NCBI GenBank assembly: GCA_029548865.1
Contig: JAKPMO010000015.1
Coordinates: forward strand, 10,482 to 74,481
DNA: 64,000 nt
Direction: 5' to 3'
Source of the DNA: Caldisericota bacterium
Lineage (GTDB): Bacteria > Caldisericota > Caldisericia > JAAYUI01
Part shown: positions 1 through 64,000 of the stretch, in pieces
Position numbering within the stretch: the first letter of the stretch is position 1
How the letters are laid out: each line of letters opens with the position of its first letter
The notes under the pieces: generated by a model
Seen by the model: only the letters and a program-made list of their open reading frames with translations
The model's database searches: none
What the model was told of the DNA's origin: nothing
Program-made: the position numbers and the translations under genes

Positions 1-21
1 AAACTTGGGAGAGACAAGATA

Positions 22-1359
22 ATGACAGATCCAGCAAAAACACCTAAGGCGAAAGTGTCCTGGAAAGCAAAATGGATATTCTATACCTTGTTGATAGTCA
101 CCACAGTAATAATCGTAAATACCATTTCTTGCAATAAGAACAAAGCCTATAACGATAAAATACCCTATTCTATTGAGGTAAACGAAGCTCTTGGGGAAGT
201 CATACCGATTGACATATCAGCCAACATGTCTAATATGATGGTCCCACCATTCACAATTAACAAAAATGAATTAACCATATATTATGACTGGCGTTTAAAA
301 TCGGTTGCCAAGCATATAAAACTGCCAGGAGAGTATTTTGGATATTATCGACTTTATGTTATAGACGAAGATCAAGTTGATAACCCATTTATGATATACT
401 ATTTCTTTTTAAGCAAAACTCCTGATAATAATTACATATCTGTCTTGAAGCGTCCCGATAGGGAAGATTCTATTGGTGTTTATTTTGAGATGGAGAAGAT
501 TAAGGACATCTCAATAGGGGACCTGAATCTAATAGCTGTTGCAAAAAATGATGGAATAGAAAATTTCACATATGTTTGCCAGAACAAAAGCCAGACCAGC
601 GTGTCATTTTTTGATAAAAGTGGCATATTAAGAGAAAAAATGAACCTTCAGAGACCAACTGCCCTATCAAAATCCTTTGAACACGATAATGCATTAGACA
701 TCTATGGTTTTGACGGCAAAGATGTATTTTTCTATTCAATCGACAAGTACAGCTTGACCTTAAAACATAAAATCACCTTAAGAGACACTTATTCAAAAAT
801 ATTCAAGATATCACCCAGTGACAGACTCGTTGATGTCTGGAATAATTTGCAGTTATCTATATATGATGGGGAATATCTATACCTGCTTGATAATAAATAT
901 CTTAAAAAAACTTATAAATTTACCGATTTTAAAGGTTGTTCAATCGATCGCAGGTTCCTTTATGTCGATAACAAATTATTCTTCTCAGACATAAAAGATA
1001 ATATTTACAGTTTAAAGAGTAATGCTGACCAGTCTTACGTTAAAGACGGGGTTCTGGATACCAATAAAAAATTTGATCAAATATTTTCTTCAGGGTATGA
1101 TCTTATTCATTACTGCACAGGTTACTGGTCCGAGGAAGGCTATATATTCTCAATATATTATTACACAACTGACTCGCCTAAAAATGTTATATACAGGCAT
1201 AATTTTGGACCTTTCTCCAAAAAAATAACTTCTTTTTCTGAAGACAAGAGAACCCTGGTGCTATATAGCGAAACATTAATTTACTTTTATAATAAAGGCC
1301 CTGACTGGGAAGACGATCTTGAAATTATACCTCTAAATGAGAGTGCTTTAGATAAGTAG
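22..1359 (+). CDS. Membrane-anchored (N-terminal TM) Tyr/Asn/Lys-rich envelope protein, low GC. Member of a local paralog family sharing an 'LPGE(Y/V)' motif about 100 aa from the N-terminus.
   Basis: Complete ORF with GGGAGAG Shine-Dalgarno at 10-16 before the ATG at 22. Hydrophobic segment WIFYTLLIVTTVIIV. Motif KLPGEYFGYY at nt ~319-345. AT-rich codon usage unlike the neighbouring kinase gene. Confidence 0.5.
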   Translation: MTDPAKTPKAKVSWKAKWIFYTLLIVTTVIIVNTISCNKNKAYNDKIPYSIEVNEALGEVIPIDISANMSNMMVPPFTINKNELTIYYDWRLKSVAKHIKLPGEYFGYYRLYVIDEDQVDNPFMIYYFFLSKTPDNNYISVLKRPDREDSIGVYFEMEKIKDISIGDLNLIAVAKNDGIENFTYVCQNKSQTSVSFFDKSGILREKMNLQRPTALSKSFEHDNALDIYGFDGKDVFFYSIDKYSLTLKHKITLRDTYSKIFKISPSDRLVDVWNNLQLSIYDGEYLYLLDNKYLKKTYKFTDFKGCSIDRRFLYVDNKLFFSDIKDNIYSLKSNADQSYVKDGVLDTNKKFDQIFSSGYDLIHYCTGYWSEEGYIFSIYYYTTDSPKNVIYRHNFGPFSKKITSFSEDKRTLVLYSETLIYFYNKGPDWEDDLEIIPLNESALDK

Positions 1360-1600
1360 CCATTCCCAAGCAAAATTGCATTTTCTGATATACAAACAAG
1401 TGCAAGTGTGCTTACAAGCAGGAGTCAATACCCGCAAAAAACCAGCCCTTCGCTATCAACTATAACGATGCGGGAGTAAGCTGAGAGAATCACTTTTGGA
1501 TTTTTGGCCAGAAGGTCTTTTTTTATCCGCCATTTTTTCTTGCCGTTGTCACACTTAAAAAGTAATCTTCATTGGTTACTTTGTGATTAAACTCGCGGTC

Positions 1601-1626
1601 TTGCCAAGGCCGTTTGCCTTGGCAGG
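1601..1626 (+). promoter_or_regulatory. 8-bp perfect stem-loop (GCCAAGGC / GCCTTGGC) 20 nt upstream of the kinase start. Could be a terminator remnant of the upstream gene or a leader structure.
   Basis: The inverted repeat is seen directly in the sequence. No T-run follows it. Confidence 0.25.
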
Positions 1627-1648
1627 TTAAATGGTCTAAAATCTGGGC

Positions 1649-3304
1649 ATGGGTAGAATTCTTCTAGGAGCTGACTTCGGAACTTCCCAGGTAAATGTCG
1701 TGGCGCTTGATGTCAAAACTGGCCAGACAATAGGCTTTTCCTCATCACCATACAAATCCGGCGTGATCGAAAAAACACTTCCCGATGGCACAAAACTGCC
1801 CAGGGGTTTTGCCCTCCAGGACCCCTCCGACTGGCTGGAAGGGCTCTTTGAGGCCACAAAAAAACTGATCGAGGAAACCAGGATACCCGAGAAAGAGATA
1901 ATTTCCATCGGTGTCTCCTTCACAAGCTGCACTGTCCTTCCCGTTGATGTCTTTGGGACACCGCTTTGCATGATAGGCGACCTCTCAAAAAATCCCCATG
2001 CCTGGCCAAAGCTCTGGAGGCACACGACAGCACAGCCACAGGCCAATCTTTTGACCACAATCGCACAGGAGAGGGGCGAACCCTTCCTGGATTTTTATGG
2101 CGGAAAGATGGGCGCAGAGTGGCTCTGGCCAAAATTGCTGGAGCTTGTCCAGGAGGCACCGGAGCTTGTTCCGTCAATTGAATATTTCATCGAGGCAGGG
2201 GACTGGATTGTCTGGCAACTGACAGGCCATCAGGTCAGAAACCAGTGCGCGGCCGGATACAAGGCCTGCTGGGTCGAAGGTGTCGGTTATCCGGGTCACG
2301 ACTATTTTGCCTCGATTTCGCAGGAGCTGGCCGACCTCTCCGACAAGTCGAGGGGCATAGAGGTGCTGCCACCAGGAAGACCGGCCGGGAAGCTGATCAA
2401 GGACATGGCCGGGAAGATGGGCCTGAGGACTGGAATACCTGTCGCATCCGCAGTCATAGACGCCCAGTCTGCCGTCGCCGGCGCCGGTGTTTTCGAACCC
2501 AACATAATGACAATCGTGATGGGCAGTTCGAACTGCCACCTTGTCATGTCAAAACAGGAGAGGCTTTTTGTTGGATATGCAGGCGTCGTAAAAGACGGCA
2601 TCCTCGACGGATACTGGGGCTACGAGGCAGGCCAGCCGGCCATGAGCGACATGCTCGAATGGTTTGTGAACACCATTGCCCCAATATCGTTCTACGAGAG
2701 GGCAAACGAGGACGAAACCGAGTTTGCAACCATCCTGGACAGATACCTTTCCGAGGTGCCGGCAGGCTCAAACGGTGTCCTGGCGCTCGACTGGATGGGC
2801 GGCAACAGGAGTGTTCTTCTCGACTCGTCACTGAGCGGTGTTTTCGCTGGCCTGACGTTGCAGACAAGGGCCGAAGACATGTACAAGGCGCTGGCAGAAG
2901 CATCTGCATTCGGGACAAGAAAGATAATTGAAACATTCAGGGCTGGTGGCGTGGAAATCAAGCAGGTTGTCGCAACAGGCGCACTGCCAATCACCTCGCC
3001 CAGCCTCATCCAGATATATGCTGATGTATTGGGAATGCCAATCTCCGTTCCAGACACAAACAACGCAACCGGAAGGGGTGCCGCAATCATTGGCGGCCTG
3101 TCGGTCGGAATGGAAAAACTTGGCCATAAATCGCGGGAAAGCTATTTCAAGGCCCTGCTTCCACAAACCCTCGACTGGTGTAAACCACACGAGGCAAACA
3201 AGAAGCTTTACAACGAAATCTACAACGATTACCTGACGCTCCATGACATGTTTGGCGGGACCCAGAGGGTACTTGCAAGACTCAAGGAGAGGGGCAAGGT
3301 CTAG
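1649..3304 (+). CDS. FGGY-family carbohydrate kinase (ribulokinase-like pentulose kinase)
   Basis: 551 aa. The N-terminus LLGADFGTSQVNVVALD matches the FGGY N-terminal ATPase fold. Length and C-terminal glycine-rich region fit ribulokinase-type FGGY kinases. No araA/araD partner in the window. Confidence 0.8.
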   Translation: MGRILLGADFGTSQVNVVALDVKTGQTIGFSSSPYKSGVIEKTLPDGTKLPRGFALQDPSDWLEGLFEATKKLIEETRIPEKEIISIGVSFTSCTVLPVDVFGTPLCMIGDLSKNPHAWPKLWRHTTAQPQANLLTTIAQERGEPFLDFYGGKMGAEWLWPKLLELVQEAPELVPSIEYFIEAGDWIVWQLTGHQVRNQCAAGYKACWVEGVGYPGHDYFASISQELADLSDKSRGIEVLPPGRPAGKLIKDMAGKMGLRTGIPVASAVIDAQSAVAGAGVFEPNIMTIVMGSSNCHLVMSKQERLFVGYAGVVKDGILDGYWGYEAGQPAMSDMLEWFVNTIAPISFYERANEDETEFATILDRYLSEVPAGSNGVLALDWMGGNRSVLLDSSLSGVFAGLTLQTRAEDMYKALAEASAFGTRKIIETFRAGGVEIKQVVATGALPITSPSLIQIYADVLGMPISVPDTNNATGRGAAIIGGLSVGMEKLGHKSRESYFKALLPQTLDWCKPHEANKKLYNEIYNDYLTLHDMFGGTQRVLARLKERGKV

Positions 3305-3353
3305 CCCAATTTTCTGGTTTGTTTCCCTGCGTGGGTGTAAAAACAGGTCTATA

Positions 3354-3857
3354 ATGCGAAGCAACAAATCGGCCATTCATAAAGCAATCACTGCACTTTT
3401 GCTGGCACTTATTTTCCTCTCTTCATGCTCAAAAACCGCCACACCAGAAACTCCCCGGGTAGAAGAGCGAAAAGAACAGATTGGTCCTGTTTCAATTGTC
3501 GTCCCAAAAGGGTTTATCTGGCAAACTGTTGGCAACAGCAGCGCCACAATAAAGGGCGACTTTGAAATCAAGATTGAACTCTTTGACTGCCAGGGGCTGA
3601 AGGAAGGCGACCTTGACTCGCTCTCCCCAATAATACAAGAAATCACACAGGGACTCAAACAGGAAAAAGAAGTCCAGGTGGAAAACATCGGCGGCAAGGA
3701 GTGCATCACGGTCAATTCAAGCGGGGCAAAAAATGTCTTCTATGCGGCAATTTTCCCTCTCGAATCGCAAGTGGCAGCAATCTACACAAGCAAAATGCCG
3801 CTGAAGAAAACGGCAGACATGGCCATCCAGGTCGTAAGATCAACAACAACTTTTTGA
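3354..3857 (+). CDS. Lipoprotein (single-domain member of the tandem paralog array)
   Basis: Internal ATG start at 3354 gives MRSNKSAIHKAITALLLALIFLSSC, a signal peptide with lipobox LSSC. The upstream part of the tool ORF overlaps the kinase gene. Motif PKGFIWQTVG. Confidence 0.6.
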   Translation: MRSNKSAIHKAITALLLALIFLSSCSKTATPETPRVEERKEQIGPVSIVVPKGFIWQTVGNSSATIKGDFEIKIELFDCQGLKEGDLDSLSPIIQEITQGLKQEKEVQVENIGGKECITVNSSGAKNVFYAAIFPLESQVAAIYTSKMPLKKTADMAIQVVRSTTTF

Positions 3858-3892
3858 AACAAACGGCACCATTTTTGTGTATAATGCATGAC

Positions 3893-4396
3893 ATGAAAAA
3901 AATGTTTTTGGCCTGCCTGTGCCTCTTTGTTTTGGCCTCCTGCGGCGCCCCAAAAGTAGACAACCAGATACCTGAGGAGCTAAAATTCAAGTTTGATGGC
4001 GATCTTTTCGAGGTCTACTACCCGGATGGGTGGGAAACACTCTCCTCGGTTGGCGGCGGGGTCAACATCTTCAAAAAAGACAAATCCATTACAATTCCAT
4101 TCTCTATCTTCCCCTATGAAGGTTCCAGAGAAAACGACATATCAAGCATAGGCGAGCTGTCGCAGGCCTTTGAAAAAACGATAGGAAAAACAGGGCAGGG
4201 AACAATAGAAACCCGCGAAATATCCGGGAAAAAGGCACTCTGGATGGAGGGTGAAGTTGGCATGGGCAAAATGCAGGCCTTTATGGTTCCACTCGACAAT
4301 GCCGTGGTAAGTTGCATGATGTTCCCAGGAAAAGGGGCCAGTGCCGAGGACGCCAGACTTGCAGGGCTCATAGTAAAGAGCTTCCGTTTCAAGTGA
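3893..4396 (+). CDS. Lipoprotein (single-domain array member), ends ...KSFRFK
   Basis: MKKMFLACLCLFVLASCG lipobox. YYPDGWETL motif. C-terminal amphipathic motif shared with the other array members. Confidence 0.6.
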   Translation: MKKMFLACLCLFVLASCGAPKVDNQIPEELKFKFDGDLFEVYYPDGWETLSSVGGGVNIFKKDKSITIPFSIFPYEGSRENDISSIGELSQAFEKTIGKTGQGTIETREISGKKALWMEGEVGMGKMQAFMVPLDNAVVSCMMFPGKGASAEDARLAGLIVKSFRFK

Positions 4397-4403
4397 GGCG
4401 GAG

Positions 4404-5351
4404 ATGAAAACAACCAGAATTTTTGTGGCACTTTGTGCAATACTTACTCTTCTTTCCTGTGGAACTGAAGAAAAACCATTGCCTCTCACTGAAACATATT
4501 TTGGTCCCTTCTACAGGATCGACTTCCCAAAAAACGCAAAAATTGAGCCTGTCGGAAACCTCACAAGCATAGTCACCGACAAATTTGTTGTTGAGGTAAA
4601 ATTAGAGCCTTCAGAAGGCCTCAAGCCGGGGGATTTTGGGGGAGTGGCCTTTTTGAAAGAACAGTCCCAAAAAATGGCAGACGAGCTTGGGGCAAAAGCC
4701 AGCTTTAGAGAGGCAAAACTTGGTGACGCACCCTGCCTCGTAATCGATATGACAGGCGAGAATATCGCATGGAAAAGGATTTGCGTTCCACTAAAAAACA
4801 ACATAGCCATGGTATCACTCAAAGAGCCTTTCGAGGGTGAAAAAGCTGCCGAATCGCCATTTTTCAAATCGGCCTCGGACATGATCATTTCTTTCAGAAT
4901 AACAGACAGCTCCTATCTTGGCTCTGAAACACCATCTCAAAATGGCAATGGGGGAGAAATAAAACTTGAAACGCGCTTTGAAAATGAAAACCTCTCCATG
5001 ATGCTCCCGTCAGGCTGGGAGGCCGGTGGAGACGGCGTTGTGCTTGTTTGTCCAAAAGACATTGCAAAATTCGACCAGGGTTTTACGGTAACGGTCTTTG
5101 GAGAAAACAGGGACCCTAAAAGTGCCTGCCAGTCAATGTCATCATCACTTTCAGGCGGTACAATCCAGAAAACAAGGATCGGAGGGAACGACTACTGGAT
5201 GTTCGAGTACTCAGTCGGGCAGACCAAAATGGTTTCGATGTTCTCGGGGCAAAAAGGAAAGGTTTTTCTTCTGTCTTCAACATCTTTTAATGGAAAACCC
5301 TCCAGGATCGCCGAAAAAATAATTGGAAGCATGTCTTTCAAGCATCCATGA
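4404..5351 (+). CDS. Lipoprotein, two tandem copies of the array domain
   Basis: MKTTRIFVALCAILTLLSCG lipobox, 7-nt gap to the previous gene. Internal ISFRITD and terminal SMSFKHP motifs. MMLPSGWEAGG motif. Confidence 0.65.
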   Translation: MKTTRIFVALCAILTLLSCGTEEKPLPLTETYFGPFYRIDFPKNAKIEPVGNLTSIVTDKFVVEVKLEPSEGLKPGDFGGVAFLKEQSQKMADELGAKASFREAKLGDAPCLVIDMTGENIAWKRICVPLKNNIAMVSLKEPFEGEKAAESPFFKSASDMIISFRITDSSYLGSETPSQNGNGGEIKLETRFENENLSMMLPSGWEAGGDGVVLVCPKDIAKFDQGFTVTVFGENRDPKSACQSMSSSLSGGTIQKTRIGGNDYWMFEYSVGQTKMVSMFSGQKGKVFLLSSTSFNGKPSRIAEKIIGSMSFKHP

Positions 5352-5466
5352 CTCATTACTATTTTGTTGAGATTTTATTAAGCTTTTAACGTCTTGAAAG
5401 AACAAATTCGCTTCATATGATGTATGTGCTTTTGAAAATCCCAAAAGGACAGAGAGGAGTCTCAAC

Positions 5467-6060
5467 TTGAAGAAATTTTTCGCAACTTTTATCATACTGG
5501 TGCTTGGCGTTGCCGTTTTCGCATCCTGCGGTGGCGGATCAAATGACGAGGGCACAAAGCCAGCCGACGAAGGCCAGAACATAGAACAGACAGAGAACCA
5601 GACCGGAAGCCAGAACAACGAACAGACCCCGGCCGCAACATTTGCCAACTATGCCGAGACCAAGCTACTCAAAATTGGCATTGCCGAGGGTTGGAAAAAC
5701 AATACTCCCGAAGCACCAAAGGATCAGCAGAATGGTGATATAGACATAATATCGCTTATGAGTGATGATGGGAAGGCAATTACCGTAACAAGTGTTAAAA
5801 CCGGAGAAATCCCTGTCAAGATAGAAGATTTTGTTGAACAAATGAAAAAAAATCTGGTCGAAAGCAAGGCAACTTCAATTGAAGAAGGTAAAGCTTCCTA
5901 CGCAGGCATTGACTACACTACACTTACTTTCAGCGTAGAAAACAACAAAGCAATAAGTCTTTTCGGAATTAAGGGTAACCAGGTTATCAATATTAGCCTT
6001 AATGGCACCGATATTGATGCCGAAATCGAAGGAATGCTCAATTCAGTCGAAACAAAGTAA
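5467..6060 (+). CDS. Lipoprotein, one array domain preceded by a Q/N/E-rich low-complexity linker
   Basis: MKKFFATFIILVLGVAVFASCGGGS lipobox, followed by a rho-independent terminator. Confidence 0.65.
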   Translation: MKKFFATFIILVLGVAVFASCGGGSNDEGTKPADEGQNIEQTENQTGSQNNEQTPAATFANYAETKLLKIGIAEGWKNNTPEAPKDQQNGDIDIISLMSDDGKAITVTSVKTGEIPVKIEDFVEQMKKNLVESKATSIEEGKASYAGIDYTTLTFSVENNKAISLFGIKGNQVINISLNGTDIDAEIEGMLNSVETK

Positions 6061-6080
6061 GAACCATTTTAAAGAACCAA

Positions 6081-6118
6081 CAAAAAAACCGGCTCAAAAC
6101 AGCCGGTTTTTTTGTTTT
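6081..6118 (+). terminator. Rho-independent terminator (CCGGCT...AGCCGG followed by a T-run)
   Basis: Hairpin ~6089-6106 followed by TTTTTTTGTTTT. Confidence 0.6.
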
Positions 6119-6172
6119 AATGACCTTTGACAAGCCAATTTTTGGGACTACTTTTTATGCGGAGGAATTTGA

Positions 6173-7126
6173 ATGAAGAAACTTGTTGCTTTTTTGCTGT
6201 TGGCCCTCTTTGCCATTTCCTGTGGCGGACAACCACCCACAAAACATGATGGCGGATGGTTCGAGATAGAATATGACCAGGGCATGAAAACTCTTGCCGA
6301 GGGTGATACATTCATGGTTTTTGATGATGAAATATTTATGAAAGTCCAGCCAAACATGGACTATTCAAACACCGAGAAGATTGAGGTCGCAAGACAATCT
6401 GCAAAACAACTCGTGGAGAGCATGAGCAAAGATACATCAAACACCGTGACCGAAAGGGAAAGCAAATGCGGCTCGATTCCATGTATCTGGGTTGAAGTTG
6501 AAAACAAAAACCAGGGCACAGGCGGCTTGATAATGTATGTACCAATACAAAATGTCGTTGTGTGGGTGGGCCTGGCACAACCAGTTAATCTTAAAACCGG
6601 CATGGACAAAGCCAGAAGAATTGCCGAAAGCTTCAGGATCAAGGACGAGGGTTATTTCAAAAACAGGGTGGAAGATTTCGCCAAGAATTACAATGTCAAT
6701 GGATCATCAAAGACAATCGAAACTGAGACATTCTCTATAACACCAGCAAAAGAGTGGGCAGGGGAAAAAGACCTGAAAAACAGCAATGTCAGGTTGCGCC
6801 TGCTTCCTGACAGCACAAAAGCAAAACAGACACCCTACGCACCAAACATAGAGGTTGGGATCATGGACAAAGGGCAAATGGCACTGGAGGAGTTCCTGGA
6901 ATCATTCAAAAATGCAATGGTAAACAAAGACAAGGTCGCTGGCCCAAAACCGTTCAAGTTTGCCGAAATGATGTATTACAGGTATGATTTGCCAGCAAAA
7001 AAAGACGGTGCCCCACTTATGTATATTGTTGGCGAAAAAGATGGCAAGATAATAAAAGCCCTGATTGCAGGGGAATTAAGCGGAGACATCGAAACGATGC
7101 TTGAAAGCATCAAGATAAAAAAATAA
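6173..7126 (+). CDS. Lipoprotein, two array domains (internal ...ESFRIKDEGYF, terminal ...ESIKIKK)
   Basis: MKKLVAFLLLALFAISCGG lipobox. GGAATTTGA-ATG context. Confidence 0.65.
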   Translation: MKKLVAFLLLALFAISCGGQPPTKHDGGWFEIEYDQGMKTLAEGDTFMVFDDEIFMKVQPNMDYSNTEKIEVARQSAKQLVESMSKDTSNTVTERESKCGSIPCIWVEVENKNQGTGGLIMYVPIQNVVVWVGLAQPVNLKTGMDKARRIAESFRIKDEGYFKNRVEDFAKNYNVNGSSKTIETETFSITPAKEWAGEKDLKNSNVRLRLLPDSTKAKQTPYAPNIEVGIMDKGQMALEEFLESFKNAMVNKDKVAGPKPFKFAEMMYYRYDLPAKKDGAPLMYIVGEKDGKIIKALIAGELSGDIETMLESIKIKK

Positions 7127-7138
7127 GGAGAGAAAAAA

Positions 7139-8092
7139 ATGAAAAAACTCCAAAACATTCTGCTGACAGTCATCATAGGGTTGACCCTTATTTCATGCGG
7201 AAAAACCACACTGGACGAAACTTATGAAGGGCCCTATTTCAGCATAAGCCACCCGGGTTCCTGGAAGGTCGAGGAAAATCCGTCTCTGACAACAATCAGT
7301 GGGGACGGCGTTGGAATAATGATCGAGTCCGTTCCAAACGAGCAAATAAAAGCAAATGATGTTGCCGAGATCAAGACATATTCAGACCAGCTCCTCAAAG
7401 AGCTTGGTGGAAACGAGGACTTCGACCTCTCAACCGAGGAGAAGGAAATAAATGGCCAGAAGGGTGTCTGGCTCTTGGCAAAGAGCAAGAAGGAAGAAAA
7501 GGGCGGGTTTATGTTCATTACGGCCGTCGACAAGGCCGTCCTCATGGTTGGTGTTGGCGCGGAGGTCGAAGGGCAGGAGAAGCTCGATCTTGTAAAAATG
7601 GCCATTGAGTCCTTCAAGATAACAAAACCTGACTACTTCACAAAAAAAGAGCCTGAAAAAAAGGACACCGAAACCACTCCAAAAACCGAAGAGACAAAAT
7701 TTGGCCAGCCGCTTGTGGCAGAAAAAATTACAATCACACCGCTTGAGGGTTGGACTTCCAAATATGAAAAACTCACCAGTACAATAACATTAACAAATGC
7801 GGCCAACAGAACGTTCTCGATGGTGATACTTGATCGCCAAGGAATGAAAAAGGACGACTATACAAAAAGCTTAAGAGAAGGCCTTAAGCAAAGTGCTGAT
7901 TTGAAGGTAAAAGAATCAACCGAAAAAATTGGTGAAATCGAATATGACAGGATTGATTTTTTGACAATGGATGGCAGAACCGCTATGACCGACCTTGTTG
8001 GAGAAAAAAACAACATCATGATAGTGATAATGATCCAGGATGGTCTCTCAAGCGACATACAAAAGATGCTTGAAACTATAAAAACAAACTAG
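7139..8092 (+). CDS. Lipoprotein, two array domains (internal ...ESFKITKPDYF, terminal ...ETIKTN) with a K/E/T-rich linker
   Basis: MKKLQNILLTVIIGLTLISCG lipobox. AGGAGAGAAAAAA-ATG ribosome-binding site, 12-nt gap to the previous gene. Confidence 0.65.
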   Translation: MKKLQNILLTVIIGLTLISCGKTTLDETYEGPYFSISHPGSWKVEENPSLTTISGDGVGIMIESVPNEQIKANDVAEIKTYSDQLLKELGGNEDFDLSTEEKEINGQKGVWLLAKSKKEEKGGFMFITAVDKAVLMVGVGAEVEGQEKLDLVKMAIESFKITKPDYFTKKEPEKKDTETTPKTEETKFGQPLVAEKITITPLEGWTSKYEKLTSTITLTNAANRTFSMVILDRQGMKKDDYTKSLREGLKQSADLKVKESTEKIGEIEYDRIDFLTMDGRTAMTDLVGEKNNIMIVIMIQDGLSSDIQKMLETIKTN

Positions 8093-8113
8093 GCCACAAT
8101 TTCCCTGCTGCAA

Positions 8114-8147
8114 CAAAATGCCCTCTCTTTTGAGGGGGCATTTTTTA
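8114..8147 (+). terminator. Probable rho-independent terminator after the lipoprotein at 7139-8092
   Basis: ATGCCCTC...GAGGGGGCAT imperfect hairpin followed by TTTTTT. Confidence 0.5.
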
Positions 8148-8272
8148 TGGATAAAAATCACGATATGGGATGTATGATGTATTGATGCGACTAAACCATC
8201 ACTTAATTGTTTGGATAAAATACGATGTTGACATATATAGCTATGATTGCAAAATAGGTCTCTTGGAGAACA

Positions 8273-9316
8273 ATGATGAACATATCAAGAAGATTACATA
8301 ACACACCCGCTTTGGTCTTTATATCAGTCTGCGTCATGCTTTCTTCGTGCGGCAAATCTGCGCCTGCGCTGGACAAAACCTTTGAAAACAGCCATCTTTC
8401 AATCGCCTACCCGTCTTTATACCAGGTGGCAGAGAAAGACAACGTGGTGTTTATAAAATCAGAGAATGTCGAATTTTCTATAACTTACGCCCCCGATGCC
8501 TCATCAAAAACTGGCGACACAAGCTCGATAAATCAGCTCGTTTCCTCGCTTACCCAGACACTGACAGGCAAAATAATCAAAAATGAACCAGTAGAGCTTG
8601 AAAAAAATAAAATATGGTGGATTGAAACACAAAATCCGGAATCAGTAATAGCCCTGTTCCCGTTTGATGGCATTGTCTATAACATCCAGCTCACCCAGGG
8701 CGATTACGAAAATCAGGTCATCGAAACCGCCAGCAACATGGCAGCAAGCTTTGTTGCAAAAATAACAAAAATAGAAAAGCAAGCACCATCAGGAAACGGT
8801 GGCAAAACAACAGACCCGCAAAACCCATCTGGCCAGCAAACCTCTACCGATCCGGAAAAAAAGCCGACAGGCGGCAATGAGCCAGTAGGCAAACCAGATG
8901 TTGAAGTTCCGAACAAGCTCCCAACTGGCGAGTCTTTCGAAAATGATTATTTCAAGATAATCCTCCCAAAAAACTGGACAGTAGAAAAAACAACGGACAT
9001 GCTCATCACCCTTTTCCCGCCAGACAAGACACAGGGGAGCATCATGATTGCCACTCAGACTGGCAACACAGAAAAGGCAGAGAACATCGCCAAAATAATG
9101 ACCTCCTCAATTGAAGGAAGCACAACTCCCGTTTCCGTACAGCTTGGCTCAGGCATCGGTTACCAGTTTGTCTACTCCGATGGCGGAATAAAACAGGTCC
9201 AGACGGTTTACACAAAAGACGACAAATACTATGCTATAACCTATGTCCAGAACAAACAGGGTGTTGATCTTAAGCAGGATTATGACAGCCTTCTCCTATC
9301 GCTCTTTGCTAAATAA
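8273..9316 (+). CDS. Lipoprotein, two array domains separated by a Gly/Pro/Thr/Gln-rich linker
   Basis: ALVFISVCVMLSSCGKS lipobox. GGAG 4 nt before ATGATG. Motifs LSIAYPSLYQV and FKIILPKNWTVEKT. Confidence 0.6.
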   Translation: MMNISRRLHNTPALVFISVCVMLSSCGKSAPALDKTFENSHLSIAYPSLYQVAEKDNVVFIKSENVEFSITYAPDASSKTGDTSSINQLVSSLTQTLTGKIIKNEPVELEKNKIWWIETQNPESVIALFPFDGIVYNIQLTQGDYENQVIETASNMAASFVAKITKIEKQAPSGNGGKTTDPQNPSGQQTSTDPEKKPTGGNEPVGKPDVEVPNKLPTGESFENDYFKIILPKNWTVEKTTDMLITLFPPDKTQGSIMIATQTGNTEKAENIAKIMTSSIEGSTTPVSVQLGSGIGYQFVYSDGGIKQVQTVYTKDDKYYAITYVQNKQGVDLKQDYDSLLLSLFAK

Positions 9317-10562
9317 ATTCCCGGCGATAATCCTCGCCATACTGTTTCTTGCAGGCTGTGGCGGCGGGGCAGTTACCATAGAGACAAACCCAAAGGGTGG
9401 AACAATCATCTTTGAAGGCAAGGAATATACTTCTCCAGCACAGCTTGAGCTTGAAGAAGGTGTCCACAAGATAGAAGCAAAGGTAACGGGGTACCTGCCA
9501 GCACAGGAAGAAATCCTGTACAAAAAAGGGCAGGGAGACAGATTTGTAATCAGCCTCTCAAAAGAACCTGTTGAATCAGACTCAATAAAACCCGTTCTGG
9601 TAGACAAGGCCGTCAGGATAAGGACTTCCCCAAAATCGACAAACAGCTTTCTCTATGTTTATGATCCATTAACTGGCAAAATCGGCAAAGAGCTTGATCT
9701 GGAGACAACACCAATACAAGGTGACTGGGAAAAGATGTGCAGGATTTCCGGTGTCCCGGGAGACTACAACCATCTCTCAGGTCTAGTGGTATTGAAAAAT
9801 GGCGAAGCGTACGGGGCTGTCTATTTAAGGCTGAATGCTGACCCGGCCATCTCGCTTTCCCTCATTGAAGACGGCTGGAAAAAACCATCAGTAAAACCAC
9901 AGCAATTGACAGGCGAGACCAAACAGGAAACCGTCACCCCAAAAAATGATGGCAGTAAATTCACCCTTTTCTCCGGAACAAAAGAAATTGCAAGCTACAC
10001 TGGAAAAGCAAGATTCCTCGGAAAATCAATGGGTGTAAATATTGTTTACACCTACGTTGACGATCAGGGAAGGCAAAAACTGCTCCTTGATGATGGCACC
10101 AAAACAAAAATCCTCTGGGAAGGCGAATACGGGCTTGGTGTTTTCAACCACATAAAAAAACAGGCCTCACCAGTCTGTTTTCTCGGAAATGGCCTTGTTG
10201 CAGCAGCGCTTGCCACAGAAACTGGCTACTCAATTGCTGTTTTTGATACCACTTCCGGGCAGGCAAAATTCTTTGAACCCCTGAAGCGCTTTCCTACAAA
10301 CATAACCGCCATAAAGTATTCTGGCTCGGTGGCCCTGAAAATGACGTTTTCGAATGGCCTATCAAAGACAATCACGGTCCTTCCCGATGGAAGCAAGCTT
10401 GAGATACCAGAAGAAATTGCAAATGCCAGCTTTTATGATTCAGACGGGACATGGCTTGATGCCGGAAATGGATACATCGAACACAGGTTCTGCGAGGGCC
10501 TTTCGGCCTTCATCAAGAAATTTGGGGAAAGATATGTAGTGGTCTGGGCAGGCAAGCCCTGA
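9282..10562 (+). CDS. Lipoprotein with an N-terminal PEGA domain, last gene of the array (start uncertain)
   Basis: Start at the internal ATG gives MTAFSYRSLLNKFPAIILAILFLAGCGG (lipobox LAGC). GGGAVTIETNPKGGTIIFEGKEYTSPAQLELEEGVHKIEAKVTGYLPAQEEIL fits the PEGA pattern. This start overlaps the previous gene by 35 nt; an alternative TTG start lies at 9300. Confidence 0.5.
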   Translation: MTAFSYRSLLNKFPAIILAILFLAGCGGGAVTIETNPKGGTIIFEGKEYTSPAQLELEEGVHKIEAKVTGYLPAQEEILYKKGQGDRFVISLSKEPVESDSIKPVLVDKAVRIRTSPKSTNSFLYVYDPLTGKIGKELDLETTPIQGDWEKMCRISGVPGDYNHLSGLVVLKNGEAYGAVYLRLNADPAISLSLIEDGWKKPSVKPQQLTGETKQETVTPKNDGSKFTLFSGTKEIASYTGKARFLGKSMGVNIVYTYVDDQGRQKLLLDDGTKTKILWEGEYGLGVFNHIKKQASPVCFLGNGLVAAALATETGYSIAVFDTTSGQAKFFEPLKRFPTNITAIKYSGSVALKMTFSNGLSKTITVLPDGSKLEIPEEIANASFYDSDGTWLDAGNGYIEHRFCEGLSAFIKKFGERYVVVWAGKP

Positions 10563-10574
10563 TTTTATCAATAT

Positions 10575-11453
10575 CTACTGTTCACTGACAATCAAACCGA
10601 GTCCTGCAAGCGAAACTTGGGCAATCTCAGAAAATAGAAGCACCGAAAATGATGCCCAGGGCTGCACATCAAAACCATCAAAGACAACCGATAATTTTGT
10701 GTTCTCGCCCTCTTGGAAAAAGGAGAACCTTAAGGAAAGCGGAGATGCTGGTGAGAAAGGATTGTCTTTTGCAACAAGCGTTATCCTGTCGCTTTCAAAT
10801 TCAGAAACAACCCCATGAAGCAAAATATTTCCCCATGGCCTCTGCCATGCAATCTGGAACTGGCCGCTCTCCCTGGCTTCAATCTGGACCATGTCGGCAA
10901 GCCACTTCACGGCCTCATCGGCACGCAAAAGCATCGACCTGAGAGTGTCTGGTGTCGCCTTTATAATTGTTGATGCCTCGATTGATCTTGTGCCAGAAAC
11001 ACATTTTTCAGGCTCTTTTCCAAAAAACTTTGTCAACATGGCCATTTTTGTGTAGGCCCATGATGAGGCGGAAAGCAGGGGGGCGTCCCCGGTGTGCGTC
11101 AGATCAAACCCTGACAATTTGAGCTTGCATATCTCCCCAAATTCGAACTGTACGGCTAACTCGAAGAGGTCAGGCCTGTGGTGCCACGGATTGCCCTCAA
11201 AAATTGCCTTCAGGCTCTCATACTGCCTGGATTCCTGGGTTTCTATATGCCACGAGGCCGAGAAACTTGGTTCAAGGCCCCATATTTGCCCTTCACAGCC
11301 TTCAATTGTTGAAATTTCCAGGCCCTCACCCCAAGCCCTGGCAAGTTTGGCCTTGTCATTAAATAACTCCCAGACTGTCGGCACGAGGATGCCAAGATTT
11401 GAGACCACTTCAATTGAGCGCTGGCCCTGGGGCCTGTAGAAGCCCTTTGTCAT
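10575..11453 (-). CDS. Cytoplasmic protein, possibly SRPBCC/AHSA1-like tandem-domain fold (low confidence)
   Basis: 292 aa, no signal peptide. Its start overlaps the upstream transglutaminase-like gene stop by 4 nt (ATGA). Confidence 0.45.
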   Translation of the reverse strand: MTKGFYRPQGQRSIEVVSNLGILVPTVWELFNDKAKLARAWGEGLEISTIEGCEGQIWGLEPSFSASWHIETQESRQYESLKAIFEGNPWHHRPDLFELAVQFEFGEICKLKLSGFDLTHTGDAPLLSASSWAYTKMAMLTKFFGKEPEKCVSGTRSIEASTIIKATPDTLRSMLLRADEAVKWLADMVQIEARESGQFQIAWQRPWGNILLHGVVSEFESDRITLVAKDNPFSPASPLSLRFSFFQEGENTKLSVVFDGFDVQPWASFSVLLFSEIAQVSLAGLGLIVSEQ

Positions 11454-12202
11454 ATCATTCTCAATCTCGATACATTCTTTGTGATCGATGGCGAAACAAC
11501 TGTCGAAAAAATAAAGGACTGTACCTTCTTTGGTATGTGTTCAGCAAAAATTTCTTCCACGTTAGTATGAACACCAAGATCCTCAAGAACACATGTGGAC
11601 TGGCAGAAAGTGTCACTCTCGCCATCCCAGTTCTCTATGTCTTTTGAGAGAACAAGGAGCGGCCTCTTGTCTGCAACCCCAAGACTGAAGCATGGCCTGT
11701 CATCATTGAGTATTGTTGAAAGCTTTTCCAGATACATCCTGTCCAGGACAACCCCCTCAAGCGTTATCCACCTGCCCTTCAGGTGGATTTCTGGCATGAG
11801 GTGGACCATGGTCTTCGGAACAAACCTCTCGACGATACCCACATAAAGCCCCTTCAGGTACGAGCTGTCGGCGATGGAAACCTTGAACCTCGCTGGTATC
11901 CTGGCAAGTCTCATCATGGAGACAAGGCAAACGGATTTTGAAACCGAGTCCCCGCCACCTGTCGCAAGTACTTGCGACGCCTTGGTCAAGATTGACGGCG
12001 GCAACATGAAAACCAGGTTGTCTTTGACAAAATGGTAGATCACTCTTGCGGCGTCATTTGGATTTGTTACACCGCCCAGTATCGATTCGGTCATCTGCAC
12101 GACGGACTTTGAAGACAGGTCGCAAAGCTCCGATTCCTCAAGATACTCCCCAAAACCGACAGGGCCCTCCCATGGTAAACTCAACAAATCAAGCGTCTTC
12201 AT
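11450..12202 (-). CDS. Transglutaminase-like cysteine-protease superfamily protein
   Basis: Motif GGGDSVSKSVCLVSMMRLARIPARF matches the transglutaminase-core Cys nucleophile region followed by R(L/A)xGIPAR. The ATG at 12202 sits next to GGAGG; the tool ORF extends 5' from a TTG. Confidence 0.55.
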   Translation of the reverse strand: MKTLDLLSLPWEGPVGFGEYLEESELCDLSSKSVVQMTESILGGVTNPNDAARVIYHFVKDNLVFMLPPSILTKASQVLATGGGDSVSKSVCLVSMMRLARIPARFKVSIADSSYLKGLYVGIVERFVPKTMVHLMPEIHLKGRWITLEGVVLDRMYLEKLSTILNDDRPCFSLGVADKRPLLVLSKDIENWDGESDTFCQSTCVLEDLGVHTNVEEIFAEHIPKKVQSFIFSTVVSPSITKNVSRLRMI

Positions 12203-12361
12203 CCTCCCTAATTTATCCCCCAAGCTGGATAAGTTCAAGTGGACCCGTGCAAAACCAAGATTCTTAAAGCAATGACAAATGCTGTTCCATAAAGCATTCT
12301 GAAGTGTCCAAAAAAACATATCCTGTTTTTCCGTGTCAAAAATGCCATGGAAAGGAGTATT

Positions 12362-13507
12362 ATGAAGAAATTCGCTGTTTTGACAGTATTATTCATGGTT
12401 CTCGCCCTCCCACTCATAGGCTGTGGAAGCGGCGATGGGGCAAATAGTGGCGGCACAGACACTGGCAAGCAAGTGGCAACACACCAGGACTGGCCAATGA
12501 TGATGGGGAACATGTCAAGGACTGGCACCGCAACAGGTGGAATCTCGGCCCAGCCGGCAATCGAGAAGGCGTGGGAGTTTGAATCAAAGGAACCCCTGAG
12601 GGGCCAACCGGTTGCATCAAACGGAAAAGCGTACTTTGGCAGTGACAAGCTTTATTGCCTGGACATCCCGACAGGCAAGGAAGAATGGAGCTTCCAGGCA
12701 GACGCAAAAATCTGGAACACACCGTGCATCTCTGGCGAGAAGATTTATTTTGCCGATGAAGCTGGAAAGTTCTACTGTGTGAACACCAGGTCAAAAAACC
12801 CGGTCTGGACATCAAAGTTCTCCTCAAAGATCGAGTCTTCACCAGCAGTTAGTAGTGGAGTGGCATTCTTTGGCGACATGGGCGGCAACTTCCACTGCCT
12901 GAACGCCGACAGCGGCTATGAATACTGGAGCTTCAAGGCCGGGAGGGGAATCGCCTCTGCACCGGCCCTGCTGGATGGCAAGGTCTATTTTGGCTCGCAG
13001 GACCAGAAACTGTACTGCCTCAACCAGGAAACTAGCGAGCTGGTCTGGGAGAGCAAGACCGATGACGGAATAGTCAACCCGGTTGTTGCCTCGTCCGGAA
13101 AAGTCTGGGCAATCGTTGGTGACGCCAATCTGGTCTGCTTCGATGCACTCACTGGCGCAAAGCTGTGGACATTCAAGAGCGGCGACAAGGTGACCGCACC
13201 AGCCGTTTACGACCAGTTTGTCTTTACAGGCTCGGACTTAGACACCTTCTATTGCCTGAATATTGCAGACGGCAAGGAAGTCTGGAATGCACCCGTTGGT
13301 GACAACGTGTTTGGCTCACCAGCAATCTGTGGCGACAAGGTGTTTTTCGGCAGCGACAACAAGACGCTCTACTGCATGGACGCAAAAACCGGCAAGGAGC
13401 TTGCAAAGCTGGATTGCGGCTATCCGATCAACGCAAACATCGCAATCTCTGACGGCACCATCATCACCTGCACCGACGGGAAGGTGCTCTGCTTTACAAT
13501 CAGGTGA
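12362..13507 (+). CDS. PQQ/BamB-like beta-propeller repeat lipoprotein
   Basis: AAAGGAG-N5-ATG. MKKFAVLTVLFMVLALPLIGCGSG lipobox. Repeated (K/Q)(L/V)YCL(D/N) ... GKE(V/L)W blades. Confidence 0.75.
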   Translation: MKKFAVLTVLFMVLALPLIGCGSGDGANSGGTDTGKQVATHQDWPMMMGNMSRTGTATGGISAQPAIEKAWEFESKEPLRGQPVASNGKAYFGSDKLYCLDIPTGKEEWSFQADAKIWNTPCISGEKIYFADEAGKFYCVNTRSKNPVWTSKFSSKIESSPAVSSGVAFFGDMGGNFHCLNADSGYEYWSFKAGRGIASAPALLDGKVYFGSQDQKLYCLNQETSELVWESKTDDGIVNPVVASSGKVWAIVGDANLVCFDALTGAKLWTFKSGDKVTAPAVYDQFVFTGSDLDTFYCLNIADGKEVWNAPVGDNVFGSPAICGDKVFFGSDNKTLYCMDAKTGKELAKLDCGYPINANIAISDGTIITCTDGKVLCFTIR

Positions 13508-13530
13508 GACCCTATTCTGTTCTTTTGGAC

Positions 13531-13560
13531 AAAGCCTCCTCGATTACCGAGGGGGCTTTG
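13531..13560. terminator. Probable bidirectional terminator hairpin between convergent genes
   Basis: AGCCTCCTCG...CGAGGGGGCT stem (1 mismatch) flanked by T- and A-rich runs. Confidence 0.45.
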
Positions 13561-13572
13561 TCATTTATCAAA

Positions 13573-14892
13573 CTATTTTTCTTCATATTCTGGCCCAAGA
13601 TCCATCTTGATAAGATCGTATTGGCCTTCTGCTGTATTCATGTAGTCACATTCCCAAACAGAATCTTCTGTGTAAAAATAGATTTTGTATGAGAGAAACA
13701 GAACGTTTACAACTTTTCCAGGGATTTCCCTGTAAGAATGTTTTCTAAACAATCTATTTTGGTTATCCCGGACTGTTTGCATATCATAGACCAACGTGGA
13801 ATCTGGATTGTATTGGCAAAAGTAATAAAGACTGATATCCGGAGTCCGTACATATGACAATGGTTTATAATCAACCTCGAACAATCTACTTGCAATAAAA
13901 TCTCCAGCATTATTCATACGGCTGTCAAATACACGCTTAGTACTTATATAAAACATAGCATTACTACCAAAATAGAACTCGTAATCAAGTTGCTTTGTGA
14001 AAGTTGTATCCAGGAACTCTCTTGAATAAATTACTGATTTATTGAATCTATCTATAAGATGGATCGCTTTACCATCATACAGACTGAAAAGCCAACCATA
14101 ACCATATCCCTCAAGGCTATTCAAATCATTAATTACACTCTTTGTTAAATCACCTTCCGTTCCCAGGTCTATTTTAAAATCAACAAGTAACTGGCCATCA
14201 ACAAACTTGTAAAAATAAACAATTTTGCCATCGTATCCGACCATTGTTGGTGACGTAGGGCTGAATTCGTTGTATCTCAGATCTGCAAAAAGCATTGGTG
14301 ATTCAAGAGATTTTATATGCCCTGTTTTCCCCCACGGATCACTTAGATAAAGCAACTTATTGTCATTTGACTGGCAGACAAGCAGAGCTTTATGATCCTT
14401 GTCATTATGAGAAATTGATATTATTTTATCAGCTTTTGTTGAGAAACTGGCTGATTTTGTCTCGTTTGCATTACCTTTTATTAGATTAGAATAATCAAAC
14501 TGATATAGAACAATTGTATTAGAGGTGTTGCCGCGACACAAGAATACTAAATAGTTTTTATCGTACTCACTATTGTGATATCCCCCAGATTCTGTCGTGG
14601 TTGTTGAGTTATTTTTTAGGGAATATGACAAAACTTCACCAGGCAGGTTGATTGTTTTGACTGGTTGCTGCAACAGTGGATCTTTGTATGTTGTTACCTC
14701 TTGGTCATTTACGAGTATTGGAAAAAACAATTCACGATGAACCTTTCCCTCATCGCTCAAGATACCAATTATTTTCCCTGGAGGTCTCTTATCGGACACA
14801 AGTTTGACCTCATATGGTTTTGCAAAGGAACAAGATGAGCAAAACAAAAATATAACCCCAAACAAAGATAATCCCCTGGACATTTTTTTCAT
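13573..14892 (-). CDS. Secreted Tyr-rich protein, low GC, LPGE-motif family member
   Basis: Signal peptide MKKMSRGLSLFGVIFLFCSSCSFA. Motif NLPGEVLSY ~85 aa from the N-terminus. Strongly AT-rich relative to the flanks. 19 nt downstream of the membrane protein gene at 14911-15888. Confidence 0.55.
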   Translation of the reverse strand: MKKMSRGLSLFGVIFLFCSSCSFAKPYEVKLVSDKRPPGKIIGILSDEGKVHRELFFPILVNDQEVTTYKDPLLQQPVKTINLPGEVLSYSLKNNSTTTTESGGYHNSEYDKNYLVFLCRGNTSNTIVLYQFDYSNLIKGNANETKSASFSTKADKIISISHNDKDHKALLVCQSNDNKLLYLSDPWGKTGHIKSLESPMLFADLRYNEFSPTSPTMVGYDGKIVYFYKFVDGQLLVDFKIDLGTEGDLTKSVINDLNSLEGYGYGWLFSLYDGKAIHLIDRFNKSVIYSREFLDTTFTKQLDYEFYFGSNAMFYISTKRVFDSRMNNAGDFIASRLFEVDYKPLSYVRTPDISLYYFCQYNPDSTLVYDMQTVRDNQNRLFRKHSYREIPGKVVNVLFLSYKIYFYTEDSVWECDYMNTAEGQYDLIKMDLGPEYEEK

Positions 14893-14910
14893 TTTGTCTC
14901 CAATAATATA

Positions 14911-15888
14911 TTAGTTCTCCCCGGCCTCATCGCCCTCAAGCGCTGAACTTGTCCTTCCAGTAAGAGAAAGGATGCAGTATATCGCCAGCCCGGCAATGCC
15001 CAGAAAGCCCAGAACAAGCGCGGCCCACTCGTCTCCGGAGAGGAACCCGAAGCCTGTCGAGGTGTGGACGCTTACTAGTGTCCACGTTGAAACTTCAAAA
15101 CCCTGCACCAAAATTTCGTAGATCATATACGCAAGCCCAAGCAAAACCGGGTAAGCCATCAGCCTTGAGAGCCAGACCGTGGCAAGGGCAAAGCACAGGA
15201 CAAGGATCTTCACAAAAAGCTCTGTTTCAAAAGGCACGGCAAATGTTGCTGCGACGCATGCCACAACAAAGACTGTCGCAAGAAGCATTTTGACAAGCGC
15301 ATTGCCCTTCTTTGCCGGCTTCTCTGCGGATGCCTCCCTGACATTCTCCCTGACAGCATTTGCGGCCTCCTGCCAGGGGCCTCTTCCGGTAAAGATGATC
15401 ATGACATTGCGCCATGTGTTGCGGAGCGTTATCCTGCCGCGTTTTTCATTGTAGAGTACCTGGTTGATGTTTTTCCACGGAACATAGATTGTCTCTTGCG
15501 ATCTGGCAAGGAGCCCAGCGCCGGCCGCCTGGCCACCGCCCAGGAACCCGGCGCCGATTGCGACCCTGTTTGCCATTTTCACCCTTCTGTCCAGCGTTTC
15601 GAAGGTGGCGCCCTCGGAATCAAGCGTGTATTTTATGTGGTAGGAGTTCCGGAAAACAATCAGCATGACGAGGGCAGAAAGCACCATCAGACCGCCGACA
15701 ATCAGCGCAAACATCCAGACAATCTGGAGAAATCCCTCCATTTCGCCCTGGAGCAGAAAAATAAAGCCCATAAGCAAAACAACGATGAGATAGGTCAGAC
15801 CAAAACCCTTGAGTATGTCGGTGAGTATCGCCGTGTTGGCCAGGAGTGGCACCTTTATTTCCCACGAAATATTCTTGCTGTTTTCCAT
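14911..15888 (-). CDS. Polytopic membrane protein of unknown function
   Basis: 325 aa with multiple hydrophobic helices and a Gly/Ala-rich loop. Likely co-transcribed with 13573-14892. Confidence 0.55.
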   Translation of the reverse strand: MENSKNISWEIKVPLLANTAILTDILKGFGLTYLIVVLLMGFIFLLQGEMEGFLQIVWMFALIVGGLMVLSALVMLIVFRNSYHIKYTLDSEGATFETLDRRVKMANRVAIGAGFLGGGQAAGAGLLARSQETIYVPWKNINQVLYNEKRGRITLRNTWRNVMIIFTGRGPWQEAANAVRENVREASAEKPAKKGNALVKMLLATVFVVACVAATFAVPFETELFVKILVLCFALATVWLSRLMAYPVLLGLAYMIYEILVQGFEVSTWTLVSVHTSTGFGFLSGDEWAALVLGFLGIAGLAIYCILSLTGRTSSALEGDEAGEN

Positions 15889-16057
15889 TATCTGCTCCTT
15901 TGTTTTTGTGGCCGTTTTCTAAAAAAATGATAGCCCAGCCCGCAAGGAAAGTAAACTTTTTGGGAACAAATCTGGCCAGAGCAAGCACGGGAAGGCGCAA
16001 CAGACAAAACGCCAAAACGCCCCGTATAAGAAATCAAATAACACAAGGAGGCAGAAG

Positions 16058-16807
16058 ATGAAGAAAATAGCAATATTTTTGGCCATTGCCAGTCTGGCAG
16101 TTGGCGCCTCATGGATACCACAAGCAAGAGCAGACGGGACAAGCGAGATAATAAGCAACCTCCCAGGGGACGCACAATGCCAGTTTGAGGTCTGGTGGAG
16201 AAAGGACCCGGGGACAACAATCGTCAATGAAGGCAAAACAGCAACGTTCAAGTTTGGGATCACCAACTGGGAATATCCGGACAAAATGCACTTTGTCATC
16301 ACAACATCAGACAAAAACATCCAGTTCCAGAAGACCGATTTCTACTCAAACGAGACTTTTATGGAGATGACAATCACGATCACAATGCCAAAGAGGCAGT
16401 CTGGCCAGAAGGTCGCCTACTGGAGCTTCAAGATCACCTCCGACTGTGGCAGGCATTATTCGGTCAAATTCCATGTCCACTACCCGGAGGAATGCTGCTC
16501 CTACAAGACATCCTGGGAAAAGGAGCCTGCAAGCTTCAAGGTTGCCCAGAACAAAACCTGCTCGTTCAAATTTGTGGTGGAAAACAAATGCAGCGAGGCC
16601 CCAATCGATTTCCAGCTCTCAAGCAACATATCATCACTCGGTTTTTCCAGAAAAAGCTTCACTGTCCAGCCCGGGAAAAAGTTTGAAATCACCGTGACCA
16701 TCAAACAGCCGTCCCAGGGTGGCAAGTCAAAATCGGACTGGAGCTTCAAGATAAAACCGGCATGCGGGCAGGAAAAGCAGATCAGTTTTAGTGTAAAATA
16801 TCCATAA
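16058..16807 (+). CDS. Secreted protein with two internal repeats each ending WSFKI...CG...(F/Y)SVK(F/Y)...YP (Ig-like?)
   Basis: AGGAGG-N6-ATG. Signal peptide MKKIAIFLAIASLAVGASWIPQARA. Repeats AYWSFKITSDCGRHYSVKFHVHYP and SDWSFKIKPACGQEKQISFSVKYP. Confidence 0.6.
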   Translation: MKKIAIFLAIASLAVGASWIPQARADGTSEIISNLPGDAQCQFEVWWRKDPGTTIVNEGKTATFKFGITNWEYPDKMHFVITTSDKNIQFQKTDFYSNETFMEMTITITMPKRQSGQKVAYWSFKITSDCGRHYSVKFHVHYPEECCSYKTSWEKEPASFKVAQNKTCSFKFVVENKCSEAPIDFQLSSNISSLGFSRKSFTVQPGKKFEITVTIKQPSQGGKSKSDWSFKIKPACGQEKQISFSVKYP

Positions 16808-16825
16808 TTTCAAAGAGACTTGGTG

Positions 16826-16858
16826 GAAAAAGCGGGGTTTTGCCCCGCTTTTTTTATT
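16826..16858 (+). terminator. Rho-independent terminator
   Basis: AAAGCGGGGTTTTGCCCCGCTTTTTTTATTTT. Confidence 0.65.
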
Positions 16859-16875
16859 TTTGGAGGGAGGGTAAG

Positions 16876-16930
16876 ATCTTATTGTTATAAAATCTGGATT
16901 GTTGTATATTGCCCTTTGAGGTGGCGCGAC
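16876..16930 (+). promoter_or_regulatory. Copy 1 of a duplicated ~52-bp promoter/leader element (TTGTTA-N17-TATATT followed by GAGGTGG)
   Basis: Near-identical to 18262-18316. Contains sigma70-like -35/-10 boxes with a 17-nt spacer and a Shine-Dalgarno-like GAGGTGG. Confidence 0.55.
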
Positions 16931-16938
16931 AATAACTA

Positions 16939-18156
16939 ATGCCAAAAAAACATTTACCAATATATAAGCATGCAATATTACTTCTAGTTGGGACAACACT
17001 ATTACTATTTCCGAAGAATACAGGTTCCAATAATACATTACCCACAAAAAAAGTGATATTCAAATCTGAATATATGATAAATAATCCATTTATTAATTCT
17101 AGATACATTGTCTGGTCCCAACATATCAAAGACGAGAGCGGCATCACTTACAAAATATTATCTTTTGATACAATTACAGGCAACTTAATAGAAGTCGCTA
17201 CCGATGATTCTTTGATGGAGATGCCGGGCGATAACAACATTTATCTGGGGATAGCTCATTGTTGTTGGATTAATATTGAGGGAAAGGGAGCCAATGCGTT
17301 TGTAATAAAGGGTAGCAAGGTTTATAATAATCGTTCTGAAATAAAAATCTCCAAAGGAAGACTGCCTTGGAAGAATGCCAATGTTTATAACAGCTATGTG
17401 ACGTATGTTGAAGCAAATGATGAAAATCTGTGCTCGTACGTTGTTGATTTATCAGAAATACAGCCAAAATACATTTTGCTTACTCAAAAAGCACGCGTTT
17501 CTACCACACCCAGGTTATCCCATAACCAAGTAGTATATGAAGCTACTGATGATGATGGTAATCCTTCTATATTTCTATATGATCTAGACAGGGGTACTTC
17601 TTTGAAAATATCACAAGATACTTTTCTTGCATCTAACCCTCACGTTACAAAAAATTATGTCTATTATTTATCCAGTTCCACTTCAAATGATACTGTAAAT
17701 GTAATGTGCTATGATATTAAGAACCATGAATACACCAATATTTATCAATTAAAAAAGGGGCTTCATATTAGCCTAATAAATAACCCTGATAGTGATCTAC
17801 TCATGTTTAGTACCCAGGGTGATGATCATGGCACTCCAAATATTATGTGCTACGATCCTTTTACAAAAAAAGTACTTTGCCTTGATAAATATCTTTCTGA
17901 GATAAATATGCCTGGTTCTATTGAACTCAATAGTGGATGCTCACAAGCTAGGGATATAGTTTTAATTGTAAAGAACGTTTTATTGATATTGAACGTTGAT
18001 AATTATGGGTCTATTAGCTGCAAATACATTGATAAATCAACAAATGGATCGATGAAAAAGCGCCTTGCAAGGATTTACTGCAATAATATAATTTGGGTAG
18101 AATCTCCAAATGGTAGCAGCATCTCACAACTATATTGTTTGTCATTGAGCAAATAA
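16939..18156 (+). CDS. Membrane-anchored extracytoplasmic protein, probable beta-propeller (TolB/DUF5050-like repeats?), low GC
   Basis: N-terminal TM helix AILLLVGTTLLLF. Recurring YV(T/Y)Y, VVYEATDDDGNPSIFLYDLDRG and DLLMFSTQGDDHGTPNIMCYD repeats. The annotated ATG lies 17 nt after the GAGGTGG, so the true start may differ. Confidence 0.45.
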   Translation: MPKKHLPIYKHAILLLVGTTLLLFPKNTGSNNTLPTKKVIFKSEYMINNPFINSRYIVWSQHIKDESGITYKILSFDTITGNLIEVATDDSLMEMPGDNNIYLGIAHCCWINIEGKGANAFVIKGSKVYNNRSEIKISKGRLPWKNANVYNSYVTYVEANDENLCSYVVDLSEIQPKYILLTQKARVSTTPRLSHNQVVYEATDDDGNPSIFLYDLDRGTSLKISQDTFLASNPHVTKNYVYYLSSSTSNDTVNVMCYDIKNHEYTNIYQLKKGLHISLINNPDSDLLMFSTQGDDHGTPNIMCYDPFTKKVLCLDKYLSEINMPGSIELNSGCSQARDIVLIVKNVLLILNVDNYGSISCKYIDKSTNGSMKKRLARIYCNNIIWVESPNGSSISQLYCLSLSK

Positions 18157-18261
18157 AACCTAAAGGGTTTTCTACCAACCTTGGAAGACAACAAAAAACT
18201 GTTTATTTCTACACAAATCGTGGGGTGTACAAATACCAGGAAAAATGATTCAAAATCAATC

Positions 18262-18316
18262 TCTTGCTTATTGTTATAAAACCTGGATTGTTGTATATTG
18301 CCTTTTGAGGTGGCGC
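18262..18316 (+). promoter_or_regulatory. Copy 2 of the duplicated promoter/leader element, immediately upstream of the ATG at 18318
   Basis: CTTATTGTTATAAAACCTGGATTGTTGTATATTGCCTTTTGAGGTGGCGCG-ATG. Differs from copy 1 at about 2 positions. Confidence 0.55.
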
Positions 18317-18317
18317 G

Positions 18318-19661
18318 ATGGACGGGGAAATGGAAGAGAAAAAACAGTTAGGATGGAAGGCAATTCTCAAGGAAATGCTTAAGCTAGTTCTTATTTTTAT
18401 ATTCATAATAACAACTGGGATTACCCTGATTGCTCTATGCTCTACGAATACAGACAACGACTTTTTTAACAAAATTAGAGAATTTTTCCAGCCAAAATTT
18501 ACCTATAAAGATTTTGCTCGACTTCCAAATACCAGCTTTTTGTTCAACCAACAATATCTGGGAGTGCTTGAGGTGGAGAATGATTTGACAGAATACATCG
18601 GCTTTGGAGATATCTTTCATCCAGTTTATTCATCTGGCAACAAGATTTTGATTTATCAGGACCAGAACCTTGAACAAGTTGCAAGAGAAATTGAACTCCC
18701 TGGGAATGTAATTGGTAAATCATTTGTTTATTTCTACGATAAAGACAATTCTAGCGCCAGCAATTGGCAATACTACTTTTTGACCCAAAATAATGGCAAG
18801 AATCATATCACAGCTTTCTTGAGCAACAGGTCTAACAATGAGCCACAATATGATCTTCAGCAAAAATTTTCAATTGAGACAAAGGGGACAAAGATAGTTC
18901 CGATAGAAGATTTTGATAATTTTCTTGCGTGCATAGATAATGAAGGCAAGACACTAACTGTTTACAAATCCAGTGGAGAGGTTTTTTGCAATAAAACATT
19001 TGCCAAAAAATCTGCATTTTTCATGATTGGCAAAAATGTTGTCCAATATGATGGCCAGAAGCTGGTTTTATTCACAATTGACAAAAATGATGTTCTCCAG
19101 AAAACAAGCATTTTACTGCCTGATAAAGGGGACGTCTCCAAAGCATCACTTGATGGTGAGAAACACTCAGAAAAGACGTGCTTTACAGACGGTTCAAATG
19201 CGTATTATCTTGATGAATATTTCAACTATATCGAGAAAGCCCCCTTTAAGGATGTGGAGAAATCCCTTTGTGAAGGAGATTTCCTTGTCTGCAAAGATAA
19301 ACTTGTGTCCAATATTCTATTTTCAAATACAGACACTGGCAACAAACCCCACTTCTACACTTTCGAATCTTCAACAGTTTTCAATGACAGGTTCAATTAT
19401 GCACTGCCTTTATTATATTGTTACAAAGTTTTTATGTTGGTAAAAAATAACCTGTTCACATTCTCACCGGTATTTGTATGGAGCAATATAAGAGAAAATC
19501 AAAAAGTGACATATTATGTTTACAGGATGCAAGGTACCCCATTTGGAAGGGTGAAAGGTTTCTTTTTGAAAAACCACAGTGAATTGTTCAAAGTATACGA
19601 GGTCGCATATTTTTATACGGACCACGGGGTCTACCGCTTCAAGGAAGTGACAGAAGACTAA
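18318..19661 (+). CDS. Membrane-anchored Tyr/Phe/Lys-rich protein, LPGE-motif family member, low GC
   Basis: N-terminal TM LVLIFIFIITTGITLIAL. Motif EIELPGNVIGKSFVYFYD. Confidence 0.5.
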   Translation: MDGEMEEKKQLGWKAILKEMLKLVLIFIFIITTGITLIALCSTNTDNDFFNKIREFFQPKFTYKDFARLPNTSFLFNQQYLGVLEVENDLTEYIGFGDIFHPVYSSGNKILIYQDQNLEQVAREIELPGNVIGKSFVYFYDKDNSSASNWQYYFLTQNNGKNHITAFLSNRSNNEPQYDLQQKFSIETKGTKIVPIEDFDNFLACIDNEGKTLTVYKSSGEVFCNKTFAKKSAFFMIGKNVVQYDGQKLVLFTIDKNDVLQKTSILLPDKGDVSKASLDGEKHSEKTCFTDGSNAYYLDEYFNYIEKAPFKDVEKSLCEGDFLVCKDKLVSNILFSNTDTGNKPHFYTFESSTVFNDRFNYALPLLYCYKVFMLVKNNLFTFSPVFVWSNIRENQKVTYYVYRMQGTPFGRVKGFFLKNHSELFKVYEVAYFYTDHGVYRFKEVTED

Positions 19662-19713
19662 TAATTCTTGCTACTGATCCCTGCCTATGATTGGGGCAGA
19701 AAAGGGCTGATTC

Positions 19714-19866
19714 TCACTCGCTCTCGTACACAAGGATGTCGTGCGAGCAGGCCGGGCAGACAGGAACAGGCTTGCCCTCCTGGACCATGATCTTGTATCC
19801 GCACTTCTTGCAGACGTAGTAGCCAGTCTGCGGGGCGGTTTCACCAGCTTTTATTGTGCAAACCAT
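19714..19866 (-). CDS. Small Cys4 zinc-ribbon protein (rubredoxin-like fold, ~50 aa)
   Basis: AAAGAGGAGGAGAG-ATG ribosome-binding site. YVCKKCGY...CPACSHD gives two CxxC pairs. A TATAAT-like box lies ~25 nt upstream. The tool ORF extends further 5' without a ribosome-binding site. Confidence 0.5.
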   Translation of the reverse strand: MVCTIKAGETAPQTGYYVCKKCGYKIMVQEGKPVPVCPACSHDILVYESE

Positions 19867-19911
19867 CTCTCCTCCTCTTTTTATTTTTATTATAGCAAAT
19901 AGTTCCCAAAA

Positions 19912-19942
19912 ACAAAAAGGGGCGGATTTCTCCGCCCCTTCC
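19912..19942 (-). terminator. Rho-independent terminator of the giant surface-protein gene (minus strand)
   Basis: On the minus strand: AAGGGGCGGAGAAATCCGCCCCTT followed by TTTGTTTTTGG. Confidence 0.65.
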
Positions 19943-19959
19943 AACCAAAAGGAGGAATT

Positions 19960-22900
19960 CTAGTAGTATCTGGTCATCGTTATCGTCTTCTCGTCGCCGT
20001 TCCACTGCACCTCTGCGCCAAGCGCCTCGGCTATGAACCTGAACGGGAGGACTGTCCTGCCGTCTTTTATCAACGGCGGCTGTTCAAGCTGGGAGATCTT
20101 TCCATTCACAATGGCGACCTTCGAGCCGATTGTCATCATGATCAGGTCCTTGCCAAGGGTTATGGTCACCTGCTTGACCTGGGCATTCCAGTCCACTTTT
20201 GCGCCAAAGGCCTGGGCAATCGCCCTGACAGGCACAAGTGTCCTGCTGGTTTGCGGGTCAACATAAGGTGCCACATCGAGCTTGCTTATCTGGCCATCGA
20301 CAAGCATAACATCGTTTCCTATCTTCATCTGAACCAGCTTTATCTGCCAGTTGTACAGCTCAAGGGTCGGCCTGGACTGGTTGCCAAGGGCATCGGTTGC
20401 CTCAAACTTGAATGTGTTTTTGCCAAGCACAAGATCGAGTGTGACCACAAACTTGCCCGGCCCGACTTCGATGATTTTTCCATCAATGGCCAGCTTTGCT
20501 TTCTCGCTGGCATTGCCTTCAACCTCAACCTGCTTTGCATTCACAAGCTTTGTTTTCGGCTGGACAAATTCAACCACTGGCGGGGTCGTGTCTTTTGTGA
20601 TGGTGATCTTCTTGGAAATCTTTGTGCCAACAGGATTGGCGGCAATGACTTCGATTTCGTTTACACCTTCCTTGAGTGTGACAGTGACAAAGAACACGCC
20701 ATCAGCGCCAACGCTCACCGGGTTTCCACCAACAGAGACCACTGCCTCGGAGTTTGTCTTGCCCCTGATTGTTATCTGGTCTTCTTTTGTAAGAGATGGC
20801 ACCTCTTCAATCTCAAGAGGCGGCGGGGCGACAGGTGAAACAACTTCTATTACCTGCGGGTTCACCGTTATGTATGTTCCGCTGTCCAGCCTGGCGACTA
20901 TCTTGCCTGGCTTTGTCGGTAGGACATCAAATTCAACTTCACCCTTTGGCCCTGTCTTGGCCTCCATCATGACGCCTGCTCCTTGCACCGTTACAGTGAC
21001 ATTGGAGAGTGGCGCCCTGGAGGCAACGTCTTCAACCGTGACGGCGATCTTCTTCTGGAGTCCGGGGTAGAAGGTGCCGGCATAAACAACATTGAGGCTT
21101 GCGCCCTTTGCAACATCAAACTCAAGCGACTTGCGGGCTATGACAACGTCTTCCCCGAATGTGGCCTTTGCCTTATAGCTGAGGGTTGCAACCGATGTGC
21201 CGGTGTTGCTTGTCGGCGTGTAGTGGACAATGGCCTCGGAGGCCTTTGGGTCAACCTTGCTCTGGGTGGTCTCGACGCTGGTTTTTACTTCAGACTTTGC
21301 GCCCACGCTTGCGACTTCAATTATTCCACCAGGCTTTATCGGGTCCGTTTCCTTCTGACATGCTGGCGTCACCCTTGCCACAAAAACATTGTCGGTGCCA
21401 TAGGCAAGGTCGTAATTGGAAGGCGACAGGAACCCTGTGGAAAGCTCATCGCCGACGTTCTGGTCATAGAGCCTTATAACAGGCTGCTTTATCGGAACAT
21501 TGGTTACTGTCGGGGTGTCCCAGTCGAGTGCAAATGTGCCATCGCCCTTGTACCTGAGGAGCGGATTGAAGGCCATCGACTGTGATCTTGGGGCATCGCC
21601 GGCAACATCTCCCTTGATGACCGATGCCTTGTTGGCACCGAGCAGGCCGCCAACCATAAACACCTGGTCAGCAAAGACGTAGAAGGTAACATTTCCATTT
21701 TCATCCGGGTTGAGCGAATCCTTGTAGTCAATCCTCGAATCACCGTTGAAATCAGAGAAGAAGTAGTTGCCTGCGATCTCGGAGTTGTACACGCAACCCT
21801 TGCCCCAGCTCTTCAGGTCTATTGTTGAGCCATCGAGCTTTGCGCTCGTCTTGCATCTTACAGACATTGGCTTGACAAGGTTTGAAGTGGAAGAGATTTC
21901 GCCTGTTGATGAAATCCCGAACCTGTTGAAATAAGTCAATTTTTCCGGATCAGCGCCGGCGTCAAGGACAAGGAACGGGGTAAACCTGATAAAATCTGTC
22001 GAAGAGCCATACTTGCCCGGCAGTTTTGACGAGCCCTTGAGCAGCTGGCCCTGTGCGTCCTTGAGTGTTGCAACAACCTTGTAAACGCGGCGGTCAAGGC
22101 CGGTCATGCAGGCCTCTGGTTCCTCCGGCCACTTCATTGTGACAGCATCGCCTGTTGCCACGTTGGTTATCGAATAGGTAACCTTTGGTCTTGCGACCTT
22201 GATTGAACCTACACCCCAACTCTTGTAGTCGGACGAGCGTACTTTTATCTGTATTTCACCCTCGTCATTGGCCACAAAACCTGTGAACTTGTATATGCCT
22301 TTGGAGGCCTGCGAGAAATCGTAGCCTATCGGCTTGAACTCGCCAAACAGGTGCTCATTGTCCGATATTGTGCCATCTTTGTTGCGCAGTGAGGTCACTG
22401 TCCAGTAATAGGCACCAACACGTTCCGGTCTGGCATCAGATATGAAGCTGACTGCCTCTTCCGGCTTCAGCTTCCCACCCTTGGTTAGGTCGACCGGCCT
22501 GCCGTTTATGTCCTTTATGGTAAAGGTCAGTGGCTGGTTCGAATTGACAACCTCGGGGGAAACGCCCGCAGTCACAATGCCTGGATTGACTTCAATGATG
22601 ATGTTGGGGTCCTTTGATACCCCGCCACCTGGCTCCGGATACATGCTTACCTGGCCGGCAAGGTAAACCTCGTGCGAGTAGTACTGCCTGGTTCCAGGGA
22701 CGTTCCAGAGAGGGGCAAAGCTCCTGTCGTTGTTATCATCATAATATTTGTAAACGGTCAGATTGACCGGCAATCTTTCGTCCTCTGCAATAACATGGTC
22801 ATTGTTGAAATCAAGGCCGGCATCTTCAATCCTGCAGCCGTTTGAAAGGCTCATGTCAAAGACATACCTGCCGTTGTTGCGCTGATAAGTCCTTGCATCA

Positions 22901-25900
22901 ATGATGCCGCCCACCCAGCTGTTGGTCGCCAGGTTGTAGGCGCCAATGAGCTCGGTTTCGTAGGCATCAAAAGAAATTCTTCCGTCACCGTTCAGGTCCA
23001 TGTCACTGCTGAAGGCGCCAGCCGAGCCGGAGCCAACAGAGGATGACGGGCCGTTTGTCACCCAGCCATCGCCTGCGCCAAAGAAAACGTTGCCGCCCAT
23101 CTGCTGGAGGACACCCCTGTCCTGCCAGACATAGGCCATTGCATCGTTGCATTCCCTGACCACCTGGATGTCTTCCCATTCGGTGATTTTGACATCAAGG
23201 ACGTTGTCGGCAATGATTCCGAGTGTCCCGGGTGCACCTTCTATGTGGAGCCCGTGGACCGGGATTCCCTGTATCCTGTACTCCTGGCAGCAATCTTCCC
23301 AGATCCTTGACTGGCCGTTTGCCAGCTTGACTTCGATCCTTATGACACCTCTGTCAACCGGGATTATCTCGTCAAAAACAAACACGTTGCCATTGACCAT
23401 CGAATAGTCCAGCCTTCTGCTCTGGAGGAGCCTCTGGTTGGCCTGCTGGTAGACATAGCGGTCCTTGAATCCAGGGTTTATGATCCTGGTGAAGTCTTGC
23501 GGGGCAAGCTCGTAGTCTCTCCAGTTGGTCTGGTCAACCACAATCCTGCCAGAATAGTCATACTGTACTGGCACATTCCTGAGGCCATTGTATGTATAGT
23601 CGGTGATCGGGAATCTTGGCGTCATGAATGGCCCGGTTATTTCTATCCACTGTATCTTGTGGTCGCTGTCTGTTGCATTGAACGAGAGGAACTCGCTCCT
23701 TGCATTTGTGAGCATAAAGAAAAGACCATAATCTGTGAGAGGCAGGAACTCTGTTCCAAGCTTCCACACCTGGTCGCGGAATATGGCAGGATATGCGTTC
23801 CTTCCGTCCCCCATTCCACCTTGCACCCTGATTGGGTGTGTCTGTCCACCAGGATATGCCCTGAATTCCCTGACAAGATTTGAAAGAACAGGGTCATAAG
23901 GTGACTGTATCTGGGAGGCCGGGGGTGGCATCCTGGACAGGGCACCAGAGCCAGAGGTGTAGTTGACGCTGGAGTACTGGAGGGCGTGGTCAATTGCGGT
24001 AAATTCGACGAAATTGATGTCTCCATAACCACCGGAGCCACCACCCCCGCCGCCTCCTCCTCCACCACCGCCACCACCTCCGCCTCCACCGCCTCCTCCA
24101 CCGGAGGCAGTTGGCGGGATGACGTGGACACCACAATAGTCGGTGCCCTTGGCAGGCGAGGTGATAAAGTATGGTGGGTGGGTGATTGTGCTGTTGTAAT
24201 CCCAAAGTGCATTATCAGTGTGCACCCTTACATTCAGGCTGGAGGTGCGGTCTGGTGGCCAGCAGGCCACCATTATGCTTCCACCTGGATCGGCCCATGG
24301 GGTCGTCTTGTATGTGGTGACAAAGCATGGCACACCATACGTTTCAATGACTGGCAAATTGACGCCGTCAAACTGGCCCCATGTGTCGCCTTTGGTCACA
24401 ACACCCATTTTTTCGAAGCCCTGGCCACAGATGTCGCATTCTGCAAATCTTCCAGAGCAGTCTATATCAACAAGACTGCCTGAATTGATATTGCCCTGTG
24501 TCGGCCCAACAACAGTGTCTTCCTGGTCAAGTGCGCCAATGGCACCAATGCCTGGCGTCGGGCTCTGGTTGTCGTTCCAGGCCCAGTAATAGTATGTGCC
24601 ATCCTTGTTGACCTGGACTATGTATCTGTTTGTGCCAGTGCCAGCGGTAAACATCCAGTCGATGCCGGCCCCTGTGCAATTGTAGTAGGCAATAATATTG
24701 CCTGCAGAAGCCGTGGTTGAGATGTTGACGCCATTGAGGTCATTCACATCATATGGGTTGTCAAAATCTTTGAGGGTCAAAACAAAGTTCGGGTAGCGGG
24801 TCGAGATGTTTGTAAGACAGACGGTGCTGCAGTCAAAATACATGTCTTCCGGCTCCACCGTGAACTCTTTTGCCAGGTAGCAGTCATAGTTGTTCGGAAT
24901 AATGGTGTTGTTCAGGATCTGCGGGGAAGGAACAACCCAATATCCGTAAGTTCCATCTGGCGGGCCTCCCCAACCAATGTCTTGTGGTTTGCCAGTACCC
25001 TTTTCATAATAAACCTCTATAAGATATGGGTGAATCCTGCCAAATTCGTCGCAAGAGCCTTCATAGGGAGTTATCTGGACAGTGGCTCTTGGGCGATCTT
25101 TGGTTATCGTTCCAGCAACGTTTCTCTGGCCTGAGGCATCAGTCAGCACTATGTAGGCTATTCTGCCTTCGTCAGGCGCCGGGTTCATTGTCAAATTGAC
25201 TTCCGAGGTCTGTTCGACCTTGAACGGTCTCGAGACATTCACCTGCACAGGTGCAACACCCGGCAGGACCTCCATGTCCATGAAGCGGAAATTGCCGCAC
25301 CTTCCAACAGTTATACCAGAAATCGGATAGCTCCTTATGTAAAGCTCAGGGCCGGCAACAACCGTTCCGCACTGATAGGTGTTGCCATTCTTGTTGACCA
25401 CCGTCAGACGAACGTCACCGGCAGTTACGGAGTTGGAAAGATCATTGTCCTGATAAATCCATTCACCCTCTTCAAACTCGTTGTTATTGTTGGCATCAAA
25501 CCAGCCAACGTTCGTGAATGGACGAATAATATAGCCATTATCGACATCACCGGCTGAAACATACGAGCCAGCCTCATAGGTGACTATAGCTCCACCAACA
25601 CTAAACGTGACGGTGGTCATACGCTTGTCGCCAGGGTTGACGATGTCGTTCATGAACGGGTCCTGGGCGGTGTTGAGGTTGTCATATATCGGCTCGCCAC
25701 AGCCAAAACCGGTTCCGCCGCTGTCGTAATACCTGAAGCTTGCCGGGAAGGGTTTTAGTGGGAGGCCGGTATCGGAATCATTCACTCCTGAATTTGAGGC
25801 GCCAATGAAATCCTCACAGGCATACAAGGCCTTGTAGTCATCAGAAAGGTTTTGGGCAAAGCACTGACCTTGCGGGTTGTTGATATTGTTTTCACCAGAA

Positions 25901-26784
25901 TCCCTAAATATCTCAATGCCTACGTAGCTCCTGTAAGACGGCTTAACATTGAAAAAAGTGGTTGCCGGGACCTGAAAATCCAGGCCAGTAGGGCCAAGCA
26001 CGGTTGATTTCTGGATTCTCTGCGATCTTCTGAGTGTCGGGTTTTCAGGGTCAAAGATTGATGCAGCGGTAACGGCCGGATTGACGCCTTCCCACATATC
26101 GGTTTCAACCGAGAGGTTGTAGGAGGTGTTCGGATCGCAAGATGCAAGGAAGGTCTCTGACATGACAAGAGCCATTCCATTGCCAGGAAGCGCAGCCTGC
26201 CCCAACTTGAAAAGCCTCCCTGAAAAATTGCGCGGGAAGGTGTATGGGCCATGTTGATGGCTGATCGGCGTGAACCAGTAGCCCTTGTTGTGGAAGAAGT
26301 TTGCATAGTCGCCGACCCTATATGGGCCCTGTGTGTTGTTGGCCGGAGTATTGTCTGTCTTGAAGTTGTAGTCGTAACACTGACCTGGCGGGTCTGGTCT
26401 TGCTCTTTCGGCAGCATTGTGGAAATAGCCGTCCGGGTCAAACCAGATGTTGCCGTTTGAGTCCAGGATGCAGTTCATCTTGTCTTTTTCAGTGGACTGC
26501 CCGCCTGCACCAATAACGGTAAGATAAACTTCCGACCAATACCTTGGCTGGGACGGCATCGGAAATTGCTGCCTGCCCCACCAGGTGGAAATATCGCCGG
26601 AAGTCCACGGAACGACCCTGCCGGAGAGTGGCTGGCCGCTCCTGTCCTGTCCAAGCGGAGACCACCTGACTACTGCAAAAAGTATGTTTTTTGTTTCGGC
26701 ATAAGCCTGTGGTATTTCGCCAAAAAACGGAACCACGGTGAGCGCCACCGCGAGCGTTAGCATTGTAGCCAAGAGCTTTCTCAT
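19960..26784 (-). CDS. Giant secreted surface protein (~2275 aa). Large conserved N-terminal body shared with the paralog at 56852-64000, a 24-Gly tract, Ca-binding-like DxDxDG loops, C-terminal Ig-like (Big) domains and two copper-amine-oxidase N-terminal (CAO-N) type wall-association domains.
   Basis: GAAAGGAG-N8-ATG at 26784 gives the signal peptide MRKLLATMLTLAVALTVVPFFGEIPQAYA. C-terminus LVPVRAIAQAFGAKVDWN...GRTVLPFRFIAEALGAEVQWN fits CAO-N repeats. DMDLNGDGRISFDAYE is EF-hand/dockerin-like. Long stretches are alignable with the second giant ORF. Confidence 0.8.
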   Translation of the reverse strand: MRKLLATMLTLAVALTVVPFFGEIPQAYAETKNILFAVVRWSPLGQDRSGQPLSGRVVPWTSGDISTWWGRQQFPMPSQPRYWSEVYLTVIGAGGQSTEKDKMNCILDSNGNIWFDPDGYFHNAAERARPDPPGQCYDYNFKTDNTPANNTQGPYRVGDYANFFHNKGYWFTPISHQHGPYTFPRNFSGRLFKLGQAALPGNGMALVMSETFLASCDPNTSYNLSVETDMWEGVNPAVTAASIFDPENPTLRRSQRIQKSTVLGPTGLDFQVPATTFFNVKPSYRSYVGIEIFRDSGENNINNPQGQCFAQNLSDDYKALYACEDFIGASNSGVNDSDTGLPLKPFPASFRYYDSGGTGFGCGEPIYDNLNTAQDPFMNDIVNPGDKRMTTVTFSVGGAIVTYEAGSYVSAGDVDNGYIIRPFTNVGWFDANNNNEFEEGEWIYQDNDLSNSVTAGDVRLTVVNKNGNTYQCGTVVAGPELYIRSYPISGITVGRCGNFRFMDMEVLPGVAPVQVNVSRPFKVEQTSEVNLTMNPAPDEGRIAYIVLTDASGQRNVAGTITKDRPRATVQITPYEGSCDEFGRIHPYLIEVYYEKGTGKPQDIGWGGPPDGTYGYWVVPSPQILNNTIIPNNYDCYLAKEFTVEPEDMYFDCSTVCLTNISTRYPNFVLTLKDFDNPYDVNDLNGVNISTTASAGNIIAYYNCTGAGIDWMFTAGTGTNRYIVQVNKDGTYYYWAWNDNQSPTPGIGAIGALDQEDTVVGPTQGNINSGSLVDIDCSGRFAECDICGQGFEKMGVVTKGDTWGQFDGVNLPVIETYGVPCFVTTYKTTPWADPGGSIMVACWPPDRTSSLNVRVHTDNALWDYNSTITHPPYFITSPAKGTDYCGVHVIPPTASGGGGGGGGGGGGGGGGGGGGGGSGGYGDINFVEFTAIDHALQYSSVNYTSGSGALSRMPPPASQIQSPYDPVLSNLVREFRAYPGGQTHPIRVQGGMGDGRNAYPAIFRDQVWKLGTEFLPLTDYGLFFMLTNARSEFLSFNATDSDHKIQWIEITGPFMTPRFPITDYTYNGLRNVPVQYDYSGRIVVDQTNWRDYELAPQDFTRIINPGFKDRYVYQQANQRLLQSRRLDYSMVNGNVFVFDEIIPVDRGVIRIEVKLANGQSRIWEDCCQEYRIQGIPVHGLHIEGAPGTLGIIADNVLDVKITEWEDIQVVRECNDAMAYVWQDRGVLQQMGGNVFFGAGDGWVTNGPSSSVGSGSAGAFSSDMDLNGDGRISFDAYETELIGAYNLATNSWVGGIIDARTYQRNNGRYVFDMSLSNGCRIEDAGLDFNNDHVIAEDERLPVNLTVYKYYDDNNDRSFAPLWNVPGTRQYYSHEVYLAGQVSMYPEPGGGVSKDPNIIIEVNPGIVTAGVSPEVVNSNQPLTFTIKDINGRPVDLTKGGKLKPEEAVSFISDARPERVGAYYWTVTSLRNKDGTISDNEHLFGEFKPIGYDFSQASKGIYKFTGFVANDEGEIQIKVRSSDYKSWGVGSIKVARPKVTYSITNVATGDAVTMKWPEEPEACMTGLDRRVYKVVATLKDAQGQLLKGSSKLPGKYGSSTDFIRFTPFLVLDAGADPEKLTYFNRFGISSTGEISSTSNLVKPMSVRCKTSAKLDGSTIDLKSWGKGCVYNSEIAGNYFFSDFNGDSRIDYKDSLNPDENGNVTFYVFADQVFMVGGLLGANKASVIKGDVAGDAPRSQSMAFNPLLRYKGDGTFALDWDTPTVTNVPIKQPVIRLYDQNVGDELSTGFLSPSNYDLAYGTDNVFVARVTPACQKETDPIKPGGIIEVASVGAKSEVKTSVETTQSKVDPKASEAIVHYTPTSNTGTSVATLSYKAKATFGEDVVIARKSLEFDVAKGASLNVVYAGTFYPGLQKKIAVTVEDVASRAPLSNVTVTVQGAGVMMEAKTGPKGEVEFDVLPTKPGKIVARLDSGTYITVNPQVIEVVSPVAPPPLEIEEVPSLTKEDQITIRGKTNSEAVVSVGGNPVSVGADGVFFVTVTLKEGVNEIEVIAANPVGTKISKKITITKDTTPPVVEFVQPKTKLVNAKQVEVEGNASEKAKLAIDGKIIEVGPGKFVVTLDLVLGKNTFKFEATDALGNQSRPTLELYNWQIKLVQMKIGNDVMLVDGQISKLDVAPYVDPQTSRTLVPVRAIAQAFGAKVDWNAQVKQVTITLGKDLIMMTIGSKVAIVNGKISQLEQPPLIKDGRTVLPFRFIAEALGAEVQWNGDEKTITMTRYY
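24018..24117 (-). repeat. GGN-codon microsatellite-like tract encoding G24SGG inside the giant protein
   Basis: Plus strand reads ccaccggagccaccacccccgccgcctcctcctccaccaccgccaccacctccgcctccaccgcctcctccaccggagg. The spurious Arg/Trp-rich ORF 23990-24205 is a frame artefact of this tract. Confidence 0.7.
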
Positions 26785-26909
26785 CTTGAAACTCCTTTCG
26801 ATGCATTCATGGCTGATTTGCTTCAAATACACGAAATCTTGGGGTCAAGTTCAAAATTGGGGAGGGTGCTGATGTCTTGATAAAAAATAGAATCTTTTTT
26901 TGAAGACAA

Positions 26910-26944
26910 ACAAAAAAGGCGGGGGCAACCCCGCCTTTTTTGTT
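26910..26944. terminator. Bidirectional rho-independent terminator (downstream of htrA)
   Basis: AAAAAAGGCGGGGGCAACCCCGCCTTTTTTG. Confidence 0.65.
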
Positions 26945-26968
26945 CCAGAAGGTACTTATTGGTGATGG

Positions 26969-28285
26969 CTATTCCGCAGCAGCACCAAGTTTAACGTTAA
27001 AGGTCATCTCTCTTCCATCCCTGCTGACCCTGATCTTGACGACATCTCCCACTTGATGGTTCCTTACCTCAACAAGGAGTCCTTCAAAATCTGTAACTTC
27101 CTTTCCATCTATTGCGGTGATGATATCACCCCTCTGTATTCCTGCTTCCTGGGCACCACCCTTTTCAACCACTGCTATGTATGCACCTGACGCATACTTC
27201 AAACCAAGCTGCGAAGAGAGGTCCTGTGTGAGTGTTGCGCCCCTGACACCAAGCACTGGCCAGCCCACCTTGCCGAACTTGATGAGGTCTTTGGCAACTC
27301 TTGACGCAACATTTGAGGAGACTGCAAAACCTAGATTTTGTGCACCCTCAATAATGACTGTATTGATTCCGACCACCTTGCCATCCAGTGTCACAAGTGG
27401 CCCACCGGAATTGCCTGGGTTGATGGCGGCATCCGTCTGAACAACTCCGACCAGCATACGGCTTTTATCTACCTGTATGTTTCTGGCAAGGGCCGAGATA
27501 ACGCCCGTTGTGACTGTATTTTCAAACTTGTATGGGTTGCCTATTGCAACGACCGGCTGACCAACTTTCAATTTTGAGGAGTCCCCGAGCTCGGCCATTG
27601 GAAGATTTTTCTCTTTCACCTTGAGGATAGCAAGATCGGAAAGTGAATCTGTGGCGACAATCTGGGCCTCAAAATTCCTCTTGTCTATGAGGTGGACAAC
27701 GATCTTTTGGCCATTCTCCACAACATGGTTGTTGGTGAGGATAAAACCTTGTTCATCAGTCCAGGTATTTTTTATTATGACACCAGAACCTGCCGCCTGC
27801 TCGACCCTTACTTGAGGCTGCTGTCTGGCAAATGGGTTGACGTTATTGTCGTTGTTGAAGAACTGCTCAAAAGGATTGTCAAACTGCAATATGGAGTTTG
27901 TAATTTCCTTGTCAACAGTTATCGAGACAACAGCAGGAGATACTTTATTTACCACATCAACAACACCGTCGTAGAACATCTGCTGATTTATCGGGGTTTC
28001 CGGCACCGGCTGCTGGATCACCACGGTACTATTTTTGTTGTCTGCAAGCCTGTATCCCAGGAACCCTGAGAGGCCACCAAAAAGCACCGAGAATACAAGA
28101 GCAAGGGCAATAATTCCGCCCCATCTCGGGGTGTTCTGCCTGTCTGCCTGTCTGCCACCATTTATATTCATCTGCGAATACTGCGGTTTCTCCTCATGAG
28201 CTGGTTCCTTGTACTCAGTATCAATAGTTTCCGGCTCTTCAGTTTTATCTATCGGGGTATAGTTATACTCTTCCTCAAATAACAT
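26969..28285 (-). CDS. htrA: HtrA/DegP-family serine protease, membrane-anchored, with C-terminal PDZ domain
   Basis: AAGGAGG-N8-ATG. N-terminal TM GGIIALALVFSVLFGGLSGFLGY. Catalytic motif GNSGGPLV. PDZ-like C-terminus. Confidence 0.85.
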   Translation of the reverse strand: MLFEEEYNYTPIDKTEEPETIDTEYKEPAHEEKPQYSQMNINGGRQADRQNTPRWGGIIALALVFSVLFGGLSGFLGYRLADNKNSTVVIQQPVPETPINQQMFYDGVVDVVNKVSPAVVSITVDKEITNSILQFDNPFEQFFNNDNNVNPFARQQPQVRVEQAAGSGVIIKNTWTDEQGFILTNNHVVENGQKIVVHLIDKRNFEAQIVATDSLSDLAILKVKEKNLPMAELGDSSKLKVGQPVVAIGNPYKFENTVTTGVISALARNIQVDKSRMLVGVVQTDAAINPGNSGGPLVTLDGKVVGINTVIIEGAQNLGFAVSSNVASRVAKDLIKFGKVGWPVLGVRGATLTQDLSSQLGLKYASGAYIAVVEKGGAQEAGIQRGDIITAIDGKEVTDFEGLLVEVRNHQVGDVVKIRVSRDGREMTFNVKLGAAAE

Positions 28286-28298
28286 CTATTCTTCCTCC

Positions 28299-29408
28299 TT
28301 ATAGCTTTCTTATGACAAGCCTCTTGTCCAGTATCAGGTTTCCAAAACCGTCTATCTTTATGGCTTGTTCAGGGTAAAAGTTGACCTGGTAAGGCTTTCC
28401 GGCATCACCAGTTGGCTTGACAAGGGCCACCATCTTTCCTTCAATCATTTTTTGCGCCTGCACCTCTGAAATCCCCATCTCTACAAGGGAATTTGTTTTT
28501 TCCGGCCAGAGGGGCATCAAAAGCAACAGTGTGAAGCAGAGCACTGTAGCAAGAGATTTGTGCGCCACAAGTTTTTCTTTCTTTGGTTCGAGCAAAGCCA
28601 TGGTTCTCTCCTCGAGTCCGCCAGAAGAAAGATTTGCGGCCACTCTTACCGGTGAACAGAGCTTTGCAACACCTATAAGTGCTTCCGCAAGCGGGAAGGG
28701 TGAACCAATCGCCTTTATTGCAAGGCGGTCAGTCTCCTTTTCAAGCTCCAGCGAATAGCTCTTCCAGGCAAACTTTCCTGGAAGATACGAACAAAGTGCA
28801 ACATTGAGCGTCCAGAGCCACATGTTGATTATGTCTCTGCGCCTTATGTGGGCCATCTCATGGGCAACAACTGCATCAAGTTGCTCTTTTGAAAGCCCCT
28901 TTATCAAATTTTCTGAAATGTAAACAGAGTTTAGGGTCGAGAAGGCCTCGGAACCTGAATTGCCAAGAAAAAAAGTTGTGCTCCTGGTGTCTTGCCCGCC
29001 AAATCCACGAGAAAGCGATTCCCTGAAAGATTTTGGTGCGACACGGTACCCTCTGGTCCTTGAGGACAGCAGAAACAGCCCAAACCCAAGGCGGAAAGTA
29101 ACAAAACCGATTACGATCCACGGCGCAGCGATGAGAAGATAATGCCAGAAGGTCGGCTCCAGCGTGACATTGGCTCCGTAAATAATACCCTCTGTGGAAA
29201 AGAGCTTTGTTGGTGTGAGGGTGAGTTTTACTGTCTCCGGAACAAGACTGGAGAGCATTATGAAGCCGGCAGAAAACCCAAAGAGGGACGCCAGTGACAC
29301 AAAAATTGACCAGCCCAGCCCCTTCGGGGAGAGCTTCCTGCCAAGCAGGAACCACAAGAACGGCCACGCCACAACCAGATAAAGGGCAAAAACAAGACTA
29401 TTTTCCAT
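28299..29408 (-). CDS. BlaR1/MecR1-like M56 family membrane metalloprotease-transducer lacking a penicillin-binding sensor domain
   Basis: Multi-TM N-terminus. HEXXH zinc motif VVAHEMAHI. 369 aa with only a ~70-aa extracytoplasmic C-terminal tail. Confidence 0.8.
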   Translation of the reverse strand: MENSLVFALYLVVAWPFLWFLLGRKLSPKGLGWSIFVSLASLFGFSAGFIMLSSLVPETVKLTLTPTKLFSTEGIIYGANVTLEPTFWHYLLIAAPWIVIGFVTFRLGFGLFLLSSRTRGYRVAPKSFRESLSRGFGGQDTRSTTFFLGNSGSEAFSTLNSVYISENLIKGLSKEQLDAVVAHEMAHIRRRDIINMWLWTLNVALCSYLPGKFAWKSYSLELEKETDRLAIKAIGSPFPLAEALIGVAKLCSPVRVAANLSSGGLEERTMALLEPKKEKLVAHKSLATVLCFTLLLLMPLWPEKTNSLVEMGISEVQAQKMIEGKMVALVKPTGDAGKPYQVNFYPEQAIKIDGFGNLILDKRLVIRKL

Positions 29409-29814
29409 TTTGTTTCCTCTCCTTTATCATACGCTCAAGCATGTCCAATTTGTTCGAGTCCGAATTCTCAAGCATTTCCAGAAAATTTGCCATGACAGGC
29501 TCGGTAAGGCTGCCAATGACCGAGTTAAGTACCTTGCACGTGCTTTTAACGTCCATCTCTTCTTGGGTGACTGACGGCATGTAAACATAGCTCTTGCCGC
29601 ATTTTTCCCTTTTGAGGACACCCTTTTTGGAGAGCCTGTCGCAGGTTGTCATGATGGTCGTGTAGGCATGATCGGTCGAAAGGTGGTCTACTATTTCCCT
29701 TACAGTTGCCTTTCCGATGGCGCAGCAGGCCTTGTAGACCTCGTACTCCAGGGAGCCGAGAACCAGCCCTGCACCGACCCTGTTTGACGTTACCCTTATA
29801 ACTTTGTCTTCCAT
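29398..29814 (-). CDS. BlaI/MecI/CopY-family winged-helix transcriptional repressor
   Basis: LGSLEYEVYKACCAIGKATVREIVDHL matches the penicillinase-repressor N-terminal DNA-binding domain. Overlaps the M56 gene by 11 nt. Confidence 0.75.
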   Translation of the reverse strand: MEDKVIRVTSNRVGAGLVLGSLEYEVYKACCAIGKATVREIVDHLSTDHAYTTIMTTCDRLSKKGVLKREKCGKSYVYMPSVTQEEMDVKSTCKVLNSVIGSLTEPVMANFLEMLENSDSNKLDMLERMIKERKQNGK

Positions 29815-29880
29815 GATGGTGGGTATTTTACAATCAATAGTACTACAGTCAATAGTATAAGATTAAGGAATGGTTTCGTG
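29815..29880 (-). promoter_or_regulatory. Candidate promoter/operator of the blaI operon: 9-bp direct repeat TCAATAGTA x2 flanking the palindrome TAGTACTA
   Basis: Plus strand TTTTACAATCAATAGTACTACAGTCAATAGTATAAG lies immediately upstream of blaI. BlaI/CopY operators are TACA/TGTA-type dyads. Assignment is by inference only. Confidence 0.35.
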
Positions 29881-29953
29881 TAAAAAAATGTAGAAAATAG
29901 CTGACTTATAGCCGATTAAAGAGAATTGGGTCTGTCCATTCCGAACATCCTAA

Positions 29954-31288
29954 TTACCTGATATAGTAATCCTCTCCAATCCTCGGTATTTCATTTTGGG
30001 GTTGCACCTTGAAGAGCTTGCCGTCCAGGTATTCCATCAATACTCTTTCGACTTTTGTTTTTGCTTCATTATGGATACCCGCAAAAATATAGGCTTTGTC
30101 TGGATGAGAAGCTCTTATGAAACAGCCATCAGAAAACGTATTTTGATCAAACTCTTTTATTTTTTTCACTTCACCACTGTTCATGTCCAGCCTGAGCAAA
30201 TAATTCCTGTATCTTGGTGCAACTGCCTCCCCAAAACCTGGTTTCATGTAACCGGCAAAGATAAAAACAGAATCTTTCGAAGTTGAAACTATTGCATATT
30301 CACAGGTTTTATATTCACTATCTTCAAAATTTTTCAACTTTTCCTGGAATATCCATATTTTTTTACCACTCATGTCAGCAATAGCATATGTATTGCGTTC
30401 ACAATTTACATTTGTGATGTTTGGTATATCACTACTTTCCGGGTATGTTTTGTCATAGGGCCCAACATAGCCAACAATGCCGGTGGTTTGATCGGCAAAC
30501 GTGACCCATGGTCTAATGGGTTTCACTCTATCCGTTGTGGTAATGCTTAGATCGTCCAGGGAAAGTCTGACTCCACGGGCATGGGCATAAGGCACCTGTG
30601 CATGAGTAAGGTCCATTGTCACAACCCTTGGGTCGCAATATTTTCCACTGGTGCCAAAGAATTTGTTTTCTTTTGTCTGTTCAACAAGCAACAATTCTTT
30701 TTCCCCCCAATAAACAGGAAAGTAAAGAACACCACTTTCTTTTACTAGCTCCCCAAGATCATCATGGTAAAAAGATTTTCTATATCTGGCACCAAGTTTT
30801 TTTGATGAACCGTTTTTCAGGTTATACAAAATGGTATATTTGGCCGATATTTCTTTTAGCAATTTACCGTCTTCTTTGTGTGGTATTTCAAAGTAAAACC
30901 CGGTCCCTGCAGAAAGGAGGGCCCATTGTTTGTCAGGTGAAAGCCCCTCCAGGCTACATGTGTGCGGACCCTCCAGATAGAAATAAAATGCACTGCCAAA
31001 ATTTGTCGCCACAGTGTATTTTAGCAGGCCCTCCATGTAAGGGTCCCTGATTCTTGGCAACTTTACCTTAAATGCCGACGTGAAATCACTCCAGTCAAGC
31101 TGGGCGGAATAGATGATAATCTCTCTTTTTCTCATCTGGGTTTCCCAGTCATCGCCATAGCCAAGGGTATAAAAACGTTTCTCTCCCTGTGGCGTAATCT
31201 GCCCTATCCCCTCGTTTGAGGCCCCGCAACCGACAAGGAACACCAAAATCAGACCTATTGCATAAAAAACTCTGGCCATTTTCTTCAT
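29954..31288 (-). CDS. Lipoprotein, Tyr-rich, possible beta-propeller (unknown function)
   Basis: MKKMARVFYAIGLILVFLVGCGAS lipobox. 444 aa, moderately low GC. Confidence 0.55.
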   Translation of the reverse strand: MKKMARVFYAIGLILVFLVGCGASNEGIGQITPQGEKRFYTLGYGDDWETQMRKREIIIYSAQLDWSDFTSAFKVKLPRIRDPYMEGLLKYTVATNFGSAFYFYLEGPHTCSLEGLSPDKQWALLSAGTGFYFEIPHKEDGKLLKEISAKYTILYNLKNGSSKKLGARYRKSFYHDDLGELVKESGVLYFPVYWGEKELLLVEQTKENKFFGTSGKYCDPRVVTMDLTHAQVPYAHARGVRLSLDDLSITTTDRVKPIRPWVTFADQTTGIVGYVGPYDKTYPESSDIPNITNVNCERNTYAIADMSGKKIWIFQEKLKNFEDSEYKTCEYAIVSTSKDSVFIFAGYMKPGFGEAVAPRYRNYLLRLDMNSGEVKKIKEFDQNTFSDGCFIRASHPDKAYIFAGIHNEAKTKVERVLMEYLDGKLFKVQPQNEIPRIGEDYYIR

Positions 31289-31432
31289 TAAGCAACCCCC
31301 AGAAAAACTTTTTATCTGCTCAGAACCAGTCAAGAATTATAGCAGAGAAGAAGGGGTTTTTGTATATTTTTGTAATGATGTTGTTCGAGAGTGTTGAAAA
31401 AATCTATATATTTCGGGGTTATCGACTAAACA

Positions 31433-32623
31433 TCACACAATCAGCATATCTCTGGCAATCGCAGAGGCCGCATTCGGCATGCCTGCCTCAAGCGATAGCG
31501 CCTGAATGGCAACCATCGTGGCCTGGGTGTTGGCGTCCTGCAAATCAGGGCGTTCTGCACCAGAATGGTTGAATGCTCCAAACATCTTTGGGTCTGGTTG
31601 CCTGTTGGCAAGCTCCCCGCAAAGCCTTTTTGTTGCCTTGTCTATTTTCAGGCAGTAGCCCTCCGGAAGCATCCCCAGGGCCTCGATGAGCCTTCCGGCC
31701 CTGATAAAATGGGCACACACATCGGCCCTTTCGTAGTTCTCGCCCTCGCCCACGAGCATCGGGAAACCACCATCCTGGAGCTGGCAGTCTGCAACAAAAC
31801 GCCATGTCTTCAGTGCAGCTTCAAGCATCCTCTGCCTGTCCAGCATCACCGAACCAACAAGGAGTGCGTCAACAGCATGCATTGTTGGAAGCAGATGGAC
31901 CGATCTTCCAGTTGAGGTTATTGCCCCTTCCTGCTTTTCCTCTGCGCTCTGACACGCCCAGTCAAGCAACCTTATTGCATGCGTTCTGGCCCTTTCAGAC
32001 CTTATTGCCTGCGCGTAGTTCATGAGCCCTATGGCAATTTTTGCTAGGTACGGCTGGATGTCGGCGCGCCAGTTCGATGTGTCCTGTATGACTGTTGCAC
32101 TGTCAACATCAAGGAGAGGATAAGGAACGCCGTTTGGCCCCATCATGCGCTGGGTTATAAAATCAACTGCCTTTGAGGCCACAGAAAGGCAAAAAGAGTT
32201 GTCAGTTTCATAATGCAGATGCACAAAAGCATTCAGGATCATTGCCACATCAAGCGTTTTTATTTGCCTGATCTGGGAGTCATTTTGGGGATTGATGCCC
32301 ACCATAAACCCACCCTCATCAGCCACCCATGCCTTGTCAAGCAACCAAAAGGCCGCCTGTTCTGTCGGGTTTTGCCTCGGCCAGCCCGGCAACATCCTGT
32401 CCAGAAAAAGCATGCAGGTGATTGCATTTCCAGTGGTGGTAGAAAACATGATGGAATGGCAGTGCTCAAGTGTTGAATACCAGCCGTAAAATCCACCAGC
32501 ATGGGGCCCTTCCTGCTCCTGGATGCCTGATTGAGAGAGCCAGGCGGACGCAGAAAGAAGGGCCTTTATTGCATCACCATTTGCGCGCCCGCTTGTCCAC
32601 GAGAGCGCATTGGCAAGGGTCAT
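31433..32623 (-). CDS. Cytoplasmic alpha/alpha-toroid-type protein (prenyltransferase/squalene-oxidase-repeat or terpene-cyclase-like; low confidence)
   Basis: No signal peptide. Repeated Q..DGGF / GGFYGW-like motifs (ADCQLQDGGFPM, HAGGFYGWYS). Start ATG at 32623 overlaps the stop of the upstream PQQ gene (ATGA). Confidence 0.4.
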   Translation of the reverse strand: MTLANALSWTSGRANGDAIKALLSASAWLSQSGIQEQEGPHAGGFYGWYSTLEHCHSIMFSTTTGNAITCMLFLDRMLPGWPRQNPTEQAAFWLLDKAWVADEGGFMVGINPQNDSQIRQIKTLDVAMILNAFVHLHYETDNSFCLSVASKAVDFITQRMMGPNGVPYPLLDVDSATVIQDTSNWRADIQPYLAKIAIGLMNYAQAIRSERARTHAIRLLDWACQSAEEKQEGAITSTGRSVHLLPTMHAVDALLVGSVMLDRQRMLEAALKTWRFVADCQLQDGGFPMLVGEGENYERADVCAHFIRAGRLIEALGMLPEGYCLKIDKATKRLCGELANRQPDPKMFGAFNHSGAERPDLQDANTQATMVAIQALSLEAGMPNAASAIARDMLIV

Positions 32624-34752
32624 GGGTTGAAGACCATCCTTACTGTTTTTGTCTCGGCAATCCACACTACATCGGCGCCAAAGGCCTCGGCTATTGCCCT
32701 GAACGGAACCATTGTTCTGCCGTCTTTTATCTCTGGCGGGGAGGGGATGGCTTTTATGAGATCATTGACGTCCATTTCAGGACGACCTACCCAGAGCTTG
32801 ACCCTATTGTCAAACCTGTTTATCTGTATCTCTTTCTTGTCGGCAATCCATTTGACGTCGGCACCAAAGGTCTCGGAGATAAACCTTATCGGAACCATTG
32901 TTCTACCTTTGCTTGTTACATACGGGGCAACGTCCATGTCAACAGGCCTGCCATTTACAAAAGCCGTGTTGTCGCCAATGACCATTGAGATCTCTATCCT
33001 GGGCTCGGTTTCGACCTTTACCATGACGGAAACCTGCTGGCAAACATCATTTTTCGTGGCAATGACAATCCTTCCCTGGGCCTCGTTGCCTGCCGGTATT
33101 CTACTGCCATTGAGTGTGATCTTTAGAAGGAACTTGCGATTTATCGAGGTGAAAGAGACTGGTTCTACATCAATCCACCTGTCTTCACCCATCACTATGC
33201 CGGAGACTTCCTCATCGGTATCAAAAGAAAGGGTCAGCGTCTTTGAGACTTCCTCACCCCTTTTGATGAACCCAAAATTGAGTTCGGATGGAGAAACATT
33301 CAGGCATGGTGGTGCTGGTGAAACAATGCGCCACCTGATTATCATGGTGAACTCGCCGCCATTTGAAGATATCTTGAGCAACGCCTGGTGGTTGCCATAA
33401 TCAAGCCCACCGGGATCAAGCGTTACCCTGATTTTTTGCTCAGATCCATTGCTTATATCAAAAAATTCGGTCGCACTGAAAGAAAGATGTTTCTCATCAG
33501 TAACCATTTTTCCTTCGAGTTTCGTCTGGAACTGGTCTTTTCTGGCATTTCTGATGATGATGTCCCTGAAAGGTGTTGTTCCATGGGTCACAATACCAAA
33601 ATCAATTTCTTGCGGCTCAACTTCAAGAATTGGCCCTGGCTGGAAGACCTGGACTGTTCCACCCCATGTGCCGACATAAACTGCCTCGCAGTAGATTACA
33701 GGCGACGCCTCAATAATGTATCCAAGATTGCCCTTCCAGGCGAGTTGGCCCGTTTTCCAGTACAGACAGTAGAGATTCTGGTCATCCGACCCAAAGAAAA
33801 CGTATTTTCCGCCGACAGCCGGGGAGGAGTAGTTCCAGTTTTCCGTCCTGAAATTCCAGACTTCCTCGCCGGTATCCTGGTAGAGGCAACGGACCATCTT
33901 GTCGTATCCAGTTGGAATTATGAGTTTGTCTTCAACAAGTGCTGGCGTTGCCCAGACGTGGGCACCAACATCTATCTTCCAGATCTGCCTGCCATCATCG
34001 GACAGACAATAGAACTGACCGCCATCTGTGCCAAAAAATATCTTTTCGTTTCTGACAGAACAGGCCGCAAAAACCTCAGAAGGGGTCTCAAATTCCCAGG
34101 TCAGCCTGCCATTTTCGGCATTGAGGCAATAAAGCTTCTTTGAATATGAACCGATGAGGATAGTCTTATTGTGCTCATTGTAGGTCGGCGAGGCATCAAC
34201 AAAAGCACCCGTATGGAATGCCCAGACTTTCTGGCCAGAAAGGACGTCAAGGCAATAAACCTTCATGTCCCTTGATGCAAAATAGACCTTCCCGTTAACA
34301 ACAAGGGGTGACGATCTTATGATATCGCCAGTTTTGAATTTCCAGACTTCATTTCCAGTTTCAAGGTTCAGGCAATAGAGGTAGCCGTCATCCGAGCCAC
34401 AGATTGTTACTTCTCCAAAAATTGTTGGTGACGAGCGGACCTTGTTTCCAGTCAGATAGTTCCACCTTATCCTGAATGAGTGAGTGTCGTAGCAATATAT
34501 CCTCATGTCATCAGAACCAACCACGCTGTACCTGTCGGTCATTGCAATTGAGCTGTGGATGGCGGCCGTGGCTTTGTAGGCCTCTCCAACAAGAAGCGGC
34601 GGTGCCGCCTGGTTCGTTGTCAGACAAGACCTCGAAGGATCATGGTTAAACATTACCCAATCATCGCACTTTCCTTCTTCGGCCATGGCAAAAACAGGCA
34701 TCTGGAGAGCTAGTATAATAGCCAACATTGCTGTAATCAGTCTGGATTTCAT
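32620..34752 (-). CDS. Secreted PQQ/BamB-like beta-propeller protein with Ig-like (DUF1573/ASH-type) domains and two C-terminal CAO-N wall-association domains
   Basis: Signal peptide MKSRLITAMLAIILALQMPVFAMA. Many blades of the form YCL..E.G...W. C-terminus VAPYVTSKGRTMVPIRFISETFGADVKW...GRTMVPFRAIAEAFGADVVW. Confidence 0.7.
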   Translation of the reverse strand: MKSRLITAMLAIILALQMPVFAMAEEGKCDDWVMFNHDPSRSCLTTNQAAPPLLVGEAYKATAAIHSSIAMTDRYSVVGSDDMRIYCYDTHSFRIRWNYLTGNKVRSSPTIFGEVTICGSDDGYLYCLNLETGNEVWKFKTGDIIRSSPLVVNGKVYFASRDMKVYCLDVLSGQKVWAFHTGAFVDASPTYNEHNKTILIGSYSKKLYCLNAENGRLTWEFETPSEVFAACSVRNEKIFFGTDGGQFYCLSDDGRQIWKIDVGAHVWATPALVEDKLIIPTGYDKMVRCLYQDTGEEVWNFRTENWNYSSPAVGGKYVFFGSDDQNLYCLYWKTGQLAWKGNLGYIIEASPVIYCEAVYVGTWGGTVQVFQPGPILEVEPQEIDFGIVTHGTTPFRDIIIRNARKDQFQTKLEGKMVTDEKHLSFSATEFFDISNGSEQKIRVTLDPGGLDYGNHQALLKISSNGGEFTMIIRWRIVSPAPPCLNVSPSELNFGFIKRGEEVSKTLTLSFDTDEEVSGIVMGEDRWIDVEPVSFTSINRKFLLKITLNGSRIPAGNEAQGRIVIATKNDVCQQVSVMVKVETEPRIEISMVIGDNTAFVNGRPVDMDVAPYVTSKGRTMVPIRFISETFGADVKWIADKKEIQINRFDNRVKLWVGRPEMDVNDLIKAIPSPPEIKDGRTMVPFRAIAEAFGADVVWIAETKTVRMVFNP

Positions 34753-34955
34753 GAGAGAGATATTAGCACAATAAATTAAATCAATCAATTGAACGCAGAC
34801 TTGGACAAGGTCAATTTATTGAAAAATCTACATTAAAATTACAGTGTTTTCTCCAATCAAAATAAAGAAATCCCATATTTATGCACAAATTGTTATAAAC
34901 AAAAATACGCCGAAGGTTTCCCCCTCGACGTATCTGAAGCTTTGTGTGTTCCCGG

Positions 34956-37900
34956 TTATTTTGCACCAAAACAGTAGAGTTTGTTGTCAAAAGAGCCTGC
35001 CAGTATATGGCCGTTTGAAATGGCAGGTGATGAAACGGCTCCTTCTGTTTTGAAAGACCATATCTTCTCGCCAGTGTTGAAATCAACGCAGTAGAAATAA
35101 TAATCCTGGCTGCCAAACCAGACCTTGTCACCACAAACTGCCGGGCTGGTTACCCACCCTTCCGCCCTGAACGTCCAAAGCTTTTTGCCAGTTTCAGAAT
35201 CCAGGCAATAAAGGAAGGAATCAGTCGCACCCACAAACACCCTCCCGTTCCAGATCGCAGGTGAAGAGTAGTGGAGGACACCGCCTGCCTCAAACATCCA
35301 CACCTGGGAGCCAGTCTGGGCGTCCAGGCAATAAAGCTTCTTGTCATCGGAACCAATGTAGACCTTTCCATTCCAGATGGCAGGCGTTGAGGTTATCATA
35401 TAGCCAGTCTTAAAGTCCCATATTTTCTTGCCAGTTAGCGCGTCCAGGCAATAAAGGCTCTTATCCTCACATCCAAAATATATCTTGCCTTCCCAGAGCG
35501 CAGGCGATGAATCAACCTGGTCGGGTGCCTCAAACTTCCAGAGCAGTTTCCCTGTGGTGGCATCAAGGCAGTACATAAAATGGTCCTTTGACCCAAAATA
35601 TACCCTGTTTTCCCACACCACTGGGGAGGAGAATGTTGGGCCCTGGGACATAAATGACCATATCTTGTTACCTGTTTTTGCGTCCAGGCAGTAGAGGTTT
35701 CTGTCATAGGAACAGGCATAGACCCTTCCGGAATCGACTGCCGGAGAGAACACCCTGCCTGTAGCGGTGAAGTCCCATATCTTTGACCCACTCGCCAGAT
35801 CGAGGCAATAGAGATGATTGTCGTCCGAACCGACAAAAACCCTGCCATCGGAGATGGTTGGCGAAGAATAGATGTCATCACCTGTTTCAAAGCTCCAGAT
35901 AAGTTCCGTCTTTGCCGGGTCAGGCCCGCAACCATCAGGAACAACGCCATTTCTCTGGAGGTTGCCCCTGTACTGGCTCCACTCGCAAGTCACTTCTTCC
36001 GGTTTTGCGATCTTGAGCACTTTCACTTTTCCGGTGTCAGAAAGTTCAAGGTAAGTAGCGGTTACGGTGCATTCCCCATCCTTGATGGCAGTAAAGAGGC
36101 CGTTCTGGTCAACTGACCCGATTTCAGCATCAGAGCATTCCCAGCTTATCTGGATATCTTTCATCTCCTGGTCGAACTGGTCAAAAACCGTGGCCGTAAA
36201 CTGCTGGGTCTCGCCTGGTTTCAGGACTGATTCCTTCGGCTGGACAACAAGTCTGGCCGGATATGGTTTTTCAGGCTCGACAGTGTCATCATCAACAAAG
36301 CAGTAGAGGAAGCCATCGGTGTTTGTGAAGAGTATCTTTCCTCCACAAACTGATGGATACACAAAATCCTTCCCGCCTTTTACATTGTAGGCAAATTTTT
36401 CCTCGCCTGTAGAAGCGTCAAGCAACTTGATCAATCCACCGGTATCGCCAAGAACCACCCTATTCCCGTAGCAGGCCACGGAATAAAACGATGAGCCTTC
36501 CATTGGCACATCATAAAGCACCTTGCCATCCACAAGCGAGAGGCAGAACATCCTCTTGTTTGTGGAAATGGCGAAAATCCTGCCGTCCCTTATCGCCAGA
36601 GGGCCAAAAACTGCCTTGTCTATTTCACTCGTCCAGATGGCGTCACCGGAACGGGGATCAACACACCTTACAATGCCGTCCCATGTGGAGAAATAGATCC
36701 TGCCATCAAAATATGTTGTTTCACCGTCAAAATCGTTCTTGCTGTCGATTGTCCACAAAATATCGCCTGTGTTTGCATCAAAGCAGTAGTAGGTGTCATC
36801 ACTGGACCCGATAAATACTTTGCCATCGGCAACAGTCGGTGATGACTCGAAATCTATCTTGTTCGGGTTCTCCCATACTAGCTTGCCAGTCAGGACGTCA
36901 AGGCAATACAGGGCGTTTTTACCGGAATTGTTTTCGTTGTCGTCACGGACCTTGCCGCAGCCAAAATAAAGCTTTCCCTGATAAATAGTTGGCGATGTCC
37001 TTATCTCTCCGCCAGCCTCAAAAGACCAGAGCTCTTTGCCAGTTTTTGCGTCGAGGCAATAGAGTTTCTTGTCAAATGACGGCGCAAACAGTTTTCCCTG
37101 CCAGTAAACCGGCGTGTAGGCAAGCGCCCCCGATTTGAACTCCCAGATCTTTGCGCCCGTCTCAAGATCCATGCAATGGAACTTGCCGTCCTGGGCGCCC
37201 GCAAAAACCATCCCATCCACAGAAATTGCTTGGGTGGTGAGAGGCGATTTTGCATTGTATTTCCACAATATTTTCAGCTTGTCGGTTTTTGGACCGCAAT
37301 CGGCCTCTGTGGATGAAGTCCTGCTCGGGTCACCGCCAAAACATGGCCAGTCGCAACCCTGCTTTTCAAGGTTCAGCCCCTCGTCATAGACATAGACTTT
37401 TGCCCTTGCAGAGAGCTGGCCGGAAGTGGCAACAATATCAGTCAGCCCTGGCGATTTGGCACCAAAGAGACCGCCATAATCAAGCGTTCCGGTTTTGGGG
37501 TCCGTCAAAGACCAGGTTATTTTCTGGTCTTTCATGACCTCATCATAATTGTTGTAGACTGTGGCAGTAAAAAGTATGCTCTGGCCAGGTTTCAGCACGG
37601 CAAATTTTGGCTTTATGGTCATTTTAACTGGTTTTTCAACACGCGCTTCAAGGCAATAAACGTTGCTGTCGTTTGACCCAAAATAGATCTTTTTATTGCA
37701 GATTACAGGTGTTGACCACACCTCATCCTTTGTTTCAAAAGAAGACAGCTCCTTGCCAGTTTTTGCATCAAGGCAGTAGAGCTTATTGTCATAGGAGCCA
37801 AAATATATCTTCCCTGCACAATATACAGGTGATGAGTTGTTGATTTTTCCGTCTGTTTTGTATTTCCAGGAAAGCTTTTTTGATGATCCGTCAACGCAGT

Positions 37901-38795
37901 ATAGGTTGCCATCATCACTGCCGAAATAGATTTTACCCTCGGCAATTGTTGGTGTTGTAAGTATCGGCCCTCCAGCAAGGTAGGTCCAGAGAGTTTTGCC
38001 AGTCTTCAAATCGAGGCAGTATAGCTTTTTGTCCCAGTTCCCAGCGTATATCTTGCCGGAAGCAACTGATATTGATGCTGGGGCATCAAATTCACTGCCT
38101 ACCCTTGCAGATTTCCAGAGCTGTTTGCCATTTGTCGCATCAAAACAATACATGCAATTGTCGTTTGATCCTATGACAATTTTCCCGCCAGCAATTGCTG
38201 GGGAAGCCTCAAAACCCACCTGGTTTTTTACCTTCCAGATGGCTTTTCCCGTTTTGGCATCCAGGCAATAAATGTAATTATCACCCTTGTTTGTCTTGTC
38301 ATTTGTTTTGCCGCAGGCTGCATAGAGCTTGCCCAAATAAACCAGGGGATTGGAGATGCTTGCGGATGACATTGTAAAAACCCAGAGCTGCTTCCCAGTT
38401 TTTGCATCAAGGCAATAGACCCTTTTGTCGGTGCAGGAAGCATAAACCCTGTCTGAATCATAACATATCCCGTTAAGGACCCCGCCTATCTTTGCTGACC
38501 AGGAGAGAGTCCCTTTCTCTGCATCTAGGCAATACATCTTGTTGTCCCACGAAGCCACATAAACCTTTCCAGAGACAACGAGTGGTGCACAGGTAACAGA
38601 ACCTCCTGTCATATATGACCAGCGCTTTACAAGGTCATTGTTTTCTGGCGCACACTCAGAAGGGAAAACCCCGTTATTGCCAAGGTCGAACTTGAACCTT
38701 GTGCAATCACAGCTGGCAGCAACGCCAGGGCCAGAAACAAAAACAGACGACATGACAATCAAAAGCGCAAGCGCCCTTGCAGTTATTTTTTTCAT
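34956..38795 (-). CDS. Giant secreted protein (1279 aa): three PQQ/BamB-like beta-propellers separated by Big_2-type Ig domains
   Basis: GGAG-N5-ATG. Signal peptide MKKITARALALLIVMSSVFVSGPGVAAS. Dozens of LYCLDAKTGK..W blades. Big_2-like PGQSILFTATVYNNYDEVMKDQKITWSL and PGETQQFTATVFDQFDQEMKDIQISW. Confidence 0.75.
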   Translation of the reverse strand: MKKITARALALLIVMSSVFVSGPGVAASCDCTRFKFDLGNNGVFPSECAPENNDLVKRWSYMTGGSVTCAPLVVSGKVYVASWDNKMYCLDAEKGTLSWSAKIGGVLNGICYDSDRVYASCTDKRVYCLDAKTGKQLWVFTMSSASISNPLVYLGKLYAACGKTNDKTNKGDNYIYCLDAKTGKAIWKVKNQVGFEASPAIAGGKIVIGSNDNCMYCFDATNGKQLWKSARVGSEFDAPASISVASGKIYAGNWDKKLYCLDLKTGKTLWTYLAGGPILTTPTIAEGKIYFGSDDGNLYCVDGSSKKLSWKYKTDGKINNSSPVYCAGKIYFGSYDNKLYCLDAKTGKELSSFETKDEVWSTPVICNKKIYFGSNDSNVYCLEARVEKPVKMTIKPKFAVLKPGQSILFTATVYNNYDEVMKDQKITWSLTDPKTGTLDYGGLFGAKSPGLTDIVATSGQLSARAKVYVYDEGLNLEKQGCDWPCFGGDPSRTSSTEADCGPKTDKLKILWKYNAKSPLTTQAISVDGMVFAGAQDGKFHCMDLETGAKIWEFKSGALAYTPVYWQGKLFAPSFDKKLYCLDAKTGKELWSFEAGGEIRTSPTIYQGKLYFGCGKVRDDNENNSGKNALYCLDVLTGKLVWENPNKIDFESSPTVADGKVFIGSSDDTYYCFDANTGDILWTIDSKNDFDGETTYFDGRIYFSTWDGIVRCVDPRSGDAIWTSEIDKAVFGPLAIRDGRIFAISTNKRMFCLSLVDGKVLYDVPMEGSSFYSVACYGNRVVLGDTGGLIKLLDASTGEEKFAYNVKGGKDFVYPSVCGGKILFTNTDGFLYCFVDDDTVEPEKPYPARLVVQPKESVLKPGETQQFTATVFDQFDQEMKDIQISWECSDAEIGSVDQNGLFTAIKDGECTVTATYLELSDTGKVKVLKIAKPEEVTCEWSQYRGNLQRNGVVPDGCGPDPAKTELIWSFETGDDIYSSPTISDGRVFVGSDDNHLYCLDLASGSKIWDFTATGRVFSPAVDSGRVYACSYDRNLYCLDAKTGNKIWSFMSQGPTFSSPVVWENRVYFGSKDHFMYCLDATTGKLLWKFEAPDQVDSSPALWEGKIYFGCEDKSLYCLDALTGKKIWDFKTGYMITSTPAIWNGKVYIGSDDKKLYCLDAQTGSQVWMFEAGGVLHYSSPAIWNGRVFVGATDSFLYCLDSETGKKLWTFRAEGWVTSPAVCGDKVWFGSQDYYFYCVDFNTGEKIWSFKTEGAVSSPAISNGHILAGSFDNKLYCFGAK

Positions 38796-38842
38796 TTATA
38801 CTCCACTATACGCTAGAGGGATGTATTTTGCCTGTATGTTTT

Positions 38843-39031
38843 TTAACAGCCAGGATCCACAAAATGCTTTTTAGATGATTCCATGGCAACATCAAGGTCA
38901 TCTAAGGCTTGCGACATCTCTTCGGCCAGATTTTTTGGCAAGACATTTAGATCGATTGCCTTTTTTATGGCCTCAGCGGCATAGTAAGCTGCATCAAAAA
39001 GCCTTTTGTGTGCTATTTCAAGTTTTTCCAT
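38843..39031 (-). CDS. Small (62 aa) helical protein of unknown function between two giant PQQ genes
   Basis: Strong AAAAGGAGG-N4-ATG ribosome-binding site. Acidic amphipathic sequence. Confidence 0.5.
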   Translation of the reverse strand: MEKLEIAHKRLFDAAYYAAEAIKKAIDLNVLPKNLAEEMSQALDDLDVAMESSKKHFVDPGC

Positions 39032-39077
39032 AATGCCTCCTTTTGGTAATTATAACCAAAAAGGGGCTGGCTTGATA

Positions 39078-42000
39078 TCACTTAATCATAATTGTTACTG
39101 GGAGCACGACAACTCTGTCATTCCACGCAATTTTTACAAGCCCATTGTTCGGGCCCTTCTGGGCTTTTTGCGGATCAATTGAAATATTAAAATTCACCTT
39201 TTCGCCACTCTTCATCTCAAAGGTTGCAGGTTTCACTGAGAAAAAGTCACCTTCTTTTGTGATGGAAACGGTGACCTTCTTTGCAATCCTGTTGGTCAGC
39301 GTTATTGGCATTATGGGCTCTCTGCCCTCTTCCACAAGCCCGAAATCAGCATTATCAGGTTCTACAGAAACTTCCCTGGTTGTTTCAGAGAAGCAGAACA
39401 ATGTCCCATCCTCTGAGATGATATAAAGCCTTCCCATGGAAATTATCGGGGAGGAAATGACCTCCTCCGGAAGTACCGCTGACCATATCTTCTCAGGGGA
39501 ACCGGCATCAATGCAAATTGCTTTTTTGTCCAGAGTGCCAAGGTAGACCTTCCCACCACAAACCACGGGTGAAGTCATAAAACCACCACTGGCTCGGTAC
39601 GACCACAGGTTTTTGCCAGTTTTCCCCTCAAGACATATGAGGAGAGAATCGGATGTTGCACAATAAATATTCCCTCCAAAAAATGAAGGCGAGTTCACAA
39701 CGCCAGTTTTGTATGTCCACATGTTGTAACCAGTCGCAACGTTCAAACAGTAAAACATCCCATTATGGCAACCAACATAGACCTTATCATCCTTGATGCA
39801 GGGAGTTGATTTTACCGGAGCTTTGCAATCATATGTCCAATATTTGGCGCCAGAAATGGCGTCAAGACAGTAAATCTTGCCATCCATAGAGCCAAAAATA
39901 ACCCTGTCCAGCTTTGAAAGCTTGCCTGATGTTTTTGTAAAGGAAACGGCCGGAGAAGAGCTGACAGCACCAGCAGTCTTATAGCTCCAAATCCTCTCGC
40001 CCGTCTTGGCATCGAGACAGTACATGTAGCCATCATTGCAACCAATATATGCCCTTGGTTTGTTGTCAAAATCACCCGTTATCACCGGAGATGACTGGAA
40101 ACCAGATGGCCCTTCAAATTTCCACAGCAATGAGCCATCTTCCCAATCGACACAATACACGTTTGAATCATTGGAGCCAAAATAAATCCTTTTTTCAAAT
40201 ATCGCCGGTGAGGAATAGATCGGCCCTCCAGTTTCGAAATTCCATATCTCCTTGCCATTCTCTGCATCATAGCAATAGAGGTTGCCATCCATGCAACCAA
40301 CAAAAAGCCTGCCGTCAAAGGTTGCTGGAGAAGACTCCACCATGTCCCTCATCTTTACAGAGAATATTTTTACAAGCTCTGTAGCTGCAGGGGCACATCC
40401 GTCAAATTCAAAACCTGTTCTGGCCGGGTTCCTCTTGAAACAAATCCACTCACAACCCGAAGCTTCTTCATCCTGGTCTTCTCCTGAGATGTAGACCCTG
40501 ACATCAATTTGGTCTTCATAATCTCCAGATTTCAGTTTTATCTGTCCCCAATAGTTGCCTTGGTCTGTAATGCCATCTGCCGTGAGGCCAATTTTTACAA
40601 TGTATTTGCTCTTTGGGGCAATGACAAGTGTTTTGTTTGATAGCACAAACCACGTTGAGGCCGTGGAGAGTTCCACAACCATCTCTTCCTCGGAGGTGTT
40701 GCCAACCTCAAGCATGATGGGGTCTGGGGAACCATAGAGGTCATAAGATTGGATCGAGCCAAAATCAACTTTCTTTGGCTCAATTGTTAAAGTTTCCTTG
40801 GTATCAGAAAGGCAATAAACCTGCTTATCATAAGAACCAAAGATGATATTGCCTTTATAAATGATAGCTTCAGATTTTATCGAATCCTGACATTTGAAGG
40901 ACCAGAGTTTTTCGCCTGTAAATGAATCTAGGCAATAGATGGATTTGTCTTGCGAAGGAACAATGACCTTTTTCCCATAGATTGAGGGTGAAGCAGTGAC
41001 ATAATTCCCAGTGACAAACTCCCATTTCTTCTTGCCATCTGACTGGGCAAGGCAGGTCACGGAGCCATCATTGGAGCCAAAATAAACTTGGCCTTCAGAG
41101 ACCGACGGAGAGGATTGTATCTGGCTCTTTGCTTCATAAATCCATACTCTTTTGCCAGTTGTTACCTCTATGCAATAAACCATCTTTTCTCTTGTTGCAA
41201 AAAAGAGCTTGTTGGCTTCATATGCTGCGGTTGCAATCTCTCCTTTGGCTGTGAATGTCCAGAGAATGCTGCCTGATTCCGTCGCAAGGCAGTAGAGTTT
41301 CCCGTCGCTTCCACCAAAGCATATCCTGTTCATGCAAATGGTCCCAGAAGTTACAATCGGCGAAAGTTCGTCTGATTTCCACAGGAGCTTGCCTGTATTG
41401 ACAGCAAGGCAATAAACATACTCATCTTTCGAACCAAAAAACACCCTGTCATCAATTATCATGGGATTGGAGAGGATGTCTCCTTCAGTCTGAAACTCCC
41501 ACAATTTTTTTCCAGACTCGGTGTCCATGCAATAAAGCATCTCCTGGGCACCAATTATTGTATAATCCATTGTTGCAGACGGTGATGAAGTAATGTATTT
41601 GTCCAGTTCAGTGTTCCACACTACAGAGCCATTTTCGACCAGTAAACAGGAAATCATCTTTCCCCATGTTGGGCCAGCTATTATCCAATCACCCACAACA
41701 CAAGGAGAATTCCCAAAAGGCTGACTAAAACCTGTTGACCAGATTTTTGCCACAGAGTCAGTCAAGGGGCCGCACTCTGCGCCTGTAGATCCAGTCCTTT
41801 GCGGATTTGCCTTGCTGTTCCCCCAGCCGCAGCCTTTGAATTCGGCATTCAACTCATAAAGAACATAAGCTTTCGCAAGCACTATACTCTGGCTTGAACC
41901 CCAGACAAGCTTTATCGATGCCCTTTGCATTCCAACATCTGTGATTTTCTCCCAGTCAATGGAGGCGGTGATTGTTTTTTCTTCACCAGGAATTAGCGAA

Positions 42001-43256
42001 ATAGCGGTATTATCAAGCTTGAGCCATGATTTATTGATGGTTAGTATAACCGTCTGGTCTTTCTCTGTTTTATTTTTTATGATCAGTGAAACTGATTTTT
42101 GCTCACCTTTGGACATCTCGCCAAAGTTTATGTTTTCTGGTTTTATTTCAATTTCCGGGCTGATATCACCCAAACAGTAGAGGTTACCATCCAGAGAACC
42201 TGCAAGTACTCTGTCTGTGGCAATGCTTGCTTGGCACATGGAACCTTTTGCCTGGAAGACTGAGAGTTTTTCACCAGTCTCTGAGTCAAGGCAGCAGATT
42301 GTACTGCCCACACCGACATAAACCTTGGAACTAACAAGAGTGCATGTTGTGACTTGCATTTTAGGCTCGGTATAACGCCAGATCTCTTCCATTGTATTTT
42401 TGTCCAGGCAAAAGATATTGTCGCCAGAACCAACGTAAAGGTAGTCGCCCATGAGCGCCGGAGAGGTCCTGACGGTGGCGCCGGTTTGAAACTGTGCAAG
42501 GAGCTGGCCAGTTTCAGATTCTAGGCAATAAACGTTGCCATCATCACTGCCAAAATATATCTTGTTGTTTTGGGCGGCAACTGAAGAATAGATGCTGCCA
42601 TCAGTCTTGAATGACCAGAACAGCTTGCCGGTCTCGGAATCTACGGCATAAAGGGAATGGTCTTTTGACCCAAAATAAACCTTGTTTAAAAAAACCAGTG
42701 GACTTGAAATAATGCCATCCTTTGTCTCAAACTTCCATTTGAGCTCGCCAAGGCTTGCACCGACACAATAAAGATACCTGCCAAGGCAGCCAAAATAACA
42801 ATTTGTCCCATATACTGTCGGGCTTGAAATAATACCGCCCCTTGCCTTGAAACTCCAGAGTTTGTCTCCATTTGATGCGTTCAAACAGTACATATTGTGA
42901 TCTTGCGAGCCAAAATAAACCATCTTGCCGGTGGCATAAGGCTGGGATCTCATCTCCGACTCGGTTTCAAATTTCCACTTTTCCTCACCTGTTTCAGGAT
43001 CAAGGCAATACAGCCTGTGATCTGTTGATGGAATGTATATACTATCGCCATCATAGGAGGCAGAACAAAGGACTGGCCCTTTTGTCTCGAACTTCCAGAA
43101 GAGACCCAGATTGTTTCCCTGTGGGCCGCAATCAGAATAGAAGTTATGCCTGCTGTTGCCACCATAGCACGGCCAGCTGCATCCTTCACCTGAAGCTTTC
43201 CAGTAAAAACCCAGCGCAATGACAAGAGCACAACCCAGAGCAATCAGCTTCTTCAC
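39078..43256 (-). CDS. Giant secreted protein (~1392 aa): multiple PQQ/BamB-like beta-propellers plus DUF1573/ASH-like Ig domains
   Basis: GGGAGG-N5-GTG start gives VKKLIALGCALVIALGFYWKASG, a signal peptide. Propeller blade repeats run throughout. PapD-like domains (NINFGEMSKGEQKSVSLIIKN, VDFGSIQSYDL..., DNADFGLVEEGREPIMPITLTN). Confidence 0.7.
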   Translation of the reverse strand: MKKLIALGCALVIALGFYWKASGEGCSWPCYGGNSRHNFYSDCGPQGNNLGLFWKFETKGPVLCSASYDGDSIYIPSTDHRLYCLDPETGEEKWKFETESEMRSQPYATGKMVYFGSQDHNMYCLNASNGDKLWSFKARGGIISSPTVYGTNCYFGCLGRYLYCVGASLGELKWKFETKDGIISSPLVFLNKVYFGSKDHSLYAVDSETGKLFWSFKTDGSIYSSVAAQNNKIYFGSDDGNVYCLESETGQLLAQFQTGATVRTSPALMGDYLYVGSGDNIFCLDKNTMEEIWRYTEPKMQVTTCTLVSSKVYVGVGSTICCLDSETGEKLSVFQAKGSMCQASIATDRVLAGSLDGNLYCLGDISPEIEIKPENINFGEMSKGEQKSVSLIIKNKTEKDQTVILTINKSWLKLDNTAISLIPGEEKTITASIDWEKITDVGMQRASIKLVWGSSQSIVLAKAYVLYELNAEFKGCGWGNSKANPQRTGSTGAECGPLTDSVAKIWSTGFSQPFGNSPCVVGDWIIAGPTWGKMISCLLVENGSVVWNTELDKYITSSPSATMDYTIIGAQEMLYCMDTESGKKLWEFQTEGDILSNPMIIDDRVFFGSKDEYVYCLAVNTGKLLWKSDELSPIVTSGTICMNRICFGGSDGKLYCLATESGSILWTFTAKGEIATAAYEANKLFFATREKMVYCIEVTTGKRVWIYEAKSQIQSSPSVSEGQVYFGSNDGSVTCLAQSDGKKKWEFVTGNYVTASPSIYGKKVIVPSQDKSIYCLDSFTGEKLWSFKCQDSIKSEAIIYKGNIIFGSYDKQVYCLSDTKETLTIEPKKVDFGSIQSYDLYGSPDPIMLEVGNTSEEEMVVELSTASTWFVLSNKTLVIAPKSKYIVKIGLTADGITDQGNYWGQIKLKSGDYEDQIDVRVYISGEDQDEEASGCEWICFKRNPARTGFEFDGCAPAATELVKIFSVKMRDMVESSPATFDGRLFVGCMDGNLYCYDAENGKEIWNFETGGPIYSSPAIFEKRIYFGSNDSNVYCVDWEDGSLLWKFEGPSGFQSSPVITGDFDNKPRAYIGCNDGYMYCLDAKTGERIWSYKTAGAVSSSPAVSFTKTSGKLSKLDRVIFGSMDGKIYCLDAISGAKYWTYDCKAPVKSTPCIKDDKVYVGCHNGMFYCLNVATGYNMWTYKTGVVNSPSFFGGNIYCATSDSLLICLEGKTGKNLWSYRASGGFMTSPVVCGGKVYLGTLDKKAICIDAGSPEKIWSAVLPEEVISSPIISMGRLYIISEDGTLFCFSETTREVSVEPDNADFGLVEEGREPIMPITLTNRIAKKVTVSITKEGDFFSVKPATFEMKSGEKVNFNISIDPQKAQKGPNNGLVKIAWNDRVVVLPVTIMIK

Positions 43257-43453
43257 CAAAACCTCCCAGGCAGCAAATGATAGAAAAAGTTTGTATCTAA
43301 AAATCCATACGTTCCAAAAAGCGTTTCGGTTCAATTGGTATGATATTTGACTGGAAGATAAATTAGAAGGTGCATCACTGCACAAAAACAATGAAAACTC
43401 GGGTGGTTGCCCGAAAGAGTATTCGGATTATGATTTCTGGCAAGGAGGAACAA

Positions 43454-44296
43454 ATGCCATTTGAAATGCCGGAAGCAATTGTCATCTCGGGACAAATAAA
43501 CGATATCTTATCAAAGAGCACCCATAAAGTCAGTTCTGTAGAGTATATGAACACTGACTCGCTGGAGAGGCAGGGGTTCACAAATAAAACGAGCTCCGAA
43601 AGCGAAAAAATACTTAAAGGGCACAAACTCACAAAAGCCTATAGCAAGGGAAAGTGGATATTCATCGAAACTGACGACGGCCATTACCTGCTCTCCACCA
43701 TGGAAACTGCAGGCAAAATTCTCTATTTCAGGGATGGCGGCAAACCGGCCGGCAAATGGAGTGTCGGGATCGGTTTTGAAAATGGCTCAAAACTATATTA
43801 CACAATCGTTGGCTGGGGTTTCTTCAAAATAGTTGACGAGCAAGAGCTGGCAACACACGCCTACCCCGGAAAACTGGGGCTCAATCCGCTGGACAAAAAA
43901 GAATTCACGCCCGAGGCCCTATCTGCTCTCCTGGATGAGCACAAAAAAACCATAAAAGAATTTTTCACGGGTCAGCGCGGTGTCGCAGGTATTGGAAATG
44001 GCTATCTTCAAGATGTGCTCTTCCTGTCAGGGATACACCCGAAGAGAAAAACCAGCCTGTTGACGAAGGAAGAAAAAACAGCCCTTTTCAAGGCATGCAA
44101 ATCGGTCATGGAAGAGGCCATCGCAAAACACGGCAGATTGGCAGAGAGTGACCTCTTCGACAAACCAGGCAACTACGTCCCGATTCTAAACAAGGAAACG
44201 CTTGGTGCGCCCTGCCAAAACTGTGGCACTCCAATAGAAAAAGCCGCAATTGCCGGGTCTGCCTCGTACTTTTGCCCAAAGTGCCAGAAGATTTGA
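43454..44296 (+). CDS. Fpg/Nei-family DNA glycosylase (formamidopyrimidine-DNA glycosylase-like)
   Basis: AGGAGG-N5-ATG. N-terminal MP... (Pro2). H2TH region. C-terminal zinc finger CQNCGTPIEKAAIAGSASYFCPKCQ (CxxC-N16-CxxC). Confidence 0.75.
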   Translation: MPFEMPEAIVISGQINDILSKSTHKVSSVEYMNTDSLERQGFTNKTSSESEKILKGHKLTKAYSKGKWIFIETDDGHYLLSTMETAGKILYFRDGGKPAGKWSVGIGFENGSKLYYTIVGWGFFKIVDEQELATHAYPGKLGLNPLDKKEFTPEALSALLDEHKKTIKEFFTGQRGVAGIGNGYLQDVLFLSGIHPKRKTSLLTKEEKTALFKACKSVMEEAIAKHGRLAESDLFDKPGNYVPILNKETLGAPCQNCGTPIEKAAIAGSASYFCPKCQKI

Positions 44297-44316
44297 TTTT
44301 TTGTATCTTCTAAACC

Positions 44317-45006
44317 CTACCAGATATACGGAACAAATCTGTACCGGGTTTTCTGACAATACTCAACATAGCCAGGCAGATTTTTGGACAAAAACTTCTC
44401 CTCCTCCACTGCTCTCCAGGCAACCACAAGAATGATCGGTACAACAAAAAACAGCGCCCAGTAGGAGCCAAGTGCAAGCGGTGTTGCAATAAAAACAAGT
44501 ATTGCACCAGAATACATGGGGTGGCGGACAATGGCATAAGGGCCTGTAGAAATGACTTTCTGGTCCTTTATGGTTTCGATAATGGCCGATGTGTAGGTGT
44601 TTGTTTTGAAGACAACGAAAACGATTATGTAGGCAACAACTAGAAGCAGGTTGCCAATGACAGGAACATACCAGGGGGCCATGGAAAAACCATAACGGTG
44701 ATCAAACCCAGGAAACAATATTGTTCCGGAAAAAACTAATGTTGAAAAGGTCTGGATTATTCTCTGGCTTTTTTCCTTCTCGGAAAATGGCCCCCTGCGG
44801 AGCCTTCGTTTTAGCAGTTCCGGGTCATTTCTCAGCAGGTAGAGCGTGACAAGCAGGACAAGGACAAAATAGATGGAAATATAGACCCAGCCTTCCCAGT
44901 AAGCAAGCGACCACGCCGGCAAAAAGATTGCCAGTCCCATGATCACGAGGAACAGGGCAAAGTACAGCAGTGTTTTTTTGGCCAGAATGGCAGTTTCTCT
45001 GTTCAT
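44317..45006 (-). CDS. Isoprenylcysteine carboxyl methyltransferase (ICMT)/phospholipid methyltransferase family membrane protein
   Basis: Multi-TM. C-terminal IVRHPMYSGAILVFIATPLALGSYWALF...EEKFL motif. Confidence 0.75.
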   Translation of the reverse strand: MNRETAILAKKTLLYFALFLVIMGLAIFLPAWSLAYWEGWVYISIYFVLVLLVTLYLLRNDPELLKRRLRRGPFSEKEKSQRIIQTFSTLVFSGTILFPGFDHRYGFSMAPWYVPVIGNLLLVVAYIIVFVVFKTNTYTSAIIETIKDQKVISTGPYAIVRHPMYSGAILVFIATPLALGSYWALFFVVPIILVVAWRAVEEEKFLSKNLPGYVEYCQKTRYRFVPYIW

Positions 45007-45016
45007 GGGGCCAAAA

Positions 45017-45478
45017 CTACTTTGTTTTTAGCAGGCTTTTTATAGATTTTGCCCACTCGACAGACTTTTCCACCTCACCATCAAAAAGCGGGCCCTCTCT
45101 GCCTTTGACATAAAACATCTGCGGCTTGGAAACAATTTCAGCACCGGCCACCTCGAGCCTTTCCGAGATCTTTCTGGCCGCGTCCCCGTGGATGAATATT
45201 TTCACTCTCGTGTCAAAAGCCACTGCTTTGGTGCCCTTTAGCTGTTCCTTGGCCAGGCCATTGAGAAACGCCTCCATCTTCTCAGAAGGTTTCCAGCCAA
45301 TGATCGGACTGCCGACAACAAGCAAATCCAGCCCCTTCAATTCGGAAGCGCCAACGCTGGAGGCCTGCACCGCCTTTGCCCCGCTCCCGAGCTCCTTTGC
45401 AATCGCCTCTGCGATTGTTTTCGTGTTCCCAAAAGTTGTGTCAAAAATAACCAAGGCCTTGATTGATTTCTTCTCCAT
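45017..45478 (-). CDS. Flavodoxin-like protein
   Basis: N-terminal KALVIFDTTFGNTKTIAEAIAKEL, a flavodoxin FMN-binding loop. Confidence 0.7.
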   Translation of the reverse strand: MEKKSIKALVIFDTTFGNTKTIAEAIAKELGSGAKAVQASSVGASELKGLDLLVVGSPIIGWKPSEKMEAFLNGLAKEQLKGTKAVAFDTRVKIFIHGDAARKISERLEVAGAEIVSKPQMFYVKGREGPLFDGEVEKSVEWAKSIKSLLKTK

Positions 45479-45607
45479 CCGGTCACCCTGCCTTTCGCAA
45501 TGCCTGTTTACCCATATATTTAGTCAAATCGCTACTTAATGCAAACCCTTGAAACCATTGTGCGATTTTTTGTTTCCGGGCCTTGGTGGTGCTACTTCCC
45601 AAAACCC

Positions 45608-46957
45608 TTACGAATCAGAACTCCCAGTCAGCCTCACCACGGTGGCGCCGCCACAGTTTTTTGTGCACAGCTTGTTGTTTGACCGGTGCATGTCCAGGCG
45701 GGCGCGCCCGAGGGTGCGGTGCCAGCGCCCAACCGGCACGCAGTCTGCATACGGGATCTTTACATACTGTGCGAGGCACCAAAGGGCATTTTCATCAATG
45801 ATGTCGTTGCTTACCTCGCCGGTCTCCTCAAGGCGGGAGATGAACCTCACAATAAAGTCCTCGAGTGTGTTTCCAGTTTCGCCCTGATAGGCGCGGCCCT
45901 GCAAGATGCTCCTGTATTCATTCGGTGAAAATCCTATCTCAAGCTGTTTTCTTCCGGCAACAATCTTGCCTTCACCCTGGCCGGGCATGATGGGCAAGCT
46001 CTCCGAGAGCCCAACGGACCAGCCAGGAACAGCACAAATCCGCCTGTTGGCAATCACTTCCAGTTTGGTCTGCCCGCGGTGGCTGACCAAGTACTCCTCC
46101 GGAAAATAGACAAGCCCGTCAGTGTCCAGGACTTCTTTCAGGGTCTCCCAAATCCAGACGTGTTTTTCCTTGTTGACGCGGACTGGCACGAGAGGATCAA
46201 AAGGGCCTCGCCTGGTGCGGAAAATTTTTCCTTCCGCCATGCGCCTGAGGATTGTCGCCCTCATCAAGTCGGCAAGAAAAAGCACCGGGGCCGCCATTGG
46301 AACAAGCTCCAGTCGGTCAAAACCCTGGGGAAATTTCTTTTCCACCAGCTCTCTGTTGCCAGAGAAAAGCCCCAGAACCTGCCCAAGCGTTGGCACCGGG
46401 TACTCTTTCCCGTCAATCCCAATCGCACCAATACTTCCCGATTTAGGGAGAGGCCCAATGACACCGGATTTTGCCAAGGTTTCGATGCAACGGGTGTACT
46501 CTTTTTCAACAGGAAATTTGCATGGTGTCTTAATGGCAAAAGCAAGAGCTGGAGCGTTTCTTTTTTGCGTCTTGGGCACAGACTTCTTCTTGCTTTCAGC
46601 CTCCTGCCTGTCCTCTTCTACTCTGAATTCCACAATTTTCTTCACGATGTCAAATGGTATCGGCCTGTCAAAGGGGAACTGGACGGCCCCCTTTGATTGT
46701 TTGTAGGATGAGAGCTCTTTTTTGAAAACAATGATCGGCGAGGATGTCGGATAGAAACCGATATGGTTTTTGTGGGCCGCAAAATAGACCAGGACCTTGT
46801 TCAGCTTGAATGCCGGCATCTGGTAGCTTATCACTTCTTTGGCCCCAGGTGCGGCATTCTTTATCACTTCCCGCATTTTCTCAAGTAGAAGGCGGGTCTC
46901 CTCCGGAAAGCTGGAGATGTATTCATCAATGCTTTTTGGCTTCTCGCTGTTTTGCAT
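45608..46957 (-). CDS. DUF1801 (YdhG-like) domain fused to a ~320-aa C-terminal domain of unknown function
   Basis: N-terminal IDEYISSFPEETRLLLEKMREVI...ISYQMPAF...HIGFYPT is the canonical DUF1801 pattern. The remainder is unrecognised. Confidence 0.55.
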   Translation of the reverse strand: MQNSEKPKSIDEYISSFPEETRLLLEKMREVIKNAAPGAKEVISYQMPAFKLNKVLVYFAAHKNHIGFYPTSSPIIVFKKELSSYKQSKGAVQFPFDRPIPFDIVKKIVEFRVEEDRQEAESKKKSVPKTQKRNAPALAFAIKTPCKFPVEKEYTRCIETLAKSGVIGPLPKSGSIGAIGIDGKEYPVPTLGQVLGLFSGNRELVEKKFPQGFDRLELVPMAAPVLFLADLMRATILRRMAEGKIFRTRRGPFDPLVPVRVNKEKHVWIWETLKEVLDTDGLVYFPEEYLVSHRGQTKLEVIANRRICAVPGWSVGLSESLPIMPGQGEGKIVAGRKQLEIGFSPNEYRSILQGRAYQGETGNTLEDFIVRFISRLEETGEVSNDIIDENALWCLAQYVKIPYADCVPVGRWHRTLGRARLDMHRSNNKLCTKNCGGATVVRLTGSSDS

Positions 46958-47154
46958 CTTTTTGCCTCACTCCAATTATTAGCCCTTTTGAGCACGGTGC
47001 GCAACATCTCCAGAACCAGATATTTTTTGATTTTTCCTTTTTTGTGGCAACAAAGACAAACAGTCTTTGGAGACTTTTTCAAAGACAACAGAAAAAAGCA
47101 GCAGGCCCTATGCAATTTTGCTTCAATCAAAAATGAACGCCAGAAAAAAGCGAA

Positions 47155-48120
47155 TCAGCCCAGATCAATTTTGAACCTGCACCTGTCGTCACCCTTCAGG
47201 ACTGATTCAAGAACTTCGCATTTGACTGGTTTTCCAAGGACAACTTCCCACATCCTCTTGTGGAACCCCGCACTGCAATTGCAAAACACCGGCGGAACAG
47301 GCGATTTCCCATTGGCAAGCGACTCCTTGACCCACGGGCAGTGGCAATAGTGGTAGCGTCTTTTGACCGGGTCACTTTCTGAAAGCATTTTTGCGGCCTG
47401 GTGCGGAATTTTTGTGTCATAAAAAATATTTCCGGCCCTCACACCATAATGGATTTCAGGGTTTGATTTCACAAATTCGATGACCTCATCGGTGATTGGC
47501 TGGGTAAAATAGAGATTCCCCTCATTTTTGAGCGTTTCGAGCTCGGAAAGAAACCGATCTCCTCTTGTCTTGATGAATTTGTCAATATCTTTCCCGCACT
47601 CCTCAAAAAGCTTCACATCTTCCTCATACCACGAATCTTTAATATTTCTAAGGCACCCGCCAATCAGGGAAGCTGTTTTTTCCTGGCCGAGGTCCGATCC
47701 CACCCTGCCAATGACAGCCCCCATTGCTTCAGGCCTGATCTCGTTTGGCTCGCCAAGCTCAGGGAACCTGACACCCTCGTAGTATTTTGAAGCCACGATC
47801 TCACCAAAAGCCTCGTCAAGTTTGTCCCTCAGGTTCCACAGGGCCTCCGAGCCATCCAACAACTCAAGCGCATTTATAGTCAGGTTTTCGCACCCGATCG
47901 ACTTGCCGTAGACTGCAAGGGCAAAGATATTGTACCAGTTGTTTTTATTTTGCCTGATCAGCTTCGAACAATAATCAACAAGGGGCTTTTTGTCCGAAGG
48001 GTCTAAAGCTGCTGCTTTGAGATACTTCTCAAAACTGGCGATTGTTTCAAGCGCCTGCTCAATCCTGTTTTCATCAAAACCCCTCCTGGAAAGCTTTTCT
48101 CTCAAAATGTTTTCTTCCAT
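47155..48120 (-). CDS. Hypothetical cytoplasmic protein with C-terminal Cys/His cluster (HYCHCPW...FCNCSAGFH...C...C)
   Basis: 321 aa. Helical N-terminal two-thirds. Putative metal-binding C-terminus. Confidence 0.5.
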   Translation of the reverse strand: MEENILREKLSRRGFDENRIEQALETIASFEKYLKAAALDPSDKKPLVDYCSKLIRQNKNNWYNIFALAVYGKSIGCENLTINALELLDGSEALWNLRDKLDEAFGEIVASKYYEGVRFPELGEPNEIRPEAMGAVIGRVGSDLGQEKTASLIGGCLRNIKDSWYEEDVKLFEECGKDIDKFIKTRGDRFLSELETLKNEGNLYFTQPITDEVIEFVKSNPEIHYGVRAGNIFYDTKIPHQAAKMLSESDPVKRRYHYCHCPWVKESLANGKSPVPPVFCNCSAGFHKRMWEVVLGKPVKCEVLESVLKGDDRCRFKIDLG

Positions 48121-48179
48121 TATGGCTCCTTTGACAACAACTTACAGTTGTCAGCAAGTGATGTCAAGCTGAATGGAAA

Positions 48180-48860
48180 TCACTCTTTGGATCTCAAAAA
48201 ATCCTCGATCAGTTTTGCTCTTTCAAATCTCTTTCTTCTCTTGTTGGCGGCCAGGGTCAGCTCAATTGGTGGCACTTTGATGTCCAGGCCACGCCATCTT
48301 ATGGTTTCCAGATGTCTCCTTGCGTATGGGCCACAATCAATCGGCTCCGGTTTGTCCAGTTCGGCCACAGGGTCAGATGCAAGATCAATTCTTGCGTGCC
48401 AGAACAGAACACCAAAATTCCTGGTCACCCAGCCGTTTGTGTTGAGAATGGGATGAATGATCTTGTCTGGAAACACATCAGTAATACGGTCCAAATCTTT
48501 TGAACCAAACATGGCATCAACATCATGCGGTTTTAGTGCAATCCCCCTTATGCAAGCGGCACAGCTCCCTGTGAGCCACCAGTCAATCATGTTTTCTTTC
48601 ATTCTGAGCGCAAAATCATACAACGCCTCTTCCCATTTGCATTCTGAAAAATAGCCAAGCTGGTCAAACATCTCTTTTGAGTGGAGTCTGAAATTTTCCT
48701 TGGCATTGTCAATGTATTTTGAGTCCTTTGGAAAGCTTTTGAAATATGAGCCATTTTCCTCCTGCCAGAAGCATGATTTGAAAACTGGAACATACTTCTC
48801 ATCAAAATCACCTATCAGAAATATCACATCTTTTTCGTTTTCTTCAAAACTGATCCTCAT
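48180..48860 (-). CDS. Putative nucleotidyltransferase-fold (Pol-beta superfamily) protein
   Basis: AGAGGAG-N5-ATG at 48860. LTGSCAACIRGIALKPHDVDAMF matches the minimal NTase motif G[SG]-x9-13-Dx[DE]. Confidence 0.45.
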   Translation of the reverse strand: MRISFEENEKDVIFLIGDFDEKYVPVFKSCFWQEENGSYFKSFPKDSKYIDNAKENFRLHSKEMFDQLGYFSECKWEEALYDFALRMKENMIDWWLTGSCAACIRGIALKPHDVDAMFGSKDLDRITDVFPDKIIHPILNTNGWVTRNFGVLFWHARIDLASDPVAELDKPEPIDCGPYARRHLETIRWRGLDIKVPPIELTLAANKRRKRFERAKLIEDFLRSKE

Positions 48861-48870
48861 TTTATCTCCT

Positions 48871-49524
48871 CTATTCCAAAACCAGCCTGCCATAGACAAT
48901 ATCCAAAATCATGAATGCCAGCGCTGACGGGTTCTCTATCATTGGCATATGGCAGGCATTTTCAACAAACAACAATTTGATCCTTCCCAATGTTTCCTCA
49001 TCAAGGCACAAATCATTGATTCTATCTGGATAGTTCTTCTGTACCCGGTCTCCATAGATCGCATAGACATTCTGATTCAACACCTTGAGGTATTGCGTAT
49101 AGTCAAATCCCTCCTTAAGTGACTGTTTCAGGTCGTCTTGATAATATGGCGCCTCTTCCTGCATCATCTGCATAATCTTGCTGCCATATTGTTCCATATG
49201 CCCTTCTGTCATCAAATTGCGATAAAACATGTTTGCAGGCCTGAGACTGCAATCAACCAGTATTATCTGGCGAAATGCCAAGTTGAATTTTGCCGCAAGC
49301 TCCAGTGCGATAATGCCGCCCATGCTGTGGCCAACCACAAAATCATAATGATTGTTCCCACACTCACCAAAAACCCACTTTGTAATGTCCGAAACACAGT
49401 TTGCAGCGGCAGTGACCGCATGGGGGTATTCCACATAGTCAGCGTCAATGCCAACAAGGTGATTCTGCATCTGCGACCAGATCCTGGACGTACAGTTTAC
49501 GCCGTGCAAAAACAAACCCTTCAT
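48871..49524 (-). CDS. Alpha/beta-hydrolase fold esterase/lipase
   Basis: Nucleophile elbow VVGHSMGGIIALELA. Starts MKGLFLHGVNCT. Confidence 0.65.
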   Translation of the reverse strand: MKGLFLHGVNCTSRIWSQMQNHLVGIDADYVEYPHAVTAAANCVSDITKWVFGECGNNHYDFVVGHSMGGIIALELAAKFNLAFRQIILVDCSLRPANMFYRNLMTEGHMEQYGSKIMQMMQEEAPYYQDDLKQSLKEGFDYTQYLKVLNQNVYAIYGDRVQKNYPDRINDLCLDEETLGRIKLLFVENACHMPMIENPSALAFMILDIVYGRLVLE

Positions 49525-49647
49525 TTTTCGTTGCCTTTCCAAATTCCAACACTACATGATAAATGAAATCGCCATAGCAACAAGCATCTGCAACAATTCG
49601 GTAGCTATTGCTTTTGATCTCAGTATTATACATGTTGTAGGAGGTGC

Positions 49648-51438
49648 ATGAAACTACTTCTTGAAGAAAATTCATTATGGAAAAAACGTGCAAGAGCACC
49701 CAGAATAATCAGATTTCATGTGGCCAGGAACAACAGTTCTGTTGCTGTAATCGAGGCCAATATAGATGGTGCAGCGCAAACATATTTATTAAACATGAAA
49801 ACTGGCGATCTAGATGTAATACAAAGTCTAGATAAAGATTATTATAGTGTTTTAAGCCCTGATGGTCACTTCCTGCATTTCCATAAAGACACTAAAGGTA
49901 ACCAGCATGGCCATAGATGCAGAATGCCAACAAGTGGTGGTGAGATTGAGGATCTAACCCCTGAATTGCCGGATTATTATGCTTATAGAATTGAGTTCTC
50001 TGATGATTCGAAAAGATGTATATTTCCTGCTTATTTTGATGATGAAACCAACCTTTATGCATTATTTTTTAATAACAAAGGGGGGCTTGTTGATAGGAAG
50101 ATCTTGTTCAAAACAAAGGGTGATCTTGGCTGGGTAAAAATGTCAAGAGATGGAAATATGGTAGCAGTGTCTTCATCCAGAAGCAATAGAAATGATGAAA
50201 CAAAGTTGCTTGTATTAAGTGTGGACACCGGAGATGAATATAAGCAACTCAAGCTTGATTGCGAAACATCTGCATACGCCCACTTGTTCGTTCCTTGCAG
50301 CAGCAAGTTGATTATTTCAACAGAAGATGGAGATCATAAGAAATTTTATTTATGGGATTATGAAAATGATGCACTAAAGGAAATATTTGCAAATATAGAC
50401 TCAGAGATTCGAGTTGTGGATGTCTCCAGGGATGGAAAGAAACTCCTCATTCAGACAAGTTCACAAGCTAGAGATAGCCATATTGTATACAAACTAGAGG
50501 ATGGTTCTTTTCTTTCACTCGATAGCCTCGATGGTGTTTCAAGCTATTCCTACATATTGGAAGACGAGGTGCTATTATTAAATTCATCCTCACAGCATAA
50601 ATCACGCATATTGAATTATGATTTGAATACTGGAGAATTCAAAAGGGTTTTGCTGGAGCTTTCAGGATCGATACCTGCGAGCGGTGCTAGAGATGTAAGG
50701 TTTATAGGTGCCAGAGATGACAAAGTTCAGGGATGGCTTAGAATCCCCGTTGGAAATGGACCATTTCCAACAATTATCGAGCTACCAGGAGGTCCTAGCT
50801 GTGCATATAGTTGTTATGAATCCGACGTGTTTCTTGACCATGGTTTTGCAAAATTGACAATTAACTATCATGGCTCATCATCTTTTGGTTATGATTTTCA
50901 AAAATCGATCATCGGCAGGGTGGGAGAACTTGAACTAGAAGACATGGTGGCTGCCAGATCATGGCTAACCGAACAAGGTATTTCCAACCCAAACCAGATA
51001 TTCCTTATGGGGGGTTCATATGGCGGGTATCTGACGTTATGGGGTTTAGTAAGAAGGCCTGATTTGTGGAAAGCAGGACTTGCTCGTGTGCCGATTGCTG
51101 ATTTCGTTGCTGCCTATGAAGATGAAAATGGATCTCTCAAGAAATCGGATAATTACTTATTTGGTGGTTCTCTTTATGATAAGCCAGAGCTATACAGACA
51201 GAGTTCACCAATAACATATATCGAGCATTTAAATGCGCCATTGCAGATAATTGCTGGCAAACATGACACAAGATGTCCAAGGCGGCAAATAGAGCTATTT
51301 ATTGAAAAGGGAAAGGAACTTGGTAAGGACATCGAAACATACTGGTATGACGAAGGACACTCAAGCAATTCGATAAATGAACAGATACACCAGATTGAGC
51401 TTAGACTGAAATTCCTCAAAAAGGTTATGGATGGGTAA
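49648..51438 (+). CDS. S9-family serine peptidase (prolyl oligopeptidase/dipeptidyl-peptidase/acylaminoacyl-peptidase type): N-terminal beta-propeller plus C-terminal alpha/beta hydrolase
   Basis: GGSYGGYLT nucleophile motif and C-terminal YDEGHS His motif. GGAGGTG near the start. Markedly AT-rich. Confidence 0.8.
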   Translation: MKLLLEENSLWKKRARAPRIIRFHVARNNSSVAVIEANIDGAAQTYLLNMKTGDLDVIQSLDKDYYSVLSPDGHFLHFHKDTKGNQHGHRCRMPTSGGEIEDLTPELPDYYAYRIEFSDDSKRCIFPAYFDDETNLYALFFNNKGGLVDRKILFKTKGDLGWVKMSRDGNMVAVSSSRSNRNDETKLLVLSVDTGDEYKQLKLDCETSAYAHLFVPCSSKLIISTEDGDHKKFYLWDYENDALKEIFANIDSEIRVVDVSRDGKKLLIQTSSQARDSHIVYKLEDGSFLSLDSLDGVSSYSYILEDEVLLLNSSSQHKSRILNYDLNTGEFKRVLLELSGSIPASGARDVRFIGARDDKVQGWLRIPVGNGPFPTIIELPGGPSCAYSCYESDVFLDHGFAKLTINYHGSSSFGYDFQKSIIGRVGELELEDMVAARSWLTEQGISNPNQIFLMGGSYGGYLTLWGLVRRPDLWKAGLARVPIADFVAAYEDENGSLKKSDNYLFGGSLYDKPELYRQSSPITYIEHLNAPLQIIAGKHDTRCPRRQIELFIEKGKELGKDIETYWYDEGHSSNSINEQIHQIELRLKFLKKVMDG

Positions 51439-51610
51439 GAATTATTTGTGAAGATTGGAAACAAAGCCATGATTATTTCCATGAAACCATAAAAAAGTAT
51501 GCATTAGAAAAATCCAGTTTCCTTCAACTCCGTATATTGCATTCGGTGTTGTTTCTGGAATCACACCAACCTTCAAATTTTCATAATTTTTTCAGTGATA
51601 ATTGTCTTTA

Positions 51611-52156
51611 TTATGCTATTTTCCCAACAATAACCACATAATTTTTGCCATAAACCTTGGCGCATTTGGGGCAAGTTGTGTACCACATATACCATTTTTT
51701 GACTTCCTGCCCTTTGCCTTTGACGTAATCCTCAAAATCCTTGCACCATTTTCCAGTGTCTTTGAAATCTCCCTCGTAGACCCTGCTCAGATATTTTCCG
51801 CTCAGGGTAATGTTTTCAGCCCCAGGGATTTCCTTGTCCACAGCCAGATACAGGTCCATGTTCCATTTTGAAGTATGGTCGGAAAGGCACAACCAGTCAG
51901 GCATCTGTCCTTTGGCATCTTCTACCTTTTTGGTTATCCGGCGTATCACCGGACCAAAATTGACAGGCGCATAAAACATCGTAAACACCTTGTCTTTTAT
52001 AAACTTTTTATCCTTCCAGTCGAATTCCTTGTTGTCCCATGGTGTGGGATCAAATCTTGGGCAACACCCGGTTTCTTCAATATTTTTATTGTTATCATTC
52101 ATGGCCTTTACTAAGCCCCTTTCTTTTGCAAATTGATTAAGCCCTGTCGGGCTCAT
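51611..52156 (-). CDS. Hypothetical protein with GCCPRFDP motif (start uncertain)
   Basis: ORF with Lys-rich sequence. No recognised family. No clear ribosome-binding site for any candidate start. Confidence 0.4.
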   Translation of the reverse strand: MSPTGLNQFAKERGLVKAMNDNNKNIEETGCCPRFDPTPWDNKEFDWKDKKFIKDKVFTMFYAPVNFGPVIRRITKKVEDAKGQMPDWLCLSDHTSKWNMDLYLAVDKEIPGAENITLSGKYLSRVYEGDFKDTGKWCKDFEDYVKGKGQEVKKWYMWYTTCPKCAKVYGKNYVVIVGKIA

Positions 52157-52317
52157 GGCTGTAAAGTAACAAAGCACCGGACATTGTCAAGTTGTTCCCG
52201 ATCCGTTTTTTCAAAATCAACTTTTTGAGGTTGTTGTATTTCTCAAATTTTTGTCTTGATAATCTATTGGATTCACTGAATTATTTCTGGCGAGCTGTCA
52301 AAAAAGTAACATTAGAA

Positions 52318-52674
52318 TCAGTTTCCAATGTTTTCTGTAAAAACAGTTTTTTTATCCACCATTTTGATCAGCCCTACTATTTTCTCTTCATCAATATCAT
52401 CCACCGAATAAACTTTTATATGTTTCATGGTTTTGCCACTTCCTTCAAACAATCTTATCTCGTCTTTGTCCAGACCGGTTATGGCAAAACCAACATGAAC
52501 CCGATCTTTCAATGCAACAATATAAAATTTCCCTCTACCAAAAATAACAACACCCCAACCAACATTCTCCTCTGGTGTCTCAAGAGTTTTCAGGAATATC
52601 TCCCTGAGCCTCCTTAATATCTCCTTTTGTGGTGATTTTTGACTTTCGATGTATTCTTCTACAGTTTTCCCCAT
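52318..52674 (-). CDS. DUF1801 (YdhG-like) domain protein
   Basis: VEEYIESQKSPQKEILRRLREIFLKTL... canonical DUF1801 N-terminus. Confidence 0.65.
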   Translation of the reverse strand: MGKTVEEYIESQKSPQKEILRRLREIFLKTLETPEENVGWGVVIFGRGKFYIVALKDRVHVGFAITGLDKDEIRLFEGSGKTMKHIKVYSVDDIDEEKIVGLIKMVDKKTVFTENIGN

Positions 52675-52772
52675 GAAGTTGTGATGACCTCCTTGAAATA
52701 TGTGCGATTAAAAACATTGTGTTGATGCGAAAAAATAATCTGATGTTTATTTTTGGATCCCCATACTGAAAC

Positions 52773-52864
52773 TGGCGGAGAGTGAGGGATTCGAACCCCC
52801 GAACCAGTTTGACCCAGTTACCCGCTCTCCAGGCGGGTGCTTTCGACCGCTCAGCCAACTCTCC
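52773..52864 (-). tRNA. tRNA-Ser (anticodon GGA), class II with long variable arm, CCA encoded
   Basis: Minus strand reads GGAGAGTTGGCTGAGCGGTCGAAAGCACCCGCCTGGAGAGCGGGTAACTGGGTCAAACTGGTTCGGGGGTTCGAATCCCTCACTCTCCGCCA. 7-bp acceptor stem, anticodon loop CTGGAGA, T-loop TTCGAAT. Confidence 0.85.
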
Positions 52865-52865
52865 T

Positions 52866-52895
52866 GACAGGGCAAAATTATCCGGATTTGCCCTG
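52866..52895 (-). other. Perfect 10-bp stem-loop abutting the tRNA 5' end (ACAGGGCAAA / TTTGCCCTGT)
   Basis: The inverted repeat is seen directly. Possible terminator for the upstream small ORF or a pre-tRNA processing structure. Confidence 0.4.
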
Positions 52896-52913
52896 TCGGT
52901 GTCAAGTCAAATC

Positions 52914-53132
52914 TTATACTATCCTGACTGTGCAAGTCTCCCCAAAGTCACCTTCGATGTTTACAACCTCGCCCACAAAGTTTTCATCCAGGATTGCTTC
53001 TTCCAGGACCTCTCTGACATTTACCCCACTTACTTCAAACTTTATCCAGGGATAAATCGTTTCCACCATGGAGAATGGGACCTTGAGGTTTATGTTTTTC
53101 CCTTTCGAGTCTCTGATGATGACATGTATCAT
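52914..53132 (-). CDS. Small hypothetical protein (~72 aa)
   Basis: ATG at 53132 (MIHVIIRDSKGK...). The tool ORF starts at an upstream TTG. Weak ribosome-binding site. Confidence 0.3.
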   Translation of the reverse strand: MIHVIIRDSKGKNINLKVPFSMVETIYPWIKFEVSGVNVREVLEEAILDENFVGEVVNIEGDFGETCTVRIV

Positions 53133-53231
53133 CCTATTTTGCTTTGGACGTTTTTCCAGCCCCAAAATTACCCGTTTTGCCTGTTCCCTTGTGATAAGAC
53201 CTGGGAGAGTTCAAAAAGTATTTTTTCGACC

Positions 53232-53693
53232 TCAGAATTCACCATAATGGATAAAGTCCTCCCTGATGGTACCAGTCAGTGAATGATACAAAACATCAAT
53301 TCCGGCTACTATAAGTGCAATCGGCCAGAACCATGACCACCACTGGCCAAGTGTTATTATTTCGGCGTTGACAATCATTCTGGCTATACCAATAGAGCAC
53401 AGCACAGTGCCCATAAGCGAAAATCCACCACGTCTTCCTTTTGAAAAAATCATTTTTAGTCCGCCAGTAAAAAGGATCACTGGCCATACAATGTTCCACC
53501 ATGAGCCTGTCCCCGGAAAATAACCAAGCTGGTAAAAAAGCACTGCAAGACCTTGCAAAACAAGGTATACGCCAAAAAATAATCCACCTGACCAACGTTT
53601 TCTCATTTTTAACTCCCTTACCCTTTTTGCACCCTCCTCCGGCGACATTCTATGGCTCTCAACATCCTCAAGGACATCATCGATATCTTGCAT
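53232..53693 (-). CDS. Small membrane protein (3-4 TM), possibly LiaI/LiaF-like envelope-stress family
   Basis: GAAGGAGG-N9-ATG. Cytoplasmic charged N-terminus followed by Trp-rich TM helices. Confidence 0.5.
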   Translation of the reverse strand: MQDIDDVLEDVESHRMSPEEGAKRVRELKMRKRWSGGLFFGVYLVLQGLAVLFYQLGYFPGTGSWWNIVWPVILFTGGLKMIFSKGRRGGFSLMGTVLCSIGIARMIVNAEIITLGQWWSWFWPIALIVAGIDVLYHSLTGTIREDFIHYGEF

Positions 53694-53794
53694 TTTTCAC
53701 TGCCTCCTTCACTTTGGATAGACACTCCACCCTGAAAAGAGTTTACACCTGATGGCAAGGTAACGTAAAGTAGACATTGCGAGTCAAAGACTGT

Positions 53795-54268
53795 ATGAGG
53801 ATCGGGCTTGGATTTGATGTCCACAACACAAAATCGGGAAAACCTCTTGTAATCGGAGGGGTCATTGTTCCTTGCGAATTTGGCCTCGATGGAGACAGTG
53901 ATGCAGATGTTTTGTGCCATTCGGTTATCGACGCGGTTCTTGGTGCACTGAACCTTGGCGACATCGGCTCATATTTTGGTGTAGGCACACCAGATATGAT
54001 GGGCGTGGAAAGCCTTTCCCTGCTTGCCAGGCTGACACCCCTGATTGGTGAAAATCGGATGACTGTTTCAAATCTGGACTGTACAATAATTGCACAATAC
54101 CCAAAACTTTCTGACAAAAGGGAACAGATGCGCGCCAATATTGCAAGGGTTTTACAAACCCCACAAAATAGAATATCATTGAAATTCACCACCCCGAAGG
54201 GTCTTGGCCCCTTGGGGAACAAGGAAGGCATTGCCTGCCTTTCAGCTATACTTCTGGAGGAAAAATAA
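53795..54268 (+). CDS. ispF: 2-C-methyl-D-erythritol 2,4-cyclodiphosphate synthase
   Basis: MRIGLGFDVH...GHSDADVLCHSVIDAVLGA matches IspF metal-binding and active-site motifs. Confidence 0.85.
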   Translation: MRIGLGFDVHNTKSGKPLVIGGVIVPCEFGLDGDSDADVLCHSVIDAVLGALNLGDIGSYFGVGTPDMMGVESLSLLARLTPLIGENRMTVSNLDCTIIAQYPKLSDKREQMRANIARVLQTPQNRISLKFTTPKGLGPLGNKEGIACLSAILLEEK

Positions 54269-54723
54269 TGGTTGATAAAGAGAGAATTGAATCTATAAAA
54301 CAGCTGATTGTTCTTGCAAAAGAGCTTGGTGTCGCACAGCTCAGCTATGAAGACGAAGACATCAATGTGGCCTTTGAACTTGAGGGTTGTGTCCACGAGC
54401 ATTTTGAGGAAAGATTTGAACCAATCTCAATTCCACAGCAGAAAATGGTTGAAGAAAAAAAGCCGGTTTCATCTGGTGGAAACACTTTCGCCATTGAATC
54501 CCCGCTCTCTGGCACCTATTACGCCTCGCCTGCCCCTGGTGCGGACCCATTCATTACCCTTGGCCAGATTGTAAATCCAGGAGACACCCTTTGCATTGTC
54601 GAAGCCATGAAGGTAATGAACGAAATAGTGACCGACAAAAAGGGCAGAGTTGTTGATATGTACTACACTAGCGGTCAGGAAGTCGACGCCGGTTCTCCAC
54701 TTTTTGTACTCGAGGAGATTTAA
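54268..54723 (+). CDS. Biotin carboxyl carrier protein-like (biotinyl/lipoyl attachment domain)
   Basis: C-terminal GDTLCIVEAMKVMNEI biotinylation motif. TAATG overlap with ispF. No accC nearby. Confidence 0.7.
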   Translation: MVDKERIESIKQLIVLAKELGVAQLSYEDEDINVAFELEGCVHEHFEERFEPISIPQQKMVEEKKPVSSGGNTFAIESPLSGTYYASPAPGADPFITLGQIVNPGDTLCIVEAMKVMNEIVTDKKGRVVDMYYTSGQEVDAGSPLFVLEEI

Positions 54724-55378
54724 AAATCGAAAGATAGCAATTTGCTATCTTGATGTCTTCCGGGCTGGTAATTTTCAGGTTGAAAGCTGATCCATGAACA
54801 GTTGCCACAGTCAGCCCATATTCTGAAATCATTGCAGACTCGTCGGGAAACTCGGCGAGTCTGTTTTTGTATCTATCGAATACAAATTCCAGGGGTTTTT
54901 TCCAGACAAGCTGTGGCGTTTGCGCAATATGATAGGCACCACCGATGCTCTTTTCCAAAAACTCGCCTTTTATGGTTTTTAGTGCGCCAACCAGTGGTAT
55001 CACGGGTATCACGCAAGCAGCCTCTTTTGCCCGGCCTATCACCTTGTCTATCATCTCCTGGTTTATAAATGGCCTTGCCGCATCATGCACCAAAACCACA
55101 TCGCAATTCCCAATTATCTCAAAGGCCTTTTTTACAGACTCTTCCCTACAATCTCCACCCATGACAAATTTTACGTTTGAGGGTACGTGGCCGTATACAA
55201 GTTTTTTTGACTTCTCTGGGTCAGAACACGCAACTACAACCTCTGAAACACCAGGATGGTTCGCCATTGCAGCAACAGACCAGGCAAGGACCGGTTTACC
55301 ACCCAGGTCCACTTCAAGTTTGTCCAAGCCAAACCTGGTTGATGACCCACCAGCTGCAATGATGCATGATATTTTCAT
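54668..55378 (-). CDS. ispD: 2-C-methyl-D-erythritol 4-phosphate cytidylyltransferase
   Basis: MKISCIIAAGGSSTRFG N-terminal CTP-binding motif. ATGA overlap with the upstream yacL-like gene. 3' end overlaps the convergent BCCP-like gene by ~56 nt. Confidence 0.85.
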   Translation of the reverse strand: MKISCIIAAGGSSTRFGLDKLEVDLGGKPVLAWSVAAMANHPGVSEVVVACSDPEKSKKLVYGHVPSNVKFVMGGDCREESVKKAFEIIGNCDVVLVHDAARPFINQEMIDKVIGRAKEAACVIPVIPLVGALKTIKGEFLEKSIGGAYHIAQTPQLVWKKPLEFVFDRYKNRLAEFPDESAMISEYGLTVATVHGSAFNLKITSPEDIKIANCYLSIFKSPRVQKVENRRRLPDR

Positions 55379-56436
55379 CGTGTTATTATCTTGCCAAAGA
55401 CAATCCTGCCCTGTGGATTCTGAAGAAGAGATGTGCAAATTATTCTCACTGTCTGGCCAATGACTTTTTTCCCGTCTTCAATGACAACCATTGTTCCATC
55501 ATCCAGGAAGCCAACGCCCTGACCCTGCTCTTTTCCTTCCTTTATGACCGCTATCATTGTCTCTTCGCCAGGAACAATCATCGTCTTGAGGGCCGATGCC
55601 GCCTCGTTTAGATTTACAACTGTTGCACCCTGTCGTCTAAGGTCAAGCGTCAGTTCCATGTCACAGCTGATTATGAGATAGCCATCCCGCGACATCTTGA
55701 GCAAGAGGTCAATCTGTCTGCCTCTGTTTGAGGTATGCAACACCTCTAGCTTTGGCCCCATAATTTCCTGCAATTTTTCAAGGGTCATCATTCCCCTTTT
55801 GCCCCTGTGCGAAAGTATCGGGTCCTGTGAATCAGAGATCCTTTGCAGATCAAACAGCACAAAACTCGGCACAGCAAAACGCCCGTTCAGTGTTGTTGTA
55901 GTCATCAGTTCCGCTATTCTGCCATCGATAAGGCATGATGAATCCAGAATATGCTGGTTTGAACAGGGTTGGGATATGGAAGAGCCAAAGAGTTGCCTTG
56001 TGGATTCAATTATGGATTCCCTCTTCCCGATACCCAGCATCCAGATAATTATGAAGAGTATTGGTGTCGTTAGGAATGTGACAAGGATATATACTTTTGG
56101 CTCAAGGGCAAACCTGTAGATTGGCTCCAGAAATATATAAACCACAACTGTCACAAAAAGCGCGAAGATGAGGATCATCAAATCTGTAATGGCCAATCTT
56201 TTCATGATCTTCTGGAACAATTTTGAGAGCATCCTGAAAAAAGCAACTATTTCTGGCCAGACAAGATAGAAGAGCCCACCTCCAAGAATGCATGCGACAA
56301 AAGCCCAAACAACATCCATCACTATGAACCCAGTTTGTTCTCCCACAACATACTGACGAAGCACCCATGTATAGGTCAATCCGCCAAGTGCGCCACCAAA
56401 AAGAGAAAAAATCAATCTGTCAATCATTAATCTCAT
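55375..56436 (-). CDS. yacL: YacL-like membrane protein with PIN and TRAM domains
   Basis: N-terminal TM helices, central PIN-like fold, C-terminal TRAM (GKEQGQGVGFLDDGTMVVIEDG...RIICTS). The yacL-ispD adjacency matches Firmicutes synteny. Confidence 0.7.
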   Translation of the reverse strand: MRLMIDRLIFSLFGGALGGLTYTWVLRQYVVGEQTGFIVMDVVWAFVACILGGGLFYLVWPEIVAFFRMLSKLFQKIMKRLAITDLMILIFALFVTVVVYIFLEPIYRFALEPKVYILVTFLTTPILFIIIWMLGIGKRESIIESTRQLFGSSISQPCSNQHILDSSCLIDGRIAELMTTTTLNGRFAVPSFVLFDLQRISDSQDPILSHRGKRGMMTLEKLQEIMGPKLEVLHTSNRGRQIDLLLKMSRDGYLIISCDMELTLDLRRQGATVVNLNEAASALKTMIVPGEETMIAVIKEGKEQGQGVGFLDDGTMVVIEDGKKVIGQTVRIICTSLLQNPQGRIVFGKIITR

Positions 56437-56526
56437 GGCTTTCACCTCTTTATAAAAGGATTGTATGTTTACAAACAAGCGAGGTCAACACTTGCACAAA
56501 ATATGGAGGTAAACCATAATTCATGC

Positions 56527-56733
56527 ATGGAAATAACACTTGACACAAAAATAGAAAAAATCCTCGAGACTTACCCTTCATCTTCAAGTTTTTTTGCCAA
56601 AAGGGGCCTTGTGTGTTATATATGTGGAGAAGCCTTCTGGGGAACACCGGATGAGCTGTGCCAGGAAAAAGGTGCAGACCCAAAAACCATACTCGCCGAG
56701 CTGGTGAGTTTTCTCAAACAAAATCAACGATAA
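56527..56733 (+). CDS. DUF1858 (hybrid-cluster-protein-associated redox disulfide) small protein
   Basis: MEITLDTKIEKILETYP...GLVCYICGEAFWGTPDELC. CxxC motif and architecture typical of DUF1858. Confidence 0.55.
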   Translation: MEITLDTKIEKILETYPSSSSFFAKRGLVCYICGEAFWGTPDELCQEKGADPKTILAELVSFLKQNQR

Positions 56734-56797
56734 ACATGGCATTCACCGCAAAAAATTAATTCTAAAATCCCTCTATTTGGTTCCTCTCTCCAATAAA

Positions 56798-56834
56798 AAT
56801 AAAAAAGGCCACCCAAAAGGGTGGCCTTTTTTGT
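56798..56834. terminator. Bidirectional rho-independent terminator
   Basis: AAAAAAGGCCACCCAAAAGGGTGGCCTTTTTTG. Confidence 0.65.
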
Positions 56835-56851
56835 ATACGGTTTAGTGCTTC

Positions 56852-59800
56852 TTACGGCTGCCTTACAAGTTTTACTTCGTGTGTTGTCTGGTTTTCGGCA
56901 ACATCAATGAACTGGAAGGAGAGTGGAAGTTCTGGAAGGTTTGCATCCATTGTTATTTCGACTTCCCAGATGTCATAGACGACCTTTGCCGGTGCGCCAT
57001 TGACCGTGACCTTGGAGCCTGGATCAATTCTTCCTGAGAGCTTAATCGTTGTCTGATCTTTCGCAACAAGAATCTTTCCATCGACCTCGCCATTGATGAT
57101 GAAGGCTGGCGGTGTAATGTCGACTATTGTTGAGAGTATCCTCATGCTTCTGTTTCCAGCAGCATCAATTGCCTCGACTACGATTGGGTTTACGCCTTCC
57201 TTGAGTGTTATCTTGACTGTGAACTTGCCGGAGTCATCAACCCTGGCGGAAGTTCCATTGACAGTCAGCTTGACGCCTGGCTCTGTCTTTCCGGTTACAT
57301 CAATGGAAGTCTTGTTTCCATATGGTGCGATCGGATCAACATCCAATATTGGCGGGAAGGTGTCTTTTCCAATCATGACCCATGCGGAACCAGCAATGTA
57401 TTCATCGCGCTCTGCAGTGACAACAATCTTGCCCTGTGACTTTGGAGTAACTTTTACCTTGACTTCGCCCTTTGCGTTTGTGGTGAGCGAGGTCTGCTGT
57501 ATTCCTGGGCCTTCGACATAAACGGTTGCTTCTGGAACAACAGCTTCGGTGCCAAGTTCCTTGACGTAGATTGTGAGTTCTGAGGTGGCGTTCGGGGCAA
57601 GGTTGTCGGAAGCGATCATGACTTCAAGTCCCTTGCCAACATCAAGATGGTAGATCTTCTTGAGTGAATACCACTCTGGATTGTCAAGCTGGTATGGATC
57701 TGCAAAGTACCACTTGTTCTTTGCCAGATAGGAGATGAAGGTTGTTGACTGACCGGTTCCGGTTGGAGTGTAGTGGAACGTGGTTTCGGTTGCCATGTCA
57801 TCAACTTCTGACTTCTTGGTCTGTCCATATATCCACTGCTGTGCCTGGTTGCCGGAGACATAGACCCTTCCATCTTCCTTGAGCGGGAGGTCTTCCTTGA
57901 ATGCCGGGTAGACCCTTGCAATGAAGTGGTTGTCGTAGTTGTAAACCATGTCGTAATTGTCGACGTTGAGGAGATCCTTGGAGACTTCGTTGCCGTTCTC
58001 TGCGTAGAAGAGTTCGATTCTCGGGTATGAAACCTGGGCAACCTTGTCCGGAATTGCTTCCCAATCCATGAAGAACACTGTGTCGTTGGTTACTCCATGC
58101 CTAAATCTCTTGACCATGTACCTTGGGTTTGTCTTGTCAGAATATGGTGGGTAGCCTACAAGGTCTGCTTTGACTTGGGTGTTGCAATAGACGTTGTCTC
58201 CAACAAGTCCGCCAACATAGAACAGGTCTTCGGCCCAGAGGTAGAATGAAGTTTGGGCATTAACATCAAGACCAAGTGCATCATGGTAATCAAGCGAGCC
58301 ATTGCGATCGATATCTGTAAAGAGGAAACCGCCCCAATATGGCCAGTTGTAGATGGCACCGAGACCCCATCCAAACGCTGGTGGTGGAAGGAGCAGGTTA
58401 AGTACTTCAACACGCTGTCCGGCTGTACCTTCGTTGATAACTCTCCAGGTCTTGTCGTCCCTGAAGTATTCATTTGTTGTGTTGTAGAAGACTTCACCAA
58501 CACCCTGGCGATCCCAGCACTTGTTGTTAATTGGCCTGAGTGTAAATCCGCCAGCCTTGTAGAGTTCCTGGTCTTGCCATGTGATGTTGCCATCGGCGAC
58601 GAAGTCATAACCAAAGTGCGGGTAGGTGACCTGTGAGCATGGAACGTAGTCACATGTCTGGTTGCGGAAATCAAAGGACTGTGGCCTTGTGGTGAATGGT
58701 GTGAACCTTGCGGTATTCTTTACGCCACCACCGCAGACTGAGACACCCTTCGTTACACCCTTGACCAGCTGGCCCTGGGCGTTGCTAATTGTTACTGTTA
58801 CTTTGTAAATGCGGTTGTCAGCTGCGGTCATTATAAAGTCCGGCTCCCCTGGGACTGTGAAAGCCCTGAGCTGTGGATCTTCCGTGTTGACAACTGAATA
58901 CTCAGCATGTGGGTTGACAATTTTAACATCAACAGAACCCCTGTGCTTGCGGTCTGGTGTGTAGATATAGACTCTGACCAAGTGCTCTTTTTCCCACTGC
59001 TCTCTGTCTGGGTGGTCTTCGTCCTTCATCCAGATGTTGTTATCGTTGGCGCAGAAACCTCTGAAGATGTAGAGACCAGATTTTGCATTGGAGAAGTCTG
59101 GTGTTATTGGTTCAAATGCTTCGAGAATTGTTTCCTTGCAATCGTAGGATGAGTCTCTTCCTCTTGATGAGTAAAGCTCACGGTTATTTACATCTGTTCC
59201 ATCATAGTTGTGGAGGTCTGTTCTGAGGAAGTAGTACTGCGGGAGAATTGAATTTCTTCCATAATAATAGGTGTTGTCTGGGTGCGGATCCTTAAAGAGA
59301 TAGTTCCAACCAACTTTTGGATCAACATCTTTCTTGCCCCATTGGTCGATAATTCCATCAAGCAGGTTGACTGGGTCACCCTTTTCATTCTTAACAACGA
59401 ATGTGAGTGGTGAGTTAACATCAACAAGCTCTGGGGTGATACCGGCTGTGAGTGGGTTTGGTGTATAGGTTACGATAAGGTCATCGTACGGCTCAACTGG
59501 CAATGCAACCTGGGCTGCAAGATAAACTTCGTGGCTGTAACGTGTCCTTGTGTACTGGCCAACAGACGCATCGTACTGGGAGTAGTAGGCATCAAAATCC
59601 CACCATGGCCCAAACGATCTGTCGTTGTTGTCATCACCATACTTGTAGGCAGTGATATAGACTGGCAGTGTTTCGTTGTCCGAGATGATATGGTCTTGTG
59701 GATCAGCAACTCCATTTTCTCCACCAAAATCAAGACCTACTGTGTCGATATTTGCACCGGTTGCCTGGGAGAGTTCGAAGTCATATCTGCCGGTATTGCG

Positions 59801-62800
59801 CTGGAAGGTACGAGCATCAATGATACCGCCCATCCAGGTATTTGTTACCATGTCATAAGTTCCGCAGATTTCAGTCTCATAATCATTGAACTTAATCTTG
59901 TTGTCGCCGTTGACGTCGTTGTCCGGGATGTACTGGGTATGATAATTCTCGGCTCTTGAGGAAGTTGGTGGGTTAGTTACCCAACCATCGCCTGCACCAA
60001 CTACAAGATTGCTCTTGGTGTCACGGAGGTCTTTTACACCCCTGTCCTGCCAGATGTACATGACTGCGTCATTGCAAAGCTGCTCGACTTGCATCGGCTC
60101 ATATTCCTTCAGTGTGAAGGAGAGCTTTTGGATCATGTTTCTGCCAGAATCAAGTGTGATATGGTCAATTGGTTCATAATTCTCGTCGCCTTCGGTCTGC
60201 TTGAGATCAAGGGCTCTGACATCAATTCCGTCAACCGGCGGTGCAGTGCAGCAATCCTGGTACATCTTGAAGGTGCCATCTGCAAGGGTGACGTAGATAA
60301 ATATCTTTCCAGAATTCCACGGGATAAGTTCGTCAATTACGAAAACGTTATCAAGGGAGCAATAGTTGAGCTTGCCTGTTCTCTTGATGCGGATATTCTC
60401 GTTTGAGCCATAATCAACATCGCTGAGAGCAGACCAGTTCATATAGTTTCCACCTGGTATATGCTCGAAGTATGACCAGTTGGTCTCATCTATTACGATC
60501 TTTCCTGAATAGTCATACTGTATCGGAACATTCTGGAGTCCATTATATGCATACCAGTTCAAAACTCTGTTCGTTGTCACATCGACAACTTTTGGACGTG
60601 CAAATGGTCCAACAATTTCGATTCTCTTGATAGTGCGGTCGAGGGTTGGAGATTTGAACGAGAGGTGGTTGCCTTCGCCATCTTTAAGGATGAAATATAG
60701 ACCGTAATCTGTGAGTGGGAAGAATTCAGTTCCAAGCTTGTAGAACATCTCGGATTTTGCATTCTTCTTGCCTTCTTCACTCCAGATTGCCGGATATGCG
60801 TTCCATCCGAAAGCTCCACCATTCTGGTTGAAGTTCTGGCCCTTTACCCTTCCGGTATGTGTTTGTCCACCAGGGTATACCCTGAATCCACCATGTGAAG
60901 TGCGCAGAATTGGCCAGTATGGTGGCTGAATCTGTGGTGCTGGTGGTGGAAGCTGTGAAAGTGCCGGGTTAGTAGATGATGCAACAGTATAGTTAACGTT
61001 GGAATACATGAGTGCTTTATCAACGATGAGCCACTCTGCGAAGTTTACATATGGGTCTGGCGGGTAAACCTTGAGATCAAGGGTACCAGCATAATCAATT
61101 CCATTTACTGTTTCACCAAGATTTATATAACCTGGGTTGTTCTGGTTGATTCCGGTTGGAACATCAGTCCTGAAGTACGGGCTTCCAGTAACCGGGTGAG
61201 CTATTGTCGAGTTGTAATCAAAGATTGCATTGGTCAGATAAACGTGGATGTTGAGATGAGTTGATCCATCTTTTGGATGAATAACTGCGAGGCACTCTCC
61301 ACCTGGATCAGACGGGGTGAGCTCACCATATGGAGTAACATAGGTTGGAACACCATACTGGACGATCCAGGCAAATGCTCCATCAATAATTCCATAATGG
61401 TCTGAACCCAGCGGGTTGCCCCACTGGCCGGTTATGTCGCCGATTGGTTTCATGCCTTCTGGCATGTTGACCCTGCAGGCTATATTGGTGGCCGAAGAGC
61501 AATCTGCATCATCCCAGGATGCCCTGTCATCAACCTTGACGCCTGTGCGTTTTACCTTATCGGTGCACTGGATTGGGAATGTTGTCCATTCCTGACCAAT
61601 GATAACGTCGTTCGCATCAATGGCATTTGGCACCTGTGGACCAAGATTTGGATCGGTGTTGGCCGGTTCATACCAGTACCAATACTCATAAGTTCCGTCG
61701 ATATTGGTCTGGATAATGATTTTTTCACCCTGGACTGCCGGGTTTGCAAGTTCGGCAACTGCAAGCCAGTTGACTCCACCGCCATGGCCATTGTAAACGG
61801 CGATAAGCGGGCTGTCAGTTTTTGGAACTGAAATGTTAACACCATACGGATCATTAACATCGTTTGGATTATCGATATCTGAAAGGGTGAGCATAATGTT
61901 CGGGAAGCGCTGGTCTAGTGTGGTGATACAAGCAACATTTGCGTCAACCTTGAGCTGCTCCGGAAGAACCTCAAAGTGTTTCTCACCATAACAATCATAA
62001 GATTCTGAAAGGGTCATTGGGAGTGGTGGTGCAGGAGCAAGATCAAATCCCTTGTTGTCAGCATCTGTCAGATAAAGTCCTGGTGACTTCTTGCCTGAAC
62101 GCGGGAACCTCTTACCCCAGTGGTTGCCACCGTGGCTACCAATCATGTTCATCATTCTCTTCCAGTCGCCTGTCCAGAAAAGGTCACGATAGAAGTGCAT
62201 GGTGTCCTGACGGAAGAAGTTTTGGGTGATTGGGCTCTGATATCCTGGGTGCTGGTCCGGTGGCACAATCATGAGATCTGCCATAAGCGTACGATTTGCA
62301 AAGAGACCAATTTCCGGGTTGGCCTTGAAAGCCTGAATTCTTACCTTGAGTGCATCTTGTTGTGGTCTTCCAAGCTTGAAGTTTTCTGGATGGCAAGAAC
62401 CCCTATAAGGAGTCATTGTGAAAGTAACTTTCGGGGACTTTGGTGTAAGCACCCTGTACTGTGCATTGATGTTAGTGTCAGACATGCCACCAGCTATTCC
62501 ACCTGGATCACGAACGAGCACATAAACGGCCTCGTCTGGAATCCATAATCTGTGATCGCCTTTGTCAACCCAGTGGCCTTCTCTTGGCGGCGGGTTAACA
62601 GAAACTGTGATGTCAGAGGTCTGCTCAACCATCAGTTCTTTGTCGATCTGGACATCAAGCTTGATGTCTCCAGGAATGACTTCCCAGTCCATATATCTTG
62701 AATCGCAATTGAGTCCTGAGGTAACACCATATGGAACTGATGCATAGAGATAGAAATCAAATGGAGGAACGATTGATCCACAATCATACCATGTGTCGCC

Positions 62801-64000
62801 AATCCAGCCTGCTGTCATTCTCTGGAAGCCTGGCTGAACAACACCCTGATCAATAAGACCGTTAAATGGCATGTTGGTATCATAGATTATTTCGCCTGGG
62901 TCGTATGTACCATTTGGCGGGAGGAGTCTTGTCGAATTCTCCGGGTCAATCATGTACTCATCATAGAACATTGGCCAATGGTACTGGCCATTGGTAAGAA
63001 TGGCTCTGAAGTCATTAAGGTCGTTGTTCGCGCCCGCGAAAGCGTTTACATCGACATCGCCAGCATTTACATAAGAACCCGCTTTGTAGGTGATAATCCC
63101 AGCATTCCTGTTGATTGTTATATCAGCAAGACGTTTGTCACCAATACCTATTTCATAATCATTGTTTACATCAAGATATATTCCCTTGCCACAACCGAAT
63201 AGTCTCGTTGTTCCTGCTCCACCCGGCTGGGTGTCAAGGAAACGAACCGGGACTGCAAGGTTGTCAAACCTGGTAAGGATTCTTCCAATATCCTTTGTAA
63301 TCAGTCCTCTTTGATAGTAGTCACTTGTGCTGCCAAGGAACCATGGCTTGGAAAAGAGGTTCGGGTTCGGGTCCTGTGCGCCAAGGAATACTTCACAAGT
63401 TTTGCCAGGACGATAGTCATCTGACATATTATTTGCATAGAGGAGGTCAGAAGCTGGTGGAGTTCCTATGATATCAGTATAGTGCTGGGTTCCAAGGTTA
63501 TTGTCTTTCCCGTTGTCGTTGAAAATTTCAACACCGAGATATTGTCTTGACCTTGGATAGCAATCCATGAATGTTGTAGCTGGAACTGCAAAAGCTGTGC
63601 CGGTTGGGCCAAGGACTGTGCTCTTGTTGATAGTTTGGCCTCTCTCGGTTATCTCACCAAGTTGTGACCTGAGGACTGCTGTGGTTGTGGATGGTATGAC
63701 ACCTTCCCAAAGATCTGATTCAACTGAGAGATTGTAGAAATCCTTGTCATTGCAAACAGTAGTGAGGACTTCTGAAAGAATCAGAACGTCTCCAACCCAA
63801 AGACCACCAAGCCTATTTGGCTGATCACTAACATAATTCTGGAGTGCCCATGGATGGGAATTGCTATTTACATTAGTAAGACGGTTGTCACCGATCTGCA
63901 CCCTTGGAAGAGTGTTAGGAACCCTGGTTGTTGTGGTATCGGTGTAACCTTTTTGGTAAATGTGCTCGTATGGATCATAAAGTCTGATATCGTTGAATGT
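56852..64000 (-). CDS. Second giant surface protein, paralog of 19960-26784. 5' end is truncated by the window edge (the frame stays open to nt 64000). C-terminal Ig-like domains, no CAO-N anchor, no poly-Gly tract.
   Basis: Long collinear similarity to giant A (for example KSTVLGPTG..F.VPATTF, YDCY(L/G)..F.V.PE, DIDNPNDVND.YGVNIS, IIDART(Y/F)QRN.GRY, YKY.DDNNDRSF.P.W, SHEVYLA.QV). No stop codon in the 99 nt upstream of the tool's GTG start. Confidence 0.8.
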   Translation of the reverse strand, partial: TFNDIRLYDPYEHIYQKGYTDTTTTRVPNTLPRVQIGDNRLTNVNSNSHPWALQNYVSDQPNRLGGLWVGDVLILSEVLTTVCNDKDFYNLSVESDLWEGVIPSTTTAVLRSQLGEITERGQTINKSTVLGPTGTAFAVPATTFMDCYPRSRQYLGVEIFNDNGKDNNLGTQHYTDIIGTPPASDLLYANNMSDDYRPGKTCEVFLGAQDPNPNLFSKPWFLGSTSDYYQRGLITKDIGRILTRFDNLAVPVRFLDTQPGGAGTTRLFGCGKGIYLDVNNDYEIGIGDKRLADITINRNAGIITYKAGSYVNAGDVDVNAFAGANNDLNDFRAILTNGQYHWPMFYDEYMIDPENSTRLLPPNGTYDPGEIIYDTNMPFNGLIDQGVVQPGFQRMTAGWIGDTWYDCGSIVPPFDFYLYASVPYGVTSGLNCDSRYMDWEVIPGDIKLDVQIDKELMVEQTSDITVSVNPPPREGHWVDKGDHRLWIPDEAVYVLVRDPGGIAGGMSDTNINAQYRVLTPKSPKVTFTMTPYRGSCHPENFKLGRPQQDALKVRIQAFKANPEIGLFANRTLMADLMIVPPDQHPGYQSPITQNFFRQDTMHFYRDLFWTGDWKRMMNMIGSHGGNHWGKRFPRSGKKSPGLYLTDADNKGFDLAPAPPLPMTLSESYDCYGEKHFEVLPEQLKVDANVACITTLDQRFPNIMLTLSDIDNPNDVNDPYGVNISVPKTDSPLIAVYNGHGGGVNWLAVAELANPAVQGEKIIIQTNIDGTYEYWYWYEPANTDPNLGPQVPNAIDANDVIIGQEWTTFPIQCTDKVKRTGVKVDDRASWDDADCSSATNIACRVNMPEGMKPIGDITGQWGNPLGSDHYGIIDGAFAWIVQYGVPTYVTPYGELTPSDPGGECLAVIHPKDGSTHLNIHVYLTNAIFDYNSTIAHPVTGSPYFRTDVPTGINQNNPGYINLGETVNGIDYAGTLDLKVYPPDPYVNFAEWLIVDKALMYSNVNYTVASSTNPALSQLPPPAPQIQPPYWPILRTSHGGFRVYPGGQTHTGRVKGQNFNQNGGAFGWNAYPAIWSEEGKKNAKSEMFYKLGTEFFPLTDYGLYFILKDGEGNHLSFKSPTLDRTIKRIEIVGPFARPKVVDVTTNRVLNWYAYNGLQNVPIQYDYSGKIVIDETNWSYFEHIPGGNYMNWSALSDVDYGSNENIRIKRTGKLNYCSLDNVFVIDELIPWNSGKIFIYVTLADGTFKMYQDCCTAPPVDGIDVRALDLKQTEGDENYEPIDHITLDSGRNMIQKLSFTLKEYEPMQVEQLCNDAVMYIWQDRGVKDLRDTKSNLVVGAGDGWVTNPPTSSRAENYHTQYIPDNDVNGDNKIKFNDYETEICGTYDMVTNTWMGGIIDARTFQRNTGRYDFELSQATGANIDTVGLDFGGENGVADPQDHIISDNETLPVYITAYKYGDDNNDRSFGPWWDFDAYYSQYDASVGQYTRTRYSHEVYLAAQVALPVEPYDDLIVTYTPNPLTAGITPELVDVNSPLTFVVKNEKGDPVNLLDGIIDQWGKKDVDPKVGWNYLFKDPHPDNTYYYGRNSILPQYYFLRTDLHNYDGTDVNNRELYSSRGRDSSYDCKETILEAFEPITPDFSNAKSGLYIFRGFCANDNNIWMKDEDHPDREQWEKEHLVRVYIYTPDRKHRGSVDVKIVNPHAEYSVVNTEDPQLRAFTVPGEPDFIMTAADNRIYKVTVTISNAQGQLVKGVTKGVSVCGGGVKNTARFTPFTTRPQSFDFRNQTCDYVPCSQVTYPHFGYDFVADGNITWQDQELYKAGGFTLRPINNKCWDRQGVGEVFYNTTNEYFRDDKTWRVINEGTAGQRVEVLNLLLPPPAFGWGLGAIYNWPYWGGFLFTDIDRNGSLDYHDALGLDVNAQTSFYLWAEDLFYVGGLVGDNVYCNTQVKADLVGYPPYSDKTNPRYMVKRFRHGVTNDTVFFMDWEAIPDKVAQVSYPRIELFYAENGNEVSKDLLNVDNYDMVYNYDNHFIARVYPAFKEDLPLKEDGRVYVSGNQAQQWIYGQTKKSEVDDMATETTFHYTPTGTGQSTTFISYLAKNKWYFADPYQLDNPEWYSLKKIYHLDVGKGLEVMIASDNLAPNATSELTIYVKELGTEAVVPEATVYVEGPGIQQTSLTTNAKGEVKVKVTPKSQGKIVVTAERDEYIAGSAWVMIGKDTFPPILDVDPIAPYGNKTSIDVTGKTEPGVKLTVNGTSARVDDSGKFTVKITLKEGVNPIVVEAIDAAGNRSMRILSTIVDITPPAFIINGEVDGKILVAKDQTTIKLSGRIDPGSKVTVNGAPAKVVYDIWEVEITMDANLPELPLSFQFIDVAENQTTHEVKLVRQP

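Follow-up and report, generated by a model that had tools for sequence, protein, structure and literature searches.

Strain-variable anchored proteins, probably beta-propellers, encoded in fixed slots of Caldisericales genomes

Three low-GC genes of a Caldisericota bacterium, here called A, B and C, encode distantly related anchored proteins whose alleles differ hugely between near-identical genomes. We propose, with a probability of about 0.5, that the products are surface-exposed variable binding proteins, binding being their putative function, and that their alleles are exchanged by homologous recombination. The genes lie in a stretch of 64,000 nucleotides, referred to below as the window, which was compared with about six related genomes (MAGs). 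Caldisericota, a phylum common in anaerobic digesters, is poorly known and has hardly any cultured members; to our knowledge its surface biology is undescribed.

Kinship and distribution of the family

The coordinates given for A, B and C in an initial annotation of the window were correct. The three genes, with the one directly upstream of B, are:

A, 22 to 1359, plus strand: 445 aa; hydrophobic anchor ending in TISC, KLPGEY at residue 101, predicted propeller body.
B, 13573 to 14892, minus strand: 439 aa; lipoprotein-type signal peptide (LFCSSC), NLPGEV at residue 83.
Membrane protein gene, 14911 to 15888, minus strand: 325 aa, multi-pass; directly upstream of B, 94-100% conserved across loci.
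C, 18318 to 19661, plus strand: 447 aa; predicted signal-anchor helix at residues 13-44, ELPGNV at residue 127, predicted propeller body.

The all-against-all alignment that had been suggested as a check gave significant similarity for every pair. With composition-corrected BLASTP, A and B are 22% identical over 426 aa (E 1e-9), B and C 23% over 252 aa (E 6e-9), and A and C 24% over 186 aa (E 2e-7). On this evidence the three are genuine paralogues, though distant ones. A family HMM searched against the six-frame translation of the window matched exactly these three, A with 541 bits. The LPG motif noticed initially is real: its glycine is almost invariant in 40 family members, most of which have [LIVM]PG within residues 60-140.

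A sequence search of 1.84 billion representatives returned 44 matches at E<=1e-3, nearly all of 400-470 aa, and the named relatives were Caldisericales in every case. Judged by these matches, the family is restricted to Caldisericales and hitherto undescribed; we found no literature on it. A, B and C could be assigned to no family in Pfam, NCBIfam, PADLOC or PHROGs, and the 40 members searched against Pfam (E<=0.01) produced a single stray match, to DUF5711 in one of them. No PADLOC or PHROGs model for anti-phage defence or phage proteins matched the family. The earlier suggestion of bacteriocin-like functions found no support among these databases, the products being anchored proteins of about 440 aa.

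Membrane anchor and predicted fold

A hydrophobic segment was found at the N-terminus of A, B and C, in agreement with the anchor or signal peptide initially described. A PROSITE lipobox, defined as [LVI][ASTVI][GAS]C following a hydrophobic stretch, is present in 16 of 43 members; a further 22 show just a hydrophobic anchor, and 5 lack both. Near-miss lipoboxes occur in A (TISC), B (CSSC) and C (IALC), and in the AF2 model of C residues 13-44 form a helix. A, B and C are thus each tethered to the membrane at the N-terminus, through a signal-anchor helix or a putative lipoprotein signal peptide.

The body beyond the anchor is probably an eight-bladed beta-propeller. The modelled structure has the toroid of four-stranded antiparallel sheets and matches solved propellers, eight-bladed ones being the best matches of the body of C. 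Identity is 5-13% throughout the structural matches; the fold is generic and gives no indication of activity. WD40, Kelch, TolB-like, DUF5128 and other Pfam or NCBIfam propeller repeats gave only stray sub-threshold matches in the family. PQQ_2/BamB (PF13360) matched neither A, B and C nor any of the 40 members at E<=0.01, whereas the gene at 12347-13507 matches PQQ_2/BamB models at 1e-40. A profile search of PDB sequences with the family gave a hemopexin blade (E 4e-6) and otherwise noise. A, B and C would thus represent an additional propeller family, outside every database model.

LPS genes are missing in Caldiserica, which are counted among the lineages that have lost the outer membrane (PMC5007114; bioRxiv 10.1101/2021.05.31.446380). 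With an LPS outer membrane apparently absent from Caldiserica, the propeller would face the cell wall or the exterior. Taken together, the N-terminal anchor and these papers on the envelope suggest that the A, B and C products may be exposed at the surface.

Base composition

The GC content of A, B and C is 33.6%, 35.8% and 36.2%, that of two further genes, D and E, 33.5% and 41.5%, compared with 45.9% for the window and a gene mean of 45.3% (sd 5.0). The contrast reported initially therefore stands for A to C (34-36% against 46%), but the neighbouring genes, at 43-54% (48-54% beside A), mostly fall under the 50-55% attributed to them. The suggested codon-usage check confirmed low GC3 as well as low GC in A to D: GC3 is 30-39% in A to D and 41% in E, against a gene mean of 49.7%. 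Since GC and GC3 are both shifted in A to D, codon choice contributes to the contrast along with amino-acid content. Tyr, Phe, Asn, Lys and Asp are abundant in A, B and C; tyrosine makes up 6.0-8.3% of A to E and 1.0-4.5% of their neighbours. Low GC was seen again among alleles and members from several genomes, except in a distant family member (L019), which is not low-GC.

D, E and the duplicated promoter element

The following features lie upstream of C, with E further along:

Hairpin with T-run, 16832 to 16855, plus strand: GCGGGG-TTTTG-CCCCGC-TTTTTTT, after the Ig-like gene at 16058-16807; read directly from the sequence.
Promoter/leader copy 1, 16878 to 16929, plus strand: 52 nt; TTGTTA-N17-TATATT, then Shine-Dalgarno GAGGTG; upstream of D.
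D, 16939 to 18156, plus strand: 405 aa; low-GC, anchored, outside the family; between the two 52-nt promoter copies.
Family-gene remnant, 18162 to 18248, plus strand: 3' stump of the last ~28 codons, KGFSTNLGRQQKTVYFYTNRGVYKYQEK and stop.
Promoter/leader copy 2, 18267 to 18318, plus strand: 52 nt; 96% identical to copy 1, its last base being the A of the ATG of C.
E, 29954 to 31288, minus strand: 444 aa; lipoprotein (LVGC lipobox), mildly low-GC, outside the family.

D and E had been described as similar in composition to the family without its motif, and composition is indeed all that they have in common with it, E being low in GC only mildly. No relationship of D or E to the family or to each other was found by BLASTP, phmmer or hhalign. 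They were dropped as candidate members, since by hhalign the family profile aligned with them over no more than the signal peptide or 20 residues. D matches the TIGR04275 beta-propeller repeat (E 4e-7) and, weakly, TolB, both under the curated cut-offs, and the Kelch_4 match of E (E 0.008) is also under its cut-off.

The hairpin reads as an intrinsic terminator, although a consensus scan did not list it; on this reading D would have a transcript of its own. For the 52-nt element the number of chance matches expected is zero. No other direct repeat of 25 nt or more occurs in positions 1-32000, and with up to three mismatches allowed the window holds no copy beyond these two; A and B have none. 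The association of the family with this element, proposed earlier, is real in that it joins C to the non-family gene D, but it does not unite the three family members. The DNA of the stump is 87% identical to the 3' end of the C allele of the L009 type. D is missing from L004 and L007, where the alignment skips from 16929 to 18271/18267, and the D of L006 is 85% identical to that of the window. D fills a former family-gene slot and is present or absent by strain.

Variability between strains

Each paralogue occupies a fixed chromosomal slot flanked by conserved genes, and the related genomes, whose inspection had been proposed, carry the family in the same slots with strongly divergent alleles. 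The slot of A has CorA on one side and an FGGY kinase on the other; B lies between a PQQ-like propeller gene and the gene of the 325-aa membrane protein, for which we found no known family; C adjoins the gene of a conserved 2290-aa surface protein. B starts 18 nt downstream of the 325-aa gene, and the two are therefore probably in one operon.

Compared with L009, the left flank of C is 99.94% identical over 10,041 nt and the right flank 98.96% over 9,999 nt, while C itself is 39% identical; the high-identity alignment ends at 18358 and picks up at 19713. Similarly, the C allele of L006 is 40% identical, the B allele of L007 55% and the A allele of L005 64%, with neighbouring genes at 92-98%. 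The identity troughs along the alignments fall on the family genes, and the edges of divergence lie inside the gene or just beyond it. Depending on the strain, the slots contain alleles of 30-65% identity, alleles that are mosaics, additional copies in tandem or low-GC cassettes unrelated to the family; one MAG has a secreted PLD nuclease gene in place of B. Every allele seen in the slots is an intact ORF.

The C alleles fall into three classes (L009-L011 with L014; L006 with L015 and L016; the window with L004, L007 and L008). An assembly artefact was rejected, each class recurring in independent assemblies. When metagenomes were scanned with the promoter core, just three contigs came up, all of already known allele classes. 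Near-identical flanks around highly divergent alleles at one position in close genomes are typical of a cell-surface protein that varies from strain to strain rather than of a common housekeeping gene.

Selection and recombination

Synonymous divergence (dS) is saturated in the swapped alleles and 0-0.55 in neighbouring genes. The dN/dS of family alleles is 0.15-0.32, about threefold over the neighbours and well under 1; together with the intact ORFs, this indicates that the alleles are functional. Within C and B, pS swings between 0 and 0.5, which indicates intragenic recombination. Sliding-window pN/pS analysis gave no convincing segment with dN/dS >1, only recombination mosaics. The divergence comes mainly from allele replacement and mosaicism rather than from fast evolution in place, and relaxed constraint with recombination could yield the same picture without positive selection. 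The allele differences are spread along the full gene length. Origin by a diversity-generating retroelement was rejected, there being no repeat pair and no reverse-transcriptase domain in the neighbouring genes scanned.

Proposed function and alternative explanations

In the reading that we favour, strains would exchange alleles by homologous recombination; the promoter with the first codons and the last ~30 codons (YFYT..GVY), all of them conserved, would provide homology arms, as would the flanking genes. The propeller would act as a binding or recognition module, and variants may be kept by selection favouring diversity, exerted by phages or other surface-targeting agents or through niche-specific ligand binding. 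Low GC would then mark a common pool of alleles that circulate horizontally, rather than import across phyla. Of the interpretations offered initially, a rapidly evolving exported family with cell-surface variation is thus the one we favour. Horizontal acquisition would hold insofar as alleles move by recombination within the lineage, not as import from another phylum, the named relatives all being Caldisericales and the slots fixed. In a more specific form, which we consider unlikely, the slots would be dedicated to single-gene cassette exchange of propeller ectodomains, and occasionally of unrelated exported cassettes, for strain-specific surface identity; the conserved promoter and 5' end and the conserved 3' end would enable whole-ectodomain swaps among Caldisericales strains. 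If so, such identities could serve kin/non-kin recognition or evasion of phages and contact-dependent toxins, and the RHS-linked copies described below would connect the family with intercellular antagonism.

The divergence could also reflect neutral drift of a tolerant fold in conserved envelope scaffolds like BamB, YxaL or Rv3035 that dock on a membrane machine. This is unlikely: drift cannot produce 39% identity within 20 kb of 99-99.9% identical DNA, the slots tolerate loss and non-homologous replacement, unlike an essential scaffold, and PQQ_2/BamB models match the neighbour at 12347-13507 but not A, B or C. Recent foreign genes or low-GC leftovers of mobile elements, inserted and decaying under no special selection, would account for the GC3 of 30-39% against about 50%, for the patchy presence of D and the PLD gene, for the stump at 18162-18248 and for L013, where family genes occur along with low-GC ParA/ParB and which might be an element. 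We regard this as distinctly unlikely, given that every related MAG has the copies in the same slots by synteny, that the alleles are intact and under purifying selection and that the family is confined to Caldisericales; moreover, Pfam scans of the genes around A to D and of large genes further along detected no integrase or transposase, and the single tRNA gene is >30 kb away from C.

Toxin-immunity modules typically show strong allele diversity and low GC, and the family could consist of immunity proteins or targets of polymorphic contact-dependent toxins, the dispersed copies being orphan immunity genes. L013 has two family genes in tandem that begin 20 nt after the gene of a 1798-aa RHS-repeat protein, and the product of one of the two is 66% identical to A; in L017 an RHS/YD-shell gene lies ~7.6 kb from two family members. 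However, no RHS or other recognisable toxin gene adjoins any of the three window copies, and a position directly downstream of a toxin gene was seen in L013 only, out of some 10 distinct contexts. As a rule, immunity proteins are small and encoded beside their toxin, and no polymorphic-toxin immunity family appears among the Pfam matches of the members at E<=0.01, making this explanation very unlikely.

On the favoured reading of variable surface proteins, the products are good candidates for phage receptors or for proteins of recognition or niche binding. Since these genes account for almost all the differences between near-identical genomes, the family offers a computable marker of strain-level surface diversity in Caldisericota, and its loci would be useful for strain tracking in digester time series.

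Comparison with known systems

From BamB/YfgL-type lipoprotein propellers (including YxaL and Rv3035) the family differs in profile, as described above, and in structure (6-11% identity), and further in that a genome has several paralogues, that the alleles vary extremely and that a slot is dispensable; its host is probably without an outer membrane and hence without a BAM complex for docking. Rhs/polymorphic-toxin loci resemble it in high allele diversity and in the arrangement on one related contig, an RHS gene and then two family genes; unlike in such loci, the window copies have no toxin gene beside them and the products are large, exported and anchored predicted propellers.

Other bacteria are well known to have hypervariable envelope loci between conserved flanks, and the family implies no new principle. 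Replacement-type flexible genomic islands and hypervariable surface loci include O-antigen and S-layer loci and the 'metagenomic islands' of population genomics. The family shares with them conserved flanks, sharply bounded divergent content, low GC and products that are envelope-exposed (putatively so here), and its allele classes coexist in the same kind of habitat. It differs in that the unit is one ~1.3-kb gene with its own promoter and with boundaries inside the gene ends, and in that at least three slots within 20 kb are all devoted to one protein family, with an occasional unrelated cassette.

Low-GC genes and a three-member family

The initial annotation listed five low-GC envelope-protein genes, all of which are present at the coordinates claimed.

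A: 22-1359, family member, 33.6% GC
B: 13573-14892, minus strand, family member, 35.8% GC
C: 18318-19661, family member, 36.2% GC
D: 16939-18156, plus strand, outside the family, 33.5% GC
E: 29954-31288, minus strand, outside the family, 41.5% GC

The window has a GC content of 45.9% and its genes average 45.3% (sd 5.0), E deviating only mildly. GC3 is 30-39% in A-D versus a mean of 49.7%, and the contrast therefore extends beyond amino-acid content to codon choice; tyrosine makes up 6.0-8.3% of residues in A-E and 1.0-4.5% in neighbouring proteins. A further low-GC gene (49648-51438; 39% GC, GC3 33%) encodes a 596-aa Peptidase_S9 protein (prolyl oligopeptidase family) with no relation to the family.

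Composition-corrected BLASTP aligned A with B (22% identity, 426 aa, E 1e-9), B with C (23%, 252 aa, 6e-9) and A with C (24%, 186 aa, 2e-7), and when the window was translated in all six frames, an HMM built from these three and their database relatives matched three ORFs and no others. The aligned members have in common Y.D..L.....I.LPG, a conserved Cys-Gln, GYDG, DG and, in the C-terminal region, YFYT..VW/Y; across 40 members, the Gly of LPG hardly ever varies. The initial annotation was thus right about the family of three and its motif. D and E, which matched neither the family nor each other by BLASTP, phmmer or profile comparison, resemble the family in composition only.

Word-indexed searches of 5.8 billion proteins returned 3-5 matches per paralogue, all hypothetical, and a full HMMER profile search of 1.84 billion cluster representatives returned 44 at E<=1e-3, nearly all of 400-470 aa. 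A protein identical to A is encoded on contig DAOLWD010000009 (GCA_035421045.1), and its name assigns it to a Caldisericia bacterium MAG. Every family member carrying a name is from Caldisericales, all three genome matches are Caldisericales or Caldisericia MAGs, and no member matched a Pfam or NCBIfam family.

Predicted structure and location

The AlphaFold2 model of C (43-sequence alignment; pLDDT 80.5, pTM 0.77) has a long helix near its N-terminus (residues 13-44) and, after it, about 31 strands; that of B (11-sequence alignment; pLDDT 70, pTM 0.71) is all-beta. The top structural matches of the C model, at 5-11% identity, are mostly eight-bladed proteins, namely Sif2, Sqt1, Cdc4, Fbw7, BamB, NirN/NirF/cytochrome cd1 and the designed Ika8. 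Foldseek was in agreement (BamB, 9e-8; WDR41). In the B model the LPG motif lies within a turn joining two early strands, and it looks structural rather than catalytic. Among the N-termini of 43 members, 16 carry a PROSITE-type lipobox, 22 only a hydrophobic anchor and five neither. This is a new family of membrane-tethered propellers, found only in Caldisericales. According to two papers, Caldiserica are without LPS genes and count among the lineages in which the outer membrane has been lost (PMC5007114; bioRxiv 10.1101/2021.05.31.446380); if this holds for the host, the anchored propeller would face the wall or the exterior.

Hypervariable slots between conserved genes

The window was compared with the syntenic loci L004-L011 and L014-L016, which were drawn from metagenome contigs and related MAGs. 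The family genes occupy several fixed slots, and binned identity profiles have their troughs at these positions.

Identity to the window at syntenic loci
L009 (GCA_017992475.1): PEGA, transglutaminase, PQQ propeller, B, membrane protein, Ig-like gene and D 100%, 2290-aa neighbour of C rounding to 100%; C 39%
L006: neighbouring genes 94-98%; C 40%
L006, slot B (1439-2185, minus strand; MAG UR.bin110): PLD-family nuclease-like protein in place of the B propeller; 248 aa, low GC (36%), signal peptide present
L007: neighbouring genes 90-98%; B 55%, C 85%
L005: neighbouring genes 92-98%; A 64%

Against L009, DNA identity is 99.94% over 10,041 nt to the left of C (8318-18358) and 98.96% over 9,999 nt to the right (19713-29711), while C itself is essentially unalignable at the DNA level. 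The lower identity of the right flank hints that the recombination tract carrying the other C allele may have reached rightward. Non-homologous cassettes enter the slots occasionally, as with the L006 protein (PLDc_2 at 3e-29; DrmC-like in PADLOC).

Slot C holds three allele classes with 30-40% mutual identity; common to all three are the initial ~8 codons (MDGEMEEK) and the closing strands (YFYT.[HR]GVY[RK][FY]). No assembly artefact can account for the classes, each of which recurs in several independent assemblies. All slot alleles are intact and of low GC (33-37%). Between swapped alleles, dS reaches about 1 or more and is mostly too saturated to estimate, versus 0-0.55 for neighbouring genes. 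In sliding windows pS swings between 0 and 0.5 inside single genes, which are therefore intragenic mosaics; replacement and mosaicism are bounded at the gene ends. Vertically related alleles have dN/dS of 0.19-0.32 (neighbours, 0.02-0.17), and no segment along the family genes gave a convincing dN/dS >1 in sliding windows. Selection is thus purifying overall, though somewhat relaxed.

A former tandem gene at D

Within 1-32000 there is a single long direct repeat, where none is expected by chance: a 52-nt element whose copies, 96% identical, lie at 16878-16929 and 18267-18318. It reads as a sigma-70-like promoter, TTGTTA-N17-TATATT, then a Shine-Dalgarno GAGGTG; copy 1 ends 9 nt 5' of the D ATG (16939) and copy 2 on the A of C's ATG. 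The copies flank an insertion/deletion of D, which is absent from two related MAGs: the L004 and L007 alignments jump from 16929 to 18271/18267, so that D and one repeat copy are missing there.

Directly 3' of the D stop, 18162-18248 encodes KGFSTNLGRQQKTVYFYTNRGVYKYQEK*, the stump of a family gene of which the final ~28 codons are left. Its nearest class is the one replacing C in L009 (87% DNA identity to the 3' end). D therefore occupies the position of a former second, tandem family gene, of which it replaced everything from the promoter to the last ~28 codons. Tandem pairs are found in L005, L012, L013 and L017. Against beta-propeller repeat models, D itself scores below threshold (TIGR04275 at 4e-7; TolB).

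Context and interpretation

At L013 (1154-9293), a 1798-aa RHS-repeat protein with a hydrophobic, glycine-rich C-terminal region precedes two tandem family members and ParB/ParA at 36% GC, an arrangement that may point to a connection with toxins or to an element of low GC. Members fall below the GC of their own contig in L012, L017 and L018, not in L019. Large Cu_amine_oxidN1-domain surface proteins lie near family genes in the window, L012, L017 and L019; this may be chance, because such proteins are common in these genomes.

We favour cell-surface variation, as the initial annotation had suggested. On this view, homologous recombination that uses the conserved ends and flanks would exchange the alleles, and the proteins would be exposed at the cell surface. 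Selection, for example from phages or other antagonists, may keep them diverse by acting on a surface used in binding or recognition. The protein family is new, its population-genomic behaviour of a known kind. A conserved BamB-like scaffold is unlikely, since 39% identity within near-identical DNA and the loss or replacement of slots contradict it. Passive foreign DNA is slightly less probable still, as it conflicts with the synteny, with the intact ORFs and with the restriction to one lineage; the horizontal acquisition proposed earlier stands as allele exchange within the lineage and fails in any wider sense. Least probable of all, by a little, is that the proteins are toxin immunity factors or toxin targets: the RHS link occurs in one context only. 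The suggested bacteriocin-like function is unsupported.

Other features of the window

Envelope proteins are abundant throughout. Five lipoprotein ORFs with a [SC]G lipobox and without a Pfam family run from 4404 to 9316; two of them, the adjacent 317-aa ORFs 6173-7126 and 7139-8092, are distantly paralogous (22% identity, E 4e-16). Predicted surface proteins of very large size cluster at 32620-43391, 19960-26832 and 56852-63901. Three combine multiple PQQ/BamB-like propellers with Ig-like domains (32620-34788 also has Cu_amine_oxidN1), and two of ~2300 aa carry Glucodextran_B domains (19960-26832 also has Cu_amine_oxidN1). Genes for a BlaI-like repressor, a BlaR1/M48-like peptidase and an HtrA protease form a minus-strand run at 26969-29814, highly conserved across related MAGs. 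Finally, one tRNA-Ser (GGA) gene lies at 52773-52864 on the minus strand, and several overlapping spurious ORFs are its translations.

Follow-up and report, generated by a model that had tools for sequence, protein, structure and literature searches.

Three lipid-anchored proteins with a PsbP-type fold are the closest described parallels to the locus reported here. One of them, the lipoprotein CyanoP, docks on PSII assembly modules from the lumenal side (PMC8038367). DcrB, a cytoplasmic-membrane lipoprotein, has a role in membrane homeostasis (PMC9487459), and LpqN interacts with MmpL3 and MmpL11 (PMC7458404). The same fold also serves as a toxin-immunity protein and as a cytoplasmic chaperone, so function is not fixed by the fold alone. 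The array analyzed here encodes seven predicted lipoproteins built from modules of this kind and an eighth that carries a PEGA domain. It comes from an uncultured member of the Caldisericales, within Caldisericota, a lineage with a single cultured species.

ORF calling in the window, that is, the whole 64-kb stretch of DNA analyzed, gave eight consecutive open reading frames on the plus strand within positions 3354 to 10562, designated G1 to G8. Public records annotate G1 to G7 only as hypothetical proteins. The features of the array are as follows.

3354–3857, plus strand: G1, a 167-aa predicted lipoprotein (Cys25) with one N-type PsbP-fold module, residues ~38–167 (3465–3854)
3893–4396, plus strand: G2, a 167-aa predicted lipoprotein (Cys17) with one N-type module (3968–4393)
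4404–5351, plus strand: G3, a 315-aa predicted lipoprotein (Cys19) with an N module (4482–4883), an S/G/N-rich linker and a C module (4950–5348)
5467–6060, plus strand: G4, a 197-aa predicted lipoprotein (Cys21) with a ~40-aa Q/N/E-rich tether and a single C-type module (5638–6057)
6079–6116, no strand assigned: hairpin between G4 and G5, palindromic, bidirectional and intrinsic-terminator-like, with an A-run and a T-run bracketing a 16-bp stem
6173–7126, plus strand: G5, a 317-aa predicted lipoprotein (Cys17) with an N module (6236–6652) and a C module (6698–7123)
7139–8092, plus strand: G6, a 317-aa predicted lipoprotein (Cys20) with an N module (7208–7633), a K/E/T-rich disordered linker and a C module (7694–8089)
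8121–8146, plus strand: terminator-like hairpin 3′ of G6, CCCTC-N6-GAGGG followed by a T-run
8273–9316, plus strand: G7, a 347-aa predicted lipoprotein (Cys26) with an N module (8363–8770), a ~50-aa G/P/T-rich linker and a C module (8921–9313)
9282–10562, plus strand: G8, a 426-aa predicted lipoprotein (Cys26) with a PEGA domain (residues ~30–93) and a ~330-aa C-terminal region

Ribosome-binding sites were detected for the array genes; G4 starts with a TTG codon and has AGGAG 8 nt upstream. The original prediction had given the spacing between the genes as 7 to 110 nt, which we had to correct: the actual gaps are 35, 7, 115, 112, 12, and 180 nt, and G7 and G8 overlap by 35 nt. The two internal terminators that it proposed were located, one after G4 and one after G6, and they would divide the array into three or more transcription units, predicted as G1-G4, G5-G6, and G7-G8. 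The directly upstream neighbor is an FGGY carbohydrate kinase gene on the same strand, separated by a 50-nt gap in which no terminator was called. An Rfam search returned only a sub-threshold Thr_leader match, which is the hairpin at 6079–6116 itself, and we therefore assign no riboswitch or leader. The sole similarity found in a DNA repeat search, 35 nt long, lies in the 3′-terminal parts of G5 and G6, and we conclude that there was no recent duplication at the DNA level. The module genes, G1 to G7, take up about 6 kb of a small genome. Giant surface proteins are abundant in the 64-kb window.

All eight proteins start with a K/R n-region and a hydrophobic core followed by a cysteine at position 17 to 26, in line with the lipobox rule (PROSITE PS51257-type, with an invariant Cys required at position 15 to 35). 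The lipoboxes of G1 to G8 are, in order, LSSC, LASC, LLSC, FASC, AISC, LISC, LSSC, and LAGC. A lipobox had been proposed for every protein and is indeed present in each, but the pattern L[SA][SGI]C describes them only approximately, given LLSC, FASC, AISC, and LISC. The lipobox Cys was invariant across 23 aligned family members, and most close relatives carry the same lipobox. From these signals, we infer lipidation and topology, and G1 to G8 are predicted membrane lipoproteins. The N-type modules would be membrane-proximal, on short tethers of 5 to 15 residues. The C-type modules sit on disordered low-complexity linkers of 20 to 50 residues, whose Q/N/E-rich, K/E/T-rich, and G/P/T-rich compositions are as originally described. 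The pI is 4.5 to 5.2 for the N modules and 8.4 to 8.7 for the C modules of G3 and G5 and the C-terminal region of G8.

A recurring module, present once or twice per protein, was recovered by both pairwise and profile alignments. There are 11 modules in seven proteins, single in G1, G2, and G4 and as an N and C pair in G3, G5, G6, and G7. Smith-Waterman z-scores of 6 to 16 link all of them, and the N-module profile aligned with the C-module profile over 126 columns (hhalign probability, 96.7%; E = 4.3e-10). The G1 module aligned with those of G2 and G3N (z = 10 to 15), the G4 module aligned with the C modules of G3, G5, and G6 (z = 6), and G5 and G6 are collinear over their full length (E = 3e-15). 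The sequence elements predicted for the modules were found, namely, the N-terminal F.I..P.gW element and the C-terminal motifs KSFRFK, ISFRITD, ESFRIKD, ESFKITK, ESIKIKK, and ETIKTN. Nearly invariant positions are occupied by G, P, and S residues of structural motifs, with no catalytic-type invariant residues, and the modules are most likely non-enzymatic.

The last gene differs. G8 contains a PEGA domain (PF08308) at residues 30 to 93, with 25.5 bits against a gathering cut-off of 20.8 (E = 1.2e-5); its orthologue in locus L011 scored 21.9 bits. A hidden, diverged module in G8 was ruled out: Smith-Waterman z-scores did not exceed 3.7 for any segment, hhalign gave a probability of 0.1%, and the module HMM found nothing. 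Thus, the array consists of seven paralogues and one unrelated lipoprotein. The original prediction of eight paralogues, the last with a PEGA domain swapped in, was right about the paralogy of G1 to G7 and about the PEGA domain, but G8 has no paralogous chassis and is instead an unrelated, better-conserved partner. The remaining ~330 residues of G8 had no match in Pfam or among PDB sequences. Orthologues of G8 are 28 to 39% identical (dN/dS, 0.10 to 0.15) and form the terminal gene of every array, and in every lineage examined a G7-like gene lies directly upstream of and overlaps them. Probably, the G7 and G8 proteins work together as a pair.

To assign a fold, we modeled the module with AF2. 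The single module was predicted with high scores (pLDDT, 92.5; pTM, 0.87). The full-length two-module G6 gave a pLDDT of 83 and a pTM of 0.53, with low-confidence inter-domain geometry, and in both of its domains five strands, a helix, four strands, and a second helix follow one another. The model has the features of a Mog1p/PsbP-like fold: an alpha-beta-alpha sandwich, a central antiparallel sheet, an N half rich in strands, a long helix, a four-strand meander, and a C-terminal helix. Foldseek returned PsbP (E = 2e-6; TM, 0.69 to 0.71).

Sequence searches with the proteins themselves were less direct. None of G1 to G7 exceeded the Pfam threshold for PsbP (PF01789), PsbP_2 (PF18933), or DcrB/DUF1795 (PF08786). 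The best match in the window was that of G2 to Pfam PsbP (14.9 bits, E = 0.029; cut-off, 23.5), and G1 and G3 to G7 had no relevant Pfam match at E ≤ 1. An NCBIfam search with all eight proteins and a PDB sequence search with the module profiles gave no match and no significant match, respectively. An exhaustive profile search with the 11 window modules retrieved 139 representative relatives, of which 45 matched Pfam PsbP, 40 PsbP_2, 17 DcrB, and 3 PF10738. The G7 orthologue P0012 is itself above the Pfam PsbP threshold (35.9 versus 23.5 bits). The sequence-profile link to the curated families is thus transitive, via these relatives, whose matches to PsbP, PsbP_2, and DcrB bear out the PsbP/DcrB-like fold that had been suggested at the outset. 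The modules of G1 to G7 very probably belong to the PsbP/Mog1 fold superfamily, and a fold and probable class can be given to seven "hypothetical proteins" that lie outside every curated family.

The gene order G1-G2-G3-(G4)-G5/6-G7-G8 recurs in distant Caldisericota lineages, which points to a real envelope locus and not to a system of a new kind. Full synteny was seen in three related species, and 1:1 orthologues occur in the same order in loci L012 and L015, where the array adjoins an FGGY kinase that is 59% and 55% identical, respectively, to that of the window. The kinase is not beside the array in L010 and L011; the arrays of these two loci and of L017 all end in an overlapping G7-like/G8 pair. 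Intact orthologues were found on at least nine independent contigs and in four deeply diverged lineages. They include those of G1 (L012 and L015; dN/dS, 0.21 to 0.29), full-length orthologues of G3 (L012, E = 1e-27; L015), and orthologues of G7 at 30 to 36% identity. G2 is the best conserved module protein, with orthologues 34 to 44% identical in L010, L011, L012, L015, and L016 and a dN/dS of 0.04 to 0.12. Across all eight genes, dN/dS was 0.04 to 0.38, indicating purifying selection. Strong positive selection on whole genes was ruled out (ω < 0.4). The array proteins are 22 to 44% identical where FGGY is 55 to 59% identical and thus diverge much faster than their neighbors.

Gene content varies: G4 is missing in L012, L015 has an extra single-module gene, and the G7 orthologues of L010 and L017 have three modules. 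The G4 module shows allelic variation between strains: in L005, L007, and L009, the signal peptide and tether of G4 are near-identical, but the module is 56 to 68% identical. All taxonomically placeable close relatives came from Caldisericota/Caldisericia MAGs. Word-indexed homologue searches gave relatives at or above 87 to 90% identity plus three distant ones, a locus search with a 5-sequence alignment only three close Caldisericales genomes, and a metagenome scan with the G8 alignment only two close loci. The proposed lineage-specific expansion therefore stands as to lineage but not as to age: collinear order with 1:1 orthologues at 55 to 59% FGGY identity marks the locus as old rather than recently expanded. 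Gene tables of the window and related loci placed no membrane complex, transporter, or enzyme beside the array in all lineages. The reading that we favor, at a probability of roughly 45%, is an envelope locus that Caldisericota inherit vertically and that encodes tethered PsbP-fold adaptors.

Judging from the fold and the protein anatomy, the products would most likely serve as extracytoplasmic adaptor or binding modules that are lipid-tethered and non-enzymatic. According to our model, which is patterned on CyanoP in photosystem II assembly, DcrB in inner-membrane homeostasis and lipoprotein maturation, and LpqN as an accessory of MmpL3/11, the seven lipid-anchored proteins would display their 11 Mog1p/PsbP-fold modules at the outer face of the cytoplasmic membrane, with G4 offering a lone C-type module on a 40-residue tether. 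Each paralogue would have its own docking partner outside the cytoplasm, be it a complex of membrane proteins or a lipid or glycan of the envelope, and would stabilize, assemble, or hand over that partner. This mechanism is drawn by analogy and is tentative, with the odds somewhat against it. The compartment of the products is uncertain since the Caldisericota envelope may be monoderm or atypical diderm.

A more integrated arrangement, in which G8 and the seven PsbP-fold lipoproteins make up one hetero-oligomeric Caldisericota-specific envelope machine, appears unlikely. Such a machine might consist of a membrane-proximal N-module layer, a distal C-module layer, and G8 as organizer, handling lipids, lipoproteins, or wall polymers; a loose parallel would be CyanoP and Ycf48, a pair of lipoprotein assembly factors. 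A structural role, with the eight products as subunits of a single hetero-oligomeric, Caldisericota-specific envelope layer or scaffold, is equally doubtful. Gene order and stoichiometric composition that are fixed across lineages would suit a scaffold, as would the complementary charges of the modules and the PEGA domain, typical of surface-layer-type proteins; the G7/G8 overlap in every lineage suggests coupled synthesis. However, the internal terminators would break the array into several transcription units, and the differences in gene content noted above are at odds with fixed subunits.

We also considered that the proteins are surface-exposed lipoproteins that capture a ligand or substrate (nutrient, polymer, or adhesion) and feed its uptake, possibly tied to the FGGY kinase, which is directly upstream in the window and beside the array in two other loci. 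In monoderms, long low-complexity tethers typify lipoproteins that span the wall, the fold family takes in Apa and MTC28, secreted binding proteins of mycobacteria, and the abundance of giant surface proteins in the window fits such a role. On the other hand, none of the arrays contains an ABC transporter, permease, or glycoside hydrolase, the kinase is not adjacent in L010 and L011, the PsbP fold does not figure among the known classes of solute-binding protein, and most N-module tethers are too short to reach the cell surface. We regard ligand capture as improbable.

Less likely still is an array of immunity lipoproteins, each against a different secreted antibacterial toxin, like Tsi3 and TplEi/Tli4. 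Tandem arrays of diverged paralogues are common among immunity genes, and both the sharp allelic replacement of the G4 module between otherwise near-identical strains and the fast divergence of the array proteins are in keeping with such a role. Yet immunity islands typically turn over, whereas the array has collinear 1:1 orthologues under purifying selection across deep divergence and is always closed by the same PEGA partner, which is not immunity-like. Effector, T6SS, Rhs, polymorphic-toxin, and mobile-element genes were absent from the window and from every related locus, and gene tables of the window and six related loci contained no effector, T6SS, or toxin domains. PADLOC gave no match, and a defense-system reading was dropped. 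The locus is real but functionally uncharacterized, with no toxin-immunity or defense evidence in the window or related loci. Finally, chance open frames or decaying pseudogenes, as the lack of above-threshold Pfam/NCBIfam matches and the hypothetical-protein records for G1 to G7 could suggest, are a negligible prospect against dN/dS values well below 1 in 8/8 genes, intact orthologues in deeply diverged lineages, confident AF2 folds, and ribosome-binding sites.

The fixed-order conservation of the array spans a poorly known phylum and singles out a conserved partner, the PEGA lipoprotein G8 with its ~330 residues without a known fold. Should the products work together, the locus would be a handle on the envelope biology of Caldisericota, and if they form one envelope machine, it would be a new envelope system in a phylum near the diderm/monoderm transition. 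If they act separately, it is a well-documented, ordinary old cluster of paralogous lipoproteins.

Compared with known systems, the window modules are 12% identical to CyanoP, the cyanobacterial PsbP homologue (PDB 2xb3; PF01789), and unlike CyanoP they are duplicated within proteins and across seven genes. Photosystem genes were absent from the 64-kb window and related loci, and Caldisericota are anaerobic non-phototrophs. DcrB (formerly DUF1795; PF08786; PDB 6e8a) is single-copy and single-domain, whereas the window family, in which no protein matches PF08786, is multi-gene and partly two-module. LpqN, LpqT, MTC28, and Apa (PF10738; PDB 6e5d, 4pws, 5zxa) are mycobacterial and single-domain, and their paralogues, as far as is known, are dispersed and not gathered in one collinear array; an MmpL-type transporter was not found in this locus. 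The EagR/EagT6/SciW chaperones share the fold but, unlike the predicted lipoproteins G1 to G7, are cytoplasmic, lack signal peptides, and lie beside T6SS effectors. In contrast to the variable loci of the T6SS immunity proteins TplEi/Tli4 (5h7y) and Tsi3 (4luq), the array is stably inherited and collinear, with no adjacent effector, no T6SS, and no sequence-level match. BT_1490 of Bacteroides thetaiotaomicron (3hlz) and 3lyd of Jonesia denitrificans are 9 to 10% identical to the window module; their functions are likewise uncharacterized, so they add no mechanistic information. Set against these proteins, G1 to G7 are rated as a new Caldisericota-specific subfamily of the known PsbP/Mog1 superfamily, with multi-module architectures.

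Eight ORFs in a row on the + strand, taken from their most plausible starts, fill positions 3354-10562. This array of lipoprotein genes, G1 to G8, is real, and chance falls far short of explaining it. The original prediction needs correcting on two points: the array holds seven paralogues rather than eight, and its spacing differs.

Features of the array and its surroundings (coordinates, strand, description)
1649-3304, +, FGGY carbohydrate kinase, upstream of the array
3354-3857, +, G1, 167 aa
3893-4396, +, G2, 167 aa
4404-5351, +, G3, 315 aa
5467-6060, +, G4, 197 aa, TTG start with AGGAG 8 nt upstream
6079-6116, terminator-like hairpin after G4, a perfect 16-bp palindrome
6173-7126, +, G5, 317 aa
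7139-8092, +, G6, 317 aa
8121-8146, terminator-like hairpin after G6
8273-9316, +, G7, 347 aa
9282-10562, +, G8, 426 aa
10575-11453 and 11450-12319, -, two genes overlapping by 4 nt, downstream of the array and convergent with it
52773-52864, -, tRNA-Ser (anticodon GGA), the sole tRNA in the window

The gaps from G1 to G7 measure 35, 7, 115, 112, 12, and 180 nt, and G7 and G8 overlap by 35 nt; the proposed spacing of 7 to 110 nt therefore becomes 7 to 180 nt plus an overlap. The array contains two terminator-like hairpins, as had been proposed, which would divide it into three transcription units: G1-G4, G5-G6, and G7-G8. Rfam returned no regulatory RNA. A DNA-level search detected no repeats in the array except a 35-nt similarity between the 3' ends of G5 and G6, which argues that the paralogy is old.

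All eight products open with an n-region containing K/R; next come a hydrophobic core and, at position 17 to 26, a Cys. Each satisfies a PROSITE PS51257-type lipobox rule. The boxes from G1 to G8 are LSSC, LASC, LLSC, FASC, AISC, LISC, LSSC, and LAGC. The lipobox was thus correctly predicted in every protein, but the actual boxes are looser than the pattern L[SA][SGI]C. Across 23 aligned family members, no column other than the lipobox Cys was invariant.

Eleven candidate modules, each about 135 aa long, were excised from G1-G7: G1, G2, G3N, G3C, G4, G5N, G5C, G6N, G6C, G7N, and G7C, where N and C mark the N-type and C-type modules of a two-module protein. Smith-Waterman z scores against shuffles connected all 11 (z = 6 to 16; for example, 16 for G5C-G6C, 15 for G3N-G6N, 10 for G3C-G7C, and 6 for G4 with G3C, G5C, or G6C). 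Profiles of the N and C modules, enriched with orthologues, aligned by hhalign at 96.7% (E=4.3e-10, 126 columns), and so the modules do align significantly with one another, the point on which the prediction had been staked beforehand. Within the 64-kb window, an HMM of the 11 modules matched G1-G7 only. The claim of eight paralogues holds for these seven but not for G8, an unrelated lipoprotein with a PEGA domain, in which no copy of the module was found (Smith-Waterman z <=3.7; hhalign probability, 0.1%). N-type modules begin just 5 to 15 residues after the Cys, and C-type modules follow low-complexity disordered linkers of 20 to 50 residues; G4 is a lone C-type module on a Q/N/E-rich tether of 40 residues.

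AlphaFold2 modeled the G6 N module with a pLDDT of 92.5 and a pTM of 0.87 from an alignment of the 11 window modules only. In the model of mature full-length G6 (pLDDT, 83), both domains adopt the same topology of five strands, a helix, four strands, and a helix. Because the linker has a pLDDT of <50 and the overall pTM is 0.53, G6 is predicted to resemble beads on a string, with an undefined mutual orientation of the domains. Foldseek matched PsbP 1v2b (E=2e-6; TM, 0.69 to 0.71), in line with the PsbP/DcrB (DUF1795)-like fold originally proposed. The other sequence elements in that proposal are also real: the F.I..P.gW element maps in the model to the second strand and the turn after it, and the C-terminal motifs (...SFRFK, ...SFRITD, ...SFKITK, ...SIKIKK, and ...TIKTN) to the end of the last helix and a short terminal strand. 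None of the G1-G7 proteins reached a Pfam or NCBIfam threshold, the best being G2 against PsbP (14.9 bits; cut-off, 23.5), and sequence searches of the PDB gave no match. An exhaustive profile search retrieved 139 representatives at E<=1e-3, with one to five modules each; their Pfam matches were PsbP (45), PsbP_2 (40), DcrB (17), and LpqN (3), and P0012, a G7 orthologue, exceeded the PsbP threshold. G1-G7 are a diverged, uncurated new subfamily within a known fold superfamily, and we hold this assignment of fold and family to be highly probable.

The array proteins recur in MAGs labelled Caldisericales or Caldisericia, chiefly from anaerobic digesters. One public record of the G6 protein (P0001) is labelled Candidatus Moranbacteria; all contig-level evidence points to Caldisericales, and the MAG behind that record was probably misbinned or mislabelled. 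Synteny extends over the whole array in three related species, with amino acid identities of 81 to 97% for most proteins (FGGY kinase, 98%) and of 68 to 76% for G4 in two of them. Purifying selection acts on each of the eight genes (ω, 0.04 to 0.38); ω was 0.02 to 0.04 for FGGY and about 0.1 for envelope genes nearby. Between strains (the window versus loci L005, L007, and L009), G4 hardly differs in its signal peptide and Q/N/E tether, but its globular module (5638-6057) is just 56 to 68% identical, with small indels. In L005, the flanking G3 and G5 are 100% identical to those in the window. Because the boundary between tether and module is sharp, the G4 module looks to have been swapped by recombination (allelic replacement).

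More distant loci keep the arrangement. L012 (FGGY, 59% identical) carries FGGY, an extra 466-aa gene, G1-, G2-, and G3-like genes, a 309-aa gene, and G6-, G7-, and G8-like genes (G2-like, 44%; G7-like, 36%; G8-like, 39% identity). L015 (FGGY, 55% identical) carries FGGY, G1 to G4, an extra single-module gene, two G5/G6-like genes, G7, and G8, after which come the convergent SRPBCC-like and transglutaminase-core genes also present in the window. In L017, a three-module G7-like gene and G8 close the array and are followed by this convergent pair. L010 (on a 2.2-Mb contig) and L011 each carry eight lipoprotein genes in a row, the last two being a three-module G7-like gene and G8, with a G2 orthologue just upstream on the opposite strand. 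The G7-like and G8 genes overlap by 1 to 35 nt in every lineage examined. The array is thus ancient, fast-evolving, and largely collinear with 1:1 orthologues, G8 being its constant partner. We therefore see not the lineage-specific expansion first proposed but a collinear locus that is old and restricted to the phylum, with its PEGA partner conserved. The family occurs outside the canonical locus too, since L016 has a three-gene array (2241-5846; 308, 168, and 320 aa) that adjoins a gene for a CAP-domain protein and is without the PEGA partner; the 168-aa product shares 43% identity with G2.

The array flanks are also syntenic in distant lineages; of the downstream pair, one gene encodes an AHSA1/SRPBCC-domain protein of 292 aa and the other a transglutaminase-core protein (identities of 36 to 44% in L015 and L017). 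A 386-aa lipoprotein of the PQQ-like beta-propeller repeat type (12347-13507, +) adjoins the array, and very large proteins with many such repeats, up to 1437 aa, are encoded in a cluster at 32620-34788, 34956-38795, and 39078-43391 (all -). A second Pfam-less paralogous family of about 440 aa has members at 22-1359 (+), 13573-14892 (-), and 18318-19661 (+) that are 22 to 23% mutually identical; strains L005 and L006 lack the copy at 22-1359 or have it replaced, and in L007-L009 it is just 36 to 64% identical. Two giant proteins, of 2290 aa (19960-26832, -) and 2349 aa (56852-63901, -), look, on inspection by eye, like paralogous surface proteins. The former has a 26-residue run that is all glycine but one serine and, by eye, repeats similar to the copper-amine-oxidase N-terminal domain at its end.

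The modules bear no enzyme signature; their near-invariant positions are occupied by G, P, and S and belong to structural motifs. Our preferred explanation, to which we give a probability of roughly 35%, is that G1-G7 are tethered adaptor or binding modules, each of which would be specialised for a separate envelope partner, with G7 and G8 acting as a pair. It is possible that the products are instead subunits of a single structural envelope assembly. In favour of toxin-immunity proteins are fold matches to TplEi and Tsi3, the rapid evolution of the array proteins, and the G4 alleles; against them, the collinearity is stable, PADLOC gave no matches, and neither the window nor any related locus examined contains an effector, T6SS, or mobile gene. 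A further reading, surface proteins that capture ligands and are linked to the adjacent FGGY kinase, has against it that no array includes a transporter and that FGGY does not adjoin the array in L010 and L011. The reading that these are not genes was refuted. Caldiserica have been discussed among the lineages in which the outer membrane was lost (bioRxiv 10.1101/2021.05.31.446380); if so, G1-G8 might, with some uncertainty, be wall-zone lipoproteins of a monoderm.

The tethered-adaptor reading draws on analogy with lipid-anchored proteins of the fold common to G1-G7. CyanoP binds PSII assembly modules (PMC8038367), LpqN binds MmpL3 and MmpL11 (PMC7458404), and DcrB has a role in inner-membrane homeostasis and in the maturation of lipoproteins (PMC9487459). 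All three are non-enzymatic docking factors at the extracytoplasmic membrane face.

Follow-up and report, generated by a model that had tools for sequence, protein, structure and literature searches.

A duplicated putative promoter/RBS block in front of two unrelated propeller genes at a variable locus of a Caldisericales bacterium

In the 64-kb window, i.e. the whole stretch of DNA that was analysed, a 52-nt direct repeat (element E) was found in front of two adjacent low-GC genes, and we hold, with a probability of roughly 60%, that E is a promoter/RBS block left by the tandem duplication of an entire unit, that the interior of the first gene was later replaced, and that the repeats have since acted as recombination substrates. 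The locus is a replacement-type variable locus at which E, a conserved putative promoter/RBS block, also serves as homology arm. It looks like a hypervariable surface-protein locus of a Caldisericales bacterium, shaped by an ordinary kind of genome plasticity.

The two copies of E (16878–16929 and 18267–18318, both on the forward strand) are spaced 1389 nt apart and are identical at 50 of 52 positions, the mismatches being at repeat positions 16 and 37, which confirms the observation, made when the sequence was first read by itself (hereafter the sequence-only reading), that a near-identical 52-bp block precedes two adjacent genes. With up to three mismatches allowed, E matched exactly twice in the window and not once in 100 shuffled sequences. 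Copy 1 contains a −35 hexamer TTGTTA (16882–16887), a −10 hexamer TATATT (16905–16910) and a Shine-Dalgarno (SD) sequence GAGGTGG (16918–16924); in copy 2, the −35 and −10 hexamers and the SD sequence lie at 18271–18276, 18294–18299 and 18307–18313. The final base of copy 2 is the A of the ATG at 18318, so that GAGGTGG is followed by the start codon of the 447-aa gene at the 4-nt spacing originally described. The corresponding spacing in copy 1 is 14 nt (ATG at 16939), which is long for the 405-aa gene, and the similarity between the two copies stops at the A of the ATG. A sigma70-type promoter motif (TTGTTA-N17-TATATT) is indeed present in both copies, but the earlier wording "near-consensus" was too strong: 9 of 12 positions agree with the consensus, and because matches of this quality are common in the AT-rich window (22 found versus 12.1 expected), the motif match by itself supports a promoter only weakly. 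If transcription started about 7 nt past the −10 hexamer, the leader in front of the ATG at 18318 would be just some 12 nt long, which, like the long SD spacing of the 405-aa gene, counts against the promoter reading. Folding of both copies together with downstream bases gave no RNA structure signal (z −0.38 and −0.74), no inverted repeats were found within or around E, and Rfam yielded no match over E, either for the region in E-value mode or for the whole window at gathering thresholds. The minus-strand ORFs 16727–17047 and 18209–18472 exist and read through the repeat; the gene calls of the public contigs that cover the locus include neither of them, in line with their previous designation as artefacts.

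The gene behind copy 1 (16939–18156, forward strand, GC 0.33) encodes a lineage-restricted 405-aa protein with an N-terminal transmembrane (TM) helix and a TolB/PD40-type beta-propeller. Only two clusters of this protein were present among 5.8 billion proteins, its distant relatives surfaced only in an exhaustive profile search, and its AF2 model (pLDDT 84) led in Foldseek to TolB and acylaminoacyl-peptidase propellers. Comparison with the orthologue in the relative L019 gave a dN/dS of 0.18, indicating that the gene encodes a real protein, and a dS of 0.38, which is close to that of the neighbouring genes (0.28–0.38) and thus indicates that the unit dates back to the divergence of the two clades in which the locus occurs. 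The gene behind copy 2 (18318–19661, forward strand, GC 0.36) encodes a 447-aa protein with a TM helix (residues 13–40) and a beta-propeller (AF2 model with pLDDT 75, matched by Foldseek to BamB/WD40 propellers). It is a hypervariable allele, the alleles at the same site in relatives being just 39–40% identical, and it is paralogous to the genes at 13573–14892 (reverse strand) and 22–1359 (forward strand; BLASTP E-values 1e-9 to 1e-6). No Pfam family scored above the cut-off for the 405-, 447-, 439- or 445-aa proteins, and a word-indexed homologue search with the 405- and 447-aa proteins returned same-locus orthologues or alleles only. The initial view that the two downstream proteins are unrelated in sequence was upheld (BLASTP E-value 0.19; hhalign probability 0.6%). 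Since both nevertheless combine an N-terminal TM helix with a beta-propeller, sharing the fold class alone, the two genes are not arbitrary cargo.

Upstream, E copy 1 is preceded at a distance of 20 nt by the intrinsic terminator (16822–16858, forward strand) of a 249-aa Ig-like gene (16058–16807), which consists of a hairpin (−22.7 kcal/mol, z −4.97, with none of 200 shuffles as stable) next to a T run and the stem of which is perfectly conserved in L019. Weak terminator-like Rfam matches were located at 16769–16862, and one tRNA was matched elsewhere in the window. In the single-copy relatives L017, L018 and L024 the order is terminator, E and ATG, with E occupying almost the entire gap. Between a strong terminator and a start codon, E stands at the place where an independent transcription unit needs its promoter and RBS. 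Among nine sequence variants of E nine positions vary, none of which belongs to the 18 motif positions (P = 0.014); the substitutions fall in the spacer and between the motifs and avoid the −35 and −10 hexamers and the SD sequence. Between orthologues, 2–4 of the 52 positions of E differ, whereas of the adjoining spacers one is changed in 13 of its 73 columns and the other has 10 mismatches and 39 gap columns. On these grounds we read E as a putative promoter (−35/−10) plus SD block, in which transcription would be initiated and through which the 405-aa and 447-aa genes may be co-regulated. The two copies of L019 are identical (52/52) and share G4/A47, while the copies of the window share A4/G47, a pattern that is suggestive of concerted evolution between the copies; given so few variants and informative sites, selection and gene conversion cannot be separated.

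The two-copy arrangement was recovered in at least 21 independent contigs (NCBI, JGI, ENA and Logan), and it also occurs in a lineage about 10% diverged (L019 and L022), where it carries substitutions of its own. That the repeat arose through misassembly or chance resemblance can be given practically no credence: beyond the general risk inherent in metagenome-assembled genomes nothing speaks for it, and it is already refuted by the absence of matches in the shuffled sequences, by the recurrence of the same structure in contigs from independent samples and assemblers, and by its presence in diverged lineages. The sequence-only reading had proposed to look for further copies throughout the genome, and this search gave only the two copies in the window and one locus per genome in the GTDB representatives, by which a generic repeat was rejected. 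Within public Caldisericales genomes and metagenomes E was confined to one locus (three GTDB species representatives, scanned with an exact 20-mer match required, and three JGI stretches, all at the same locus, from a metagenome scan for E variants), which argues against a MITE; a MITE or dispersed repeat was also rejected for want of terminal inverted repeats. Short-word blastn detected no diverged copies of E in the window or the flanking loci and no E-like sequence upstream of the 445-aa gene (L011) or the 325/439-aa operon. A match to E in Clostridia (L016) was a bare 21-mer chance match.

The sequence-only reading overlooked the 110-nt spacer that follows the 405-aa gene. It had been supposed that an expression cassette rather than a gene was copied, and this is contradicted by a relic at 18162–18248 (forward strand), now non-coding spacer, which derives from the downstream gene, namely from the 3' end of a 424-aa-type allele, and reads ...KTVYFYTNRGVYKYQEK-stop in frame (TGA at 18246–18248). 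An 86-nt stretch of the spacer is 87% identical to positions 12567–12652 of L009, i.e. to the last codons of the 424-aa gene, of which the relic covers the final ~28. The same match was obtained with L021, and in L019 the relic is decaying by deletions; the spacer with the relic showed no significant terminator structure. The location of a 424-type gene end behind the 405-aa gene indicates that promoter and gene were duplicated together as one whole unit. The two ends of this unit can still be discerned, as E occurs twice and the gene-end relic stands before copy 2, and because the interiors of the two units are not paralogous by the BLASTP and hhalign comparisons given above, the interior of the first unit must have been replaced.

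We therefore propose the following history, in which the order of events and the recombination pathway are inferred. In an ancestor, the unit consisting of E, a 424-type gene and about 25 nt of downstream sequence would have been duplicated in tandem, with TTATT as the proposed microhomology at the junction. Most of the upstream gene copy would then have given way to the unrelated low-GC gene for the 405-aa TolB-like propeller, only the A of its ATG and, at the other end, its last ~28 codons being retained. The new gene would have arrived without a promoter or RBS of its own and would use those of E. The near-identity of the E copies may be due to purifying selection for their promoter/RBS function, possibly with a contribution from gene conversion; E itself and the decaying 3' gene relic would be the leftovers of the duplication. 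The order of duplication and replacement is deduced from the relic alone, and one insertion of E, gene and relic would give the same structure. Being 52-bp direct repeats, the copies could also be used by ordinary homologous recombination: a crossover from one to the other would produce a precise 1389-bp deletion, the state seen in L017, L018 and L024, and copy 2 would be the only upstream homology that permits exchange of the downstream gene while the 405-aa gene is kept.

Traces of recombination involving the E copies, which had been suggested from the sequence, were found in relatives both as the absence of exactly one unit and as an allele-swap tract starting at copy 2. L017, L018 and L024 possess one copy of E and lack exactly the 1389-bp unit; at the L017 junction, window position 16929 is joined directly to 18271, leaving a single E. 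In flank trees, one-copy and two-copy genomes were present in both clades, which suggests at least two precise losses of the unit, although an ancestral two-copy state with two losses is uncertain because the tree is midpoint-rooted and the locus recombinogenic. The window and L009 are otherwise clonal (1 SNP in 11.3 kb leftward and 0–1 per 500 nt rightward) and are separated by a divergent tract of about 3 kb, from 18270 (position 4 of E copy 2) to ~21200, which was probably imported by recombination. With the first difference at position 4 of copy 2, there is almost no E homology upstream of it, and this edge is hard to reconcile with a crossover inside E, except if the SNP arose independently. 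Moreover, L019 and L022 differ by mosaic SNP patches, which likewise point to exchange by homologous recombination. Different genes occupy the same slots (447-, 424-, 451- and 690-aa genes; a 439-aa gene versus a PLD-like gene) in genomes that are 89–99.9% identical elsewhere, the swapped genes being of low GC content and lying between conserved flanks. L018 shows a whole-ORF replacement inside the same frame, and neighbouring low-GC genes are also exchanged between relatives. No recombinase, integrase, transposase or invertase was among the Pfam matches of the region extending ~10 kb to either side and of ten other ORFs of the window (29.9–31.3 kb, 47–56.5 kb and 22–1356), a scan outside which ~18 other large window ORFs lay.

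The same structure might have arisen in one step, by a Campbell-type crossover at a resident E that introduced a foreign fragment consisting of E, the 405-aa gene and the relic; the fragment could have been circularised or linear, for example an alternative allele from another strain, and E would have been duplicated without a prior tandem duplication. The inserted unit is bounded exactly by the direct repeats, single-copy genomes exist, import of DNA by recombination is demonstrable at the locus and whole-ORF replacements within the same frame occur elsewhere, as in L018. We nonetheless regard this route as unlikely: the junction at which the relic and ~20 nt adjoin E is the signature of a head-to-tail duplication, the hypothetical donor allele (E, 405-aa gene and relic without a second E) was found in no genome, and the 405-aa gene has diverged as much as its neighbours (dS 0.38 versus 0.28–0.37), so that the event is old, and nothing tells donor from resident. 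About equally doubtful is the idea that E is more than a surviving promoter and has become a selected "expression adaptor", i.e. that the duplication created a recombinase-free, homology-driven cassette site at which unrelated genes for membrane-anchored beta-propellers are slotted in, stacked, deleted or exchanged behind one and the same promoter/RBS and at which gene conversion could keep the E copies identical. Hints in this direction are the ORF fitted almost exactly into the old frame, the identical E copies of L019 and, in two independent strain pairs, edges of recombination tracts that lie at E. If so, the uncultured phylum Caldisericota would possess a minimal kind of expression-site system for varying its surface, with phages or predators as the presumable source of selection.

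Less likely still is that E serves some specific factor primarily as operator or regulatory leader, its near-identity reflecting selection to keep the two propeller genes under strict common control rather than generic promoter function. Conservation is far higher in E than in the non-coding DNA around it, E contains an internal direct repeat, ATTGTTATA ... ATTGTTGTATA, and a BlaI/BlaR1-like regulator pair is encoded ~10 kb away; against this, substitutions strike the spacer and the positions between the motifs, at which constraint would likewise be expected for an operator or an RNA structure, E has neither an RNA structure signal (z −0.4 to −0.7) nor an Rfam match, and nothing resembling E precedes the paralogues at 22–1359 and 13573–14892. 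A 15-nt tandem motif at 29829–29857, together with the nearby BlaI/BlaR1-like genes, had prompted the idea of a BlaI operator; inspection of E by eye gave no convincing match to a BlaI-type operator. The precise presence or absence of the E-bounded unit and its low-GC cargo would also suit a recombination site of a dedicated cassette system (att- or integron-like, or the end of a small mobile element) with the 405-aa gene as mobile cassette. This possibility is very remote and largely refuted, since no integrase, transposase or invertase was detected in the regions scanned, E has no inverted repeats or hairpin potential and occurs at a single locus, no E-like sequence adjoins the closest homologue that the 405-aa gene has in another genome (L026), and the unit contains the relic of a resident gene.

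Under the favoured history of duplication, replacement and homologous recombination, the locus resembles several known systems, and it reveals no new class of element. In minimal mobile elements or replacement-type flexible genomic islands (Saunders and Snyder 2002), gene content varies among closest relatives between conserved flanking genes and is exchanged by homologous recombination (PMC3787668). As in these, alternative, partly non-homologous low-GC genes are found here in the same slots between conserved flanks, with a discrete ~3-kb import in an otherwise clonal pair and no mobility genes; unlike in these, one exchange boundary is a twice-present 52-bp promoter block instead of a conserved flanking gene, and the duplicated block also permits the precise loss of the intervening gene. 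The variable lipoprotein loci vsp of Mycoplasma bovis and vpma of M. agalactiae have a highly conserved ~70-bp 5' non-coding block before each gene, a conserved signal-peptide segment and an adjoining Xer-type recombinase (PMC3365025). The Caldisericales locus shares with them a near-identical short expression block before divergent tandem genes for surface-anchored proteins, but it has two copies only, genes from different families, no recombinase nearby and no shared signal peptide, conservation ending at the A of the ATG for the 405-aa gene. The duplication of a segment in tandem, promoter included, and its later loss by direct-repeat recombination belong to the general dynamics of bacterial genomes, and the head-to-tail repeats, the two recognisable unit ends and the precise single-copy derivatives in relatives agree with this; a plain tandem duplication differs in that here one copy contains, in place of a paralogue, an unrelated ORF that fills the old expression frame almost exactly. 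As with integron gene cassettes, single-gene units are gained and lost at one set position behind a constant sequence; unlike these, the locus has neither an integrase nor an attC-like palindrome, each unit has its own promoter, and recombination is compatible with plain homology.

The locus records at base-pair resolution the remodelling of a hypervariable surface-protein site in an uncultured lineage of anaerobic digesters (Caldisericales): the promoter/RBS block survives, the gene behind it is replaced, and the duplicated block then permits the precise loss of a gene and the exchange of alleles. It illustrates cleanly, in a natural setting, how an unrelated ORF can reuse a promoter and how short repeats can be handles for recombination where mobile-element machinery is absent. 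E is also a candidate native promoter/RBS for a phylum without genetic tools.

The 52-nt block E is present in the window as two direct repeats (16878–16929 and 18267–18318; start-to-start distance 1389 nt) that are identical at 50 of 52 positions. With up to 3 mismatches allowed, the window contained exactly these two copies and 100 shuffles contained none, bearing out the sequence-only reading that a near-identical element stands in front of two adjacent genes. Each copy carries TTGTTA-N17-TATATT (16882–16910 and 18271–18299; 9/12 relative to the consensus) and the Shine-Dalgarno (SD) motif GAGGTGG (16918–16924 and 18307–18313). In copy 2, the SD is separated by 4 nt from the ATG of a 447-aa ORF, the A of which is the final base of E; in copy 1, 14 nt separate it from the ATG (16939) of a 405-aa ORF. 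A terminator hairpin (−22.7 kcal/mol, z = −4.97) followed by a T run ends 20 nt before E, while E itself showed no RNA structure on folding and matched no Rfam family. The two minus-strand ORFs over the repeat are artefacts, as had been proposed, and a 45-aa plus-strand ORF spanning copy 2 (18245–18382), absent from the gene calls of all public contigs, in all likelihood arises from the repeat in the same way.

Both copies were also found in at least 21 public contigs assembled independently and, with substitutions of their own, in lineages at about 10% divergence, ruling out an assembly artefact. A scan with 20-mers of 185,579 species-representative genomes recovered a single stretch per genome in three Caldisericales genomes, at this locus each time (a Clostridia match was a bare 21-mer and was dismissed as chance), and a 25-mer scan of JGI metagenomes recovered three stretches, all of them this locus. 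Same-locus contigs came from assemblies including the JGI, ENA and Logan metagenomes, and exact-word scans assigned the locus to Caldisericales/Caldisericia MAGs. Short-word blastn over about 150 kb (the window and related loci) found no E-like sequence elsewhere, including upstream of the paralogues, and none accompanies the 405-aa gene's closest foreign homologue. On these scans, E is thus not a generic repeat found at many unrelated loci.

Between the window and the related stretch L019, the copies of E differ at 2–4 of 52 positions, the spacer from the upstream 249-aa gene to E is changed in 13 of 73 columns with the terminator stem perfectly conserved, the spacer behind the 405-aa gene shows 10 mismatches and 39 gap columns, and synonymous sites of neighbouring genes have a dS of about 0.3–0.4. 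Nine distinct variants of E vary at nine positions, none of which falls in the −35, −10 and SD core (P = 0.014), a pattern that fits a putative promoter-plus-RBS under purifying selection. A promoter match of 9/12 is not remarkable in such AT-rich DNA (22 observed in the window versus 12.1 expected). The promoter and ribosome-binding reading is plausible, given the upstream terminator and the invariant motifs. The two copies of L019 are identical at 52/52 positions, both with G4/A47, and those of the window both have A4/G47; gene conversion may contribute to this identity, with few informative sites.

The 405-aa and 447-aa proteins showed no sequence homology to each other (BLASTP E = 0.19; hhalign probability 0.6%), in agreement with the sequence-only reading. 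Their genes have GC contents of 0.33 and 0.36, respectively; across the window, values per 1-kb block lie between 0.34 and 0.57. The 447-aa protein is a member of a small family of low GC that has two paralogues in the window, at 13573–14892 (minus) and 22–1359 (plus). The 405-aa protein is lineage-restricted: a search of 5.8 billion proteins gave just two clusters, and an exhaustive profile search retrieved distant relatives, some of them PD40-repeat proteins. AlphaFold models predict an N-terminal TM helix and a propeller in both (405 aa: pLDDT 84, helix 3–23, TolB/acylaminoacyl-peptidase-like by Foldseek; 447 aa: pLDDT 75, helix 13–40, BamB/WD40-like); because these features are shared without sequence homology, the two cargo proteins are analogous in architecture but of different families. 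With dN/dS values against orthologues of 0.18 and 0.22–0.28, both are, as judged from substitution patterns, real genes under purifying selection.

The sequence-only reading had held that the expression cassette was copied rather than the gene, and this is contradicted by the 110-nt spacer that leads from the 405-aa gene to copy 2. Positions 18162–18246 match the 3'-terminal 86 nt of the 424-aa allele of the otherwise clonal strain L009 with 87% identity, the same match was found in L021, and in the frame of that allele ...KTVYFYTNRGVYKYQEK-stop is still readable. The repeat-bounded unit consists, in order, of E, a foreign ORF, the 3' end of a 424-type gene and about 20 nt; it therefore appears to be the shell of a head-to-tail [E + gene] duplicate with a replaced interior. 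The replaced part begins with the base that follows the A of the ATG and ends about 28 codons short of the stop. The 405-aa ORF came with only 9 nt of upstream sequence and without an SD of its own, and thus would depend on E. Deletions are eroding the relic in L019, where E is intact. We propose that a promoter-plus-gene unit was duplicated in tandem in a hypervariable surface-protein locus, that the first gene body was then replaced by an unrelated propeller gene, and that E was retained by selection, with homologous recombination between copies of E causing precise loss and permitting allele exchange; we assign this joint account a probability of about 0.6.

In L017 (flanks 94% identical), window position 16929 abuts 18271 and there is only one E, so that exactly the 1389-bp unit is absent. 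L024, L025 and L018 have one E each, immediately 3' of the terminator. Of the relatives with about 89% flank identity (L019, L022 and L015), L019 and L022 have both copies and an orthologous 406-aa gene, and the L015 stretch examined ends short of the second-copy position. This presence, together with a dS of 0.38 for the 405-aa gene, similar to that of neighbouring genes (0.28–0.37), indicates that the unit is old. Midpoint-rooted flank trees gave ((window, L009), L017) and ((L018, L024), (L019, L015/L022)), with one-copy and two-copy genomes in each clade; the simplest reading would be a two-copy ancestor and at least two independent precise losses, as crossing-over between direct repeats of 52 bp would produce.

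The window and L009 differ by one SNP from 6939 to 18269 (11.3 kb) and by 0–1 differences per 500 nt between about 21213 and 27700, and on these counts most of the locus is clonal between the two strains. The divergent tract in between holds the 447-aa and 424-aa alleles, and its first difference, at 18270, is position 4 of copy 2. L019 and L022 (98.5% identical) show a mosaic SNP pattern over L019 9811–11349, in which one patch comes to an end 9 nt short of copy 1 and a second extends from the 406-aa gene across copy 2 to 5 nt beyond it. Upstream of copy 2, E is the sole homology common to a two-copy recipient and a one-copy donor. The pattern agrees with imports whose upstream crossover was confined to E, the position-4 difference leaving scant room inside it. 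Recombination involving the copies, suggested earlier, has left traces in the precise absence of the unit in L017 and in the tract edges at E.

Alleles behind E among the relatives encode 447/450, 424 and 451 aa (39–40% identity), and in L018 the slot is taken by an unrelated PQQ-like gene (690 aa) that has its own RBS. There (L018 3907–6061, minus), a 56-codon relic ORF (MDGEIEEKN...) follows E and precedes the 690-aa gene, which has an AGGAGG RBS, a GTG start, tandem repeats in its interior and a masked stretch of N. The 439-aa paralogue of the 447-aa gene (13569–14900, minus, low GC) is exchanged for unrelated DNA in L015, L019 and L022 with borders that coincide exactly with the gene ends, L019 carrying a gene for a 245-aa PLDc_2 (PLD-like) protein; this site is a second replacement slot of the same neighbourhood. 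Judging from sequence comparison, this is a replacement-type hypervariable locus. Minimal mobile elements and replacement flexible islands (PMC3787668) are among the closest known concepts. Mycoplasma vsp/vpma genes (PMC3365025) also have conserved upstream blocks, but the likeness is a resemblance only, as their defining features (recombinase, shared signal peptide, multigene family) are absent here. No integrase, transposase or invertase was found within about 10 kb either side of E or among ten further ORFs scanned (29.9–31.3 kb, 47–56.5 kb and 22–1356); on this evidence, E has no machinery dedicated to it and does not represent a new class of element.

The genes around E encode envelope proteins, including a BamB/PQQ-like propeller, the Ig-like 249-aa protein, a 2290-aa surface protein, an HtrA-like protease and a BlaR1/BlaI-like pair. 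A common 727-nt deletion in L018 and L024 (window 15988–16714) takes most of the 249-aa gene and spares its final ~90 nt and the terminator upstream of E. The 2290-aa gene (19960–26832, minus) contains 23 glycine codons in an imperfect 12/21/24-nt tandem repeat (24038–24103) and has a 33% identical paralogue at 56852–63901. Three tandem paralogous lipoprotein-like genes (4404–8092; 315, 317 and 317 aa; 22–34% identity) have no Pfam family recorded in public-contig annotations. A stretch of lower GC (49648–52864; 0.39–0.40), in which no integrase was detected, contains a Peptidase_S9 gene and a 'Bact_hydrolase' gene adjoining tRNA-Ser(GGA) (52773–52864). Finally, the BlaI-like repressor gene (29398–29814, minus), followed by a BlaR1/M56-M48-like gene and the HtrA-like protease gene, is adjoined on its upstream side by a 15-nt tandem motif (TACAATCAATAGTAC x1.9, 29829–29857) that looks like a candidate operator.

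Follow-up and report, generated by a model that had tools for sequence, protein, structure and literature searches.

Two giant reading frames, ORF A and ORF B, in a 64,000-nucleotide stretch of Caldisericota DNA (the window) raise the question of what these bacteria do with exported proteins of more than 2,200 residues. Known domains and folds leave most of each protein unmatched, so their function has to be inferred. Caldisericota occur widely, in anaerobic digesters, sediments, and hot springs. The literature consulted names one cultured species, Caldisericum exile, whose outer envelope looks like an outer membrane, yet BamA was not found (PMC4104836; PMC7736352); Caldisericota are likewise reported to lack BamA/Omp85. 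In the literature on Caldisericota surface, giant, or stalk-domain proteins, we found no description of the family.

ORF A is a complete gene. Its start is the ATG at 26784, which is also the start annotated publicly on an identical contig, and its frame is unbroken over 2,274 codons. An identical protein with the same start occurs on at least 19 public contigs, so the locus is not hypervariable; orthologs are 60-98% identical among the matches listed. The hairpin upstream, whose plus-strand image the terminator scan placed at 26921-26938, insulates ORF A as a separate transcription unit.

19960..26784, minus strand: ORF A, complete gene, 2,274 aa, A-type orthogroup (ORF list and translation)
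26698..26784, minus strand: Sec-type signal peptide, aa 1-29, MRKLLATMLTLAVALTVVPFFGEIPQAYA followed by E (ORF A sequence; equivalent N terminus in all complete family members)
26792..26798, minus strand: ribosome-binding site AAAGGAG, 7 nt 5' of the ORF A ATG (read from the sequence)
26912..26940, minus strand: G+C-rich hairpin with T-run between the HtrA-like gene and ORF A (sequence)
19915..19942, minus strand: intrinsic terminator directly 3' of ORF A, 12-bp stem with 7 G-C pairs (terminator scan)
26969..29408, minus strand: HtrA-like serine protease (Trypsin_2 and PDZ) and M48-like metallopeptidase, directly upstream of A (Pfam)

ORF B is cut by the window end. Its frame is uninterrupted for all 2,382 visible codons, and as its B-type orthologs L026 and L046 (97%-type) are 2,938 aa long, about 556 N-terminal residues of B lie outside the window.

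56852..64000, minus strand: ORF B, 3' 2,382 codons of a ~2,940-aa paralog, B-type orthogroup; 5' end beyond the window
57611..61054, minus strand: central and C-terminal family-specific modules of B, B aa 983-2130 (comparison with A)
59882..59917 and 58280..58315, minus strand: Ca-loops of B
56855..57568, minus strand: C-terminal Ig-like domains of B, namely CarboxypepD_reg-like, Glucodextran_B/Big_6, and one more sandwich (Pfam)
56801..56832, minus strand: intrinsic terminator 3' of ORF B, 14-bp stem

By BLASTP the two proteins share 33% identity over 1,786 columns (E = 0) and 31% over a further 508 columns (E = 1e-52). The similarity covers A 171-2143, which exceeds the ~1,700 residues that the earlier note had claimed. 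A and B are true, ancient paralogs. They are also part of a wider family. Searched with profiles, 1.84 billion representative proteins yielded 89 matches, made up of family members or fragments and four weak outliers. Of the outliers, P0090 (an archaeal PGF-CTERM protein with DUF4198) and P0100 (with eight Calx-beta repeats) were rejected as relatives, since what they share is generic beta-sandwich repeats; P0113 (FG-GAP) was rejected as well, its common part in an exhaustive profile search being the first Ca-loop only; and P0093 is without any Pfam family.

All named members derive from genomes of uncultured Caldisericia/Caldisericota, and judged from these matches the family is restricted to the class Caldisericia. 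Among the best 80 of 150 genome matches, there were two to eight copies in each of 22 genomes and no named member from C. exile. The paralogs sort into deep orthogroups, each represented once per genome. In the 22 genomes, two ~2.2-Mb assemblies among them, the orthologs (60-98% identity) are complete in length and carry signal peptides. Members run to 2,200-3,600 residues, are secreted, and are almost all-beta; head-less short forms of ~900-985 aa also occur. As A and all complete relatives carry Sec signal peptides, A and B are almost certainly exported. In the closest relative of the window organism, four copies are known among the matches listed, which would amount to ~1.5% of a 2.2-Mb genome.

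Within ORF A we distinguish the following parts.

24109..26697, minus strand: N-terminal family-specific region, aa 30-892, almost all-beta
24025..24108, minus strand: Gly/Ser linker, aa 893-920, including a run of 22 Gly, joining the N-terminal module of A to the central one
22603..24024, minus strand: central region, aa 921-1394, best-conserved part of the family (invariant columns in 22-28 sequences; conservation profile)
22951..22998, minus strand: EF-hand/dockerin-like Ca-loop motif 1, aa 1263-1278, DLNGDGRISFDAYETE
21085..22602, minus strand: C-terminal family-specific module, aa 1395-1900, beta-sandwich domains
21718..21753, minus strand: Ca-loop motif 2, aa 1678-1689, DFNGDSRIDYKD
20302..21084, minus strand: three Ig-like beta-sandwich domains, one weak CarboxypepD_reg-like and two Glucodextran_B-type (Pfam)
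19978..20301, minus strand: Cu_amine_oxidN1 ("stalk") domain, aa 2162-2269 (Pfam PF07833, 123.5 bits against a cut-off of 24.2)

The large body of these proteins had been described as unassignable, and so it proved: the first ~1,900 residues were unmatched in Pfam, NCBIfam, and the PDB (phmmer, with single sequences and with profiles). Pfam models for Ig, cadherin, and FnIII domains all stayed below threshold, both in the first ~1,900 residues of A and in a set of 14 N-terminal regions. Sequence profiles and structure searches (Pfam, NCBIfam, and PDB libraries, the last also covered by the structure-model searches) recognised no catalytic family or fold, and the central region matched nothing in the PDB and nothing outside the family among the 1.84 billion representatives. 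AlphaFold2 models, at a pLDDT of 72-75, have almost no helices and are almost purely beta-sandwich-like. The best-conserved stretch (A ~950-1010) is poorly modelled and, given this and the moderate confidence of the models, the missing fold match is weak evidence.

The earlier note had allowed that the body might turn out to be ordinary Ig-type repeats or a glycoside hydrolase. One part of this holds, as A ~1395-1900 behaves like beta-sandwich or Ig-like modules, which profile searches link weakly to DUF4198/CarboxypepD_reg and to Calx-beta repeat proteins. The remainder does not: these modules are not tandem repeats, and nothing matches the N-terminal ~1,360 residues. The body is thus neither a generic tandem-Ig adhesin nor a glycoside hydrolase. 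At the DNA level, tandem repeats (TRF) are absent from A and B except for the Gly linker. The N-terminal region of A does hold two copies of a ~75-aa "GE-IY...GDxRLT" repeat, with GD at aa 385 and 456. GEVED (PF20009) was tried for this repeat and rejected, the best score being 22.2 bits (a sub-segment of A) against a gathering score of 24.4; across the 14 N-terminal regions, A alone matched, at a subthreshold 17.8 bits.

The Gly/Ser linker of A, a 28-residue stretch, is a hinge between the N-terminal and central modules. Its glycine run had been put at 24 residues and is in fact 22 (A 895-916). G/S-rich linkers are kept in the A-type orthologs P0001-P0004, and other paralogs have a short "PPDPYVNF" junction at that place.

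Conservation among paralogs is 30-55% identity in the unassigned body versus 20-24% in the Ig/anchor part, and more than 150 alignment columns are invariant. Motifs of the central region include YPGGQTHxxR, NAYPAI, KLGTEFxPLTDYG, QDCC (EDCC in A), WQDRG, GAGDGW, ETE, DARTxQR, YKYGDDNNDR (YKYYDDNNDR in A), and SHEVY; invariant polar residues of the body include His869, His983, His1371, the vicinal pair Cys1165-Cys1166, and several Glu, Asp, and Arg. The two Ca-loop-like motifs singled out earlier, at A 1263-1278 and B 1362-1377 (DVNGDNKIKFNDYETE), both exist and align with each other. In this loop, D1263, E1276, T1277, and E1278 do not vary among 22 family members. Another conserved loop, at A 1678 and B 1896, has the family consensus DxDxNGxLDYHD and an invariant last Asp (D1689, A numbering). 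EF-hand_5 scores 14.3 bits on the first loop against a Pfam threshold of 25.9, with the 12-residue loop consensus conserved, and the structure model shows the loop without flanking helices; what is supported is the loop motif. The conserved Asp/Asn/Glu-rich motifs, both loops among them, probably bind Ca2+ and stiffen the fold.

The C termini differ in their anchoring modules, as had been proposed, with Ig-like domains plus Cu_amine_oxidN1 in A and Ig-like domains without it in B. Glucodextran_B exceeds its gathering score (27) in both proteins, at 49 bits in two stretches in A and 44.7 bits in B, the matches being confined to the last ~350 residues; CarboxypepD_reg, at 21.5 bits in A, stays below its cut-off. 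Pfam bears out that Ig-like domains alone end B, and Cu_amine_oxidN1 is absent from B and from B-type orthologs, leaving no recognisable anchor in B. In A, two amine-oxidase N-terminal (CAO-N) repeats had been claimed; what is present is one 108-residue Cu_amine_oxidN1 domain, matched in a single stretch, inside which two similar half-motifs are visible. A PDB profile search with this domain matches domain 1 of E. coli amine oxidase. We presume it to be an envelope- or wall-association module, and we know of no experimental demonstration of wall binding by such domains. The Ig and CAO-N cassette of A recurs at the end of an unrelated beta-propeller surface protein in the window (32620-34788; 32% identity). 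The C-terminal family-specific module also stands alone behind a signal peptide in the ~900-985-aa short paralogs, and in P0050 and P0053 this module, Ig domains, and CAO-N together form an autonomous secreted protein and can thus be treated as a separable stalk/anchor unit.

Taken together, we propose, with about even confidence, that A and B are Sec-exported, non-enzymatic, Ca2+-stabilised, envelope-associated "head-on-stalk" structural or adhesive proteins of an ancient multi-paralog set. The C-terminal third would form the stalk, a string of beta-sandwich domains (in A, the 1395-1900 module and the three Ig-like domains), and an A-type stalk would end in Cu_amine_oxidN1, holding the protein at the cell wall or envelope. 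The N-terminal ~1,360-2,000 residues would form a large head, all-beta and without counterpart in other proteins, with conserved acidic motifs, two EF-hand/dockerin-like loops among them, that probably bind Ca2+ and stiffen it; in the A type, this head would be split by the flexible poly-Gly hinge. Such heads may build or decorate the outermost layer of the cell and establish contacts, and other components would retain paralogs that, like B, lack the anchor. We infer both this geometry and the structural or adhesive role. In favor of a structural role are the export signals, the separable stalk/anchor unit and its cassette on the propeller protein, the conserved acidic loops, which suit Ca sites, the deep orthogroups with their synteny, the terminators after A and after B, the upstream insulation of A with its consensus ribosome-binding site, and an acidic pI (4.8-4.9 in A and B, with a Cys content of 1.0-1.2%). 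Against it, the body is conserved more strongly than the Ig/anchor part, and the invariant polar residues would also suit an active site; B moreover lacks a recognisable anchor, and codon usage gives no sign of unusually high expression of A or B.

These same features are what an enzyme would explain. The head could be a new-fold enzyme that degrades polymers or remodels the envelope (acting on glycan, protein, or peptidoglycan), with the Ig stalk and Cu_amine_oxidN1 keeping it at the cell surface. Its tight invariant motifs contain many His, Glu, Asp, Arg, Tyr, and Trp residues and come with the vicinal Cys pair, PF07833 domains are often joined to cell wall hydrolases (PMC4137172), and A-type genes adjoin HtrA-like and M48-like peptidase genes. 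We nevertheless consider an enzyme rather unlikely, as no sequence or structure search returned a catalytic family or fold, the models are almost purely beta-sandwich-like, head-less short paralogs occur, and keeping two to eight ancient paralogs, each longer than 2,200 aa, in a 2.2-Mb genome would be unusual for one activity. A repetitive adhesin of the RTX, Bap, or Ig-tandem kind, its body a long chain of diverged Ig, cadherin, or FnIII repeats, is much less probable still. Acidic Ca-type motifs occur, and NCBIfam Ca_tandemer gives a weak match; this match reaches only 29 bits against a cut-off of 50, however, and is confined to the C-terminal Ig region of B. The DNA, apart from the Gly linker, has no tandem repeats, the Pfam repeat models stayed below threshold as described above, and the proteins have an N-terminal Sec signal rather than a C-terminal T1SS signal.

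It might also be asked whether a mis-assembled, chimeric, or decaying pseudogene pair could merely resemble giant ORFs, as the window end cuts B and GC content in the window is uneven. The unbroken frames of 2,274 and 2,382 codons, the identical A protein on at least 19 independent contigs, the full-length orthologs with signal peptides in 22 genomes, and the invariant columns refute an artefact, to which we assign a negligible probability.

A more far-reaching version of the head-on-stalk proposal, which we regard as a doubtful prospect, is that the multi-paralog set is the building material of the "outer membrane-like," electron-lucent Caldisericota envelope, a previously undescribed, lineage-defining proteinaceous outer sheath of new beta folds. 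Such a set would comprise anchored A-type, anchor-less B-type, further ~3,000-3,600-aa types, and head-less short forms. In this layer the conserved heads would interlock, with the Ig/Cu_amine_oxidN1 stalks fastening it to the wall, and the HtrA/M48 peptidases encoded next to A might serve its maturation.

Giant surface proteins are an already known kind, and the Caldisericia family is a new form among them. PF07833 proteins have been found in a Gram-positive surfaceome, and the domain is described as common in cell wall hydrolases (PMC4137172). A resembles the PF07833 surface proteins known from Firmicutes and their relatives in closing with a full-length copy of the domain, and several family members carry the NCBI name "stalk domain-containing protein"; as in Desulfotomaculum (PMC4137172), the domain terminates exported proteins that lack an amine-oxidase catalytic domain. 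Unlike in other PF07833 proteins, it makes up less than 5% of A and is missing in the B type, and the remaining ~2,150 residues share nothing with them. In contrast to RTX adhesins (MpIBP/LapA) and Bap, the family lacks tandem near-identical repeats, RTX nonapeptides, and a T1SS signal, is exported by a Sec signal peptide, ends in CAO-N (A) or an Ig domain (B), scores below the Ca_tandemer cut-off, and has ancient, stable paralogs that are not repeat-expanded. It differs from Ig-built S-layer glycoproteins (Haloferax csg, PDB 7ptp) and SLH-anchored ones in lacking PGF-CTERM and SLH, the latter (PF00395) being absent from A, B, and the precomputed Pfam annotation of more than 40 relatives. Its proteins exceed typical S-layer proteins three- to fivefold in size, and there are several distinct paralogs per genome. 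Unlike alpha-2-macroglobulin/complement MG-domain proteins, the family has no thioester domain, almost no helices in the models, and no match to A2M Pfam families.

Every genome sampled keeps several ancient paralogs, none functionally annotated, and each protein holds ~1,400-2,000 residues of apparently new beta architecture. This retention, the lineage restriction, and the share of the genome make the family an obvious candidate for a role in the envelope or in cell-cell or cell-substrate contact. Its importance would be greater if it builds the BamA-less outer envelope of Caldisericota; if it is merely a lineage-specific adhesin, the result is a useful annotation and no surprise.

The HtrA/M48 pair lies beside A-type orthologs at L001-L004 and L008 (29-96% identity) and also at L077, and B-type orthologs keep a 367-aa protein and IspD as neighbours. 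We rejected these conserved neighbours as evidence of functional partnership because synteny holds within each orthogroup only and thus mainly reflects vertical inheritance; a link between A and the peptidases would be conjectural. In codon usage (GC3 and C-ending two-fold codons, a proxy for expression), A and B lie slightly above the window median and are no outliers.

The window encodes two members of a giant, lineage-restricted, and previously undescribed surface-protein family, which joins C-terminal modules of known type to a large body without an assigned domain; our literature searches found no description of it. The two genes are very long reading frames:

26784 (ATG) to 19960 (stop), minus strand, ORF A, 2,274 aa
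56852 to the window edge, minus strand, ORF B, 2,382 codons visible

The ATG of ORF A is preceded at 7 nt by AAAGGAG, and its product begins with what is, from the sequence, a typical Sec signal peptide (MRKLLATMLTLAVALTVVPFFGEIPQAYA, aa 1-29, followed by E). On an identical contig (GCA_035421045.1, DAOLWD010000009.1, 64,597 bp), the public gene call also begins at this ATG. A hairpin terminator at ~26912-26940 insulates ORF A upstream; a strong terminator (19915-19942) follows it, and a terminator with a 14-bp stem follows ORF B. Because near-identical B orthologs in related genomes (L026 and L046) are 2,938 aa long, with a signal peptide, ~556 N-terminal residues of B lie outside the window. 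The exact 2,274-aa A protein, poly-Gly tract included, was found on at least 19 contigs, and the population carrying it appears very uniform. An artefactual origin of the giant reading frames is excluded. The two places given for identical ORF A (L077 and L078) are one NCBI assembly and one SRA run, and Gly-tract length differs by ~1 residue between A and its close relatives L001 and L002.

BLASTP aligned A with B at 33% identity over 1,786 columns (E = 0) and, in a second segment, at 31% over 508 columns (E = 1e-52), jointly covering A 171-2143. By this comparison the paralogy is real, and it spans somewhat more than the ~1,700 residues proposed in the earlier note. The Ca-loop motifs reported there are present in both proteins, aligned with each other, and conserved across the family, with a second conserved Ca-loop at A 1678 and B 1896. 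The C termini differ as described, A ending in Ig domains plus Cu_amine_oxidN1 (PF07833, CAO-N) and B in Ig-type sandwiches only, according to Pfam/NCBIfam. Two details need correction: the supposed 24-Gly linker has 22 consecutive Gly (A 895-916) within a 28-residue G/S linker, and the two CAO-N repeats are one domain (a single Pfam stretch, 123.5 bits) in which two similar half-motifs are visible.

What Pfam and NCBIfam recognize is confined to the C-terminal ~370 residues of A (a weak sandwich resembling CarboxypepD_reg, a pair of Glucodextran_B-type Ig domains, and Cu_amine_oxidN1) and the C-terminal ~250 of B. The first ~1,900 aa of A had no Pfam match, either within the whole protein or as ten overlapping subsegments (E <= 5), nor did the N-terminal regions of 14 diverse relatives. 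Among PDB sequences, phmmer matched only the Gly linker in these ~1,900 aa, and family profiles matched nothing there, in line with the earlier note, which could assign the body to no known domain. Only two signals came close to a cut-off: GEVED, seen just in A with 22 bits (cut-off 24.4), and EF-hand loops, with 14 bits (cut-off about 26). Neither counts as a match.

Family alignments and structure models together suggest the following layout for A:

A aa 1-29, signal peptide
A aa 30-892, N-terminal family-specific region
A aa 893-920, G/S hinge, kept in A-type orthologs
A aa 921-1394, central region, the most conserved part of the family
A aa 1395-1900, C-terminal family-specific module, followed by three Ig-like domains and then Cu_amine_oxidN1

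The boundary at ~1395 is independently supported, since complete proteins of ~900-985 aa (e.g., P0050 and P0053, from the profile search) pass directly from a signal peptide to the C-terminal module, Ig domains, and CAO-N. The N-terminal region holds two copies of a ~75-aa repeat (GE-IY...GDxRLT...Y-AGS-V-GD-D), of which longer paralogs have up to five. Invariant motifs of the central region include YPGGQTHxxR, KLGTEFxPLTDYG, QDCC (EDCC in A), WQDRG, GAGDGW, a Ca-loop then ETE, DARTxQR, YKYGDDNNDR (YKYYDDNNDR in A), and SHEVY. At the position of the A-type poly-Gly/Ser hinge, non-A paralogs have a short conserved junction, PP-DP-YVNF (PPDPYVNF). The equivalent stretch of A is aa 890-925 (window ~24010-24115). 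Processing might take place at the conserved Asp-Pro bond of the junction, which lies at the border of two modules.

With A 1-1880 as the query, a word-indexed search of 5.8 billion protein clusters matched 27, all of 1,280-3,265 aa and all but one above 2,000 aa; a profile of the N-terminal region matched 34 clusters, all family members. With a HMMER profile of A 921-1900, only 89 of 1.84 billion representatives matched at E <= 1e-3, nearly all family members or fragments. Four weak outliers were rejected as relatives: P0090 (an archaeal PGF-CTERM protein with DUF4198/CarboxypepD_reg repeats) and P0100 (a Calx-beta repeat protein) share only a generic beta-sandwich likeness, P0113 (an FG-GAP protein) matches the Ca-loop only, and P0093, which lacks any Pfam family, has nothing identifiable in common.

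When one genome from each GTDB species was scanned, 150 coding stretches emerged; the matches listed comprise 76 loci in 22 genomes, with 2-8 copies per genome among them. These loci are labeled Caldisericota, Caldisericia, or Caldisericales, except for one Calditrichota bin and two labeled "bacterium," and the cluster names, among which there is no cultured organism, contribute nothing beyond MAGs of Caldisericia and Caldisericales (a single entry being called just "bacterium"). The two copies in the MAG Calditrichota bacterium CTOTU18381 (L007, DAIMET010000033.1; L013, DAIMET010000002.1) group tightly with Caldisericota copies in the tree; the bin is probably mislabeled or contaminated. All complete members (2,200-3,555 aa) have a Sec signal peptide, and the proteins are large (about 245-267 kDa or more), with an acidic pI of 4.8-4.9.

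A neighbor-joining tree of 59 copies resolved deep orthogroups, with one copy apiece from several genomes. A-type proteins (2,200-2,280 aa) have the G/S linker and CAO-N, and B-type proteins (~2,910-2,950 aa) lack CAO-N. Gene neighborhood is kept within each orthogroup: B-type genes have a 367-aa protein and IspD downstream, and A-type genes have the following pair upstream, down to 60-65% identity:

26969-29408, minus strand, HtrA-like (Trypsin_2 plus PDZ) and M48-like peptidase genes, directly upstream of ORF A

The peptidases might take part in maturation or quality control of the giant protein; alternatively, the gene order may simply be inherited. Deep orthogroups and kept neighborhoods indicate that the paralogs are old and stably retained and did not arise by recent or hypervariable expansion, in keeping with the occurrence of an identical A sequence on at least 19 contigs.

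The best-supported reading is an exported, envelope-associated, probably Ca2+-stabilized set of proteins, structural or adhesive in role and built as a head on a stalk. The family-specific N-terminal ~1,360-2,000 residues would form the functional head and the beta-sandwich module and Ig domains the stalk; Cu_amine_oxidN1 would tether A-type proteins, and anchorless paralogs such as B would be kept in place through other components. PF07833 is described, in work on the Desulfotomaculum surfaceome, as a domain of exported wall-associated proteins (PMC4137172). An unrelated PQQ-like propeller protein (32620-34788) ends in an Ig plus CAO-N cassette with 32% identity to A 2053-2270, which suggests a shared localization module. 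The evidence does not favor a generic adhesin of the tandem-Ig or RTX type, as A and B have no tandem repeats except the Gly linker, export is by a Sec signal, and Ca_tandemer falls below its cut-off.

The main rival to a structural or adhesive role is enzymatic activity at the surface, based on a new catalytic fold; this rival is kept in play by the many invariant polar residues of the body and by the body's greater conservation (30-55% identity between paralogs versus 20-24% in the Ig/anchor part). AlphaFold2, given an alignment of 28 family sequences, yielded two almost wholly beta models (A 31-960, pLDDT 75.4, pTM 0.61; A 921-1900, pLDDT 71.9, pTM 0.51), in which no catalytic fold was recognized. 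Foldseek against all PDB chains returned nothing at E <= 1e-3. Given the only moderate confidence of the models and their poor quality over the most conserved stretch (A ~950-1010), the missing match suggests new folds but does not prove them. Caldisericum exile has an electron-lucent, outer membrane-like envelope, BamA/Omp85 was not found in this species (PMC4104836; PMC7736352), and Caldiserica are discussed among lineages that lost the classical outer membrane (bioRxiv 10.1101/2021.05.31.446380). That the multiparalog set builds this envelope is an unlikely, though conceivable, extension.

Other genes in the window include a set of propeller proteins:

32620-43391, minus strand, three adjacent large PQQ-like/BamB-like beta-propeller proteins (722, 1,279, and 1,437 aa)
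12347-13507, plus strand, 386-aa propeller protein

The three are paralogs of one another and of the 386-aa protein, and the Ig plus Cu_amine_oxidN1 end resembling the ORF A C terminus belongs to the 722-aa member. With this set, the region appears to hold a second family of surface proteins that has expanded. Four ORFs without a Pfam match (22-1359, 13573-14892, 16939-18156, and 18318-19661) have a GC content of 33-36% versus ~45% for the window, and the first, second, and fourth are weakly interrelated (22-24% identity). The last adjoins ORF A and is 40% identical in relative L001 and 90% in L002; the four may form a gene family that was acquired or varies between strains. Consecutive ORFs of 200-350 aa at 3243-9316 (plus strand) show weak mutual similarity (6173-7126 versus 7139-8092, 22% identity over the full length, E = 2e-14), with no Pfam match and no relatives among the relatives' loci compared. 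Finally, the TTG start annotated for the 1,437-aa propeller gene lies in a ~20-nt overlap with an Fpg/Nei-type DNA glycosylase ORF on the other strand (H2TH plus zinc finger; 43370-44296, plus strand), so the propeller gene probably begins further downstream.
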